In this document: one piece after another, positions 1-64,000 of the stretch
How positions within the stretch are numbered: the first letter of the stretch is position 1
Layout of the letters: every line of letters starts with the position of its first letter
Assembly (NCBI GenBank): GCA_964016885.1
Contig: OZ024744.1
Span: forward strand, 128,650,001-128,714,000
Length of the DNA stretch: 64,000 nt
Reading direction: 5' to 3'
DNA from: Eledone cirrhosa
Lineage: Eukaryota
The notes under the pieces: generated by a model
The model's input: only the letters and a program-made list of their open reading frames with translations
The model's database searches: none
Told to the model about the DNA's origin: nothing
Translations under genes and position numbers: made by a program

Positions 1-3000
1 TTGGGGTTAAGTTAAGTTGGGGTTAAGGTAAGGTGGGGTTAAGTTAAGTTGGGGTTAAGTTAAGTTGGGGTTAAGTTAAGTTGGGGTTAAGTTAAGTTAG
101 GGTTAATTTCAGTTGGGGTTATGTTAAGTTGGGGTTAAGTTAAGTTGGGGTTAAGTTAAGTTGAGGTTAAGTTAAGTTGGAGTTAAGTTAAGTTGGGGTT
201 AAGCTAAGTTGGGGTTAAGTTAATTTGCGGTTAAGTTAGGTTGTGGGTTAAGTTAAGTTGGGGTTAAGTTAAGCTGGGGTTAAGTTAGGGTAAGTTAAGT
301 TGGGGTTAAGTTAAGTTGGGGTTAAGTTAGGTTGGGGTTAAGTTAAGTTGGGGTTAAGTTAAGTTGGGGTTGAGTTAAGTTGGGGTTGAGTTAAGTTGGG
401 GTTAAGTTAAGTTGGGGTTAAGTTAAGTTGGGGTTAAGTTAAGTTGGGGTTAAGTTAAGTTGGGGTTAAGTTAAGTTGGGGGCAAGTTAAGTTGGGGTTA
501 ATTTAAGTTGAGGTTAAGTTAAGTTGGTGTTAAGTTAAGTTGGGGCTAAGTTAAGTTGGGGCTGAGTTAAGTTGGGGCTGAGTTAAGTTGCAGTTAAGTT
601 AAGTTGGGGTTGAGTTAAGTTGCGGTTAAGTTAAGTTGGGGTTAAGTTAAGTTGGGGTTAAGTTAAGTTGGGGTTTATTTAAGTTGGGGTTCAGTTAATT
701 TGGGGTTAAGTTAAGTTTGGGTTAAGTTGGGGTTAAATTAAGTTGGGGTTAAATTAAGTTGGGGTTAAGCTAATTTGGGGTTAAGTTAAGTTGGGGTTAA
801 TTTAAGTTGGGGTTAAGTTAAGTTGCGGGTAATTTAAGTCGGGGTTAAGTTAAGTTGGGGTTAAGTTAAGTTGGGGTTAAGTTAAGGTGGGGTTTAGTTA
901 AGTTGGGGTTAAGTTAAGTTGGGGGTAAGTTAAGTTGGGGGTAAGTTAAGTTGGGGGTAAGTTAAGTTGGGGTTAAGTTAAGTCGGGGTTAAGTTAAGTT
1001 GGGGTTAAGTTAAGTTGGGGTTAATTTAAGTTGGGGTTAAGTTAAGTTGGGGGTAAGTTAAGTTGGGGGTAAGTTAAGTTAGGGTTAAGTTAAGTTGGGG
1101 TTGAGTTAAGTTGGGGTTAAGTTAAGTTGGGGTTATGTTAAGTTGGGGTTAAGTTAAGTTGGGGTTAAGTTAAGTTGGGGTTAAGTTAAGTTGCGGTTAA
1201 GTTAAGTTGGGGTTAAATTAAGTTGGGGTTAAGTTAAGTTGGGATTAAGTTAAGTTGGGGTTAAGTTAAGTTGGGGTTAAGTTAAGTTGGGGTTAAGTTA
1301 GATTGTTGTTAAGTTAAGTTGGGGTTAAGTTAAGTTGGGGTTAAGTTAAGTTGGGGTTAATTTAAGTTGGGGTTAAGTTATGTCGGGGTTAAGTTGAGTT
1401 GGGGTTAAGTTAAGTTGGGGTTAAGTTAAGTTGGGGTTAAGTTAAGTTGGGGTTAAGATAAGTTGGGGTTAAGTTAAGTTGGGGTTAAATTAAGTTCGGG
1501 TTAAGTTAATTTGGGGTTGACTTAAGTTGGGGTTAACTTAAGTTGGGATTAAGTTAAGTTGGGGTTAAGTTAAGTTGGGGTTAAATTAAGTTCGGGTTAA
1601 GTTAAGTTGGGGTTAAGTTAAGTTGGGGTTAAGTTAAGTTGGGGTTAAGTTAGGTTGGGGTTAAGTTAAGTTGGGGGTAAGTTAAGTTGGGGTTAAGTTA
1701 AGTTGGGGTTAAGTTAAGTTGGGGGTAAGTTAAGTTGGGGTTAAGCTAATTTGGGGTTAAGTTAAGTTGGGGTTAATTTAAGTTGGGGTTAAGTTAAGTT
1801 GCGGGTAATTTAAGTCGGGGTTAAGTTAAGTTGGGGTTAAGTTAAGTTGGGGTTAAGTTAAGGTGGGGTTTAGTTAAGTTGGGGTTAAGTTAAGTTGGGG
1901 GTAAGTTAAGTTGGGGGTAAGTTAAGTTGGGGGTAAGTTAAGTTGGGGTTAAGTTAAGTCGGGGTTAAGTTAAGTTGGGGTTAAGTTAAGTTGGGGTTAA
2001 TTTAAGTTGGGGTTAAGTTAAGTTGGGGGTAAGTTAAGTTGGGGGTAAGTTAAGTTAGGGTTAAGTTAAGTTGGGGTTGAGTTAAGTTGGGGTTAAGTTA
2101 AGTTGGGGTTATGTTAAGTTGGGGTTAAGTTAAGTTGGGGTTAAGTTAAGTTGGGGTTAAGTTAAGTTGCGGTTAAGTTAAGTTGGGGTTAAATTAAGTT
2201 GGGGTTAAGTTAAGTTGGGATTAAGTTAAGTTGGGGTTAAGTTAAGTTGGGGTTAAGTTAAGTTGGGGTTAAGTTAGATTGTTGTTAAGTTAAGTTGGGG
2301 TTAAGTTAAGTTGGGGTTAAGTTAAGTTGGGGTTAATTTAAGTTGGGGTTAAGTTATGTCGGGGTTAAGTTGAGTTGGGGTTAAGTTAAGTTGGGGTTAA
2401 GTTAAGTTGGGGTTAAGTTAAGTTGGGGTTAAGATAAGTTGGGGTTAAGTTAAGTTGGGGTTAAATTAAGTTCGGGTTAAGTTAATTTGGGGGTGACTTA
2501 AGTTGGGGTTAACTTAAGTTGGGATTAAGTTAAGTTGGGGTTAAGTTAAGTTGGGGTTAAATTAAGTTCGGGTTAAGTTAAGTTGGGGTTAAGTTAAGTT
2601 GGGGTTAAGTTAAGTTGGGGTTAAGTTAGGTTGGGGTTAAGTTAAGTTGGGGGTAAGTTAAGTTGGGGTTAAGTTAAGTTGGGGTTAAGTTAAGTTGGGG
2701 GTAAGTTAAGTTGGGGGTAAGTTAAGTTGGGGTTAATTTAAGTTGGGTCGAATTAAGTTGGTGTTAAGTTAAGTTGGGGTTAAGTTAAGTTGGGGTTAAG
2801 TTAAGTTGGGGTTAAGTTAAGATGGGGTTTAGTTAAGTTGGGGTTAAGTTATGTTGGGGTTACGTTAAGTTGGGGGTAAGTTAAGTTGGTGGTAAGTTAA
2901 GTTGGGGGTAAGTTAAGATGGGGTTAAATTAAGTTGGGGTTAAGTTAATTTGGGGTTGACTTAATTTGGGGTTGACTTAAGTTGGGGTTAACTTAAGTTG

Positions 3001-6000
3001 GGGTTAAGTTAAGATGGGGTTTAGTTAAGTTGGGGTTAAGTTAAGTTGGGGTTTAGTTAAGTTGGGGTTAAGTTAAGTTGGGGTTAAGTTAAGTTGGTGG
3101 TAAGTTAAGTTGGGGGTAAGTTAAGTTGGGGGTAAGTTAAGTTGGGGTTAATTTAAGTTGGGTCGAATTAAGTTGGTGTTAAGTTAAGTTGGGGTTAAGT
3201 TAAGTTGGGGTTAAGTTAAGTTGGGGTTAAGTTAAGTTGGGGGTAAGTTAAGTTGGGGTTAATTTAAGTTGGGTCGAATTAAGTTGGTGTTAAGTTAAGT
3301 TGGGGTTAAGTTAAGTTGGGGTTAAGTTAAGTTGGGGTTGAGTTAAGTCGGGGTTAAGTTAAGTTGGGGTTATGTTAAGTTGGGGTTAAGTTAAGTTGGG
3401 GTTAAGTTAAGTTGGGGTTCAATTAAGTTGCGGTTAATTTAAGTTGGGGTTAAGTTAAGTTGGGGTTAAGTTAAGTTGGGGTTAAGTTAAGTTGGGGTTA
3501 AATTAAGTTGGGGTTAAATTAAGTTGGGGTTAAGTTAAGTTGGGGTTATGTTAAGTTGGTGTTAAATTAAGTTGGGGTTAAGTTAAGTTGGGGTTAAGTT
3601 AAGTTGGGGTTAAGTTAGGTTGGTGTTAAGTTAAGTTGGGGGTAAGTTAAGTTGGGGGTAAGTTAAGTTGGTGTTAAGTTAAGTTGGGGTTAAGTTAAGT
3701 TGGGGTTAAGTTAAGTTGGGTTTAAGTTAAGTTGGGGCTAAGTTAAGTTAGGGCTAAGTTAAGTTGGGGTTAAGTAAAGTTAGGGCTAAGTTAAGTTGGG
3801 TTAAGTTAAGTTGGGGTTAATTTAACTTGGGGTTACATTAAGTTGAGGTTAAGTTAAGTTGGTGTTAAGTTAAGTTGGGGTTAATTTAAGTTGGGGTTAA
3901 TTAAGTTGGGGTTAATTTAAGTTGGGGTTAAGTTAAGTTGGGGTTAATTTCAGTTGGGGTTGAGTTAAGTTGGGGTTAAGTTTAGTTGGGGTTAATTTAA
4001 GTTGGGGTTGAGTTAAGTTGGGGTTAAGTTAAGTTGGGGTTAAGTTATGTTCGGGTTAAGTTAAGTTGCGGCTAAGTTAAGTTGGGTCTAAGTTAAGTTG
4101 GGGTTAAGTTAAGTTGGGGTTAAGTTAAGTGAGGGTTAATTTAAGTTGGGGTTATTTTAAGTTGGGGTTAAGTTAAGTTGGGGTTAAGTTAGGTTGGTGT
4201 TAAGTTAAGTTGGGGGTAAGTTAAGTTGGGGGTAAGTTAAGTTGGTGTTAAGTTAAGTTGGGTTTAAGTTAAGTTGGGGCTAAGTTAAGTTAGGGCTAAG
4301 TTAAGTTGGGGCTGAGTTAAGTTGGGGTTAAGTTAAGTTGGGGTTGAGTTAAGTTGGGGCTAAGTTAAGTTGGGGTTTAGTTAAGTTGGGGTTAAGTTAA
4401 GGTGGGGTTAAGTTAAGTTGGGGTCAACTAAAGTTGGGGTTAAGTTAAGTTGGGGTTAACTTAAGTTGGGGTTAAATTAAGTTGGGGTTAAGTTAAGTTG
4501 GGGTTAAGTTAAGTTGGGGTTAAGTTAAGTTGCGGGTAATTTAAGTTGGGGTTAAGTTAAGTTGGGGTTAAGTTAAGTTGGGGGTAAGTTAAGTTGGGGG
4601 TAAGTTAAGTTGGGGTTAAGTTAAGTTAGGGTTAAGTTAAGTTGGGGTTGAGTTAAGTTGGGGTTAAGTTAAGTTGGGGTTATGTTAAGTTGGGGTTAAG
4701 TTAAGTTGGGGTTAATTTAAGTTGGGGTTAAGTTAAGTTGCGGTTAAGTTAAGTTGGGGTTAAATTAAGTTGGGGTTAAGTTAAGTTGGGATTAAGTTAA
4801 GTTGGGGTTAAGTTAAGTTGGGGTTAAGTTAGATTGTTGTTAAGTTAAGTTGGGGTTAAGTTTAGTTGGGGTTAATTTAAGTTGGGGTTAATTTAAGTTG
4901 GGTCTAATTAAGTTGGGGTTAAGTTAAGTTGGGGTTAAGTTAAGTTGGGGTTAAGTTAAGTTGGGGTTAAGTTAAGTTGCGTTTACGTTAAGTTGGGGGT
5001 AAGTTAAGTTGGTGGTAAGTTAAGTTGGGGGTAAGTTAAGATGGGGTTAAGTTAAGTTGGGGTTAATTTAATTTGGGGTTAAGTTAAGTTAGGGTTAAGT
5101 TAAGTTGGGGTTGAGTTAAGTCGGGGTTCAGTTAAGTTGGGGTTATGTTAAGTTGGGGTTAAGTTAAGTTGGGGTTAAGTTAAGTTGGGGTTCAATTAAG
5201 TTGCGGGTAATTTAAGTTGGGGTTAAGTTAATTTGGGGGTACGTTAAGTTGGGGGTAAGTTAAGTTGGGGTTAAGTTAAGTTGGGGTTAAGTTAAGTCGT
5301 GGTTAATTTAAGTTGCGGTTAAGTTAAGTTGGGGTTAAGTTAAGTTGGGGTTAAGTTAAGTTGGGATTAAGTTAAGTTGGGGTTAAGTTAAGTTGGGGTT
5401 GAGTTAAGTTGGGGTTAAGTTAGATTATTGTTAATTTATTTTGGGGTTAAGTTAAGTTGGGGTTAAGTTAAGTTGGGGTTAATTTAAGTTGGGGTTAAGT
5501 TAAGTGGGGGTTAAGTTGAGTTGGGGTTAAGTTAAGTTGGGGTTAAGTTAAGTTGGGGTTAAGATAAGTTGGGGTTAAGTTAAGTTGGGGTTGAGTTAAG
5601 TTCGGGTTGAGTTAATTTGGGGTTAACTTAAGTTGGGGTTAACTTAAGTTGGGGTTAAGTTAAGTTGGGTTTATGTTAAGTTGGGGATAAGTTAAGTTGG
5701 GGTTAAGTTAAGTTGGGGTTCAATTAAGTTGCGGTTAATTTAAGTTGGGGTTAAGTTAAGTTGGGGTTAAGTTAAGTTGGGGTTAAGTTAAGTTGGGGTT
5801 AAATTAAGTTAGGGCTAAGTTAAGTTGAGGTTATGTTAAGTTGGTGTTAAGTTAAGTTGGGGTTAAGTTAAGTTGGGGTTTAAGTTAAGTTGGGGTTAAG
5901 TTAAGTTGGGGTTAAGTTAGGTTGGTGTTAAGTTAAGTTGGGGGTAAGTTAAGTTGGGGGTAAGTTAAGTTGGTGTTAAGTTAAGTTGGGGTTAAGTTAA

Positions 6001-6908
6001 GTTGGGGTTAATTTAAGTTGGGGTTAAGTTAAGTTGGGTTTAAGTTAAGTTGGGTCTAAGTTAAGTTGGGGTTAAGTTAAGTTGAGGTTAAGTTAAGTTG
6101 GGATTAAGTTAAGTTGGGGTCAAGTTAAGTTGGGGTTAAGTTAAGTTGGGGTTAAGTTAGGTTGGGGTCAAGTTATGTTGGGGGTAAGTTAAGTTGGGGG
6201 TAAGTTAAGTTGGGGGTAAGTTAAGTTGGGGGTGAGTTAAGTTGGTGGTAAGTTAAGTTGGGGGTAAGTTAAGATGGGGTTAAGTTAAGTTGGGGTTAAT
6301 TTAATTTGGGGTTAAGTTAAGTTAGGGTTAAGTTAAGTTGGGGTTGAGTTAAGTTGGGGTTAAGTTAAGTTGGGGTTATGTTAAGTTGGGGATAAGTTAA
6401 GTTGGGGTTAAGTTAAGTTGGGGTTCAATTAAGTTGCGGTTAATTTAAGTTGGGGTTAAGTTAAGTTCGGGTTAAGTTAAGTTGGGGTTAAGTTAAGTTG
6501 GGGTTAAATTAAGTTAGGGCTAAGTTAAGTTGAGGTTATGTTAAGTTGGTGTTAAGTTAAGTTGGGGTTAAGTTAAGTTGGGGTTAAGTTAAGTTGGGGT
6601 TAAGTTAAGTTGGGTTTAAGTTAAGTTGGGGCTAAGTTAAGTTGGGGCTAAGTTAAGTTGGGGTTAAGTTAAGTTGGAGTTAAGTTAAGTTGGGGTTAAG
6701 TTAGGTTGGTGTTAAGTTAAGTTGGGGGTAAGTTAAGTTGGGGGTAAGTTAAGTTGGTGTTAAGTTAAGTTGGGGTTAAGTTAAGTTGGGGCTAAGTTAA
6801 GTTGGGTTTAAGTTAAGTTGGGTCTAAGTTAAGTTGGGGTTAAGTTAAGTTGGGGTTAACTTAAGTTGGGGGTAAGTTAAGTTGGGTTTGAGTTAAGTTG
6901 GGGTTAAG
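1..6908 (+). repeat. 16-bp G-rich satellite array (TTGGGGTTAAGTTAAG)n, block 1, open at window start
   Basis: Continuous head-to-tail 16-mers with scattered substitutions (GGGGG, GGTG, GCGG, TTGAG, CTAAG) and rare 11/15-bp monomers; top strand nearly devoid of C. Confidence 0.99.
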
Positions 6909-7500
6909 TTAGGTTTTTCGAAAACCTTATATAATCATTTTTTTTTAGGTTTTTCGAAACACCTTATATAATCAATTTTTTTATGTTTTTCCAAAAACCT
7001 TATATAATCATTTTTTTTATACTTTTAGAAATATTTATATCTGATTTCAAATATTTATTTTTCTAGGTTTTTCGAAAACCTTATATAATCAATTTTTTTT
7101 AGGTTTTTCGAAAAATGTTATATAATCAATTTTTTTTAGGTTTTTCGAAAAACCTTATATAATCAATTTTTTTTTAGGTTTTTCGAAACACCTTATATAA
7201 TCAATTTTTTTTAGGTTTTTCGAAAAACCTTATATAATCAATTTTTTTTAGGTTTTTCGAAAAACCTTATATAATCAATTTTTTTAGGTTTTTCGTAAAA
7301 CCTTATATAATCAATTTTTTTAGGTTTTTCGAAAAACCTTATATAATCAATTTTTTTTAGGTTTTTCGAAATACCTTATATAATTAATTTTTTTTAGGTT
7401 TTTCGAAAAATCTTATATAATTAATTTATATCTGATTTCAAATATTGATTTTTTTAGGTTTTTCGAAAACCTTATATAATCAATTTTTTTTAGGTTTTTC
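6909..7500 (+). repeat. Left array of 36-38 bp minisatellite AGGTTTTTCGAAAAACCT-TATATAATCAA-T7-9
   Basis: Unit starts e.g. at 7213, 7250, 7286, 7322; interrupted twice by the TTTATATCTGATTTCAAATATT segment also found in the core units. Confidence 0.95.
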
Positions 7501-9420
7501 GAAAAAGAATGAATTCATATTCGAAATATATACTTCTGCATTAATCTTTTTACGTTTTTCTGATTTTTTGCATGTTTTGAAATTTAAAAAAAACGTAAAA
7601 AATTAATGCTTTTACAAATATTTTGAAATATTTACTTTCTGGTTTCAAATTTTGCAAATTAAATTTTTTTCTAAAAAAATCAGTTTTCGAAATCAGAAGT
7701 TAATATTTCGAAAAACGCAATTTAAAAAACTCATATTAATTTTTTTTCGAATGAAGTTTTTTTATGCTTTTAGAAATATTTATATCTGATTTAAAATATT
7801 GATTTTTTTAGGTTTACCTTATATAATCAAATTTTTTTAGGTTTTTCGAAATATCTTATATAATCAATTTTTTTTAGGTTTTTCGAAAAAGAATGAATTT
7901 GAGTTCATAGTCGAAATATATACTTCTGCATTAATCTTTGATTTTTTGCATGTTTTGAAATCTAAAAAAAACGTAAAAAATTAATGCTTTTACAAATATT
8001 TTGAAATATTTACTTTCTGGTTTCTAAGTTTGCAAATTAAATTTTTTTCGAAAAACCTAAAAAAATCAGTTTTTGAAATCAGAAGTTAATATTTCGAAAA
8101 ACGCAATTTGAAAAACTCATATTAATTTTTTTTCGAATGAAGTTTTTTATACTTTTAGAAATATTTATATCTGATTTCAAATATTGATTTTTTTAGGTTT
8201 TTCGAAAAAGAATGAATTTGAGTTCATAGTCGAAATATATATTTCTGCATTAATCTTTTTACGTTTTTCTGATTTTTTGCATGTTTTGAAATTTAAAAAA
8301 AACGTAAAAAAACAATATTTCGAAAAACGCAATTTGAAAAACTCATATTCATTTTTTTTCGAATGAATTCTTTCATACTTTTAGAAATATTTATATCTGA
8401 TTTTAAATATTGATTTTTTTAGGTTTACCTTATATAATCAAATGTTTTTAGGTTTTTCGAAAAAGAATGAATTTGAGTTCATAGTCGAAATATATACTTC
8501 TGCATTAATCTTTTTACGTTTTTCTGATTTTTTGCATGTTTTGAAATTTAAAAAAAAACGTAAAAAATTAATGCTTTTACAAATATTTTGAAATATTTAC
8601 TTTCTGGTTTCGAATTTTGCAAATTAAATTTTTTTCGAAAAAAACCTAAAAAAATCAGTTTTCGAAATCAGAAGTTAATATTTCGAAAAACGCAATTTGA
8701 AAAACTCATATTAATTTTTTTTCGAATGAAGTTTTTTTATGCTTTTAGAAATATTTATATCTGATTTCAAATATTGATTTTTTTAGGTTTTTCGAAAAAT
8801 CTTATATAATCAATTTTTTTTAGGTTTTTCGAAAAAGAATGAATTTGAGTTCATAGTCGAAATATATACTTCTGCATTAATCTTTGATTTTTTGCATGTT
8901 TTGAAATTTAAAAAAAACGTAAAAAATTAATATTTCGAAAAACGCAATTTGAAAAACTCATATTAATTTTTTTTCGAATGAATTCTTTTATACTTTTAGA
9001 AATATTTATATCTGATTTTAAATATTGATTTTTTTAGGTTTACCTTATATAATCAAATTTTTTTAGGTTGTTCGAAAAATCTTATATAATCAAATTTTTT
9101 TAGGTTTTTCGAAAAAGAATTTGAGTTCATAGTCGAAATATATACTTCTGCATTAATCTTTTTACGTTTTTCTGATTTTTTGCATGTTTTGAAATTTAAA
9201 AAAAACGTAAAAAATTAATGCTTTTACAAATATTTTGAAATATTTACTTTCTGGTTTCAAATTTTGTAAATTAAATTTTTTTCGAAAAACCTAAAAAAAT
9301 CAGTTTTCGAAATCAGAAGTTAATATTTCGAAAAACGCAATTTAAAAAACTCATATTAATTTTTTTTCGAATGAATTCTTTTAGAAATATTTATATCTGA
9401 TTTCAAATATTGATTTTTTT
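7501..9420 (+). repeat. Island 1 core: six tandem ~255-385 bp units (long, long, short, long, short, long)
   Basis: Marker GAAAAAGAAT at 7501, 7885, 8204, 8459, 8831, 9111; short units lack the ~100-bp GCTTTTACAAAT...CAGAAG segment. Confidence 0.92.
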
Positions 9421-9816
9421 AGGTTTACCTTATATAATCAAATTTTTTTAGGTTTTTCAAAAACCTTATATAATCAATTTTTTTTAGGTTTTTCGAAAAA
9501 CCTTACATAATCAATTTTTTTTAGGTTTTTTCGAAAAACCTTATATAATCAATTTTTTACGTTTTTAGAAAAACCTTATATAATCAATTTTTTTTATACT
9601 TTTAGAAATATTTATATCTTATTTCAAATATTGATTTTTTTTAGATTTTTCGAAATAACTTATATAATCAATTTTTCTAGGTGTTTCGAAAAACCTTATA
9701 TAATCAATTTTTTTTAGGTTTTTCGAAAGACCTTATATAATCAATTTTTTTTAGGTTTTTCGAAAAACCTTATATAATCAATTTTTTTAAGTTTTTCGAC
9801 AACCTTATATAATCAA
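9421..9816 (+). repeat. Right array of the ~37-bp palindromic minisatellite
   Basis: Same unit and orientation as the left array; ends CGACAACCTTATATAATCAA. Confidence 0.93.
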
Positions 9817-12800
9817 GTTGAGTTTAAGTTAAGTTGGGATTAAGTTAAGTTGGGGTTAAGTTAAGATGGGGTTAAGTTATGTTGAGGTTAAGTTAAGTTG
9901 GGGTTAAATTAAGTTGGGGTTAAGTTAAGTTGGGGTTAAGTTAAGTTGGGGTTAGGTTAAGTTGGGTTTAAGTTAAGTTGGGGATAAGTTAAGTTGGGGT
10001 TAAGTTAAGTTGGGTTTAAGTTAAGTTGGGGTTAAGTTAAGTTGGGGTTAAGTTAAGTTGGGGTTAAATTAAGTTGGGGTTAAGTTAAGTTGGGGTTGAG
10101 TGAAGTTGGGGTTAAGTTAAGTTGGGGTTAAATTAAATTGGGGTTAAGTTAAGTTGGGGTTGAGTGAAGTTGGGGTTAAGTTAAGTTGGGGTTAAATTAA
10201 GTTGGGGTTAAGTTTAGTTGGGGTTGAGTTAAGTTGGGGTTAATTTAAGTTGGGGCTAAGTTAATTTGTGGTTAAGTTAAGTTGGGGTTAAGTTAAGTTG
10301 GGGTTAAGTTAAGTTGGGGTTGAGTTAAGTTGGGGTTAAGTTAAGTTGGGTTTAAGTTAAGTTGGGGTTAAATTAAGTTGGGGTTAAATTAAGTTGGGGT
10401 TAAGTTAAGTTGGGGGTAAGTTAAGTTGGGGGCAAGTTAAGTTGGGGTTAAGTTAAGTTGGGGTTAAGTTAAGTTGGGGTTAATTTAAGTTGGGGTTATG
10501 TTAAGTCGGGGTTAAGTTAAGTTGGGGTTAAGTTAAGTTGGGGGTAAGTTACGTTAGGGCTAAGTTAAGTTGGGGTTAAGTTAAGTTGGTGTTAAGTTAA
10601 GTTGGGGGTAAGTTACGTTAGGGCTAAGTTACGTTGGGGTTAACTTAACCCCAACTTAACTTAACCCCAACTTAACTTAGACCCAACTTAACTGAGCCCC
10701 AACTTAACTTAACCCCAACGTAACTTAGCCCTAACGTAACTTACCCCCAACTTAACTTAACACCAACTTAACTTAACCCCAACTTAACTTACCCCCAACT
10801 TAACTTACCCCCAACTTAACTTACCCCCAACTTAACTTAACCCCAACTTAACTTAACTTAACCCCAACTTAAGTTAAGTTTGGGTTAAGGTTGGGGTTAA
10901 ATTAAGTTGGGGTTAAGTTAAGTTGGGGTTAAGTTAAGTTGGGGTTAAGTTAAGTTGGGGGTAAGTTAAGTTGGGGTTAAGTTAAGTTCGGGTTAAGTTA
11001 AGTTGGTGTTAAGTTAAGTTGGGGCTGAGTTAAGTTGGGGCTAAGTTAAGTTGGGTCTAAGTTAAGTAGGGGTTAAGTTAAGTTGGGGTTAAGTTAAGTT
11101 GGTTTTAAATTAAGTTGGGGTTAAATTAAGTTGGTGTTAAGTTAAGTTGGGGTTAAGTTAAGTTGGGGTTAATTAAATTGGGGTTAAGTTAAGTTGGGGT
11201 TAAGTTAATTGGGGTTAAATTAAGTTAGGGTTGAGTTAAGTTGGGGTTAAGTTAAGTTGGGGTTATATTAAGTTGGGGTTAAGTTAAGTTGGGGTTAAGT
11301 AAAGTTGGGGTTCAGTTAAGTTGGGGTTAAGTTAAGTTAGGCTTAACTTAAGTTGGGGTTAAGTTAAGTTGGGGGTGAGTTAAGTTGGGGGTAAGTTAAG
11401 TTGGGGTTAAGTTAAGTTGGGGTTAAGTTGGGGTTAAGTTAATTTAGGGTTAAGTTAAGTTGGGGTTGAGTTAAGTTGGGGTTAAGTTAAGTGGTGGTTA
11501 TGTTAAGTTGGGGTTAAGTTAAGTTGGGGTTAATTTAAATTGGGGTTAATTTAACTTTGTGGTTAAGTTAATTTGGGGTTAATTTAAGTTGGGGTTAAGT
11601 TAAGTTGGGGTTAATTTAATTTGTGGTTAAGTTAAGTTGGGGTTAAGTTAAGTTGGCGTTGAGTTAAGCTGGGGTTAAGTTAAGTTGGGGTTAAAATAAG
11701 TTGGGGTTAATTTAAGTTGGGGCTGAGTTAAGTTGGGGTTAAGTTGGGGTTGAGTTAAGTTGGGGTTAAGTTAAGTTGGGATTAAGTTAAGTTGGGGTTA
11801 AGTTAAGTTCGGGTTGAGTTAAGTTGGGGTTAAATTAAGTTGGGGTTAATTTAAGTTGGGGTTAAGTTAAGTTGGGGTTAAGATAAGTTGGGGTTAAGTT
11901 AAGTTGGGGTTAAGTTAAGTTGGGGTTGAGTTAATTTGGGGTTAAGTTAAGTTGGGGTTAACTTAAGTTGGGGTTAAGTTAAGTTGGGGTTAAGTTAAGT
12001 TGGGGGTAAGTTAAGTTGGGGGCAAGTTGAGTTGGGGTTAAGTTAAGTTGGGGTTAAGTTAAGGTGGGGGTAAGTTAAGTTGGGGGTAAGTTAAGTTGGG
12101 GTTAAGTTAAGTTGGGGTTAAGTTAAGTTGGGTTTGAGTTAAGTTGGGGCTAAGTTAAGTTGGGGCTAAGTTAAGTTGGGGCTAAGTTAAGTTGGGGCTG
12201 AGTTAAGTTGGGGTTAAGTTAAGTTGGGGTTGAGTTAAGTTGGGGTTAACTTAAGTTGGGGTTAAGTTGGGGTTAAGTTAAGTTGGGGTTAAGTTAAGTT
12301 GGGGGTTAGTTAAGTTGGGGGCAAGTTAAGTTGGGGTTAATTTAAGTTGGGGTTAAGTTAAGTTGGGGTTATGTTAAGTTGGGGTTAAGTTAAGTTGGGG
12401 TTAAGTTAAGTTGGGGGTAAGTTATGTTGGGGTTAAGTTAAGTTGGGGGTAAGTTAAGTTGAGGGTAAGTTAAGTTGGGGTTAAGTTACGTTGGGGTTAA
12501 ATTAAGTTGGGGTAAGTTAAGCCGGGGGTAAGTTAAGTTGGGGTTAAGTTAAGTTGGGGTTAAATTAAGTTGAGGTTAAGTTAAGTTGGGGTTAAATTAA
12601 GTTGGGGGTAAGATAAGTTGGGGCTAAGTTAAGTTGGGGCTAAGTCAAGTTGGGGTTAAGTCAAGTTGAGGTTAACTTAAGTTGGGGTTAAGTTAAGTTG
12701 GGGTTAAGTTAAGTTGGGGTTAAGGTAAGTTGGGGTTATGTTAAGTTGGGGCTAAGTTAAGTTGGGGCTAAGTTGGGGCTAAGTTAAGTTGGGGCTGAGT

Positions 12801-15800
12801 TAAGTTGGGGTTAAGTTAAGTTGGGGTTGAGTTAAGTTGGGGTTAAGTTAAGTTGGGATTCAATTAAGTTGGGGTTAAGTTACGTTCGGCTTGAGTTAAG
12901 TTGGGGTTAAGTTAAGTTGGGGTTAATTTAAGTTGGGGTTAAGTTAAGTTGGGGTTAAGATAAGTTGGGGTTAAGTTAAGTTGGGGTTAAGTTAAGTTGG
13001 AGTTGAGTTAATTTGGGGTTAAGTTAAGTTGGGGTTAACTTAAGTTGGGGTTAAGTTGGGGTTAAGTTAAGTTGGGGGTAGGTTAAGTTGGGGGCAAGTT
13101 AAGTTGGGTTTAAGTTAAGTTGGGGTTAAGTTAAGTTGGGGGTAAGTTACGTTGGGGTTAAGTTAAGTTGGTGTTAAGTTAAGTTGGGTTTAAGTTAAGT
13201 TGGGGCTAAGTTAAGTTGGGGCTAAGTTAAGTTGGGGCTGAGTTAAGTTGGGGGTAAGTTAAGTTGGGTGTGAGTTAAGTTGGGGTTAAGTTAAGTTGGG
13301 GTTCAGTTCAGTTGGGGTTAAGTTAAGCTGGGGTTAAGTTAAGCTGGGGGTATGTTAAGTTGGGTGTCAGTTAAGTTGGGGTTAAGTTAAGTTGGGGTTA
13401 AGTTAAGTTGGGGTTAAGTTAAGTTGGGGTTAAATTAAGTTGGGGTTAAGTTAAGTTGGGGTTAAGTTAAGTTGGGGTTAAGTTAAGTTGGGGTTAAGTT
13501 AAGTTGGAGTTAAGTTAAGTTGGGGTTAAGCTAAGTTGGGGTTCAGTTAAGTTGGGGTTAAGTTAATTTGGGGTTAAGTTAAGTTCGGGTTGAGTTAAGT
13601 TGGGGTTAAGTTAAGTTGGGGTTAAGTTAAGTTGGGGTTAAGTTAAGTTGGGGTTAAGATAAGTTGGGGTTAAGTTAAGTTGGGGTTAATTTAAGTTGGG
13701 GTTGAGTTAATTTGGGGTTAAGTTAAGTTCGGGTTGAGTTAAGTTGGGGTTAAGTTAAGTTGGGCTTAACTTAAGTTGGGGTTAAGTTAAGTTGGGGTTA
13801 AGTTAAGTTGGGGTTAAGTTAAGTTGGGGGTAAGTTAAGTTGGGGGCAAGTTGAGTTGGAGTTAAGTTAAGTTGGGGTTAAGTTAAGGTGGGGGTAAGTT
13901 AAGTTGGGGGTAAGTTAAGTTGGGGTTAAGTTAAGTTGGGGTTAAGTTAAGTTAAGTTTAAGTTAAGTTGGGGCTAAGTTAAGTTGGGGCTGAGTTAAGT
14001 TGGGGTTAAGTTAAGTTGGGGTTGAGTTAAGTTGGGGTTAACTTAAGTTGGGGTTTAGTTGGGGTTAAGTTAAGTTGGGGTTAAATTAAGTTGGGGGTTA
14101 GTTAAGTTGGGGCAAGTTAAGTTGGGGTTAATTTAAGTTGGGGTTAAGTTAAGTTGGGGTTATGTTAAGTTGGGGTTAAGTTAAGTTGGGGTTAAGTTAA
14201 GTTGGGGGTAAGTTAAGTTGGAGTTAAGTTAAGTTGGGGGTAAGTTAAGTTGAGGGTAAGTTAAGTTGGGGTTAAGTTAAGTTGTGGTTAAATTAAGTTG
14301 GGGGTAAGTTAAGTTGGGGGTAAGTTAAGTTGGGGTTAAGTTAAGTTGGGGTTAAATTAAGTTGAGGTTAAGTTAAGTTGGGGTTAAGTTAAGTTGGGGT
14401 AAGATAAGTTGGGGGTAAAATAAGTTGGGGCTAAGTTAAGTTGGGGCTAAGTCAAGTTGGGGTTAAGTCAAGTTGAGGTTAACTTAAGTTGGGGTTAAGT
14501 TAAGTTGGGGTTAAGTTAAGTTGGGGTTAAGGTAAGTTGGGGTTATGTTAAGTTGGGGCTAAGTTAAGTTGGGGCTAAGTTAAGTTGGGGCTGAGTTAAG
14601 TTGGGGTTAAGTTAAGTTGGGGTTGAGTTAAGTTGGGGTTAAGTTAAGTTGGGATTAAGTTAAGTTGGAGTTAAGTTAAGTTGGGGTTAAGTTAAGTTCG
14701 GCTTGAGTTAAGTTGGGGTTAAGTTAAGTTGGGGTTAAATTAAGTTGGGGTTAAGTTAAGTTGGGGTTAAATTAAGTTGGGGTTCAGTTAAGTTGGGGTT
14801 AAATTAAGTTGGGGTTAAGTTAAGTTGGGGTTAAGTTAATTTGGAGTTAAGTTAAGTTGGGGTTAAGCTAAGTTGGGGTTCAGTTAAGTTGGGGTTAAGT
14901 TAATTTGGGGCTGAGTTAAGTTGGGGTTAAGTTAAGTTCGGGTTGAGTTAAGTTGGGGTTAAGTTAAGTTCGGGTTAAGTTAAGTTGGGGTTAAGATAAG
15001 TTGGGGTTAATTTAAGTTGGGGTTAATTTAAGTTGGGGTTGAGTTAATTTGGGTTTAAGTTAAGTTGGGCTTAACTTAAGTTGGGGTTAAGTTGGGGTTA
15101 AGTTAAGTTGGGGTTAAGTTAAGTTGGGGGTAAGTTAAGTTGGGGGCAAGTTAAGTTGGGGTTAATTTAAGTTGGGGTTAAGTTAAGTTGGGGGTAAGTT
15201 ACGTTGGGGTTAAGTTAAGTTGGGGTTAAGTTAAGTTGGGTTTAAGTTAAGTTGGGGCTAAGTTAAGTTGGGGCTAAGTTAAGTTGGGGCTGAGTTAAGT
15301 TGGGGGTAAGTTAAGTTGGGTGTGAGTTAAGTTGGGGTTAAGTTAAGTTGGGGTTCAGTTCAGTTGGGGTTAAGTTAAGCTGGGGTTAAGTTAAGCTGGG
15401 GGTATGTTAAGTTGGGTGTAAGTTAAGTTGGCTTAAGTTAAGTTGGGGTTAAGTTAAGTTGGGGTTAAGTGGGGGTTAAATTAAGTTGGGGTTAAGTTAA
15501 GTTGGGGTTAAGTTAAGTTGGGGTTAAGTTAAGTTGGGGTTAAGTTAAGGTGGAGTTAAGTTAAGTTGGGGTTAAGCTAAGTTGGGGTTCAGTTAAGTTG
15601 GGGTTAAGTTAATTTGGGGTTAAGTTAAGTTCGGGTTGAGTTAAGTTGGGGTTAAGTTAAGTTGGGGTTAAGTTAAGTTGGGGTTAAGTTAAGTTGGGGT
15701 TAAGATAAGTTGGGGTTAAGTTAAGTTGGGGTTAATTTAAGTTGGGGTTGAGTTAATTTGGGGTTAAGTTAAGTTCGGGTTGAGTTAAGTTGGGGTTAAG

Positions 15801-18800
15801 TTAAGTTGGGCTTAACTTAAGTTGGGGTTAAGTTAAGTTGGGGTTAAGTTAAGTTGGGGTTAAGTTAAGTTGGGGGTAAGTTAAGTTGCGGTTAAGTTAA
15901 GTTGATGTTAAGTTAATTTGGGGTTAAGTTAAGTTGGGGTTAAGTTAAGTTGGGGTTAAGTTAAGGTGGGGTTAAGTTAAGTTGGGGTCAACTTAAGTTG
16001 GGGTTAAGTTAAGTTGGGGTTAACTTAAGTTGGGGTTAAGTTAAGTTGGGGTTAATTTAAGTTGAGGTTAAGTTAAGTTGGTGTTAAGTTAAGTTGGGGC
16101 TAAGTTAAGTTGGGGCTAAGTTAAGTTGGGGTTAAGTTAACTTTGGGTTAAGTTAATTTGGGTTTGAGTTAAGTTGGGGTTAATTAAGTTGGGGTTAAGT
16201 TAAGTTGGGGTTAAGTTAAGTTGGGGTTAAGTTAAGTTGCGGTTAAGTTAAGTTGATGTTAAGTTAATTTGGGGTTAAGTTAAGTTGGGGTTAAGTTAAG
16301 TTGGGGTTAAGTTAAGGTGGGGTTAAGTTAAGTTGGGGTCAACTTAAGTTGGGGTTAAGTTAAGTTGGGGTTAACTTAAGTTGGGGTTAAGTTAAGTTGG
16401 GGTTAATTTAAGTTGAGGTTAAGTTAAGTTGGTGTTAAGTTAAGTTGGGGCTAAGTTAAGTTGGGGCTGAGTTAAGTTGGGGCTGAGTTAAGTTGGAGTT
16501 AAGTTAAGTTGGGGTTGAGTTAAGTTGCGGTTAAGTTAAGTTGGGGTTAAGTTAAGTTGGGGTTAAGTTAAGTTGGGGTTTATTTAAGTTGGGGTTCAGT
16601 TAATTTGGGGTTAAGTTAAGTTTGGGTTAAGTTGGGGTTAAATTAAGTTGGGGTTAAATTAAGTTGGGGTTAAGCTAATTTGGGGTTAAGTTAAGTTGGG
16701 GTTAATTTAAGTTGGGGTTAAGTTAAGTTGCGGGTAATTTAAGTCGGGGTTAAGTTAAGTTGGGGTTAAGTTAAGTTGGGGTTAAGTTAAGGTGGGGTTT
16801 AGTTAAGTTGGGGTTAAGTTAAGTTGGGGGTAAGTTAAGTTGGGGGTAAGTTAAGTTGGGGGTAAGTTAAGTTGGGGTTAAGTTAAGTCGGGGTTAAGTT
16901 AAGTTGGGGTTAAGTTAAGTTGGGGTTAATTTAAGTTGGGGTTAAGTTAAGTTGGGGGTAAGTTAAGTTGGGGGTAAGTTAAGTTAGGGTTAAGTTAAGT
17001 TGGGGTTAAGTTAAGTTGGGGTTGAGTTAAGTTGGGGTTGAGTTAATTTGGGGTTAAGTTGGGGTTAACTTAAGTTGGGTTTAATTTAAGTTGGGGTTAA
17101 GTTAAGTTGGGGTTATAATTAAGTTGCGGTTAAGTTAAGTTGGGGGTAAGATAAGTTGGGGTTAAGTTAAGCTGGGGCTAAGTTAAGTTGGGGCTAAGTT
17201 AAGTTGGGGCTAAGTTAAGTTGGGGTTAAGTTAACTTTGGGTTAAGTTAATTTGGGTTTGAGTTAAGTTGGGGTTAATTAAGTTGGGGTTAAGTTAAGTT
17301 GGGGTTAAGTTAAGTTGGGGTTAAGTTAAGTTGCGGTTAAGTTAAGTTGATGTTAAGTTAATTTGGGGTTAAGTTAAGTTGGGGTTAAGTTAAGTTGGGG
17401 TTAAGTTAAGGTGGGGTTAAGTTAAGTTGGGGTCAACTTAAGTTGGGGTTAAGTTAAGTTGGGGTTAACTTAAGTTGGGGTTAAGTTAAGTTGGGGTTAA
17501 TTTAAGTTGAGGTTAAGTTAAGTTGGTGTTAAGTTAAGTTGGGGCTAAGTTAAGTTGGGGCTGAGTTAAGTTGGGGCTGAGTTAAGTTGGAGTTAAGTTA
17601 AGTTGGGGTTGAGTTAAGTTGCGGTTAAGTTAAGTTGGGGTTAAGTTAAGTTGGGGTTAAGTTAAGTTGGGGTTTATTTAAGTTGGGGTTCAGTTAATTT
17701 GGGGTTAAGTTAAGTTTGGGTTAAGTTGGGGTTAAATTAAGTTGGGGTTAAATTAAGTTGGGGTTAAGCTAATTTGGGGTTAATTTAAGTTGGGGTTAAG
17801 TTAAGTTGCGGGTAATTTAAGTCGGGGTTAAGTTAAGTTGGGGTTAAGTTAAGTTGGGGTTAAGTTAAGGTGGGGTTTAGTTAAGTTGGGGTTAAGTTAA
17901 GTTGGGGGTAAGTTAAGTTGGGGGTAAGTTAAGTTGGGGGTAAGTTAAGTTGGGGTTAAGTTAAGTCGGGGTTAAGTTAAGTTGAGGTTAAGTTAAGTTG
18001 GGGTTAATTTAAGTTGGGGTTAAGTTAAGTTGGGGGTAAGTTAAGTTGGGGGTAAGTTAAGTTAGGGTTAAGTTAAGTTGGGGTTGAGTTAAGTTGGGAT
18101 TAAGTTAAGTTGGGGTTATGTTAAGTTGGGGTTAAGTTAAGTTGGGGTTAAGTTAAGTTGGGGTTAAGTTAAGTTGCGGTTAAGTTAAGTTGGGGTTAAA
18201 TTAAGTTGGGGTTAAGTTAAGTTGGGATTAAGTTAAGTTGGGGTTAAGTTAAGTTGGGGTTAAGTTAAGTTGGGGTTAAGTTAGATTGTTGTTAAGTTAA
18301 GTTGGGGTTAAGTTAAGTTGGGGTTAAGTTAAGTTGGGGTTAATTTAAGTTGGGGTTAAGTTATGTCGGGGTTAAGTTGAGTTGGGGTTAAGTTAAGTTG
18401 GGGTTAAGTTAAGTTGGGGTTAAGTTAAGTTGGGGTTAAGATAAGTTGGGGTTAAGTTAAGTTGGGGTTAAATTAAGTTCGGGTTAAGTTAATTTGGGGT
18501 TGACTTAAGTTGGGGTTAACTTAAGTTGGGATTAAGTTAAGTTGGGGTTAAGTTAAGTTGGGGTTAAATTAAGTTCGGGTTAAGTTAAGTTGGGGTTAAG
18601 TTAAGTTGGGGTTAAGTTAAGTTGGGGTTAAGTTAGGTTGGGGTTAAGTTAAGTTGGGGGTAAGTTAAGTTGGGGTTAAGTTAAGTTGGGGTTAAGTTAA
18701 GTTGGGGGTAAGTTAAGTTGGGGGTAAGTTAAGTTGGGGTTAATTTAAGTTGGGTCGAATTAAGTTGGTGTTAAGTTAAGTTGGGGTTAAGTTAAGTTGG

Positions 18801-21800
18801 GGTTAAGTTAAGTTGGGGTTAAGTTAAGATGGGGTTTAGTTAAGTTGGGGTTAAGTTAAGTTGGGGTTACGTTAAGTTGGGGGTAAGTTAAGTTGGTGGT
18901 AAGTTAAGTTGGGGGTAAGTTAAGATGGGGTTAAATTAAGTTGGGGTTAAGTTAATTTGGGGTTGACTTAATTTGGGGTTGACTTAAGTTGGGGTTAACT
19001 TAAGTTGGGGTTAAGTTAAGATGGGGTTTAGTTAAGTTGGGGTTAAGTTAAGTTGGGGTTTAGTTAAGTTGGGGTTAAGTTAAGTTGGGGTTAAGTTAAG
19101 TTGGGGGTAAGTTAAGTTGGGGGTAAGTTAAGTTGGGGTTAATTTAAGTTGGGTCGAATTAAGTTGGTGTTAAGTTAAGTTGGGGTTAAGTTAAGTTGGG
19201 GTTAAGTTAAGTTGGGGTTAAGTTAAGTTGGGGGTAAGTTAAGTTGGGGGTAAGTTAAGTTGGGTCGAATTAAGTTGGTGTTAAGTTAAGTTGGGGTTAA
19301 GTTAAGTTGGGGTTAAGTTAAGTTGGGGTTGAGTTAAGTCGGGGTTAAGTTAAGTTGGGGTTATGTTAAGTTGGGGTTAAGTTAAGTTGGGGTTAAGTTA
19401 AGTTGGGGTTCAATTAAGTTGCGGTTAATTTAAGTTGGGATTAAGTTAAGTTGGGGTTAAGTTAAGTTGGGGTTAAGTTAAGTTGGGGTTAAATTAAGTT
19501 GGGGTTAAATTAAGTTGGGGTTAAGTTAAGTTGGGGTTATGTTAAGTTGGTGTTAAGTTAAGTTGGGGTTAAGTTAAGTTGGGGTTAAGTTAAGTTGGGG
19601 TTAAGTTAGGTTGGTGTTAAGTTAAGTTGGGGGTAAGTTAAGTTGGGGGTAAGTTAAGTTGGTGTTAAGTTAAGTTGGGGTTAAGTTAAGTTGGGGTTAA
19701 GTTAAGTTGGGTTTAAGTTAAGTTGGGGCTAAGTTAAGTTAGGGCTAAGTTAAGTTGGGGTTAAGTAAAGTTAGGGCTAAGTTAAGTTGGGTTAAGTTAA
19801 GTTGGGGTTAATTTAACTTGGGGTTACATTAAGTTGAGGTTAAGTTAAGTTGGTGTTAAGTTAAGTTGGGGTTAATTTAAGTTGGGGTTAATTAAGTTGG
19901 GGTTAATTTAAGTTGGGGTTAAGTTAAGTTGGGGTTAATTTCAGTTGGGGTTGAGTTAAGTTGGGGTTAAGTTTAGTTGGGGTTAATTTAAGTTGGGGTT
20001 GAGTTAAGTTGGGGTTCAGTTAATTTGGGGTTAAGTTAAGTTTGGGTTAAGTTGGGGTTAAATTAAGTTGGGGTTAAATTAAGTTGGGGTTAAGCTAATT
20101 TGGGGTTAATTTAAGTTGGGGTTAAGTTAAGTTGCGGGTAATTTAAGTCGGGGTTAAGTTAAGTTGGGGTTAAGTTAAGTTGGGGTTAAGTTAAGGTGGG
20201 GTTTAGTTAAGTTGGGGTTAAGTTAAGTTGGGGGTAAGTTAAGTTGGGGGTAAGTTAAGTTGGGGGTAAGTTAAGTTGGGGTTAAGTTAAGTCGGGGTTA
20301 AGTTAAGTTGGGGTTAAGTTAAGTTGGGGTTAATTTAAGTTGGGGTTAAGTTAAGTTGGGGGTAAGTTAAGTTGGGGGTAAGTTAAGTTAGGGTTAAGTT
20401 AAGTTGGGGTTGAGTTAAGTTGGGATTAAGTTAAGTTGGGGTTATGTTAAGTTGGGGTTAAGTTAAGTTGGGGTTAAGTTAAGTTGGGGTTAAGTTAAGT
20501 TGCGGTTAAGTTAAGTTGGGGTTAAATTAAGTTGGGGTTAAGTTAAGTTGGGATTAAGTTAAGTTGGGGTTAAGTTAAGTTGGGGTTAAGTTAAGTTGGG
20601 GTTAAGTTAGATTGTTGTTAAGTTAAGTTGGGGTTAAGTTAAGTTGGGGTTAAGTTAAGTTGGGGTTAATTTAAGTTGGGGTTAAGTTATGTCGGGGTTA
20701 AGTTGAGTTGGGGTTAAGTTAAGTTGGGGTTAAGTTAAGTTGGGGTTAAGTTAAGTTGGGGTTAAGATAAGTTGGGGTTAAGTTAAGTTGGGGTTAAATT
20801 AAGTTCGGGTTAAGTTAATTTGGGGTTGACTTAAGTTGGGATTAAGTTAAGTTGGGGTTAAGTTAAGTTGGGGTTAAATTAAGTTCGGGTTAAGTTAAGT
20901 TGGGGTTAAGTTAAGTTGGGGTTAAGTTAAGTTGGGGTTAAGTTAGGTTGGGGTTAAGTTAAGTTGGGGGTAAGTTAAGTTGGGGTTAAGTTAAGTTGGG
21001 GTTAAGTTAAGTTGGGGGTAAGTTAAGTTGGGGGTAAGTTAAGTTGGGGTTAATTTAAGTTGGGTCGAATTAAGTTGGTGTTAAGTTAAGTTGGGGTTAA
21101 GTTAAGTTGGGGTTAAGTTAAGTTGGGGTTAAGTTAAGATGGGGTTTAGTTAAGTTGGGGTTAAGTTAAGTTGGGGTTACGTTAAGTTGGGGGTAAGTTA
21201 AGTTGGTGGTAAGTTAAGTTGGGGGTAAGTTAAGATGGGGTTAAATTAAGTTGGGGTTAAGTTAATTTGGGGTTGACTTAATTTGGGGTTGACTTAAGTT
21301 GGGGTTAACTTAAGTTGGGGTTAAGTTAAGATGGGGTTTAGTTAAGTTGGGGTTAAGTTAAGTTGGAGTTTAGTTAAGTTGGGGTTAAGTTAAGTTGGGG
21401 TTAAGTTAAGTTGGGGGTAAGTTAAGTTGGGGGTAAGTTAAGTTGGGGTTAATTTAAGTTGGGTCGAATTAAGTTGGTGTTAAGTTAAGTTGGGGTTAAG
21501 TTAAGTTGGGGTTAAGTTAAGTTGGGGTTAAGTTAAGTTGGGGGTAAGTTAAGTTGGGGGTAAGTTAAGTTGGGGTTAATTTAAGTTGGGTCGAATTAAG
21601 TTGGTGTTAAGTTAAGTTGGGGTTAAGTTAAGTTGGGGTTAAGTTAAGTTGGGGTTGAGTTAAGTCGGGGTTAAGTTAAGTTGGGGTTATGTTAAGTTGG
21701 GGTTAAGTTAAGTTGGGGTTAAGTTAAGTTGGGGTTCAATTAAGTTGCGGTTAATTTAAGTTGGGGTTAAGTTAAGTTGGGGTTAAGTTAAGTTGGGGTT

Positions 21801-24800
21801 AAGTTAAGTTGGGGTTAAATTAAGTTGGGGTTAAATTAAGTTGGGGTTAAGTTAAGTTGGGGTTATGTTAAGTTGGTGTTAAGTTAAGTTGGGGTTAAGT
21901 TAAGTTGGGGTTAAGTTAAGTTGGGGTTAAGTTAGGTTGGTGTTAAGTTAAGTTGGGGGTAAGTTAAGTTGGGGGTAAGTTAAGTTGGTGTTAAGTTAAG
22001 TTGGGGTTAAGTTAAGTTGGGGTTAAGTTAAGTTGGGTTTAAGTTAAGTTGGGGCTAAGTTAAGTTAGGGCTAAGTTAAGTTGGGGTTAAGTAAAGTTAG
22101 GGCTAAGTTAAGTTGGGTTAAGTTAAGTTGGGGTTAATTTAACTTGGGGTTACATTAAGTTGAGGTTAAGTTAAGTTGGTGTTAAGTTAAGTTGGGGTTA
22201 ATTTAAGTTGGGGTTAATTAAGTTGGGGTTAATTTAAGTTGGGGTTAAGTTAAGTTGGGGTTAATTTCAGTTGGGGTTGAGTTAAGTTGGGGTTAAGTTT
22301 AGTTGGGGTTAATTTAAGTTGGGGTTGAGTTAAGTTGGGGTTAAGTTAAGTTGGGGTTAAGTTATGTTCGGGTTAAGTTAAGTTGGTGTTAAGTTAAGTT
22401 AGGGTTAAATTAAGTTGCGGCTAAGTTAAGTTGGGTCTAAGTTAAGTTGGGGTTAAGTTAAGTTGGGGTTAAGTTAGGTTGGTGTTAAGTTAAGTTGGGG
22501 GTAAGTTAAGTTGGGGGTAAGTTAAGTTGGTGTTAAGTTAAGTTGGGTTTAAGTTAAGTTGGGGCTAAGTTAAGTTAGGGCTAAGTTAAGTTGGGGCTGA
22601 GTTAAGTTGGGGTTAAGTTAAGTTGGGGTTGAGTTAAGTTGGGGCTAAGTTAAGTTGGGGTTTAGTTAAGTTGGGGTTAAGTTAAGGTGGGGTTAAGTTA
22701 AGTTGGGGTCAACTAAAGTTGGGGTTAAGTTAAGTTGGGGTTAACTTAAGTTGGGGTTAAATTAAGTTGGGGTTAAGTTAAGTTGGGGTTAAGTTAAGTT
22801 GGGGTTAAGTTAAGTTGCGGGTAATTTAAGTTGGGGTTAAGTTAAGTTGGGGTTAAGTTAAGTTGGGGGTAAGTTAAGTTGGGGGTAAGTTAAGTTGGGG
22901 TTAAGTTAAGTTAGGGTTAAGTTAAGTTGGGGTTGAGTTAAGTTGGGGTTAAGTTAAGTTGGGGTTATGTTAAGTTGGGGTTAAGTTAAGTTGGGGTTAA
23001 TTTAAGTTGGGGTTAAGTTAAGTTGCGGTTAAGTTAAGTTGGGGTTAAATTAAGTTGGGGTTAAGTTAAGTTGGGATTAAGTTAAGTTGGGGTTAAGTTA
23101 AGTTGGGGTTAAGTTAGATTGTTGTTAAGTTAAGTTGGGGTTAAGTTAAGTTGGGGTTAATTTAAGTTGGGGTTAATTTAAGTTGGGTCTAATTAAGTTG
23201 GGGTTAAGTTAAGTTGGGGTTAAGTTAAGTTGGGGTTAAGTTAAGTTGGGGTTAAGTTAAGTTGCGTTTACGTTAAGTTGGGGGTAAGTTAAGTTGGTGG
23301 TAAGTTAAGTTGGGGGTAAGTTAAGATGGGGTTAAGTTAAGTTGGGGTTAATTTAATTTGGGGTTAAGTTAAGTTAGGGTTAAGTTAAGTTGGGGTTGAG
23401 TTAAGTCGGGGTTCAGTTAAGTTGGGGTTATGTTAAGTTGGGGTTAAGTTAAGTTGGGGTTAAGTTAAGTTGGGGTTCAATTAAGTTGCAGGTAATTTAA
23501 GTTGGGGTTAAGTTAAGTTGGGGGTACGTTAAGTTGGGGGTAAGTTAAGTTGTGGTTAAGTTAAGTTGGGGTTAAGTTAAGTTGGGGTTAAGTTAAGTTG
23601 GGGTTAAGTTAAGTTGGGATTAAGTTAAGTTGGGGTTAAGTTAAGTTGGGGTTGAGTTAAGTTGGGGTTAAGTTAGATTATTGTTAATTTATTTTGGGGT
23701 TAAGTTAAGTTGGGGTTAAGTTAAGTTGGGGTTAATTTAAGTTGAGGTTAAGTTAAGTTGGTGTTAAGTTAAGTTGGGGCTAAATTAAGTTGGGGCTGAG
23801 TTAAGTTGGGGCTGAGTTAAGTTGGAGTTAAGTTAAGTTGGGGTTGAGTTAAGTTGCGGTTAAGTTAAGTTGGGGTTAAGTTAAGTTGGGGTTAAGTTAA
23901 GTTGGGGTTTATTTAAGTTGGGGTTCAGTTAATTTGGGGTTAAGTTAAGTTTGGGTTAAGTTGGGGTTAAATTAAGTTGGGGTTAAATTAAGTTGGGGTT
24001 AAGCTAATTTGGGGTTAATTTAAGTTGGGGTTAAGTTAAGTTGCGGGTAATTTAAGTCGGGGTTAAGTTAAGTTGGGGTTAAGTTAAGGTGGGGTTTAGT
24101 TAAGTTGGGGTTAAGTTAAGTTGGGGGTAAGTTAAGTTGGGGGTAAGTTAAGTTGGGGGTAAGTTAAGTTGGGGTTAAGTTAAGTCGGGGTTAAGTTAAG
24201 TTGGGGTTAAGTTAAGTTGGGGTTAATTTAAGTTGGGGTTAAGTTAAGTTGGGGGTAAGTTAAGTTGGGGGTAAGTTAAGTTAGGGTTAAGTTAAGTTGG
24301 GGTTGAGTTAAGTTGGGGTTAAGTTAAGTTGGGGTTATGTTAAGTTGGGGTTAAGTTAAGTTGGGGTTAAGTTAAGTTGGGGTTAAGTTAAGTTGCGGTT
24401 AAGTTAAGTTGGGGTTAAATTAAGTTGGGGTTAAGTTAAGTTGGGATTAAGTTAAGTTGGGGTTAAGTTAAGTTGGGGTTAAGTTAAGTTGGGGTTAAGT
24501 TAGATTGTTGTTAAGTTAAGTTGGGGTTAAGTTAAGTTGGGGTTAAGTTAAGTTGGGGTTAATTTAAGTTGGGGTTAAGTTATGTCGGGGTTAAGTTGAG
24601 TTGGGGTTAAGTTAAGTTGGGGTTAAGTTAAGTTGGGGTTAAGTTAAGTTGGGGTTAAATTAAGTTCGGGTTAAGTTAATTTGGGGTTGACTTAAGTTGG
24701 GGTTAACTTAAGTTGGGATTAAGTTAAGTTGGGGTTAAGTTAAGTTGGGGTTAAATTAAGTTCGGGTTAAGTTAAGTTGGGGTTAAGTTAAGTTGGGGTT

Positions 24801-27800
24801 AAGTTAAGTTGGGGTTAAGTTAGGTTGGGGTTAAGTTAAGTTGGGGGTAAGTTAAGTTGGGGTTAAGTTAAGTTGGGGTTAAGTTAAGTTGGGGGTAAGT
24901 TAAGTTGGGGGTAAGTTAAGTTGGGGTTAATTTAAGTTGGGTCGAATTAAGTTGGTGTTAAGTTAAGTTGGGGTTAAGTTAAGTTGGGGTTAAGTTAAGT
25001 TGGGGTTAAGTTAAGATGGGGTTTAGTTAAGTTGGGGTTAAGTTAAGTTGGGGTTACGTTAAGTTGGGGGTAAGTTAAGTTGGTGGTAAGTTAAGTTGGG
25101 GGTAAGTTAAGATGGGGTTAAATTAAGTTGGGGTTAAGTTAATTTGGGGTTGACTTAATTTGGGGTTGACTTAAGTTGGGGTTAACTTAAGTTGGGGTTA
25201 AGTTAAGATGGGGTTTAGTTAAGTTGGGGTTAAGTTAAGTTGGGGTTTAGTTAAGTTGGGGTTAAGTTAATTTGGGGTTAAGTTAAGTTGGTGGTAAGTT
25301 AAGTTGGGGGTAAGTTAAGTTGGGGGTAAGTTAAGTTGGGGTTAATTTAAGTTGGGTCGAATTAAGTTGGTGTTAAGTTAAGTTGGGGTTAAGTTAAGTT
25401 GGGGTTAAGTTAAGTTGGGGTTAAGTTAAGTTGGGGGTAAGTTAAGTTGGGGGTAAGTTAAGTTGGGGTTAATTTAAGTTGGGTCGAATTAAGTTGGTGT
25501 TAAGTTAAGTTGGGGTTAAGTTAAGTTGGGGTTAAGTTAAGTTGGGGTTGAGTTAAGTCGGGGTTAAGTTAAGTTGGGGTTATGTTAAGTTGGGGTTAAG
25601 TTAAGTTGGGGTTAAGTTAAGTTGGGGTTCAATTAAGTTGCGGTTAATTTATGTTGGGGTTAAGTTAAGTTGGGGTTAAGTTAAGTTGGGGTTAAGTTAA
25701 GTTGGGGTTAAATTAAGTTGGGGTTAAATTAAGTTGGGGTTAAGTTAAGTTGGGGTTATGTTAAGCTGGTGTTAAGTTAAGTTGGGGTTAAGTTAAGTTG
25801 GGGTTAAGTTAAGTTGGGGTTAAGTTAGGTTGGTGTTAAGTTAAGTTGGGGGTAAGTTAAGTTGGGGGTAAGTTAAGTTGGTGTTAAGTTAAGTTGGGGT
25901 TAAGTTAAGTTGGGGTTAAGTTAAGTTGGGTTTGAGTTAAGTTGGGGCTAAGTTAAGTTAGGGCTAAGTTAAGTTGGGGTTAAGTAAAGTTAGGGCTAAG
26001 TTAAGTTGGGTTAAGTTAAGTTGGGGTTAATTTAACTTGGGGTTACATTAAGTTGAGGTTAAGTTAAGTTGGTGTTAAGTTAAGTTGGGGTTAATTTAAG
26101 TTGGGGTTAATTAAGTTGGGGTTAATTTAAGTTGGGGTTAAGTTAAGTTGGGGTTAATTTCAGTTGGGGTTGAGTTAAGTTGGGGTTAAGTTTAGTTGGG
26201 GTTAATTTAAGTTGGGGTTGAGTTAAGTTGGGGTTAAGTTAAGTTGGGGTTAAGTTATGTTCGGGTTAAGTTAAGTTGGTGTTAAGTTAAGTTAGGGTTA
26301 AATTAAGTTGCGGCTAAGTTAAGTTGGGTCTAAGTTAAGTTGGGGTTAAGTTAAGTTGGGGTTAAGTTAGGTTGGTGTTAAGTTAAGTTGGGGGTAAGTT
26401 AAGTTGGGGGTAAGTTAAGTTGGTGTTAAGTTAAGTTGGGTTTAAGTTAAGTTGGGGCTAAGTTAAGTTAGGGCTAAGTTAAGTTGGGGCTGAGTTAAGT
26501 TGGGGTTAAGTTAAGTTGGGGTTGAGTTAAGTTGGGGCTAAGTTAAGTTGGGGTTTAGTTAAGTTGGGGTTAAGTTAAGGTGGGGTTAAGTTAAGTTGGG
26601 GTCAACTAAAGTTGGGGTTAAGTTAAGTTGGGGTTAACTTAAGTTGGGGTTAAATTAAGTTGGGGTTAAGTTAAGTTGGGGTTAAGTTAAGTTGGGGTTA
26701 AGTTAAGTTGCGGGTAATTTAAGTTGGGGTTAAGTTAAGTTGGGGTTAAGTTAAGTTGGGGGTAAGTTAAGTTGGGGGTAAGTTAAGTTGGGGTTAAGTT
26801 AAGTTAGGGTTAAGTTAAGTTGGGGTTGAGTTAAGTTGGGGTTAAGTTAAGTTGGGGTTATGTTAAGTTGGGGTTAAGTTAAGTTGGGGTTAATTTAAGT
26901 TGGGGTTAAGTTAAGTTGCGGTTAAGTTAAGTTGGGGTTAAATTAAGTTGGGGTTAAGTTAAGTTGGGATTAAGTTAAGTTGGGGTTAAGTTAAGTTGGG
27001 GTTAAGTTAGATTGTTGTTAAGTTAAGTTGGGGTTAAGTTAAGTTGGGGTTAATTTAAGTTGGGGTTAATTTAAGTTGGGTCTAATTAAGTTGGGGTTAA
27101 GTTAAGTTGGGGTTAAGTTAAGTTGGGGTTAAGTTAAGTTGGGGTTAAGTTAAGTTGCGTTTACGTTAAGTTGGGGGTAAGTTAAGTTGGTGGTAAGTTA
27201 AGTTGGGGGTAAGTTAAGATGGGGTTAAGTTAAGTTGGGGTTAATTTAATTTGGGGTTAAGTTAAGTTAGGGTTAAGTTAAGTTGGGGTTGAGTTAAGTC
27301 GGGGTTCAGTTAAGTTGGGGTTATGTTAAGTTGGGGTTAAGTTAAGTTGGGGTTAAGTTAAGTTGGGGTTCAATTAAGTTGCGGGTAATTTAAGTTGGGG
27401 TTAAGTTAAGTTGGGGGTACGTTAAGTTGGGGGTAAGTTAAGTTGGGGTTAAGTTAAGTTGGGGTTAAGTTAAGTCGGGGTTAATTTAAGTTGCGGTTAA
27501 GTTAAGTTGGGGTTAAGTTAAGTTGGGGTTAAGTTAAGTTGGGATTAAGTTAAGTTGGGGTTAAGTTAAGTTGGGGTTGAGTTAAGTTGGGGTTAAGTTA
27601 GATTATTGTTAATTTATTTTGGGGTTAAGTTAAGTTGGGGTTAAGTTAAGTTGGGGTTAATTTAAGTTGGGGTTAAGTTAAGTGGGGGTTAAGTTGAGTT
27701 GGGGTTAAGTTAAGTTGGGGTTAAGTTAAGTTGGGGTTAAGATAAGTTGGGGTTAAGTTAAGTTGGGGTTGAGTTAAGTTCGGGTTGAGTTAATTTGGGG

Positions 27801-29052
27801 TTAACTTAAGTTGGGGTTAACTTAAGTTGGGGTTAAGTTAAGTTGGGTTTATGTTAAGTTGGGGATAAGTTAAGTTGGGGTTAAGTTAAGTTGGGGTTCA
27901 ATTAAGTTGCGGTTAATTTAAGTTGGGGTTAAGTTAAGTTGGGGTTAAGTTAAGTTGGGGTTAAGTTAAGTTGGGGTTAAATTAAGTTAGGGCTAAGTTA
28001 AGTTGAGGTTATGTTAAGTTGGTGTTAAGTTAGGTTGGTGTTAAGTTAAGTTGGGGGTAAGTTAAGTTGGGGGTAAGTTAAGTTGGTGTTAAGTTAAGTT
28101 GGGGTTAAGTTAAGTTGGGGTTAATTTAAGTTGGGGTTAAGTTAAGTTGGGTTTAAGTTAAGTTGGGTCTAAGTTAAGTTGGGGTTAAGTTAAGTTGAGG
28201 TTAAGTTAAGTTGGGATTAAGTTAAGTTGGGGTTAAGTTAAGTTGGGGTTAAGTTAAGTTGGGGTTAAGTTAGGTTGGGGTCAAGTTATGTTGGGGGTAA
28301 GTTAAGTTGGGGGTAAGTTAAGTTGGGGTTAGGTTAAGTTGGGGTTAAGTTAAGTTGGGGTTAAGTTAAGTTGGGGTTACGTTAAGTTGGGGGTGAGTTA
28401 AGTTGGTGGTAAGTTAAGTTGGGGGTAAGTTAAGATGGGGTTAAGTTAAGTTGGGGTTAATTTAATTTGGGGTTAAGTTAAGTTAGGGTTAAGTTAAGTT
28501 GGGGTTGAGTTAAGTTGGGGTTAAGTTAAGTTGGGGTTATGTTAAGTTGGGGATAAGTTAAGTTGGGGTTAAGTTAAGTTGGGGTTCAATTAAGTTGCGG
28601 TTAATTTAAGTTGGGGTTAAGTTAAGTTCGGGTTAAGTTAAGTTGGGGTTAAGTTAAGTTGGGGTTAAATTAAGTTAGGGCTAAGTTAAGTTGAGGTTAT
28701 GTTAAGTTGGTGTTAAGTTAAGTTGGGGTTAAGTTAAGTTGGGGTTAAGTTAAGTTGGGGTTAAGTTAAGTTGGGTTTAAGTTAAGTTGGGGCTAAGTTA
28801 AGTTGGGGTTAAGTTAGGTGGGGTTAAGTTAAGTTGGGGTTAAGTTAGGTTGGTGTTAAGTTAAGTTGGGGGTAAGTTAAGTTGGGGGTAAGTTAAGTTG
28901 GTGTTAAGTTAAGTTGGGGTTAAGTTAAGTTGGGGTTAAGTTAAGTTGGGTTTAAGTTAAGTTGGGTCTAAGTTAAGTTGGGGTTAAGTTAAGTTGGGGT
29001 TAACTTAAGTTGGGGGTAAGTTAAGTTGGGTTTGAGTTAAGTTGGGGTTAAG
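9817..29052 (+). repeat. 16-bp satellite array, block 2 (contains inversion 10640-10872 and kb-scale duplications)
   Basis: Same 16-mer consensus; variant strings recur in order (AGATTGTTG at 18283, 20609, 23116, 24502, 27009). Confidence 0.99.
10640..10872 (-). repeat. Inverted (C-rich) satellite block 1, 233 bp, TTAA to TTAA
   Basis: Reads (CTTAACTTAACCCCAA)n; left junction GGGG-TTAA-CTTAACCCC, right junction CCCCAAC-TTAA-GTT. Confidence 0.97.
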
Positions 29053-31349
29053 TTAGGTTTTTCGAAAACCTTATATAATCATTTTTTTTTAGGTTTTTCG
29101 AAACACCTTATATAATCAATTTTTTTATGTTTTTCGAAAAACCTTATATAATCATTTTTTTTATACTTTTAGAAATATTTATATCTGATTTCAAATATTT
29201 ATTTTTCTAGGTTTTTCGAAAACCTTATATAATCAATTTTTTTTAGGTTTTTCGAAAAATGTTATATAATCAATTTTTTTTAGGTTTTTCGAAAAACCTT
29301 ATATAATCAATTTTTTTTTAGGTTTTTCGAAACACCTTATATAATCAATTTTTTTTAGGTTTTTCGAAAAACCTTATATAATCAATCTTTTTTAGGTTTT
29401 TCGAAAAACCTTATATAATCAATTTTTTTAGGTTTTTCGTAAAACCTTATATAATCAATTTTTTTAGGTTTTTCGAAAAACCTTATATAATCAATTTTTT
29501 TTAGGTTTTTCGAAATACCTTATATAATTAATTTTTTTTAGGTTTTTCGAAAAATCTTATATAATTAATTTATATCTGATTTCAAATATTGATTTTTTTA
29601 GGTTTTTCGAAAACCTTATATAATCAATTTTTTTTAGGTTTTTCGAAAAAGAATGAATTCATATTCGAAATATATACTTCTGCATTAATCTTTTTACGTT
29701 TTTCTGATTTTTTGCATGTTTTGAAATTTAAAAAAAACGTAAAAAATTAATGCTTTTACAAATATTTTGAAATATTTACTTTCTGGTTTCAAATTTTGCA
29801 AATTAAATTTTTTTCTAAAAAAATCAGTTTTCGAAATCAGAAGTTAATATTTCGAAAAACGCAATTTAAAAAACTCATATTAATTTTTTTTCGAATGAAG
29901 TTTTTTTATGCTTTTAGAAATATTTATATCTGATTTAAAATATTGATTTTTTTAGGTTTACCTTATATAATCAAACAAATTTTTTTAGGTTTTTCGAAAT
30001 ATCTTATATAATCAATTTTTTTTAGGTTTTTCGAAAAAGAATGAATTTGAGTTCATAGTCGAAATATATACTTCTGCATTAATCTTTGATTTTTTGCATG
30101 TTTTGAAATCTAAAAAAAACGTAAAAAATTAATGCTTTTACAAATATTTTGAAATATTTACTTTCTGGTTTCTAAGTTTGCAAATTAAATTTTTTTCGAA
30201 AAACCTAAAAAAATCAGTTTTTGAAATCAGAAGTTAATATTTCGAAAAACGCAATTTGAAAAACTCATATTAATTTTTTTTCGAATGAAGTTTTTTATAC
30301 TTTTAGAAATATTTATATCTGATTTCAAATATTGATTTTTTTAGGTTTTTCGAAAAAGAATGAATTTGAGTTCATAGTCGAAATATATATTTCTGCATTA
30401 ATCTTTTTACGTTTTTCTGATTTTTTGCATGTTTTGAAATTTAAAAAAAACGTAAAAAAACAATATTTCGAAAAACGCAATTTGAAAAACTCATATTAAT
30501 TTTTTTTCGAATGAATTCTTTTATACTTTTAGAAATATTTATATCTGATTTTAAATATTGATTTTTTTAGGTTTACCTTATATAATCAAATTTTTTTAGG
30601 TTGTTCGAAAAATCTTATATAATCAAATTTTTTTAGGTTTTTCGAAAAAGAATTTGAGTTCATAGTCGAAATATATACTTCTGCATTAATCTTTTTACGT
30701 TTTTCTGATTTTTTGCATGTTTTGAAATTTAAAAAAAACGTAAAAAATTAATGCTTTTACAAATATTTTGAAATATTTACTTTCTGGTTTCAAATTTTGT
30801 AAATTAAATTTTTTTCGAAAAACCTAAAAAAATCAGTTTTCGAAATCAGAAGTTAATATTTCGAAAAACGCAATTTAAAAAACTCATATTAATTTTTTTT
30901 CGAATGAATTCTTTTAGAAATATTTATATCTGATTTCAAATATTGATTTTTTTAGGTTTACCTTATATAATCAAATTTTTTTAGGTTTTTCAAAAACCTT
31001 ATATAATCAATTTTTTTTAGGTTTTTCGAAAAACCTTACATAATCAATTTTTTTTAGGTTTTTTCGAAAAACCTTATATAATCAATTTTTTACGTTTTTA
31101 GAAAAACCTTATATAATCAATTTTTTTTATACTTTTAGAAATATTTATATCTTATTTAAAATATTGATTTTTTTTAGATTTTTCGAAATACCTTATATAA
31201 TCAATTTTTCTAGGTGTTTCGAAAAACCTTATATAATCAATTTTTTTTAGGTTTTTCGAAAGACCTTATATAATCAATTTTTTTTAGGTTTTTCGAAAAA
31301 CCTTATATAATCAATTTTTTTAGGTTTTTCGACAACCTTATATAATCAA
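29053..31349. repeat. AT-rich composite repeat island 2 (short form, 2297 bp, four core units)
   Basis: Same junctions as island 1; left 37-bp array 29053-29644, core 29645-30953, right array 30954-31349. Confidence 0.97.
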
Positions 31350-34300
31350 GTTGAGTTTAAGTTAAGTTGGGATTAAGTTAAGTTGGGGTTAAGTTAAGAT
31401 GGGGTTAAGTTATGTTGAGGTTAAGTTAAGTTGGGGTTAAATTAAGTTGGGGTTAAGTTAAGTTGGGGTTAAGTTAAGTTGGGGTTAGGTTAAGTTGGGT
31501 TTACGTTAAGTTGGGGATAAGTTAAGTTGGGGTTAAGTTAAGTTGGGTTTAAGTTAAGTTGGGGTTAAGTTAAGTTGGGGTTAAGTTAAGTTGGGGTTAA
31601 ATTAAGTTGGGGTTAAGTTAAGTTGGGGTTGAGTGAAGTTGGGGTTAAGTTAAGTTGGGGTTAAATTAAGTTGGGGTTAAGTTAAGTTGTGGTTGAGTGA
31701 AGTTGGGGTTAAGTTAAGTTGGGGTTAAATTAAGTTGGGGTTAAGTTTAGTTGGGGTTGAGTTAAGTTGGGGGTAAGTTAAGTTGGGGGCAAGTTAAGTT
31801 GGGGTTAAGTTAAGTTGGGGTTAAGTTAAGTTGGGGTTAATTTAAGTTGGGGTTATGTTAAGTTGGGGTTAAGTTAAGTTGGGGTTAAGTTAAGTTGGGG
31901 GTAAGTTACGTTAGGGCTAAGTTAAGTTGGGGTTAAGTTAAGTTGGTGTTAAGTTAAGTTGGGGGTAAGTTACGTTAGGGCTAAGTTACGTTGGGGTTAA
32001 CTTAACCCCAACTTAACTTAACCCCAACTTAACTTAGACCCAACTTAACTGAGCCCCAACTTAACTTAACCCCAACGTAACTTAGCCCTAACGTAACTTA
32101 CCCCCAACTTAACTTAACACCAACTTAACTTAACCCCAACTTAACTTACCCCCAACTTAACTTACCCCCAACTTAACTTACCCCCAACTTAACTTAACCC
32201 CAACTTAACTTAACTTAACCCCAACTTAAGTTAAGTTTGGGTTAAGGTTGGGGTTAAATTAAGTTGGGGTTAAGTTAAGTTGGGGTTAAGTTAAGTTGGG
32301 GTTAAGTTAAGTTGGGGGTAAGTTAAGTTGGGGTTAAGTTAAGTTCGGGTTAAGTTAAGTTGGTGTTAAGTTAAGTTGGGGCTGAGTTAAGTTGGGGCTA
32401 AGTTAAGTTGGGTCTAAGTTAAGTTGGGGTTAAGTTAAGTTGGGGTTAAGTTAAGTTGGTGTTAAATTAAGTTGGGGTTAAATTAAGTTGGTGTTAAGTT
32501 AAGTTGGGGTTAAGTTAAGTTGGGGTTAATTAAGTTGGGGTTAAGTTAAGTTGGGGTTAAGTTAATTGGGGTTAAATTAAGTTAGGGTTGAGTTAAGTTG
32601 GGGTTAAGTTAAGTTGGGGTTATATTAAGTTGGGGTTAAGTTAAGTTGAGGTTAAGTAAAGTTGGGGTTCAGTTAAGTTGGGGTTAGGCTTAACTTAAGT
32701 TGGGGTTAAGTTAAGTTGGGGGTGAGTTAAGTTGGGGGTAAGTTAAGTTGGGGTTAAGTTAAGTTGGGGTTAAGTTGGGGTTAAGTTAATTTAGGGTTAA
32801 GTTAAGTTGGGGTTGAGTTAAGTTGGGGTTAAGTTAAGTGGTGGTTATGTTAAGTTGGGGTTAAGTTAAGTTGGGGTTAATTTAAATTGGGGTTAATTTA
32901 ACTTTGTGGTTAAGTTAATTTGGGGTTAATTTAAGTTGGGGTTAAGTTAAGTTGGCGTTGAGTTAAGCTGGGGTTAAGTTAAGTTGGGGTTAAAATAAGT
33001 TGGGGTTAAGTTAAGTTGGGGTTGAGTTAAGTTGGGGTTGAGTTAATTTGGGGTTAAGTTAAGTTGGGGTTAACTTAAGTTGGGTTTAATTTAAGTTGGG
33101 GTTAAGTTAAGTTGGGGTTATAATTAAGTTGGGGTTAAGTTAAGTTGGGGGTAAGATAAGTTGGGGTTAGTTAAGTTGCGGTTAAGTTAAGTTGGGGTTA
33201 AGTTAAGTTGGGGTTAAGTTAAGTTGGGGTTAAGTTAAGTTGGGGTTAATTTAAGTTGGGGTAAAGTTAAGTTGGGGGTAAGTTAAGTTGGGGTTAAGTT
33301 AAGTTGGGGTTAAGTTGGGGTTAAGTTAAGTTAGGGTTAACTTAAGTTGGGGTTGTGTTAAGTGGTGGTTATGTTAAGTGGTGGTTATGTTAAGTTGGGG
33401 TTAAGTTAAGTTGGGGTTAAGTTAAATTGGGGATAAGTTAAGTTGCGGTTAAGTTAAGTTGGGGTTAAGTTAAGTTGGGGTTAAGTTAATTAGGGTTAAG
33501 TTAAGTTGGGGTTAAGTTAAGTTGGGGTTAAGTTAAGTTGGGGTTAAGTTAATTTGTGGTTAAGTTAAGTTGGGGTTAAGTTAAGTTGGGGTTAAGTTAA
33601 GTTGGGGTTAAGTTAAGTTGGGGTTAAGTTAAGTTGGGGTTGAGTTAAGTTGAGGTTAAGTTAAGTCGGGGTTAAGTTAAGTTGAGGTTGAGTTAAGTTG
33701 GGGTTGAGTTAAGTTGGGGTTAAGTTAAGTTGGGGTTAAGTTAAGATGGATTTAAGTTAAGTTGGGGTAAAGTTAAGTTTGGGTTAATTTAAGTTGGGGT
33801 TAAGTTAAGTTGGGGTTGAGTTAAGTTGGGGTTGAGTTAAGTTGGGGTTAAGTTAAGTTGAGGTTAACTTAAGTTGGGGTTAAGTTAAGTTTGGGTTAAT
33901 TTAAGTTGGGGTTAAGTTAAGTTGGGGTTAAGCTAAGTTGGGGTTTATTTAAATTGAGGTTAAGTTAACTTGGGTTTGAGTTAAGTTGGGGTTAAGTTAA
34001 GTTGGGGTTAAGTTAAGTTGGGGTTAAGTTAAGTCGGGGTTAAGTTAAGTTGAGGTTGAGTTAAGTTGGGGTTGAGTTAAGTTGGGGTTAAGTTAAGTTG
34101 GGGTTAAGTTAAGATGGATTTAAGTTAAGTTGGGGTCTAGTTAAGTTGGGGTTATATTAAGTTGGGGTTAAGTTAAGTTGGGGTTAAGTAAAGTTGGGGT
34201 TCAGTTAAGTTGCGGTTAAGTTAAGTTAGGCTTAACTTAAGTTGGGGTTAAGTTAAGTTGGGGGTGAGTTAAGTTGGGGGTAAGTTAAGTTGGGGTTAAG

Positions 34301-37300
34301 TTAAGTTGGGGTTAAGTTGGGGTTAAGTTAATTTAGGGTTAAGTTAAGTTGGGGTTGAGTTAAGTTGGGGTTAAGTTAAGTGGTGGTTATGTTAAGTTGG
34401 GGTTAAGTTAAGTTGGGGTTAATTTAAATTGGGGTTAATTTAACTTTGTGGTTAAGTTAATTTGGGGTTAATTTAAGTTGGGGTTAAGTTAAGTTGGGGT
34501 TAATTTAATTTGTGGTTAAGTTAAGTTGGGGTTAAGTTAAGTTGGCGTTGAGTTAAGCTGGGGTTAAGTTAAGTTGGGGTTAAAATAAGTTGGGGTTAAG
34601 TTAAGTTGGGGCTGAGTTAAGTTGGGGTTAAGTTGGGGTTGAGTTAAGTTGGGGTTAAGTTAAGTTGGGATTAAGTTAAGTTGGGGTTAAGTTAAGTTCG
34701 GGTTGAGTTAAGTTGGGGTTAAATTAAGTTGGGGTTAATTTAAGTTGGGGTTAAGTTAAGTTGGGGTTAAGATAAGTTGGGGTTAAGTTAAGTTGGGGTT
34801 AAGTTAAGTTGGGGTTGAGTTAATTTGGGGTTAAGTTAAGTTGGGGTTAACTTAAGTTGGGGTTAAGTTAAGTTGGGGTTAAGTTAAGTTGGGGGTAAGT
34901 TAAGTTGGGGGCAAGTTGAGTTGGGGTTAAGTTAAGTTGGGGTTAAGTTAAGGTGGGGGTAAGTTAAGTTGGGGGTAAGTTAAGTTGGGGTTAAGTTAAG
35001 TTGGGGTTAAGTTAAGTTGGGTTTAAGTTAAGTTGGGGCTAAGTTAAGTTGGGGCTAAGTTAAGTTGGGGCTAAGTTAAGTTGGGGCTGAGTTAAGTTGG
35101 GGTTAAGTTAAGTTGGGGTTGAGTTAAGTTGGGGTTAACTTAAGTTGGGGTTAAGTTGGGGTTAAGTTAAGTTGGGGTTAAGTTAAGTTGGGGGTTAGTT
35201 AAGTTGGGGGCAAGTTAAGTTGGGGTTAATTTAAGTTGGGGTTAAGTTAAGTTGGGGTTATGTTAAGTTGGGGTTAAGTTAAGTTGGGGTTAAGTTAAGT
35301 TGGGGGTAAGTTATGTTGGGGTTAAGTTAAGTTGGGGGTAAGTTAAGTTGAGGGTAAGTTAAGTTGGGGTTAAGTTACGTTGGGGTTAAATTAAGTTGGG
35401 GTAAGTTAAGCCGGGGGTAAGTTAAGTTGGGGTTAAGTTAAGTTGGGGTTAAATTAAGTTGAGGTTAAGTTAAGTTGGGGTTAAGTTAAGTTGGAGGTAA
35501 GATAAGTTGGGGCTAAGTTAAGTTGGGGCTAAGTCAAGTTGGGGTTAAGTCAAGTTGAGGTTAACTTAAGTTGGGGTTAAGTTAAGTTGGGGTTAAGTTA
35601 AGTTGGGGTTAAGGTAAGTTGGGGTTATGTTAAGTTGGGGCTAAGTTAAGTTGGGGCTAAGTTGGGGCTAAGTTAAGTTGGGGCTGAGTTAAGTTGGGGT
35701 TAAGTTAAGTTGGGGTTGAGTTAAGTTGGGGTTAAGTTAAGTTGGGATTCAATTAAGTTGGGGTTAAGTTACGTTCGGCTTGAGTTAAGTTGGGGTTAAG
35801 TTAAGTTGGGGTTAATTTAAGTTGGGGTTAAGTTAAGTTGGGGTTAAGATAAGTTGGGGTTAAGTTAAGTTTGGGTTAAGTTAAGTTGGAGTTGAGTTAA
35901 TTTGGGGTTAAGTTAAGTTGGGGTTAACTTAAGTTGGGGTTAAGTTGGGGTTAAGTTAAGTTGGGGTTAAGTTAAGTTGGGGGTAGGTTAAGTTGGGGGC
36001 AAGTTAAGTTGGGTTTAAGTTAAGTTGGGGTTAAGTTAAGTTGGGGGTAAGTTACGTTGGGGTTAAGTTAAGTTGGTGTTAAGTTAAGTTGGGTTTAAGT
36101 TAAGTTGGGGCTAAGTTAAGTTGGGGCTAAGTTAAGTTGGGGCTGAGTTAAGTTGGGGGTAAGTTAAGTTGGGTGTGAGTTAAGTTGGGGTTAAGTTAAG
36201 TTGGGGTTCAGTTCAGTTGGGGTTAAGTTAAGCTGGGGTTAAGTTAAGCTGGGGGTATGTTAAGTTGGGTGTAAGTTAAGTTGGGGTTAAGTTAAGTTGG
36301 GGTTAATTTAAGTTGGGGTTAAGTTAAGTTGGGGTTAAATTAAGTTGGGGTTAAGTTAAGTTGGGGTTAAGTTAAGTTGGGGTTAAGTTAAGTTGGGGTT
36401 AAGTTAAGTTGGAGTTAAGTTAAGTTGGGGTTAAGCTAAGTTGGGGTTCAGTTAAGTTGGGGTTAAGTTAATTTGGGGTTAAGTTAAGTTCGGGTTGAGT
36501 TAAGTTGGGGTTAAGTTAAGTTGGGGTTAAGTTAAGTTGGGGTTAAGTTAAGTTGGGGTTAAGATAAGTTGGGGTTAAGTTAAGTTGGGGTTAATTTAAG
36601 TTGGGGTTGAGTTAATTTGGGGTTAAGTTAAGTTCGGGTTGAGTTAAGTTGGGGTTAAGTTAAGTTGGGCTTAACTTAAGTTGGGGTTAAGTTAAGTTGG
36701 GGTTAAGTTAAGTTGGGGTTAAGTTAAGTTGGGGGTAAGTTAAGTTGGGGGCAAGTTGAGTTGGAGTTAAGTTAAGTTGGGGTTAAGTTAAGGTGGAGGT
36801 AAGTTAAGTTGGGGGTAAGTTAAGTTGGGGTTAAGTTAAGTTGGGGTTAAGTTAAGTTAAGTTTAAGTTAAGTTGGGGCTAAGTTAAGTTGGGGCTGAGT
36901 TAAGTTGGGGTTAAGTTAAGTTGGGGTTGAGTTAAGTTGGGGTTAACTTAAGTTGGGGTTTAGTTGGGGTTAAGTTAAGTTGGGGTTAAATTAAGTTGGG
37001 GGTTAGTTAAGTTGGGGCAAGTTAAGTTGGGGTTAATTTAAGTTGGGGTTAAGTTAAGTTGGGGTTATGTTAAGTTGGGGTTAAGTTAAGTTGGGGTTAA
37101 GTTAAGTTGGGGGTAAGTTAAGTTGGAGTTAAGTTAAGTTGGGGGTAAGTTAAGTTGAGGGTAAGTTAAGTTGGGGTTAAGTTAAGTTGGGGTTAAATTA
37201 AGTTGGGGGTAAGTTAAGTTGGGGGTAAGTTAAGTTGGGGTTAAGTTAAGTTGGGGTTAAATTAAGTTGAGGTTAAGTTAAGTTGGGGTTAAGTTAAGTT

Positions 37301-40300
37301 GGGGTAAGATAAGTTGGGGGTAAAATAAGTTGGGGCTAAGTTAAGTTGGGGCTAAGTCAAGTTGGGGTTAAGTCAAGTTGAGGTTAACTTAAGTTGGGGT
37401 TAAGTTAAGTTGGGGTTAAGTTAAGTTGGGGTTAAGGTAAGTTGGGGTTATGTTAAGTTGGGGCTAAGTTAAGTTGGGGCTAAGTTAAGTTGGGGCTGAG
37501 TTAAGTTGGGGTTAAGTTAAGTTGGGGTTGAGTTAAGTTGGGGTTAAGTTAAGTTGGGATTAAGTTAAGTTGGAGTTAAGTTAAGTTGGGGTTAAGTTAA
37601 GTTCGGCTTGAGTTAAGTTGGGGTTAAGTTAAGTTGGGGTTAAATTAAGTTGGGGTTAAGTTAAGTTGGGGTTAAATTAAGTTGGGGTTCAGTTAAGTTG
37701 GGGTTAAATTAAGTTGGGGTTAAGTTAAGTTGGGGTTAAGTTAATTTGGAGTTAAGTTAAGTTGGGGTTAAGCTAAGTTGGGGTTCAGTTAAGTTGGGGT
37801 TAAGTTAATTTGGGGCTGAGTTAAGTTGGGGTTAAGTTAAGTTCGGGTTGAGTTAAGTTGGGGTTAAGTTAAGTTCGGGTTAAGTTAAGTTGGGGTTAAG
37901 ATAAGTTGGGGTTAATTTAAGTTGGGGTTAATTTAAGTTGGGGTTGAGTTAATTTGGGTTTAAGTTAAGTTGGGCTTAACTTAAGTTGGGGTTAAGTTGG
38001 GGTTAAGTTAAGTTGGGGTTAAGTTAAGTTGGGGGTAAGTTAAGTTGGGGGCAAATTAAGTTGGGGTTAATTTAAGTTGGGGTTAAGTTAAGTTGGGGGT
38101 AAGTTACGTTGGGGTTAAGTTAAGTTGGGGTTAAGTTAAGTTGGGTTTAAGTTAAGTTGGGGCTAAGTTAAGTTGGGGCTAAGTTAAGTTGGGGCTGAGT
38201 TAAGTTGGGGGTAAGTTAAGTTGGGTGTGAGTTAAGTTGGGGTTAAGTTAAGTTGGGGTTCAGTTCAGTTGGGGTTAAGTTAAGCTGGGGTTAAGTTAAG
38301 CTGGGGGTATGTTAAGTTGGGTGTAAGTTAAGTTGGGGTTAAGTTAAGTTGGGGTTAAGTTAAGTTGGGGTTAAGTTGGGGTTAAATTAAGTTGGGGTTA
38401 AGTTAAGTTGGGGTTAAGTTAAGTTGGGGTTAAGTTAAGTTGGGGTTAAGTTAAGGTGGAGTTAAGTTAAGTTGGGGTTAAGCTAAGTTGGGGTTCAGTT
38501 AAGTTGGGGTTAAGTTAATTTGGGGTTAAGTTAAGTTCGGGTTGAGTTAAGTTGGGGTTAAGTTAAGTTGGGGTTAAGTTAAGTTGGGGTTAAGTTAAGT
38601 TGGGGTTAAGATAAGTTGGGGTTAAGTTAAGTTGGGGTTAATTTAAGTTGGGGTTGAGTTAATTTGGGGTTAAGTTAAGTTCGGGTTGAGTTAAGTTGGG
38701 GTTAAGTTAAGTTGGGCTTAACTTAAGTTGGGGTTAAGTTAAGTTGGGGTTAAGTTAAGTTGGGGTTAAGTTAAGTTGGGGGTAAGTTAAGTTGCGGTTA
38801 AGTTAAGTTGATGTTAAGTTAATTTGGGGTTAAGTTAAGTTGGGGTTAAGTTAAGTTGGGGTTAAGTTAAGGTGGGGTTAAGTTAAGTTGGGGTCAACTT
38901 AAGTTGGGGTTAAGTTAAGTTGGGGTTAACTTAAGTTGGGGTTAAGTTAAGTTGGGGTTAATTTAAGTTGAGGTTAAGTTAAGTTGGTGTTAAGTTAAGT
39001 TGGGGCTAAGTTAAGTTGGGGCTAAGTTAAGTTGGGGTTAAGTTAACTTTGGGTTAAGTTAATTTGGGTTTGAGTTAAGTTGGGGTTAATTAAGTTGGGG
39101 TTAAGTTAAGTTGGGGTTAAGTTAAGTTGGGGTTAAGTTAAGTTGCGGTTAAGTTAAGTTGATGTTAAGTTAATTTGGGGTTAAGTTAAGTTGGGGTTAA
39201 GTTAAGTTGGGGTTAAGTTAAGGTGGGGTTAAGTTAAGTTGGGGTCAACTTAAGTTGGGGTTAAGTTAAGTTGGGGTTAACTTAAGTTGGGGTTAAGTTA
39301 AGTTGGGGTTAATTTAAGTTGAGGTTAAGTTAAGTTGGTGTTAAGTTAAGTTGGGGCTAAGTTAAGTTGGAGTTAAGTTAAGTTGGGGTTGAGTTAAGTT
39401 GCGGTTAAGTTAAGTTGGGGTTAAGTTAAGTTGGGGTTAAGTTAAGTTGGGGTTTATTTAAGTTGGGGTTCAGTTAATTTGGGGTTAAGTTAAGTTTGGG
39501 TTAAGTTGGGGTTAAATTAAGTTGGGGTTAAATTAAGTTGGGGTTAAGCTAATTTGGGGTTAAGTTAAGTTGGGGTTAATTTAAGTTGGGGTTAAGTTAA
39601 GTTGCGGGTAATTTAAGTCGGGGTTAAGTTAAGTTGGGGTTAAGTTAAGTTGGGGTTAAGTTAAGGTGGGGTTTAGTTAAGTTGGGGTTAAGTTAAGTTG
39701 GGGGTAAGTTAAGTTGGGGGTAAGTTAAGTTGGGGGTAAGTTAAGTTGGGGTTAAGTTAAGTCGGGGTTAAGTTAAGTTGGGGTTAAGTTAAGTTGGGGT
39801 TAATTTAAGTTGGGGTTAAGTTAAGTTGGGGGTAAGTTAAGTTGGGGGTAAGTTAAGTTAGGGTTAAGTTAAGTTGGGGTTGAGTTAAGTTGGGGGTAAG
39901 TTAAGTTGGGGTTAAGTTAAGTTGGGGTTGAGTTAAGTTGGGGTTGAGTTAATTTGGGGTTAAGTTGGGGTTAACTTAAGTTGGGTTTAATTTAAGTTGG
40001 GGTTAAGTTAAGTTGGGGTTATAATTAAGTTGCGGTTAAGTTAAGTTGGGGGTAAGATAAGTTGGGGTTAAGTTAAGCTGGGGCTAAGTTAAGTTGGGGC
40101 TAAGTTAAGTCGGGGCTAAGTTAAGTTGGGGTTAAGTTAACTTTGGGTTAAGTTAATTTGGGTTTGAGTTAAGTTGGGGTTAATTAAGTTGGGGTTAAGT
40201 TAAGTTGGGGTTAATTTAAGTTGGGGTTAAGTTAAGTTGCGGTTAAGTTAAGTTGATGTTAAGTTAATTTGGGGTTAAGTTAAGTTGGGGTTAAGTTAAG

Positions 40301-43300
40301 TTGGGGTTAAGTTAAGGTGGGGTTAAGTTAAGTTGGGGTCAACTTAAGTTGGGGTTAAGTTAAGTTGGGGTTAACTTAAGTTGGGGTTAAGTTAAGTTGG
40401 GGTTAATTTAAGTTGAGGTTAAGTTAAGTTGGTGTTAAGTTAAGTTGGGGCTAAGTTAAGTTGGGGCTGAGTTAAGTTGGGGCTGAGTTAAGTTGGAGTT
40501 AAGTTAAGTTGGGGTTGAGGTAAGTTGCGGTTAAGTTAAGTTGGGGTTAAGTTAAGTTGGGGTTAAGTTAAGTTGGGGTTTATTTAAGTTGGGGTTCAGT
40601 TAATTTGGGGTTAAGTTAAGTTTGGGTTAAGTTGGGGTTAAATTAAGTTGGGGTTAAATTAAGTTGGGGTTAAGCTAATTTGGGGTTAATTTAAGTTGGG
40701 GTTAAGTTAAGTTGCGGGTAATTTAAGTCGGGGTTAAGTTAAGTTGGGGTTAAGTTAAGTTGGGGTTAAGTTAAGGTGGGGTTTAGTTAAGTTGGGGTTA
40801 AGTTAAGTTGGGGGTAAGTTAAGTTGGGGGTAAGTTAAGTTGGGGGTAAGTTAAGTTGGGGTTAAGTTAAGTCGGGGTTAAGTTAAGTTGGGGTTAAGTT
40901 AAGTTGGGGTTAATTTAAGTTGGGGTTAAGTTAAGTTGGGGGTAAGTTAAGTTGGGGGTAAGTTAAGTTAGGGTTAAGTTAAGTTGGGGTTGAGTTAAGT
41001 TGGGGTTAAGTTAAGTTGGGGTTATGTTAAGTTGGGGTTAAGTTAAGTTGGGGTTAAGTTAAGTTGGGGTTAAGTTAAGTTGCGGTTAAGTTAAGTTGGG
41101 GTTAAATTAAGTTGGGGTTAAGTTAAGTTGGGATTAAGTTAAGTTGGGGTTAAGTTAAGTTGGGGTTAAGTTAAGTTGGGGTTAAGTTAGATTGTTGTTA
41201 AGTTAAGTTGGGGTTAAGTTAAGTTGGGGTTAAGTTAAGTTGGGGTTAATTTAAGTTGGGGTTAAGTTATGTCGGGGTTAAGTTGAGTTGGGGTTAAGTT
41301 AAGTTGGGGTTAAGTTAAGTTGGGGTTAAGTTAAGTTGGGGTTAAGATAAGTTGGGGTTAAGTTAAGTTGGGGTTAAATTAAGTTCGGGTTAAGTTAATT
41401 TGGGGTTGACTTAAGTTGGGGTTAACTTAAGTTGGGATTAAGTTAAGTTGGGGTTAAGTTAAGTTGGGGTTAAATTAAGTTCGGGTTAAGTTAAGTTGGG
41501 GTTAAGTTAAGTTGGGGTTAAGTTAAGTTGGGGTTAAGTTAGGTTGGGGTTAAGTTAAGTTGGGGGTAAGTTAAGTTGGGGTTAAGTTAAGTTGGGGTTA
41601 AGTTAAGTTGGGGGTAAGTTAAGTTGGGGGTAAGTTAAGTTGGGTCGAATTAAGTTGGTGTTAAGTTAAGTTGGGGTTAAGTTAAGTTGGGGTTAAGTTA
41701 AGTTGGGGTTAAGTTAAGATGGGGTTTAGTTAAGTTGGGGTTAAGTTAAGTTGGGGTTACGTTAAGTTGGGGGTAAGTTAAGTTGGTGGTAAGTTAAGTT
41801 GGGGGTAAGTTAAGATGGGGTTAAATTAAGTTGGGGTTAAGTTAATTTGGGGTTGACTTAATTTGGGGTTGACTTAAGTTGGGGTTAACTTAAGTTGGGG
41901 TTAAGTTAAGATGGGGTTTAGTTAAGTTGGGGTTAAGTTAAGTTGGGGTTTAGTTAAGTTGGGGTTAAGTTAATTTGGGGTTAAGTTAAGTTGGTGGTAA
42001 GTTAAGTTGGGGGTAAGTTAAGTTGGGGGTAAGTTAAGTTGGGGTTAATTTAAGTTGGGTCGAATTAAGTTGGTGTTAAGTTAAGTTGGGGTTAAGTTAA
42101 GTTGGGGTTAAGTTAAGTTGGGGTTAAGTTAAGTTGGGGGTAAGTTAAGTTGGGGGTAAGTTAAGTTGGGGTTAATTTAAGTTGGGTCGAATTAAGTTGG
42201 TGTTAAGTTAAGTTGGGGTTAAGTTAAGTTGGGGTTAAGTTAAGTTGGGGTTGAGTTAAGTCGGGGTTAAGTTAAGTTGGGGTTATGTTAAGTTGGGGTT
42301 AAGTTAAGTTGGGGTTAAGTTAAGTTGGGGTTCAATTAAGTTGCGGTTAATTTAAGTTGGGGTTAAGTTAAGTTGGGGTTAAGTTAAGTTGGGGTTAAGT
42401 TAAGTTGGGGTTAAATTAAGTTGGGGTTAAATTAAGTTGGGGTTAAGTTAAGTTGGGGTTATGTTAAGTTGGTGTTAAGTTAAGTTGGGGTTAAGTTAAG
42501 TTGGGGTTAAGTTAAGTTGGGGTTAAGTTAGGTTGGTGTTAAGTTAAGTTGGGGGTAAGTTAAGTTGGGGGTAAGTTAAGTTGGTGTTAAGTTAAGTTGG
42601 GGTTAAGTTAAGTTGGGGTTAAGTTAAGTTGGGTTTAAGTTAAGTTGGGGCTAAGTTAAGTTAGGGCTAAGTTAAGTTGGGGTTAAGTAAAGTTAGGGCT
42701 AAGTTAAGTTGGGTTAAGTTAAGTTGGGGTTAATTTAACTTGGGGTTACATTAAGTTGAGGTTAAGTTAAGTTGGTGTTAAGTTAAGTTGGGGTTAATTT
42801 AAGTTGGGGTTAATTAAGTTGGGGTTAATTTAAGTTGGGGTTAAGTTAAGTTGGGGTTAATTTCAGTTGGGGTTGAGTTAAGTTGGGGTTAAGTTTAGTT
42901 GGGGTTAATTTAAGTTGGGGTTGCGTTAAGTTGGGGTTAAGTTAAGTTGGGGTTAAGTTATGTTCGGGTTAAGTTAAGTTGGTGTTAAGTTAAGTTAGGG
43001 TTAAATTAAGTTGCGGCTAAGTTAAGTTGGGTCTAAGTTAAGTTGGGGTTAAGTTAAGTTGGGGTTAAGTTAGGTTGGTGTTAAGTTAAGTTGGGGGTAA
43101 GTTAAGTTGGGGGTAAGTTAAGTTGGTGTTAAGTTAAGTTGGGTTTAAGTTAAGTTGGGGCTAAGTTAAGTTAGGGCTAAGTTAAGTTGGGGCTGAGTTA
43201 AGTTGGGGTTAAGTTAAGTTGGGGTTGAGTTAAGTTGGGGCTAAGTTAAGTTGGGGTTTAGTTAAGTTGGGGTTAAGTTAAGGTGGGGTTAAGTTAAGTT

Positions 43301-45741
43301 GGGGTCAACTAAAGTTGGGGTTAAGTTAAGTTGGGGTTAACTTAAGTTGGGGTTAAATTAAGTTGGGGTTAAGTTAAGTTGGGGTTAAGTTAAGTTGGGG
43401 TTAAGTTAAGTTGCGGGTAATTTAAGTTGGGGTTAAGTTAAGTTGGGGTTAAGTTAAGTTGGGGGTAAGTTAAGTTGGGGGTAAGTTAAGTTGGGGTTAA
43501 GTTAAGTTAGGGTTAAGTTAAGTTGGGGTTGAGTTAAGTTGGGGTTAAGTTAAGTCGGGGTTATGTTAAGTTGGGGTTAAGTTAAGTTGGGGTTAATTTA
43601 AGTTGGGGTTAAGTTAAGTTGCGGTTAAGTTAAGTTGGGGTTAAATTAAGTTGGGGTTAAGTTAAGTTGGGATTAAGTTAAGTTGGGGTTAAGTTAAGTT
43701 GGGGTTAAGTTAGATTGTTGTTAAGTTAAGTTGGGGTTAAGTTAAGTTGGGGTTAATTTAAGTTGGGGTTAATTTAAGTTGGGTCTAATTAAGTTGGGGT
43801 TAAGTTAAGTTGGGGTTAAGTTAAGTTGTGGTTAAGTTAAGTTGGGGTTAAGTTAAGTTGCGTTTACGTTAAGTTGGGGGTAAGTTAAGTTGGTGGTAAG
43901 TTAAGTTGGGGGTAAGTTAAGATGGGGTTAAGTTAAGTTGGGGTTAATTTAATTTGGGGTTAAGTTAAGTTAGGGTTAAGTTAAGTTGGGGTTGAGTTAA
44001 GTCGGGGTTCAGTTAAGTTGGGGTTATGTTAAGTTGGGGTTAAGTTAAGTTGGGGTTAAGTTAAGTTGGGGTTCAATTAAGTTGCGGGTAATTTAAGTTG
44101 GGGTTAAGTTAAGTTGGGGGTACGTTAAGTTGGGGGTAAGTTAAGTTGGGGTTAAGTTAAGTTGGGGTTAAGTTAAGTCGGGGTTAATTTAAGTTGCGGT
44201 TAAGTTAAGTTGGGGTTAAGTTAAGTTGGGGTTAAGTTAAGTTGGGATTAAGTTAAGTTGGGGTTAAGTTAAGTTGGGGTTGAGTTAAGTTGGGGTTAAG
44301 TTAGATTATTGTTAATTTATTTTGGGGTTAAGTTAAGTTGGGGTTAAGTTAAGTTGGGGTTAATTTAAGTTGGGGTTAAGTTAAGTGGGGGTTAAGTTGA
44401 GTTGGGGTTAAGTTAAGTTGGGGTTAAGTTAAGTTGGGGTTAAGATAAGTTGGGGTTAAGTTAAGTTGGGGTTGAGTTAAGTTCGGGTTGAGTTAATTTG
44501 GGGTTAACTTAAGTTGGCGTTAACTTAAGTTGGGGTTAAGTTAAGTTGGGTTTATGTTAAGTTGGGGATAAGTTAAGTTGGGGTTAAGTTAAGTTGGGGT
44601 TCAATTAAGTTGCGGTTAATTTAAGTTGGGGTTAAGTTAAGTTGGGGTTAAGTTAAGTTGGGGTTAAGTTAAGTTGGGGTTAAATTAAGTTAGGGCTAAG
44701 TTAAGTTGAGGTTATGTTAAGTTGGTGTTAAGTTAGGTTGGTGTTAAGTTAAGTTGGGGGTAAGTTAAGTTGGGGGTAAGTTAAGTTGGTGTTAAGTTAA
44801 GTTGGGGTTAAGTTAAGTTGGGGTTAATTTAAGTTGGGGTTAAGTTAAGTTGGGTTTAAGTTAAGTTGGGTCTAAGTTAAGTTGGGGTTAAGTTAAGTTG
44901 AGGTTAAGTTAAGTTGGGATTAAGTTAAGTTGGGGTTAAGTTAAGTTGGGGTTAAGTTAAGTTGGGGTTAAGTTAGGTTGGGGTCAAGTTATGTTGGGGG
45001 TAAGTTAAGTTGGGGGTAAGTTAAGTTGGGGTTAGGTTAAGTTGGGGTTAAGTTAAGTTGGGGTTAAGTTAAGTTGGGGTTACGTTAAGTTGGGGGTGAG
45101 TTAAGTTGGTGGTAAGTTAAGTTGGGGGTAAGTTAAGATGGGGTTAAGTTAAGTTGGGGTTAATTTAATTTGGGGTTAAGTTAAGTTAGGGGTTGAGTTA
45201 AGTTGGGGTTAAGTTAAGTTGGGGTTATGTTAAGTTGGGGATAAGTTAAGTTGGGGTTAAGTTAAGTTGGGGTTCAATTAAGTTGCGGTTAATTTAAGTT
45301 GGGGTTAAGTTAAGTTCGGGTTAAGTTAAGTTGGGGTTAAGTTAAGTTGGGGTTAAATTAAGTTAGGGCTAAGTTAAGTTGAGGTTATGTTAAGTTGGTG
45401 TTAAGTTAAGTTGGGGTTAAGTTAAGTTGGGGTTAAGTTAAGTTGGGGTTAAGTTAAGTTGGGTTTAAGTTAAGTTGGGGCTAAGTTAAGTTGGGGTTAA
45501 GTTAAGTTGGGGTTAAGTTAAGTTGGGGTTAAGTTAGGTTGGTGTTAAGTTAAGTTGGGGGTAAGTTAAGTTGGGGGTAAGTTAAGTTGGTGTTAAGTTA
45601 AGTTGGGGTTAAGTTAAGTTGGGGTTAAGTTAAGTTGGGTTTAAGTTAAGTTGGGTCTAAGTTAAGTTGGGGTTAAGTTAAGTTGGGGTTAACTTAAGTT
45701 GGGGGTAAGTTAAGTTGGGTTTGAGTTAAGTTGGGGTTAAG
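31350..45741 (+). repeat. 16-bp satellite array, block 3 (contains inversion 31997-32229)
   Basis: Same consensus; colinear with block 2 over kb stretches (GCCGGGGGTA at 12521 and 35410; GCTTAACTTA at 11341 and 34230; both offset 22889). Confidence 0.99.
31997..32229 (-). repeat. Inverted satellite block 2, 233 bp
   Basis: Same sequence and TTAA breakpoints as 10640-10872. Confidence 0.97.
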
Positions 45742-48038
45742 TTAGGTTTTTCGAAAACCTTATATAATCATTTTTTTTTAGGTTTTTCGAAACACCTTAT
45801 ATAATCAATTTTTTTATGTTTTTCGAAAAACCTTATATAATCATTTTTTTTATACTTTTAGAAATATTTATATCTGATTTCAAATATTTATTTTTCTAGG
45901 TTTTTCGAAAACCTTATATAATCAATTTTTTTTAGGTTTTTCGAAAAATGTTATATAATCAATTTTTTTTAGGTTTTTCGAAAAACCTTATATAATCAAT
46001 TTTTTTTTAGGTTTTTCGAAACACCTTATATAATCAATTTTTTTTAGGTTTTTCGAAAAACCTTATATAATCAATCTTTTTTAGGTTTTTCGAAAAACCT
46101 TATATAATCAATTTTTTTAGGTTTTTCGTAAAACCTTATATAATCAATTTTTTTAGGTTTTTCGAAAAACCTTATATAATCAATTTTTTTTAGGTTTTTC
46201 GAAATACCTTATATAATTAATTTTTTTTAGGTTTTTCGAAAAATCTTATATAATTAATTTATATCTGATTTCAAATATTGATTTTTTTAGGTTTTTCGAA
46301 AACCTTATATAATCAATTTTTTTTAGGTTTTTCGAAAAAGAATGAATTCATATTCGAAATATATACTTCTGCATTAATCTTTTTACGTTTTTCTGATTTT
46401 TTGCATGTTTTGAAATTTAAAAAAAACGTAAAAAATTAATGCTTTTACAAATATTTTGAAATATTTACTTTCTGGTTTCAAATTTTGCAAATTAAATTTT
46501 TTTCTAAAAAAATCAGTTTTCGAAATCAGAAGTTAATATTTCGAAAAACGCAATTTAAAAAACTCATATTAATTTTTTTTCGAATGAAGTTTTTTTATGC
46601 TTTTAGAAATATTTATATCTGATTTAAAATATTGATTTTTTTAGGTTTACCTTATATAATCAAACAAATTTTTTTAGGTTTTTCGAAATATCTTATATAA
46701 TCAATTTTTTTTAGGTTTTTCGAAAAAGAATGAATTTGAGTTCATAGTCGAAATATATACTTCTGCATTAATCTTTGATTTTTTGCATGTTTTGAAATCT
46801 AAAAAAAACGTAAAAAATTAATGCTTTTACAAATATTTTGAAATATTTACTTTCTGGTTTCTAAGTTTGCAAATTAAATTTTTTTCGAAAAACCTAAAAA
46901 AATCAGTTTTTGAAATCAGAAGTTAATATTTCGAAAAACGCAATTTGAAAAACTCATATTAATTTTTTTTCGAATGAAGTTTTTTATACTTTTAGAAATA
47001 TTTATATCTGATTTCAAATATTGATTTTTTTAGGTTTTTCGAAAAAGAATGAATTTGAGTTCATAGTCGAAATATATATTTCTGCATTAATCTTTTTACG
47101 TTTTTCTGATTTTTTGCATGTTTTGAAATTTAAAAAAAACGTAAAAAAACAATATTTCGAAAAACGCAATTTGAAAAACTCATATTAATTTTTTTTCGAA
47201 TGAATTCTTTTATACTTTTAGAAATATTTATATCTGATTTTAAATATTGATTTTTTTAGGTTTACCTTATATAATCAAATTTTTTTAGGTTGTTCGAAAA
47301 ATCTTATATAATCAAATTTTTTTAGGTTTTTCGAAAAAGAATTTGAGTTCATAGTCGAAATATATACTTCTGCATTAATCTTTTTACGTTTTTCTGATTT
47401 TTTGCATGTTTTGAAATTTAAAAAAAACGTAAAAAATTAATGCTTTTACAAATATTTTGAAATATTTACTTTCTGGTTTCAAATTTTGTAAATTAAATTT
47501 TTTTCGAAAAACCTAAAAAAATCAGTTTTCGAAATCAGAAGTTAATATTTCGAAAAACGCAATTTAAAAAACTCATATTAATTTTTTTTCGAATGAATTC
47601 TTTTAGAAATATTTATATCTGATTTCAAATATTGATTTTTTTAGGTTTACCTTATATAATCAAATTTTTTTAGGTTTTTCAAAAACCTTATATAATCAAT
47701 TTTTTTTAGGTTTTTCGAAAAACCTTACATAATCAATTTTTTTTAGGTTTTTTAGAAAAACCTTATATAATCAATTTTTTACGTTTTTAGAAAAACCTTA
47801 TATAATCAATTTTTTTTATACTTTTAGAAATATTTATATCTTATTTCAAATATTGATTTTTTTTAGATTTTTCGAAATACCTTATATAATCAATTTTTCT
47901 AGGTGTTTCGAAAAACCTTATATAATCAATTTTTTTTAGGTTTTTCGAAAGACCTTATATAATCAATTTTTTTTAGGTTTTTCGAAAAACCTTATATAAT
48001 CAATTTTTTTAGGTTTTTCGACAACCTTATATAATCAA
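45742..48038. repeat. AT-rich composite repeat island 3 (short form, 2297 bp)
   Basis: Colinear with island 2 at offset 16689; differences noticed only at 31065/47754 (C/A) and 31158/47847 (A/C). Confidence 0.97.
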
Positions 48039-51000
48039 GTTGAGTTTAAGTTAAGTTGGGATTAAGTTAAGTTGGGGTTAAGTTAAGATGGGGTTAAGTT
48101 ATGTTGAGGTTAAGTTAAGTTGGGGTTAAATTAAGTTGGGGTTAAGTTAAGTTGGGGTTAAGTTAAGTTGGGGTTAAGTTAAGTTGGGGGTAAGTTAAGT
48201 TGGGGTTAAGTTAAGTTCGGGTTAAGTTAAGTTGGTGTTAAGTTAAGTTGGGGCTGAGTTAAGTTGGGTTTAAGTTAAGTTGGGGTTAAGTTAAGTTGGG
48301 GTTAAGTTAAGTTGGGGTTAAATTAAGTTGGGGTTAAGTTAAGTTGGGGTTGAGTGAAGTTGGGGTTAAGTTAAGTTGGGGTTAAATTAAGTTGGGGTTA
48401 AGTTAAGTTGTGGTTGAGTGAAGTTGGGGTTAAGTTAAGTTGGGGTTAAATTAAGTTGGGGTTAAGTTTAGTTGGGGTTGAGTTAAGTTGGGGGTAAGTT
48501 AAGTTGGGGGCAAGTTAAGTTGGGGTTAAGTTAAGTTGGGGTTAAGTTAAGTTGGGGTTAATTTAAGTTGGGGTTATGTTAAGTTGGGGTTAAGTTAAGT
48601 TGGGGTTAAGTTAAGTTGGGGGTAAGTTACGTTAGGGCTAAGTTAAGTTGGGGTTAAGTTAAGTTGGTGTTAAGTTAAGTTGGGGGTAAGTTACGTTAGG
48701 GCTAAGTTACGTTGGGGTTAACTTAACCCCAACTTAACTTAACCCCAACTTAACTTAGACCCAACTTAACTGAGCCCCAACTTAACTTAACCCCAACGTA
48801 ACTTAGCCCTAACGTAACTTACCCCCAACTTAACTTAACACCAACTTAACTTAACCCCAACTTAACTTACCCCCAACTTAACTTACCCCCAACTTAACTT
48901 ACCCCCAACTTAACTTAACCCCAACTTAACTTAACCCCAACTTAAGTTAAGTTTGGGTTAAGGTTGGGGTTAAATTAAGTTGGGGTTAAGTTAAGTTGGG
49001 GTTAAGTTAAGTTGGGGTTAAGTTAAGTTGGGGGTAAGTTAAGTTGGGGTTAAGTTAAGTTCGGGTTAAGTTAAGTTGGTGTTAAGTTAAGTTGGGGCTG
49101 AGTTAAGTTGGGGCTAAGTTAAGTTGGGTCTAAGTTAAGTTGGGGTTAAGTTAAGTTGGGGTTAAGTTAAGTTGGTGTTAAATTAAGTTGGGGTTAAATT
49201 AAGTTGGTGTTAAGTTAAGTTGGGGTTAAGTTAAGTTGGGGTTAATTAAGTTGGGGTTAAGTTGGGGTTAAGTTTAGTTGGGGTTGAGTTAAGTTGGGGG
49301 TAAGTTAAGTTGGGGGCAAGTTAAGTTGGGGTTAAGTTAAGTTGGGGTTAAGTTAAGTTGGGGTTAATTTAAGTTGGGGTTATGTTAAGTTGGGGTTAAG
49401 TTAAGTTGGGGTTAATTAAGTTGGGGTTAAGTTAAGTTGGGGTTAAGTTAATTGGGGTTAAATTAAGTTAGGGTTGAGTTAAGTTGGGGTTAAGTTAAGT
49501 TGGGGTTATATTAAGTTGGGGTTAAGTTAAGTTGAGGTTAAGTAAAGTTGGGGTTCAGTTAAGTTGGGGTTAGGCTTAACTTAAGTTGGGGTTAAGTTAA
49601 GTTGGGGGTGAGTTAAGTTGGGGGTAAGTTAAGTTGGGGTTAAGTTAAGTTGGGGTTAAGTTGGGGTTAAGTTAATTTAGGGTTAAGTTAAGTTGGGGTT
49701 GAGTTAAGTTGGGGTTAAGTTAAGTGGTGGTTAATTTAAGTTGGGGTTAAGTTAAGTTGGGGTTAATTTAAATTGGGGTTAATTTAACTTTGTGGTTAAG
49801 TTAATTTGGGGTTAATTTAAGTTGGGGTTAAGTTAAGTTGGCGTTGAGTTAAGCTGGGGTTAAGTTAAGTTGGGGTTAAAATAAGTTGGGGTTAAGTTAA
49901 GTTGGGGTTGAGTTAAGTTGGGGTTGAGTTAATTTGGGGTTAAGTTAAGTTGGGGTTAACTTAAGTTGGGTTTAATTTAAGTTGGGGTTAAGTTAAGTTG
50001 GGGTTATAATTAAGTTGGGGTTAAGTTAAGTTGGGGGTAAGATAAGTTGGGGTTAGTTAAGTTGCGGTTAAGTTAAGTTGGGGTTAAGTTAAGTTGGGGT
50101 TAAGTTAAGTTGGGGTTAAGTTAAGTTGGGGTTAATTTAAGTTGGGGTAAAGTTAAGTTGGGGGTAAGTTAAGTTGGGGTTAAGTTAAGTTGGGGTTAAG
50201 TTGGGGTTAAGTTAAGTTAGGGTTAACTTAAGTTGGGGTTGTGTTAAGTGGTGGTTATGTTAAGTGGTGGTTATGTTAAGTTGGGGTTAAGTTAAGTTGG
50301 GGTTAAGTTAAATTGGGGTTAAGTTAAGTTGCGGTTAAGTTAAGTTGGGGTTAAGTTAAGTTGGGGTTAAGTTAATTAGGGTTAAGTTAAGTTGGGGTTA
50401 AGTTAAGTTGGGGTTAAGTTAAGTTGGGGTTAAGTTAATTTGTGGTTAAGTTAAGTTGGGGTTAAGTTAAGTTGGGGTTAAGTTAAGTTGGGGTTAAGTT
50501 AAGTTGGGGTTAAGTTAAGTTGGGGTTGAGTTAAGTTGAGGTTAAGTTAAGTCGGGGTTAAGTTAAGTTGAGGTTGAGTTAAGTTGGGGTTGAGTTAAGT
50601 TGGGGTTAAGTTAAGTTGGGGTTAAGTTAAGATGGATTTAAGTTAAGTTGGGGTAAAGTTAAGTTTGGGTTAATTTAAGTTGGGGTTAAGTTAAGTTGGG
50701 GTTAAGCTAAGTTGGGGTTTATTTAAATTGAGGTTAAGTTAACTTGGGTTTGAGTTAAGTTGGGGTTAAGTTAAGTTGGGGTTAAGTTAAGTTGGGGTTA
50801 AGTTAAGTCGGGGTTAAGTTAAGTTGAGGTTGAGTTAAGTTGGGGTTGAGTTAAGTTGGGGTTAAGTTAAGTTGGGGTTAAGTTAAGATGGATTTAAGTT
50901 AAGTTGGGGTCTAGTTAAGTTGGGGTTAAGTTAAGTTGGGGTAAAGTTAAGTTGGGGTTAATTTAAGTTGAGGTTAAGTTAACTTGGGGTTAAGTTAAGT

Positions 51001-54000
51001 TGGCGTTAAGTTAAGTTGGGGTTGAGTTAAGTTGGGGTTAAGTTAAGTTGGGGTTAACTTAAGTTGGGGTTAAGTTAAGTTGGGGTTGAGTTAAGTTTGG
51101 GTTAAGTTAAGTTGGGGTTAAGCTAAGTTGGGGTTAAGTTAAATTGAGGTTAAGTTAAGTTGGGGTTGAGTTAAGTTGGGGTTAAGTTAAGTTGGGGTTG
51201 AGTTAAGTTGAGGTTAAGTTAAGTTGGGGTTAAGTTAAGTTGGGGTTAAGTTAAGTTGGGGTTCAGTTAAGTTGGGGTTAAGTTAAGTTGGGGTTAAGTT
51301 AAGTTGGGGTTAAGTTAAGTTGGGGTTGAGTTAAGTTGGCGTTTAATTAAGTTGGGGTTGAGTTAAGTTGGGGTTGAGTTAAGTTGGGGTTGAGTTAAGT
51401 TGGGGTTAAGTTAAGATGGATTTAAGTTAAGTTGGGGTTAAATTAAGTTGGGGTTAAGTTAAGTTGGGGTAAAGTTAAGTTGGGGTTAAGTTAAGTTGAT
51501 GTTAAGTTAACTTGGGGTTAAGTTAAGTTCGGGTTAAGTTAAGTTGGGGTAGAGTTAAATTGAGGTTAAGTTAACTTTGGTTTCAGTTAAGTTGGGGTTA
51601 AGTTAAGTTGGGGTTAAGTTAAGTTGGGGTTAATTTAAGTTGGGGTTAAATTAAGTTGGAGTTAAGCTAAGTTGGGGTTTATTTAAATTGAGGTTAAGTT
51701 AACTTGGGTTTGAGTTAAGTTGGGGTTAAGTTAAGTTGGGGTTAAGTTAACTTGGGTTTGAGTTAAGTTGGGGTTAAGTTAAGTTGGGGTTAAGTTAAGT
51801 TGGGGTTAATTTAAGTTGGGGTTAAATTAAGTTGGGGTTAAGTTAAGTTGGGGTTAAGTTAAGTTGAGGTTGAGTTAAGTTGGGGTTGAATTAAGTTGGG
51901 GTTAAGTTAAGTTGGGGTTAAGTTAAGATGGGGTTAAGCTAAGTTGGGGTTAAGTTAAATTGAGGTTAAGTTAACTTGGGTTTGAGTTAAGTTGGGGTTA
52001 AGTTAAGTTGGGGTTAAGTTAAGTTGGGGTTAATTTAAGTTGGGGTTAAATTAAGTTGGGGTTAAGTTAAGTTGGGGTTAAGTTAAGTTGGAGTTAAGTT
52101 AAGTTGGGGTTAAGTTAAGTTGAGGTTGAGTTAATTTGGGGTTAAGTTAAGTTGGGGTTAACTTAAGTTGGGGTTAATTTAAGTTGGGGTTAAGTTAAGT
52201 TGGGGGTAAGTTAAGTTGGGGGCAAGTTGAGTTGGGGTTAAGTTAAGTTGGGTTTAAGTTAAGTTGGGGCTAAGTTAAGTTGGGGCTAAGTTAAGTTGGG
52301 GCTGAGTTAAGTTGGGGTTAAGTTAAGTTGGGGTTGAGTTAAGTTGGGGTTAACTTAAGTTGGGGTTAAGTTGGGGTTAAGTTAAGTTGGGGTTAAATTA
52401 AGTTGGGGGTTAGTTAAGTTGGGGCAAGTTAAGTTGGGGTTAATTTAAGTTGGGGTTAATTTAAGTTGGGGTTATGTTAAGTTGGGGTTAAGTTAAGTTG
52501 GGGTTAAGTTAAGTTGGGGGTAAGTTAAGTTGGGGTTAAGTTAAGTTGGGGGTAAGTTAAGTTGAGGGTAAGTCAAGTTGGGGTTAAGTCAAGTTGGGGT
52601 TAAGTTAAGTTGGGGTTAAGTTAAGTTGGGGTTGAGTTAAGTTGGGGTTGAGTTAAGTTGGGGTTAAGTTAAGTTGGGTGTAAGTTAAGTTGGGGTTAAG
52701 TTAAGTTGGGGTTAAGTTAAGTTGGGGTTAAGTTAAGTTGGGGGTAAGTTAAGTTGGGGGCAAGTTAAGTTGGGGTTAAGTTAAGTTGGGGTTAAGTTAA
52801 GTTGGGGTTAAGTTAAGTTGGGGTTAAGTTAAGTTGGGGTTAAGTTAAGTTGGGGGTAAGTTAAGTTGGGGTTAAGTTAAGTTGGGGTTAAATTAAGTTG
52901 AGGTTAAGTTAATTTGGGGTTAAGTTAAGTTGGGGTTAAATTAAGTTGGGGGTAAGATAAGTTGGGGCTAAGTTAAGTTGGGGCTAAGTCAAGTTGGGGT
53001 TAAGTCAAGTTGAGGTTAACTTAAGTTGGGGTTAAGTTAAGTTGGGGTTAAGTTAAGTTGGGGTTAAGGTAAGGTGGGGTTAAGTTAAGTTGGGGTTAAG
53101 TTAAGTTGGGGTTAAGTTAAGTTGGGGTTAAGTTAAGTTAGGGTTAATTTCAGTTGGGGTTATGTTAAGTTGGGGTTAAGTTAAGTTGGGGTTAAGTTAA
53201 GTTGAGGTTAAGTTAAGTTGGAGTTAAGTTAAGTTGGGGTTAAGCTAAGTTGGGGTTAAGTTAATTTGCGGTTAAGTTAGGTTGTGGGTTAAGTTAAGTT
53301 GGGGTTAAGTTAAGCTGGGGTTAAGTTAGGGTAAGTTAAGTTGGGGTTAAGTTAAGTTGGGGTTAAGTTAGGTTGGGGTTAAGTTAAGTTGGGGTTAAGT
53401 TAAGTTGGGGTTGAGTTAAGTTGGGGTTGAGTTAAGTTGGGGTTAAGTTAAGTTGGGGTTAAGTTAAGTTGGGGTTAAGTTAAGTTGGGGTTAAGTTAAG
53501 TTGGGGTTAAGTTAAGTTGGGGGCAAGTTAAGTTGGGGTTAATTTAAGTTGAGGTTAAGTTAAGTTGGTGTTAAGTTAAGTTGGGGCTAAGTTAAGTTGG
53601 GGCTGAGTTAAGTTGGGGCTGAGTTAAGTTGCAGTTAAGTTAAGTTGGGGTTGAGTTAAGTTGCGGTTAAGTTAAGTTGGGGTTAAGTTAAGTTGGGGTT
53701 AAGTTAAGTTGGGGTTTATTTAAGTTGGGGTTCAGTTAATTTGGGGTTAAGTTAAGTTTGGGTTAAGTTGGGGTTAAATTAAGTTGGGGTTAAATTAAGT
53801 TGGGGTTAAGCTAATTTGGTGTTAAGTTAAGTTGGGGTTAATTTAAGTTGGGGTTAAGTTAAGTTGCGGGTAATTTAAGTCGGGGTTAAGTTAAGTTGGG
53901 GTTAAGTTAAGTTGGGGTTAAGTTAAGGTGGGGTTTAGTTAAGTTGGGGTTAAGTTAAGTTGGGGGTAAGTTAAGTTGGGGGTAAGTTAAGTTGGGGGTA

Positions 54001-57000
54001 AGTTAAGTTGGGGTTAAGTTAAGTCGGGGTTAAGTTAAGTTGGGGTTAAGTTAAGTTGGGGTTAATTTAAGTTGGGGTTAAGTTAAGTTGGGGGTAAGTT
54101 AAGTTGGGGGTAAGTTAAGTTAGGGTTAAGTTAAGTTGGGGTTGAGTTAAGTTGGGGTTAAGTTAAGTTGGGGTTATGTTAAGTTGGGGTTAAGTTAAGT
54201 TGGGGTTAAGTTAAGTTGGGGTTAAGTTAAGTTGCGGTTAAGTTAAGTTGGGGTTAAATTAAGTTGGGGTTAAGTTAAGTTGGGATTAAGTTAAGTTGGG
54301 GTTAAGTTAAGTTGGGGTTAAGTTAAGTTGGGGTTAAGTTAGATTGTTGTTAAGTTAAGTTGGGGTTAAGTTAAGTTGGGGTTAAGTTAAGTTGGGGTTA
54401 ATTTAAGTTGGGGTTAAGTTATGTCGGGGTTAAGTTGAGTTGGGGTTAAGTTAAGTTGGGGTTAAGTTAAGTTGGGGTTAAGTTAAGTTGGGGTTAAGAT
54501 AAGTTGGGGTTAAGTTAAGTTGGGGTTAAATTAAGTTCGGGTTAAGTTAATTTGGGGTTGACTTAAGTTGGGGTTAACTTAAGTTGGGATTAAGTTAAGT
54601 TGGGGTTAAGTTAAGTTGGGGTTAAATTAAGTTCGGGTTAAGTTAAGTTGGGGTTAAGTTAAGTTGGGGTTAAGTTAAGTTGGGGTTAAGTTAGGTTGGG
54701 GTTAAGTTAAGTTGGGGGTAAGTTAAGTTGGGGTTAAGTTAAGTTGGGGTTAAGTTAAGTTGGGGGTAAGTTAAGTTGGGGGTAAGTTAAGTTGGGGTTA
54801 ATTTAAGTTGGGTCGAATTAAGTTGGTGTTAAGTTAAGTTGGGGTTAAGTTAAGTTGGGGTTAAGTTAAGTTGGGGTTAAGTTAAGATGGGGTTTAGTTA
54901 AGTTGGGGTTAAGTTAAGTTGGGGTTACGTTAAGTTGGGGGTAAGTTAAGTTGGTGGTAAGTTAAGTTGGGGGTAAGTTAAGATGGGGTTAAATTAAGTT
55001 GGGGTTAAGTTAATTTGGGGTTGACTTAATTTGGGGTTGACTTAAGTTGGGGTTAACTTAAGTTGGGGTTAAGTTAAGTTGGGGTTAAGTTAAGTTGGTG
55101 GTAAGTTAAGTTGGGGGTAAGTTAAGTTGGGGGTAAGTTAAGTTGGGGTTAATTTAAGTTGGGTCGAATTAAGTTGGTGTTAAGTTAAGTTGGGGTTAAG
55201 TTAAGTTGGGGTTAAGTTAAGTTGGGGTTAAGTTAAGTTGGGGGTAAGTTAAGTTGGGGGTAAGTTAAGTTGGGGTTAATTTAAGTTGGGTCGAATTAAG
55301 TTGGTGTTAAGTTAAGTTGGGGTTAAGTTAAGTTGGGGTTAAGTTAAGTTGGGGTTGAGTTAAGTCGGGGTTAAGTTAAGTTGGGGTTATGTTAAGTTGG
55401 GGTTAAGTTAAGTTGGGGTTAAGTTAAGTTGGGGTTCAATTAAGTTGCGGTTAATTTAAGTTGGGGTTAAGTTAAGTTGGGGTTAAGTTAAGTTGGGGTT
55501 AAGTTAAGTTGGGGTTAAATTAAGTTGGGGTTAAATTAAGTTGGGGTTAAGTTAAGTTGGGGTTATGTTAAGTTGGTGTTAAGTTAAGTTGGGGTTAAGT
55601 TAAGTTGGGGTTAAGTTAAGTTGGGGTTAAGTTAGGTTGGTGTTAAGTTAAGTTGGGGGTAAGTTAAGTTGGGGGTAAGTTAAGTTGGTGTTAAGTTAAG
55701 TTGGGGTTAAGTTAAGTTGGGGTTAAGTTAAGTTGGGTTTAAGTTAAGTTGGGGCTAAGTTAAGTTAGGGCTAAGTTAAGTTGGGGTTAAGTAAAGTTAG
55801 GGCTAAGTTAAGTTGGGTTAAGTTAAGTTGGGGTTAATTTAACTTGGGGTTACATTAAGTTGAGGTTAAGTTAAGTTGGTGTTAAGTTAAGTTGGGGTTA
55901 ATTTAAGTTGGGGTTAATTAAGTTGGGGTTAATTTAAGTTGGGGTTAAGTTAAGTTGGGGTTAATTTCAGTTGGGGTTGAGTTAAGTTGGGGTTAAGTTT
56001 AGTTGGGGTTAATTTAAGTTGGGGTTGAGTTAAGTTGGGGTTAAGTTAAGTTGGGGTTAAGTTATGTTCGGGTTAAGTTAAGTTGGTGTTAAGTTAAGTT
56101 AGGGTTAAGTTAAGTTGCGGCTAAGTTAAGTTGGGGTTAAGTTAAGTTGGGGTTAAGTTAAGTGAGGGTTAATTTAAGTTGGGGTTATTTTAAGTTGGGG
56201 TTAAGTTAAGTTGGGGTTAAGTTAGGTTGGTGTTAAGTTAAGTTGGGGGTAAGTTAAGTTGGGGGTAAGTTAAGTTGGTGTTAAGTTAAGTTGGGTTTAA
56301 GTTAAGTTGGGGCTAAGTTAAGTTAGGGCTAAGTTAAGTTGGGGCTGAGTTAAGTTGGGGTTAAGTTAAGTTGGGGTTGAGTTAAGTTGGGGCTAAGTTA
56401 AGTTGGGGTTTAGTTAAGTTGGGGTTAAGTTAAGGTGGGGTTAAGTTAAGTTGGGGTCAACTAAAGTTGGGGTTAAGTTAAGTTGGGGTTAACTTAAGTT
56501 GGGGTTAAATTAAGTTGGGGTTAAGTTAAGTTGGGGTTAAGTTAAGTTGGGGTTAAGTTAAGTTGCGGGTAATTTAAGTTGGGGTTAAGTTAAGTTGGGG
56601 TTAAGTTAAGTTGGGGGTAAGTTAAGTTGGGGGTAAGTTAAGTTGGGGTTAAGTTAAGTTAGGGTTAAGTTAAGTTGGGGTTGAGTTAAGTTGGGGTTAA
56701 GTTAAGTTGGGGTTATGTTAAGTTGGGGTTTAGTTAAGTTGGGGTTAATTTAAGTTGGGGTTAAGTTAAGTTGCGGTTAAGTTAAGTTGGGGTTAAATTA
56801 AGTTGGGGTTAAGTTAAGTTGGGATTAAGTTAAGTTGGGGTTAAGTTAAGTTGGGGTTAAGTTAGATTGTTGTTAAGTTAAGTTGGGGTTAAGTTAAGTT
56901 GGGGTTAATTTAAGTTGGGGTTAATTTAAGTTGGGTCTAATTAAGTTGGGGTTAAGTTAAGTTGGGGTTAAGTTAAGTTGGGGTTAAGTTAAGTTGGGGT

Positions 57001-60000
57001 TAAGTTAAGTTGCGTTTACGTTAAGTTGGGGGTAAGTTAAGTTGGTGGTAAGTTAAGTTGGGGGTAAGTTAAGATGGGGTTAAGTTAAGTTGGGGTTAAT
57101 TTAATTTGGGGTTAAGTTAAGTTAGGGTTAAGTTAAGTTGGGGTTGAGTTAAGTCGGGGTTCAGTTAAGTTGGGGTTATGTTAAGTTGGGGTTAAGTTAA
57201 GTTGGGGTTAAGTTAAGTTGGGGTTCAATTAAGTTGCGGGTAATTTAAGTTGGGGTTAAGTTAAGTTGGGGGTACGTTAAGTTGGGGTTAAGTTAAGTTG
57301 GGGTTAAGTTAAGTCGGGGTTAATTTAAGTTGCGGTTAAGTTAAGTTGGGGTTAAGTTAAGTTGGGGTTAAGTTAAGTTGGGATTAAGTTAAGTTGGGGT
57401 TAAGTTAAGTTGGGGTTGAGTTAAGTTGGGGTTAAGTTAGATTATTGTTAATTTATTTTGGGGTTAAGTTAAGTTGGGGTTAAGTTAAGTTGGGGTTAAT
57501 TTAAGTTGGGGTTAAGTTAAGTGGGGGTTAAGTTGAGTTGGGGTTAAGTTAAGTTGGGGTTAAGTTAAGTTGGGGTTAAGATAAGTTGGGGTTAAGTTAA
57601 GTTGGGGTTGAGTTAAGTTCGGGTTGAGTTAATTTGGGGTTAACTTAAGTTGGGGTTAACTTAAGTTGGGGTTAAGTTAAGTTGGGTTTATGTTAAGTTG
57701 GGGATAAGTTAAGTTGGGGTTAAGTTAAGTTGGGGTTCAATTAAGTTGCGGTTAATTTAAGTTGGAGTTAAGTTAAGTTGGGGTTAAGTTAAGTTGGGGT
57801 TAAGTTAAGTTGGGGTTAAATTAAGTTAGGGCTAAGTTAAGTTGAGGTTATGTTAAGTTGGTGTTAAGTTAAGTTGGGGTTAAGTTAAGTTGGGGTTTAA
57901 GTTAAGTTGGGGTTAAGTTAAGTTGGGGTTAAGTTAGGTTGGTGTTAAGTTAAGTTGGGGGTAAGTTAAGTTGGGGGTAAGTTAAGTTGGTGTTAAGTTA
58001 AGTTGGGGTTAAGTTAAGTTGGGGTTAATTTAAGTTGGGGTTAAGTTAAGTTGGGTTTAAGTTAAGTTGGGTCTAAGTTAAGTTGGGGTTAAGTTAAGTT
58101 GAGGTTAAGTTAAGTTGGGATTCAGTTAAGTTGGGGTTAAGTTAAGTTGGGGTTAAGTTAAGTTGGGGTTAAGTTAGGTTGGGGTCAAGTTATGTTGGGG
58201 GTAAGTTAAGTTGGGGGTAAGTTAAGTTGGGGTTAATTTAAGTTGGGTCGAATTAAGTTGGTGTTAAGTTAAGTTGGGGTTAAGTTAAGTTGGGGTTAAG
58301 TTAAGTTGGGGTTAAGTTAAGTTGGGGGTAAGTTAAGTTGGGGGTAAGTTAAGTTGGGGTTAATTTAAGTTGGGTCGAATTAAGTTGGTGTTAAGTTAAG
58401 TTGGGGTTAAGTTAAGTTGGGGTTAAGTTAAGTTGGGGTTGAGTTAAGTCGGGGTTAAGTTAAGTTGGGGTTATGTTAAGTTGGGGTTAAGTTAAGTTGG
58501 GGTTAAGTTAAGTTGGGGTTCAATTAAGTTGCGGTTAATTTAAGTTGGGGTTAAGTTAAGTTGGGGTTAAGTTAAGTTGGGGTTAAGTTAAGTTGGGGTT
58601 AAATTAAGTTGGGGTTAAATTAAGTTGGGGTTAAGTTAAGTTGGGGTTATGTTAAGTTGGTGTTAAGTTAAGTTGGGGTTAAGTTAAGTTGGGGTTAAGT
58701 TAAGTTGGGGTTAAGTTAGGTTGGTGTTAAGTTAAGTTGGGGGTAAGTTAAGTTGGGGGTAAGTTAAGTTGGTGTTAAGTTAAGTTGGGGTTAAGTTAAG
58801 TTGGGGTTAAGTTAAGTTGGGTTTAAGTTAAGTTGGGGCTAAGTTAAGTTAGGGCTAAGTTAAGTTGGGGTTAAGTAAAGTTAGGGCTAAGTTAAGTTGG
58901 GTTAAGTTAAGTTGGGGTTAATTTAACTTGGAGTTACATTAAGTTGAGGTTAAGTTAAGTTGGTGTTAAGTTAAGTTGGGGTTAATTTAAGTTGGGGTTA
59001 ATTAAGTTGGGGTTAATTTAAGTTGGGGTTAAGTTAAGTTGGGGTTAATTTCAGTTGGGGTTGAGTTAAGTTGGGGTTAAGTTTAGTTGGGGTTAATTTA
59101 AGTTGGGGTTGAGTTAAGTTGGGGTTAAGTTAAGTTGGGGTTAAGTTATGTTCGGGTTAAGTTAAGTTGGTGTTAAGTTAAGTTAGGGTTAAGTTAAGTT
59201 GCGGCTAAGTTAAGTTGGGTCTAAGTTAAGTTGGGGTTAAGTTAAGTTGGGGTTAAGTTAAGTGAGGGTTAATTTAAGTTGGGGTTATTTTAAGTTGGGG
59301 TTAAGTTAAGTTGGGGTTAAGTTAGGTTGGTGTTAAGTTAAGTTGGGGGTAAGTTAAGTTGGGGGTAAGTTAAGTTGGTGTTAAGTTAAGTTGGGTTTAA
59401 GTTAAGTTGGGGCTAAGTTAAGTTAGGGCTAAGTTAAGTTGGGGCTGAGTTAAGTTGGGGTTAAGTTAAGTTGGGGTTGAGTTAAGTTGGGGCTAAGTTA
59501 AGTTGGGGTTTAGTTAAGTTGGGGTTAAGTTAAGGTGGGGTTAAGTTAAGTTGGGGTCAACTAAAGTTGGGGTTAAGTTAAGTTGGGGTTAACTTAAGTT
59601 GGGGTTAAATTAAGTTGGGGTTAAGTTAAGTTGGGGTTAAGTTAAGTTGGGGTTAAGTTAAGTTGCGGGTAATTTAAGTTGGGGTTAAGTTAAGTTGGGG
59701 TTAAGTTAAGTTGGGGGTAAGTTAAGTTGGGGGTAAGTTAAGTTGGGGTTAAGTTAAGTTAGGGTTAAGTTAAGTTGGGGTTGAGTTAAGTTGGGGTTAA
59801 GTTAAGTTGGGGTTATGTTAAGTTGGGGTTAAGTTAAGTTGGGGTTAATTTAAGTTGGGGTTAAGTTAAGTTGCGGTTAAGTTAAGTTGGGGTTAAATTA
59901 AGTTGGGGTTAAGTTAAGTTGGGATTAAGTTAAGTTGGGGTTAAGTTAAGTTGGGGTTAAGTTAGATTGTTGTTAAGTTAAGTTGGGGTTAAGTTAAGTT

Positions 60001-61641
60001 GGGGTTAATTTAAGTTGGGGTTAATTTAAGTTGGGTCTAATTAAGTTGGGGTTAAGTTAAGTTGGGGTTAAGTTACGTTGGGGTTAAGTTAAGTTGCGTT
60101 TACGTTAAGTTGGGGGTAAGTTAAGTTGGTGGTAAGTTAAGTTGGGGGTAAGTTAAGATGGGGTTAAGTTAAGTTGGGGTTAATTTAATTTGGGGTTAAG
60201 TTAAGTTAGGGTTAAGTTAAGTTGGGGTTGAGTTAAGTCGGGGTTCAGTTAAGTTGGGGTTATGTTAAGTTGGGGTTAAGTTAAGTTGGGGTTAAGTTAA
60301 GTTGGGGTTCAATTAAGTTGCGGGTAATTTAAGTTGGGGTTAAGTTAAGTTGGGGGTACGTTAAGTTGGGGGTAAGTTAAGTTGGGGTTAAGTTAAGTTG
60401 GGGTTAAGTTAAGTCGGGGTTAATTTAAGTTGCGGTTAAGTTAAGTTGGGGTTAAGTTAAGTTGGGGTTAAGTTAAGTTGGGATTAAGTTAAGTTGGGGT
60501 TAAGTTAAGTTGGGGTTGAGTTAAGTTGGGGTTAAGTTAGATTATTGTTAATTTATTTTGGGGTTAAGTTAAGTTGGGGTTAAGTTAAGTTGGGGTTAAT
60601 TTAAGTTGGGGTTAAGTTAAGTGGGGGTTAAGTTGAGTTGGGGTTAAGTTAAGTTGGGGTTAAGTTAAGTTGGGGTTAAGATAAGTTGGGGTTAAGTTAA
60701 GTTGGGGTTGAGTTAAGTTCGGGTTGAGTTAATTTGGGGTTAACTTAAGTTGGGGTTAACTTAAGTTGGGGTTAAGTTAAGTTGGGTTTATGTTAAGTTG
60801 GGGATAAGTTAAGTTGGGGTTAAGTTAAGTTGGGGTTCAATTAAGTTGCGGTTAATTTAAGTTGGGGTTAAGTTAAGTTGGGGTTAAGTTAAGTTGGGGT
60901 TAAGTTAAGTTGGGGTTAAATTAAGTAAGGGCTAAGTTAAGTTGAGGTTATGTTAAGTTGGTGTTAAGTTAAGTTGGGGTTAAGTTAAGTTGTGGTTAAG
61001 TTAAGTTGGGGTTTAAGTTAAGTTGGGGTTAAGTTAAGTTGGGGTTAATTTAATTTGGGGTTAAGTTAAGTTAGGGTTAAGTTAAGTTGGGGTTGAGTTA
61101 AGTTGGGGTTAAGTTAAGTTGGGGTTATGTTAAGTTGGGGATAAGTTAAGTTGGGGTTAAGTTAAGTTGGGGTTCAATTAAGTTGCGGTTAATTTAAGTT
61201 GGGGTTAAGTTAAGTTCGGGTTAAGTTAAGTTGGGGTTAAGTTAAGTTGGGGTTAAATTAAGTTAGGGCTAAGTTAAGTTGAGGTTATGTTAAGTTGGTG
61301 TTAAGTTAAGTTGGGGTTAAGTTAAGTTGGGGTTAAGTTAAGTTGGGGTTAAGTTAAGTTGGGTTTAAGTTAAGTTGGGGCTAAGTTAAGTTGGGGTTAA
61401 GTTAAGTTGGGGTTAAGTTAAGTTGGGGTTAAGTTAGGTTGGTGTTAAGTTAAGTTGGGGGTAAGTTAAGTTGGGGGTAAGTTAAGTTGGTGTTAAGTTA
61501 AGTTGGGGTTAAGTTAAGTTGGGGCTAAGTTAAGTTGGGTTTAAGTTAAGTTGGGTCTAAGTTAAGTTGGGGTTAAGTTAAGTTGGGGTTAACTTAAGTT
61601 GGGGGTAAGTTAAGTTGGGTTTGAGTTAAGTTGGGGTTAAG
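48039..61641 (+). repeat. 16-bp satellite array, block 4 (contains inversion 48718-48945)
   Basis: Same consensus; from 53042 onward it reproduces the variant order seen from position 1. Confidence 0.99.
48718..48945 (-). repeat. Inverted satellite block 3, 228 bp
   Basis: Same breakpoints as the other two blocks, one CTTAA pentamer shorter near the right end. Confidence 0.97.
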
Positions 61642-64000
61642 TTAGGTTTTTCGAAAACCTTATATAATCATTTTTTTTTAGGTTTTTCGAAACACCTTAT
61701 ATAATCAATTTTTTTATGTTTTTCGAAAAACCTTATATAATCATTTTTTTTATACTTTTAGAAATATTTATATCTGATTTCAAATATTTATTTTTCTAGG
61801 TTTTTCGAAAACCTTATATAATCAATTTTTTTTAGGTTTTTCGAAAAATGTTATATAATCAATTTTTTTTAGGTTTTTCGAAAAACCTTATATAATCAAT
61901 TTTTTTTTAGGTTTTTCGAAACACCTTATATAATCAATTTTTTTTAGGTTTTTCGAAAAACCTTATATAATCAATTTTTTTTAGGTTTTTCGAAAAACCT
62001 TATATAATCAATTTTTTTAGGTTTTTCGTAAAACCTTATATAATCAATTTTTTTAGGTTTTTCGAAAAACCTTATATAATCAATTTTTTTTAGGTTTTTC
62101 GAAATACCTTATATAATTAATTTTTTTTAGGTTTTTCGAAAAATCTTATATAATTAATTTATATCTGATTTCAAATATTGATTTTTTTAGGTTTTTCGAA
62201 AACCTTATATAATCAATTTTTTTTAGGTTTTTCGAAAAAGAATGAATTCATATTCGAAATATATACTTCTGCATTAATCTTTTTTGCATGTTTTGAAATT
62301 TAAAAAAAACGTAAAAAATTAATGCTTTTACAAATATTTTGAAATATTTACTTTCTGGTTTCAAATTTTGCAAATTAAATTTTTTTCTAAAAAAATCAGT
62401 TTTCGAAATCAGAAGTTAATATTTCGAAAAACGCAATTTAAAAAACTCATATTAATTTTTTTTCGAATGAAGTTTTTTTATGCTTTTAGAAATATTTATA
62501 TCTGATTTAAAATATTGATTTTTTTAGGTTTACCTTATATAATCAAACAAATTTTTTTAGGTTTTTCGAAATATCTTATATAATCAATTTTTTTTAGGTT
62601 TTTCGAAAAAGAATGAATTTGAGTTCATAGTCGAAATATATACTTCTGCATTAATCTTTGATTTTTTGCATGTTTTGAAATCTAAAAAAAACGTAAAAAA
62701 TTAATGCTTTTACAAATATTTTGAAATATTTACTTTCTGGTTTCTAAGTTTGCAAATTAAATTTTTTTCGAAAAACCTAAAAAAAATCAGTTTTTGAAAT
62801 CAGAAGTTAATATTTCGAAAAACGCAATTTGAAAAACTCATATTAATTTTTTTTCGAATGAAGTTTTTTATACTTTTAGAAATATTTATATCTGATTTCA
62901 AATATTGATTTTTTTAGGTTTTTCGAAAAAGAATGAATTTGAGTTCATAGTCGAAATATATATTTCTGCATTAATCTTTTTACGTTTTTCTGATTTTTTG
63001 CATGTTTTGAAATTTAAAAAAAACGTAAAAAATCAATATTTCGAAAAACGCAATTTGAAAAACTCATATTCATTTTTTTTCGAATGAATTCTTTCATACT
63101 TTTAGAAATATTTATATCTGATTTTAAATATTGATTTTTTTAGGTTTACCTTATATAATCAAATTTTTTTAGGTTTTTCGAAAAAGAATGAATTTGAGTT
63201 CATAGTCGAAATATATACTTCTGCATTAATCTTTTTACGTTTTTCTGATTTTTTGCATGTTTTGAAATTTAAAAAAAAACGTAAAAAATTAATGGTTTTA
63301 CAAATATTTTGAAATATTTACTTTCTGGTTTCGAATTTTGCAAATTAAATTTTTTTCGAAAAAAACCTAAAAAAATCAGTTTTCGAAATCAGAAGTTAAT
63401 ATTTCGAAAAACGCAATTTGAAAAACTCATATTAATTTTTTTTCGAATGAAGTTTTTTTATGCTTTTAGAAATATTTATATCTGATTTCCAATATTGATT
63501 TTTTTTAGGTTTTTCGAAAAAGAATGAATTTGAGTTCATAGTCGAAATATATATTTCTGCATTGATCTTTGATTTTTTGCATGTTTTGAAATTTAAAAAA
63601 AAAGTAAAAAATTAATGATTTTACAAATATTTTGAAATATTTACTTTCTGGTTTCAAAGTTTGCAAATTAAATTTTTTTCGAAAAACCTAAAAAAAATCA
63701 GTTTTCGAAATCAGAAGTTAATATTTCGAAAAACGCAATTTAAAAAACTCATATTAATTTTTTTTCGAATGAATTCTTTTAGAAATATTTATATCTGATT
63801 TCAAATATTGATTTTTTTAGGTTTACCTTATATAATCAATTTTTTTTAGGTTTTTCAAAAACCTTATATAATCAATTTTTTTTAGGTTTTTCGAAAAACC
63901 TTACATAATCAATTTTTTTTAGGTTTTTTCGAAAAACCTTATATAATCAATTTTTTACGTTTTTAGAAAAACCTTATATAATCAATTTTTTTTATACTTT
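61642..64000. repeat. AT-rich composite repeat island 4 (five core units; truncated by window end)
   Basis: Same left junction; core markers near 62234, 62605, 62925, 63180, 63516; right 37-bp array starts at 63819. Confidence 0.96.

Follow-up and report, generated by a model that had tools for sequence, protein, structure and literature searches.

The window, that is, the whole 64,000-nt stretch of DNA analyzed here, lies at 128.65 Mb on contig C28 (136.5 Mb) of a 3.0-Gb mollusc genome, probably that of an octopod, and contains no N gaps. It sits inside an 8.38-Mb array (126.967–135.348 Mb) of a G-rich satellite whose 16-bp unit is TTGGGG TTAAG TTAAG (TRF), with monomers 5–6% off consensus across the whole array and at least 0.4 Mb of it running in reverse orientation. 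The 16-mer accounts for 85% of the DNA in the window and AT-rich islands for 15%. Plus-strand satellite fills positions 1..6908, 32230..45741 and 48946..61641, all identified by TRF, as well as 10873..29052, where self-comparison reveals internal block duplications of 1–4 kb at 99.6–100% identity. Shorter plus-strand spacers follow island 1 (9817..10639, from flank comparison among islands), island 2 (31350..31996, 176 bp shorter than the first) and island 3 (48039..48717). We found no open reading frame of at least 50 codons from an ATG in the window, no coding frame in island 1 (where no stretch free of stops exceeds 68 aa), no Rfam match at positions 6500–11500 or in 15 flanking loci, and no RNA runs carrying window sequence among the sequencing runs listed. 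A coding or structured-RNA role was rejected on these results. Reading the 16-mer as a G-quadruplex array was set aside because its G4Hunter-type score is only borderline (mean 1.06, with 39% of scored windows at or above 1.2, compared to 1.5 for TTAGGG).

Four AT-rich islands on the plus strand interrupt the satellite, and their starts and identical left junction are as the preliminary description gave them. Island 1 (6909..9816; 2,908 bp, 19% GC) consists of AT-rich satellite, with 37-bp runs at both ends and six core units of ~320–390 bp between them. Island 2 (29053..31349; 2,297 bp) is island 1 minus one 615-bp deletion and 99.8% identical, while island 3 (45742..48038; 2,297 bp) is 99.9% identical to island 2. 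Island 4 (61642..64000) continues 178 bp past the window to a total of 2,537 bp. The three complete islands share one right junction, and TRF recovered the 16-bp, 37-bp and 260–370-bp periods that had been reported. The islands had also been called palindrome-rich, which is correct for the whole (10% of island 1 lies in perfect inverted repeats, compared to 3.7% in 15 dinucleotide shuffles with a maximum of 5.8%) and holds for only one of its components: the 37-bp run folds strongly (z −8.2) and the core-unit stretch does not (z +0.2).

Foldback elements carry internal tandem repeats and palindromes. Island organization is similar in this respect, and similar DNA occurs on several chromosomes, as would be expected if a non-autonomous transposon of the foldback, MITE or Helitron type had inserted repeatedly to give the islands. 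We nevertheless consider such a transposon highly improbable. Both island ends fall inside 37-bp units in the same, direct orientation, there are no terminal inverted repeats, and elsewhere in the genome the family forms long tandem arrays. Every island copy has the same flanks, and therefore the data supports one event rather than many.

The copies are closely related. Window islands are 99.4–99.9% alike, and their satellite flanks were copied along with them (99.5–100% identity over 0.5–2.6 kb). The right junction is common to all 27 islands sampled in C28:128.56–129.60 Mb, which had been selected by that junction, and the left flank to 21 of the 27. Behind six other islands the spacer matches that of island 1 with 0–3 differences in 829 bp; behind the remaining islands it diverges after 10–440 bp. 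The similarity of island ends drops with distance (Spearman −0.55, from noisy alignments).

Each complete island in the window is followed by a minus-strand segment of 16-mer satellite at the previously reported distance. Inversion 1 (10640–10872, ~233 bp) begins 824 bp after the end of island 1, inversion 2 (31997–32229) has the same breakpoints and begins 648 bp after island 2, and inversion 3 (48718–48945), also with these breakpoints and one 5-bp subunit shorter, begins 680 bp after island 3. Inversion 1 contains an exact reverse copy, 83 bp long, of the flank ending at its left breakpoint, the signature of a fold-back, although the arm length alone (79–83 bp) is reached in 10 of 193 satellite pairs drawn at random. 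At all loci compared, the 40 bp preceding the inversion occur only at inversions, where they are present on both strands, and most island-free inversions start at GGGGTTAACCCC. Palindromic words within the array itself act as recurrent seeds of inversion. A 2.6-kb palindrome (99.3%) in one sampled locus, L158, is centred in an island 37-bp run.

Outside the window the three parts separate. The expected inversion is missing after island 4, with none in the next 6.8 kb. Among 26 sampled islands, an inversion lies within 1.5 kb in 12, at 2.5–6.7 kb in 3 and nowhere in 11, and it is doubled in 2. Another 20 array stretches of 10 kb contained neither island nor inversion in 9 cases, an inversion alone in 8 and both in 3, these last from the island site at 132.1–132.6 Mb. 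Satellite, island and inversion are therefore no fixed module, and the three-part unit spans only ~1 Mb of the 8.4-Mb array, so that the unit is not supported as the proposed structural chromosome element. Nor is the unit retained in size, as had been suggested, since island length varies from 0.7 to 3.4 kb (27 copies). Island starts are spaced 6–251 kb apart (median 14.7 kb), and only 11 of 36 spacings fall in the 16–22 kb originally described; these come from 37 starts in a search that scored 40 of 557 candidates, so that some long gaps may hide islands. A further ~54-kb level corresponds to no period; the longer colinear match is a two-unit block of ~39 kb.

Length variation had been placed mostly in the satellite. 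We located 34 of 36 block breakpoints there, which matches the satellite's share of the length (binomial P = 0.13, with pairs that are not independent), and the 2 of 36 inside islands are somewhat fewer than the 13% expected (P = 0.13). Breakpoints probably fall mostly in the 16-mer because the 16-mer is 85% of the DNA, and chance would then have decided which islands and inversions were retained, shortened, duplicated or lost.

Based on these measurements, we think it probable that the AT patch and the fold-back inversion each arose a single time and were then carried along passively as tandem blocks duplicated, and that the three-part unit as such has no role. The shared right junction and the 99.4–99.9% identity of the window copies are as expected from one insertion and one fold-back event. 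In a first step, ectopic recombination or a template switch between adjacent arrays drawn from one common library of heterochromatin repeats (C2, C3, C18, C25 and C28) would have inserted 2–3 kb of AT satellite into the 16-mer array, with 2–3 shared bases at the joins and without terminal repeats. A replication template switch at a TTAA-centred palindrome would then have copied the flank back ~0.8 kb downstream. Finally, unequal exchange or break-induced replication would have duplicated blocks of 6–40 kb over ~1 Mb.

Copy number and order could instead be partly an assembly artefact, from an over-expanded repeat or chimeric fold-back reads. In runs X1, X5, X6 and X8, no contig or read bridges the right junction and its diagnostic base is not seen, although such holes prove nothing and the RAD runs have low power. 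At two sites, window-type island-core alleles account for 0–1% of X1 depth. Run X4 (organism B, share 0.12) contains island-core pieces at low depth, too little to date the family. A recent, individual-specific expansion explains the same read data. Independent runs contain both satellites, the copies can be sorted into lineages by their nested, shared deletions and substitutions, the inversions recur with fixed breakpoints, and the window has no N gap. We consider an artefact of this kind unlikely.

The same repeats occur elsewhere, on a few other chromosomes among the matches listed. The preliminary description had proposed looking for them there, and we found the 16-mer on C3 and C18 and the AT satellite on C2, C18, C25 and C916. 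Among the C1–C28 matches listed, a perfect 91-bp run of the 16-mer occurs at two sites on C18 and otherwise only on C3 and C28, the three chromosomes with pure 16-mer arrays; C2 carries the 16-mer inside a 520-bp unit. Among the C1–C18 matches listed, an exact 22-mer of the AT satellite is absent from C1 and C3–C17 and present on C2 and C18; the satellite is found on C25 and C28 as well, and diverged variants could escape the exact 22-mer. It is an independent family: on C25, C916 and C18 it makes up pure arrays tens of kilobases long, with core units 89–95% alike between sites. On C916 the island role is reversed: a 32-bp G-rich relative is the minority block in 13–21 kb units. The 16-mer, the AT satellite and a neighbouring 196/520-bp family share the same few chromosomes among the matches listed, and a pan-centromeric family was rejected on these grounds. 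The array edge at C18:4.80 Mb is identical to that at C28:126.967 Mb, and 1.9 kb of flanking sequence matches at 97.4% between the two sites, in support of ectopic exchange. C28 itself has three island sites (124.6, 128.6–129.6 and 132.1–132.6 Mb), the last holding an older island lineage.

An rDNA-spacer origin was rejected because the rDNA units on C4, C12 and C25 lack the 16-mer and the island repeat; the only match to an rDNA locus is 50 bp at 84%, outside the GC-rich unit. The idea had come from ETS- and 18S-derived tandem repeats that lie at C28:124.8–126.0 Mb.

The strong G-strand bias and telomere-like words of the window satellite, together with the absence of TTAGGG at the assembled ends of C28, could point to a telomerase-independent end array, in which long satellite units replace short telomerase-type repeats as described for Chironomus (PMC9498494). 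Such replacement is not what we observe: of the 11 chromosome starts examined, 3 (C7, C9 and C10) carry canonical (CCCTAA)n of 95–99% purity. Because TTAGGG ends exist, the telomerase-free end array that had been offered as one possibility is refuted, and we give it next to no chance. The position relative to the contig end was checked as well, and it is subterminal rather than terminal. The array stops 1.13 Mb short of the end of C28, and the intervening DNA comprises other repeats and single-copy-like sequence; at least 0.4 Mb of it is reversed, and the arrays on C2, C3 and C18 are interstitial.

The three largest chromosomes, C1, C2 and C3, carry related repeats at their midpoints (49.2, 50.3 and 48.8%). 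The 16-mer array of C3 adjoins more than 200 kb of degenerate TTAGGG repeats at an abrupt edge with strands opposite; TTGGGG is frequent in part of the degenerate array, and TTAAGTTAAG is absent. Given these midpoint repeats, the whole C28 array remains a centromere candidate. The broader idea that the locus is structural heterochromatin survives, and we rate the odds that the array is centromeric or pericentromeric as about even. In a more specific version, C28 is acrocentric and the island cluster is its functional centromere core, with hairpin islands that recruit CENP-A and a unit kept by selection. A homogeneous, multi-megabase array near one contig end, the youngest-looking duplications (over 99%) in the island cluster, the strong folding of the 37-bp runs, the midpoint repeats and the presence of CENP-A in molluscs, including an octopus (PMC12210499), would all fit. 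We consider it unlikely, since the AT-satellite 22-mer is absent from 16 of 18 chromosomes among the matches listed, the C3 16-mer array lacks the island word, C28 has three island sites and C18 carries these families over 4.8–13 Mb. The module is unstable, and duplications above 99% are also present in island-free stretches of the array.

Also unlikely is a reading in which telomere-like G-rich satellites (degenerate TTAGGG, the 16-mer and the 32-bp relative) and the AT satellite mark centromeres, with the C1–C3 midpoints as relics of centric fusion between telocentric ancestors and the 8.4-Mb array on an acrocentric C28 carrying the CENP-A core in its young island-inversion cluster. Among the matches listed, most chromosomes lack a major array of their own; centromeric satellites may be chromosome-specific, and the islands may have a function. 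If this reading were true, it would supply sequence-level centromere candidates for cephalopods, of which we found none described in the literature searched.

Several known systems resemble the locus in part. Human Yq12 consists of alternating DYZ1/HSat3 and AT-rich DYZ2/HSat1B arrays (10.1101/2022.12.01.518658), and like C28 it combines a multi-megabase, subterminal, short-unit satellite (38% GC) with an AT-rich one (24% GC in Yq12, 19% in C28), variable block sizes, inversions and local homogenisation. Such alternating two-satellite blocks extend over ~1 Mb at C28:128.56–129.60 Mb, recur at 132.1–132.6 Mb and appear reciprocally on C25 and C916. The two are unrelated in sequence, C28 has no Alu-like part, and its AT blocks measure 1–3 kb compared to 11 kb–2 Mb. 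The 1:1 ratio of Yq12 is likewise absent from C28, where islands are 15% of the window and 17 of the 20 further stretches contain none.

Arabidopsis interstitial telomeric repeat domains (10.64898/2026.05.10.723265) are also telomere-like megabase arrays, in which tandem block duplication carried one insertion into 10 copies. Their passenger is a transposon (TE-HOR blocks), whereas that of C28 is a satellite patch with an inversion, and the C28 consensus lacks canonical TTAGGG. CENH3 exclusion is a trait of the Arabidopsis domains. By analogy with those domains, abrupt size differences between individuals are plausible. Four-point template switches generate short inversions with a reverse copy of the flank and breakpoints at short palindromes (PMC5453318), as on C28, where the inversion was afterwards amplified with the array. 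The Drosophila melanogaster analogy, previously drawn from more complex blocks within simple satellite, fails on content: those islands are retroelement-rich, bind CENP-A and carry G2/Jockey-3 at all centromeres (PMC6516634), whereas ours are non-coding satellite in dozens of tandem copies and, among the matches listed, missing from most chromosomes. In cichlid centroids (PMC13652916), non-satellite-like elements and orientation switches similarly organise a satellite array, as one inverted ~15-kb pair on most chromosomes, compared to dozens of same-direction 1–3 kb patches at one locus here.

We found no description of these repeats in the cephalopod centromere and satellite literature, and four of their motifs are absent from the main texts of the papers searched. 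The 16-mer and AT satellites appear to be new, while the type of architecture is already known. Since the three-part structural element does not hold, the locus matters mainly as a clean record of satellite evolution, in which one inter-array exchange and one template-switch inversion serve as markers tracing ~1 Mb of block duplication. The wider map is more useful, as the C1–C3 midpoint arrays and the 8.4-Mb C28 array are concrete FISH and CENP-A targets in the search for centromeres and fusion sites of a cephalopod karyotype. C28 may be a sex chromosome, to judge only by where it stands in the contig order.

A G-rich, telomere-like satellite is paired with the AT satellite on C2, C25 and C28, with G-rich and T-rich strands mostly aligned in these pairings and opposite at C18:12.85 Mb. 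This recurrent pairing and the alternating 13–21 kb units, which arose on C916 and C25 as well as here, weigh against purely passive copying; they may reflect shared ancestry but could reflect constraint.

The G-rich 16-bp satellite (the 16-mer) makes up 85% of the window, with a GC content of 37–40% and a GC skew of about +0.9, and is interrupted by four AT-rich blocks (19% GC; islands 1–4) and three short opposite-strand segments (inversions 1–3). We re-located the islands (starts at 6909, 29053, 45742 and 61642; ends at 9816, 31349 and 48038) and the inversions (10640–10872, 31997–32229 and 48718–48945) at the positions in the preliminary description, with the same identical junctions. Whole-subunit deletions aside, the islands are 99.4–99.9% alike. 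Their reported richness in palindromes was borne out: the palindromes sit in a 37-bp subunit carrying a perfect 18-bp palindrome, with 23 copies in the window (folding z is −8.2 for this subunit versus +0.2 for a core stretch; palindrome coverage is 10% versus 3.7% in 15 shuffles). Both island ends lie inside 37-bp units and share 2–3 bases with the 16-mer; the island lacks terminal inverted repeats, and none of its reading frames exceeds 68 codons. Judged by the rDNA units on C4, C12 and C25, it does not derive from the rDNA spacer.

The island is a second satellite family. Its 37-bp, 44-bp and 260–370-bp units occupy tens of kb on chromosome-scale contigs C25 (19.86–19.93 Mb and beyond) and C18 (12.85–13.0 Mb and beyond) and on unplaced contig C916, with core units 89–95% identical across sites. 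The arrangement is reciprocal on C916 and C25, where 6–7 kb blocks of a 32-bp G-rich relative of the 16-mer lie within AT satellite at a period of 13–21 kb. C916 itself seems to be a haplotype, or an unplaced fragment, of the C25 locus; beyond its AT satellite end (8500–10000 of the stretch examined) are broken reverse-transcriptase/endonuclease remains, which may be Penelope-like, going by resemblance. A diverged AT array on C2 borders 0.68 Mb of a tandem 520-bp unit, within which the 16-mer occurs about 16 times. This compound locus (C2:209.17–209.88 Mb, at 50.3% of C2) holds, in succession, diverged AT satellite, the 520-bp array, a fold-back-rich 196-bp family, an AT patch, the 32-mer and a 20-bp satellite.

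We found at least 37 island starts in C28:128.56–129.60 Mb, around the window. Only part of the proposed repetition every 16–22 kb stood, as 11 of 36 spacings fall at 15.5–22.5 kb but the overall range is 6–251 kb (40 of 557 candidates scored). Islands were then located via their right junction in 22 stretches of this region and the window; all 27 share that junction, by which the sample was selected, and their left flanks are of the standard type in 21, a second type in 4 and others in 2. Island lengths are 0.7–3.4 kb, or 1.2–3.4 kb without a fold-back remnant (n = 27). Among 26 islands (one was omitted because its downstream sequence was too short), 12 have an inversion in the next 1.5 kb, 3 have it 2.5–6.7 kb away and 11 lack it; it is doubled at two loci. 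The succession of island then inversion holds for window islands 1–3 but not for island 4, which is one of those 11. Twenty evenly spaced 10-kb stretches elsewhere in the array contained neither part (9), inversions alone (8) or both (3), the last three with an older island lineage and a different right junction.

Satellite makes up 87% of the sequence compared between window units and holds 34 of the 36 large breakpoints (P = 0.13; pairs are not independent). Length variation is thus mostly in satellite, as had been proposed, but about in proportion to its length, and selection is unnecessary to account for the bias. A ~54-kb period was not upheld: the longest match that stays colinear is a block of two units spanning ~39 kb, and the 53–55 kb diagonals are patchy.

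The 83 bp immediately before the left breakpoint of the inversion recur inside it as an exact reverse-complement copy. Fold-back length alone is weak evidence, since 78 bp is attained by 10 of 193 random pairs of satellite stretches. The 40 bp preceding the breakpoint are confined to these inversions among the loci examined, on both strands in 12 of 13 sources, and island-free inversions mostly begin at GGGGTTAACCCC. A 2.6-kb palindrome (99.3%) at C28:128,584,600–128,587,200 is centred in an island 37-bp run. These features fit short-range template switching (PMC5453318), by which the inversion may have arisen. The best explanation, and a fairly probable one, is passive copying of one satellite-exchange junction and one fold-back by block duplication.

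Block duplication similarly multiplies a single insertion in Arabidopsis telomere-like domains (10.64898/2026.05.10.723265), and simple and AT-rich satellites alternate in the same manner in human Yq12 (10.1101/2022.12.01.518658). The C28 locus belongs neither with the Drosophila island-centromeres first offered as an analogy (PMC6516634) nor with cichlid centroid centromeres (PMC13652916). Literature searches found no work on these repeats, and four of their motifs had no match in the full-text papers searched; supplements, repeat databases and subscription journals may hold either. We regard the satellites as new and the architecture as of a known kind.

The genome comprises 2,996 Mb in 1,796 contigs, with C1 to C5 measuring 442.9, 416.3, 378.9, 378.8 and 134.7 Mb, falling to 22.4 Mb for C27; four chromosomes are 379–443 Mb versus 22–135 Mb for others. 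C28 (136.5 Mb) follows C27 out of size order, and C29 has 49 kb. Sex chromosomes are often placed after the smallest chromosome in contig lists, and C28 may be one, by inference from its listing. The window occupies C28:128,650,001–128,714,000, inside the main 16-mer array (126,967,457 to about 135,347,800; 8.38 Mb). Next to the end of this array come about 24 kb of the 32-bp relative, and there is a small outlying patch at 124.63 Mb. At C28:132.8–133.2 Mb at least 0.4 Mb of the array is reversed, adjoining an older island cluster (132.1–132.6 Mb). Tandem repeats built of rDNA pieces, copies 98–99% alike, occupy C28:124.8–126.0 Mb in units of 172 bp (matching the region before 18S) and 317 bp (18S/28S fragments).

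A telomerase-independent end array had also been suggested, as in Chironomus, where ~350-bp satellites replace telomerase repeats (PMC9498494). Because the C28 array stops 1.13 Mb short of the contig end and (CCCTAA)n of 95–99% purity opens C7, C9 and C10 (11 chromosome starts examined), both defining features, terminal position and loss of telomerase repeats, are lacking. TTAGGG is the telomere motif reported for an octopus (available text of PMC13218726). The assembled C28 ends carry other repeats and are probably incomplete.

The chances are about even that the host array, a candidate on sequence grounds, contains or flanks C28's centromere. A centromeric setting is favored by the C2 complex and by degenerate TTAGGG arrays, each longer than 200 kb, in mid-C1 (217.85–218.1 Mb, at 49.2%) and mid-C3 (184.55–184.77 Mb, at 48.7%, abutting a 0.6-Mb 16-mer array), which are likely fusion scars or centromeres. 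These two arrays have a 7-bp variant in common. A universal centromere role is opposed by the absence of these words from most chromosomes and by the several sites on C18 and C28. Among the chromosomal matches listed, perfect 91-bp 16-mer runs occur on C3, C18 (4.80 and 9.9–10.5 Mb) and C28, an AT-satellite 22-mer occurs on C2 and C18, not C1 or C3–C17, and a third, fold-back-rich family with 196/520-bp units occurs on C2, C18 and C28. Perfect 16-mer runs of 123 bp number 32, every one of them on C28. The same array edge, with a 1.9-kb zinc-finger-remnant flank at 97.4%, at C18:4.80 Mb and C28:126.967 Mb is direct evidence of inter-chromosomal exchange. This edge falls inside the C2H2 remnant and marks an inter-chromosomal duplication.

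Contigs of an independent sequencing run (X1) contain both satellites, as do raw reads from other samples; consequently, the satellites are not inventions of the assembly. No RNA run was listed as carrying the sequence. The right junction was bridged in 0 of 4 runs (filtered reads; RAD data of low power), and at two core sites window-type alleles contributed 0–1% of the depth in X1 (also subject to filters and low-power RAD data). The unbridged junction and rare alleles are compatible with either recent individual-specific expansion or assembly over-expansion.

Molluscan haemocyanin is also encoded, by seven-unit genes on C1, as are long C2H2 zinc-finger arrays; seven units and such arrays are octopod traits. 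At least five haemocyanin copies are present at C1:173.7–173.9 Mb (three, of seven units each), C26:21.9–22.0 Mb and C27:0.06 Mb; each C1 copy has one unit with an in-frame TAG in the match, which may be an intron.

Follow-up and report, generated by a model that had tools for sequence, protein, structure and literature searches.

The window, the whole 64,000-nucleotide stretch of Eledone cirrhosa DNA analysed here, covers positions 128,650,001-128,714,000 of C28, a 136.5-Mb contig in a genome of 3.0 Gb. It is made up of a G-rich 16-bp satellite, TTAAGTTAAGTTGGGG, that is present in ~3,850 copies on the plus strand (1-61648), shows higher-order variant patterns and is interrupted by four AT-rich islands. 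The first island (6902-9818), which marks a macro-unit, contains 37-bp and ~320-bp subrepeats. Other islands start at 29046, 45735 and 61635, and the fourth runs just past the window end. The islands form a second repeat family with ~19% G+C that also has matches near the end of C21 (at 35.14 of 35.40 Mb) and on C916. An rDNA spacer or RNA gene was considered as the identity of the islands and rejected, as Rfam returned no matches in the window and none for the island family (five island-family loci, C21 and C916; 114 kb).

On C28 the satellite extends from ~124.6 to 134.5 Mb, an interstitial block of ~10 Mb that was sampled, with ~1.1 Mb of C28 sequence read. It is also present on C18 and C3. 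The array is not a telomere, since it is interstitial and the sequence at 135.5 Mb and in the last 10 kb of C28 is different; it does not occupy a terminal position with the G strand directed towards the chromosome end. The C28 terminus is a C/A-rich tandem repeat of ~26-28 bp that differs from the 16-mer. At C28 ~124.590-124.599 Mb, the satellite adjoins a diverged repeat with the similar words AACCCCAA and CTTAGACTTAAA, possibly an older relative of the 16-mer. The 16-bp monomer, queried as four 16-base rotations, did not appear in the literature searched, which covered few subscription journals.

Downstream of the first island, a 233-bp block of the array is inverted, reaching from the TTAA at 10640-10643 to the TTAA at 10869-10872. 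The left arm (10561-10643, plus strand) comprises five G-rich monomers and a TTAA, deviates from the consensus at six bases and carries the variants GGTG, GGGGG, TTACG (twice) and TAGGGC. Its exact reverse complement is the right arm (10709-10791, minus strand), and the match is maximal at 83 bp. The two arms are separated by a 65-bp spacer (10644-10708, minus strand) that is C-rich and, with the switch in polarity located where the left arm meets it, likewise inverted. At the left junction (10640-10643), the first TTAA of a forward monomer is fused to the second TTAA of a reversed monomer. Behind the right arm follows a tail of reversed GGGGG-type monomers and one monomer with an extra TTAAG (10792-10868, minus strand), whose monomer number differs between copies, and the TTAA at 10869-10872 forms the right end of the inverted block. 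The part of the block that duplicates the present neighbour amounts to 83 of 233 bases, and the 81-bp tail (10792-10872) has no match in the present upstream flank. The forward context past the right junction, a TTTGGG monomer and a short monomer, is found elsewhere in the array without the inversion. A four-monomer near-duplicate of part of the left arm precedes it (10497-10560, plus strand) in window-type copies and is missing from others.

The same structure occurs twice more in the window. The second copy (31918-32229, with the inverted block at 31997-32229) is identical to 10561-10872, and the third (48639-48945, with the block at 48718-48945) is 307 bp long, being 5 bp shorter in the tail. 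A first-pass annotation had described the perfect 83-bp inverted duplicate with its 65-bp spacer, TTAA at both breakpoints and the two further copies, and each of these points proved exact. In its reading, self-pairing of a strand over many monomers was possible nowhere else. Within the window this holds; the three copies are its only C-rich blocks. The wider satellite, described below, tells otherwise.

Diagnostic words from the inversion were searched genome-wide. There are 29 matches to the left-junction 21-mer, 30 to the spacer 25-mer and 74 to the arm 22-mer, none of them outside C28 128.56-129.60 Mb, and all 74 matches of the arm word lie at these inversion sites. In the fetched sequence, 30 intact copies with the same pair of junctions are present within 1 Mb, together with one partial copy inside a larger palindrome. 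Their inverted blocks measure 216-249 bp and the copies differ by nested point variants and monomer indels. Because the same two junctions recur in all 30 intact copies, the inversion has one origin and was amplified afterwards.

The arms have decayed since. Exact arm length is 99 bp in nine copies, 83 bp in 11 and 7-53 bp in the remaining 10. Both diagnostic monomers are unchanged in 30/30 blocks, and four left arms have private changes. The GGTG monomer is missing from the left arm in 7/30 copies and kept in the block in 29/30. Six point changes and one monomer loss affect one arm only and are never mirrored on the other, so there is no visible ongoing homogenisation; the sole candidate for a mirrored change would be the GGTG monomer, if its absence from seven left arms reflects a gain by conversion elsewhere and not a loss. 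In an anchored comparison of the 30 copies with flanks of a length similar to the block, there are three distinct substitutions in the block, 8-9 in the left flank and seven in the right (one-sided p ~0.08). Such low variability counts against pure neutrality and fits either constraint or shielding from exchange with forward monomers; a reversed block cannot exchange with these unless the array is rearranged, and this may be the reason for it.

The distribution of the copies is patchy. The fetched stretches contain 39 island ends. For 15 of them, another island or the end of the stretch is reached without an inversion; 14 are followed by one within 1.4 kb. Four units carry two or three, spaced by ~1.3 kb in some. 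Two regions, C28 128.450-128.565 Mb and 128.857-129.101 Mb (the latter 244 kb), are free of inversions, and reversed monomers account for 1.1% of the 663 kb of satellite within a contiguous 760 kb. The proposal that the structure is retained once per macro-unit near the island therefore describes three of the four window islands and goes no further: the fourth (61635 on) lacks an inversion at the usual position, with the next one 10.8 kb further, and the count of units with and without the inversion contradicts it across the fetched stretches. This patchiness is what passive amplification with repeat units of variable size gives. Together with the broken arms, it indicates that the inversion was likely carried along passively with the repeat units, which favours the hitch-hiking option that the annotation had left beside a functional one.

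The satellite contains further polarity switches. On C18, an inversion of roughly 150 bp is present in three copies (C18:10,129,102; 10,132,202; 10,188,778). It has exact arms of 67-68 bp, a 28-bp inverted spacer and TTAA at both ends, as well as an additional 74-bp match that is one monomer out of step. On C28, the region 128,584,615-128,587,180 forms a perfect palindrome with exact arms of 1,265 bp and a 36-bp spacer; it is a single copy known from the assembly only. This palindrome turns within an island, and in intact islands the right arm is preceded by a unit whose reverse complement forms the spacer of the palindrome. Its outer end lies inside a copy of the micro-inversion, whose reversed monomers there read forward and join the ordinary array. 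It also holds the only forward copy of the diagnostic spacer 25-mer in the genome. The position of its outer end suggests that the micro-inversion supplied the homology that closed the larger inverted duplication. The C18 inversion and the 1,265-bp palindrome are independent events with the same signature as the window inversion.

Across the satellite, patterns of polarity switching gave 1,415 head-to-head and 365 tail-to-tail matches, overlapping ones counted; the junction listing leaves out degenerate matches from the diverged repeat at 124.59 Mb. Most belong to one GGGG-TTAA-CCCC junction family with at least 689 exact sites that is unrelated to the window inversion. Its blocks are ~110-490 bp long and its tail junction is not at TTAA. 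Among the matches listed, this old family occupies C28 124.6-124.7 and 130.2-134.5 Mb, in both array orientations, with junctions every ~1-4 kb in places. None of 52 junctions examined has a duplicate of its neighbour. One of the 52, at C28:130,478,315, has monomers swapped across the palindromic junction relative to sister copies, resembling a spacer flip. Single TTAA junctions at C28 131,964,574 and 132,859,234 border reversed domains and likewise have neither a neighbour duplicate nor a short-spacer arm. From C28:131,964,574 to at least 132,870,000, the array is reversed at both sampled ends, and a 2-kb forward block lies between the family junction at 132,857,193 and the TTAA junction at 132,859,234. 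Given that the duplicate is absent from the 52 junctions of the large family and from both single TTAA junctions, the signature is not a general one. With this many polarity switches elsewhere in the satellite, the premise that the window-type inversions are the sole sites of self-pairing fails beyond the window.

We consider it probable, at about two in three, that a single inter-strand template switch during replication, followed by passive duplication with the surrounding repeats, gave rise to the 30 copies with the same junctions. A G-rich nascent strand ending in TTAA would have paired with a TTAA on the opposite template, 65 nt further on. Synthesis would then have proceeded in the backward direction across the spacer, the neighbour and a few additional monomers before the nascent strand returned through another TTAA; a mirror-image event on the other strand would yield the same product. 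The inversion copy would subsequently have spread with the 1.3-kb and roughly 10-35-kb repeat units, and its arms would have lost symmetry through point changes and monomer indels. One copy later likely supplied the homology that closed the 1.3-kb inverted duplication. The replication step, the order of these events and their neutrality are what we infer from the copies as they now stand.

The inverted spacer and the choice of junction point in this direction. According to passages of the four-point model of Loytynoja and Goldman (PMC5453318), events of type 3-1-2-4 or its mirror 1-3-4-2, which make up 23% of the high-confidence human-chimp events there, leave an inverted repeat whose spacer is inverted as well, and spacer inversion needs an inter-strand switch. 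Passages in PMC8604942 support the same outcome for these types. TTAA is the only 4-mer that the monomer consensus shares with its own reverse complement, and there are no shared 5-mers. As the sole such 4-mer and the longest self-complementary shared word, it explains the choice of junction without a nuclease. Both observations support the first-pass suggestion of template switching at microhomologies. The un-inverted ancestor was not found in genome-wide pattern searches or among left and right contexts in 814 kb of tokenised array; in seven copies the left context runs into another higher-order unit instead. The assembly thus offers a reconstruction of the event and not a direct view of it. 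The mismatch between the 81-bp tail and the present upstream flank needs a further slip or a later replacement of the flank. G-quadruplex stalling was considered as a trigger (G4Hunter score of the monomer, 1.125) and set aside; the short jump falls on opposite strands in the window and C18 events compared with the 1,265-bp event, so no consistent case for it can be made.

The tail mismatch would be accounted for if the array first underwent a plain inversion and the block later served to perfect the left arm, by fold-back (intra-strand) template switching or gene conversion. The seven left arms without the GGTG monomer, which is kept in 29 of 30 blocks, could then be the original state and the others a conversion gain, and the swapped monomers at 1 of 52 large-family junctions (C28:130,478,315) indicate that secondary switching does occur in this satellite. 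Against this sequence of events, the six point changes and one monomer loss have remained unmirrored between the arms, the C18 block traces almost wholly to its neighbour and spacer, and PMC5453318 reports no evidence of intra-strand events in human-chimp data. We regard this origin as unlikely. More doubtful still is a simple flip, through two breaks repaired at TTAA, of a segment in which a tandem duplicate of the neighbour was already present. Local direct duplications exist in the array, the near-duplicate at 10497-10560 being one, and the junctions on C18 keep the register, so that reversing the block there would give a clean array. But this demands a break exactly where a duplicate ends. 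At 79 of 29,216 forward monomer starts in the fetched array (0.27%), there was a direct copy, ending at the start and located within the next 240 bp, that spanned 83 bp or more and had five variants or more; with at least six variants, the number was seven (0.02%). The starts are not independent, which makes this a rough estimate. A similar coincidence would be needed again on C18 (0.74% at the C18 threshold). Turned back, the window block would also leave abnormal monomers at its two breaks, of 11 bp on the left and 21 bp on the right; 11-mers represent 1,283 of 41,432 forward monomers, and the word of the 21-mer is present three times in 760 kb. The rarity of suitable breaks and the 11-mer and 21-mer left behind make a clean flip improbable and uphold the original description of an inverted duplication.

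Two further origins can be weighed by the junctions themselves. The ends of piggyBac elements have CCC...GGG adjoining TTAA. A piggyBac-type transposase might have taken GGGG-TTAA for an element end and produced the inversions by aberrant transposition, and GGGG-TTAA is indeed found at the left junctions of both the window inversion and the large family. However, a GGG end is not joined at TTAA at every junction: both C18 junctions are at the second TTAA and lack a GGG end, which largely refutes this origin, the tail junction of the large family lies away from TTAA, and the 1,265-bp palindrome turns within an island. We give it very little credence. An assembly or sequencing artefact caused by fold-back chimeras is the least credible of all; the single-copy palindrome of 1,265 bp, known from the assembly, could be one, but 30 copies share two junctions over 1 Mb with nested lineage-specific variants and different flanks, and a read chimera would not go back to the forward strand at a fixed base. 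The inversion is real and represents a fresh example of a known mutation type.

Secondary structure bears on a possible role of the inversion. The predicted DNA fold of the inversion strand has a free energy of -136 kcal/mol, compared with -28 for forward satellite of equal length, and the predicted RNA fold reaches -150 kcal/mol with an 83-bp stem. A transcript of the inversion, if made, would thus be predicted to form a strong hairpin with the long stem expected of a hairpin-RNA or endo-siRNA locus. Pairing with nearby forward monomers is 89-92% for any reversed block, so a hairpin is independent of the perfect arm. The first-pass annotation had proposed that such double-stranded RNA feeds siRNA-directed heterochromatin for the whole array. 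This role is unsupported: 15 of 39 units and a 244-kb region lack the inversion, the arms are broken in 10 of 30 copies, and a second family of at least 689 junctions provides polarity switches of its own.

Whatever its origin, the hairpin might still have been selected, either as a source of double-stranded RNA that yields siRNA or is subject to A-to-I editing, or as a non-B DNA site with a part in organising heterochromatin. The predicted folding energies of RNA and DNA would suit such a role, inversions arose in the satellite several times, one family growing to at least 689 junctions, the block varies slightly less than its flanks do, and function has been proposed for conserved inversion sites in Tribolium satellites (passages in PMC13081366 and PMC12581902). 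The patchy presence and broken arms count against selection, as do the 1.1% share of reversed monomers among satellite bases in the 760-kb stretch and the ~90% pairing that renders a perfect arm dispensable. We consider selection on the hairpin quite unlikely, and nothing shows that the inversion does anything.

A template switch followed by passive amplification can be compared with systems described elsewhere, each in the passages of the source that concern the structure in question. In the 3-1-2-4 type of the four-point model (PMC5453318), the arms derive from adjacent sequence, as do the 83-bp exact arms with their six variants. The spacer is inverted, as is the C-rich spacer here, and for the 1,265-bp event this can be read directly against intact islands. 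The model also expects the whole inserted fragment to be a single contiguous reverse copy of the ancestral locus; here the 81-bp tail mismatches the present flank, and the searches described above found no ancestor. Compared with the events in that source, the fragment is ~230 bp, sits in a satellite and has been amplified 30-fold, and the four-point fit lacks an ancestral sequence. ODIRA junctions at yeast SUL1 (PMC10766186) involve 5-6-bp repeats 40-80 bp apart, and the palindromes rearrange secondarily. The window inversion resembles them in its interrupted palindrome, short inverted microhomology, spacer of tens of bases and secondary rearrangement via repeats. The 65 bp between the two TTAA words are within the 40-80-bp interruption, whereas the spacers of 28 and 36 bp fall below it. 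ODIRA further involves a replication origin inside the amplicon, paired fork junctions, a dog-bone intermediate and an inverted triplication; no triplication was seen here. Quasi-palindrome correction and spacer inversion by the Ripley mechanism in yeast (PMC8604942) are similar in arm homogenisation and in spacer flips, of which the large family has one, but the cases in that source require pre-existing arms of ~10-16 bp.

The satellites of Tribolium offer a further comparison. As related in sections of PMC13081366 and PMC12581902, they contain amplified, conserved inversion junctions in megabase arrays, for which a function is proposed but untested. Both systems have few junction types in hundreds to thousands of copies, megabase blocks and an intermingled second satellite; here two conserved types occur in 30 and at least 689 copies. 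In Tribolium the subarrays measure kilobases, are symmetric and occur on all chromosomes, in contrast to the blocks described here, which are ~110-490 bp, asymmetric and patchy. A macro-dyad in which inverted kilobase subarrays of similar length prevail is not what the window satellite has, with blocks of 216-249 bp and 1.1% reversed sequence. The phrase 'template switch' does not occur in either of the two Tribolium sources. Among the titles and abstract openings searched, with subscription journals sparsely covered, none tied satellite polarity switches to template switching.

The mutation type has already been described in bacteria, yeast and primates, and beetle satellites are known to carry amplified inversion junctions. 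This locus adds a readable record with three independent events of the same inter-strand signature. Since variant monomers tag the source of each inverted piece, the origin of satellite polarity switches becomes testable. We speculate that orientation switches in satellites start as short-range inter-strand template switches at self-complementary monomer words, that the resulting micro-inversions then act as hinges for larger inverted duplications and inversions closed by homology, and that the array keeps the whole series. This generalisation is tentative. If true, the series would run from arm-spacer-arm events of 68, 83-99 and 1,265 bp through an old family of at least 689 junctions to reversed domains of kilobases to megabases, and those conserved inversion sites and macro-dyads to which function has been ascribed in other animals could then have come about by mutation alone. 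Strong conservation and repetition of a junction are, as this locus shows, not by themselves a sign of function. The value of the locus lies in an unusually complete series of events within one satellite, and not in the proposed silencing role.
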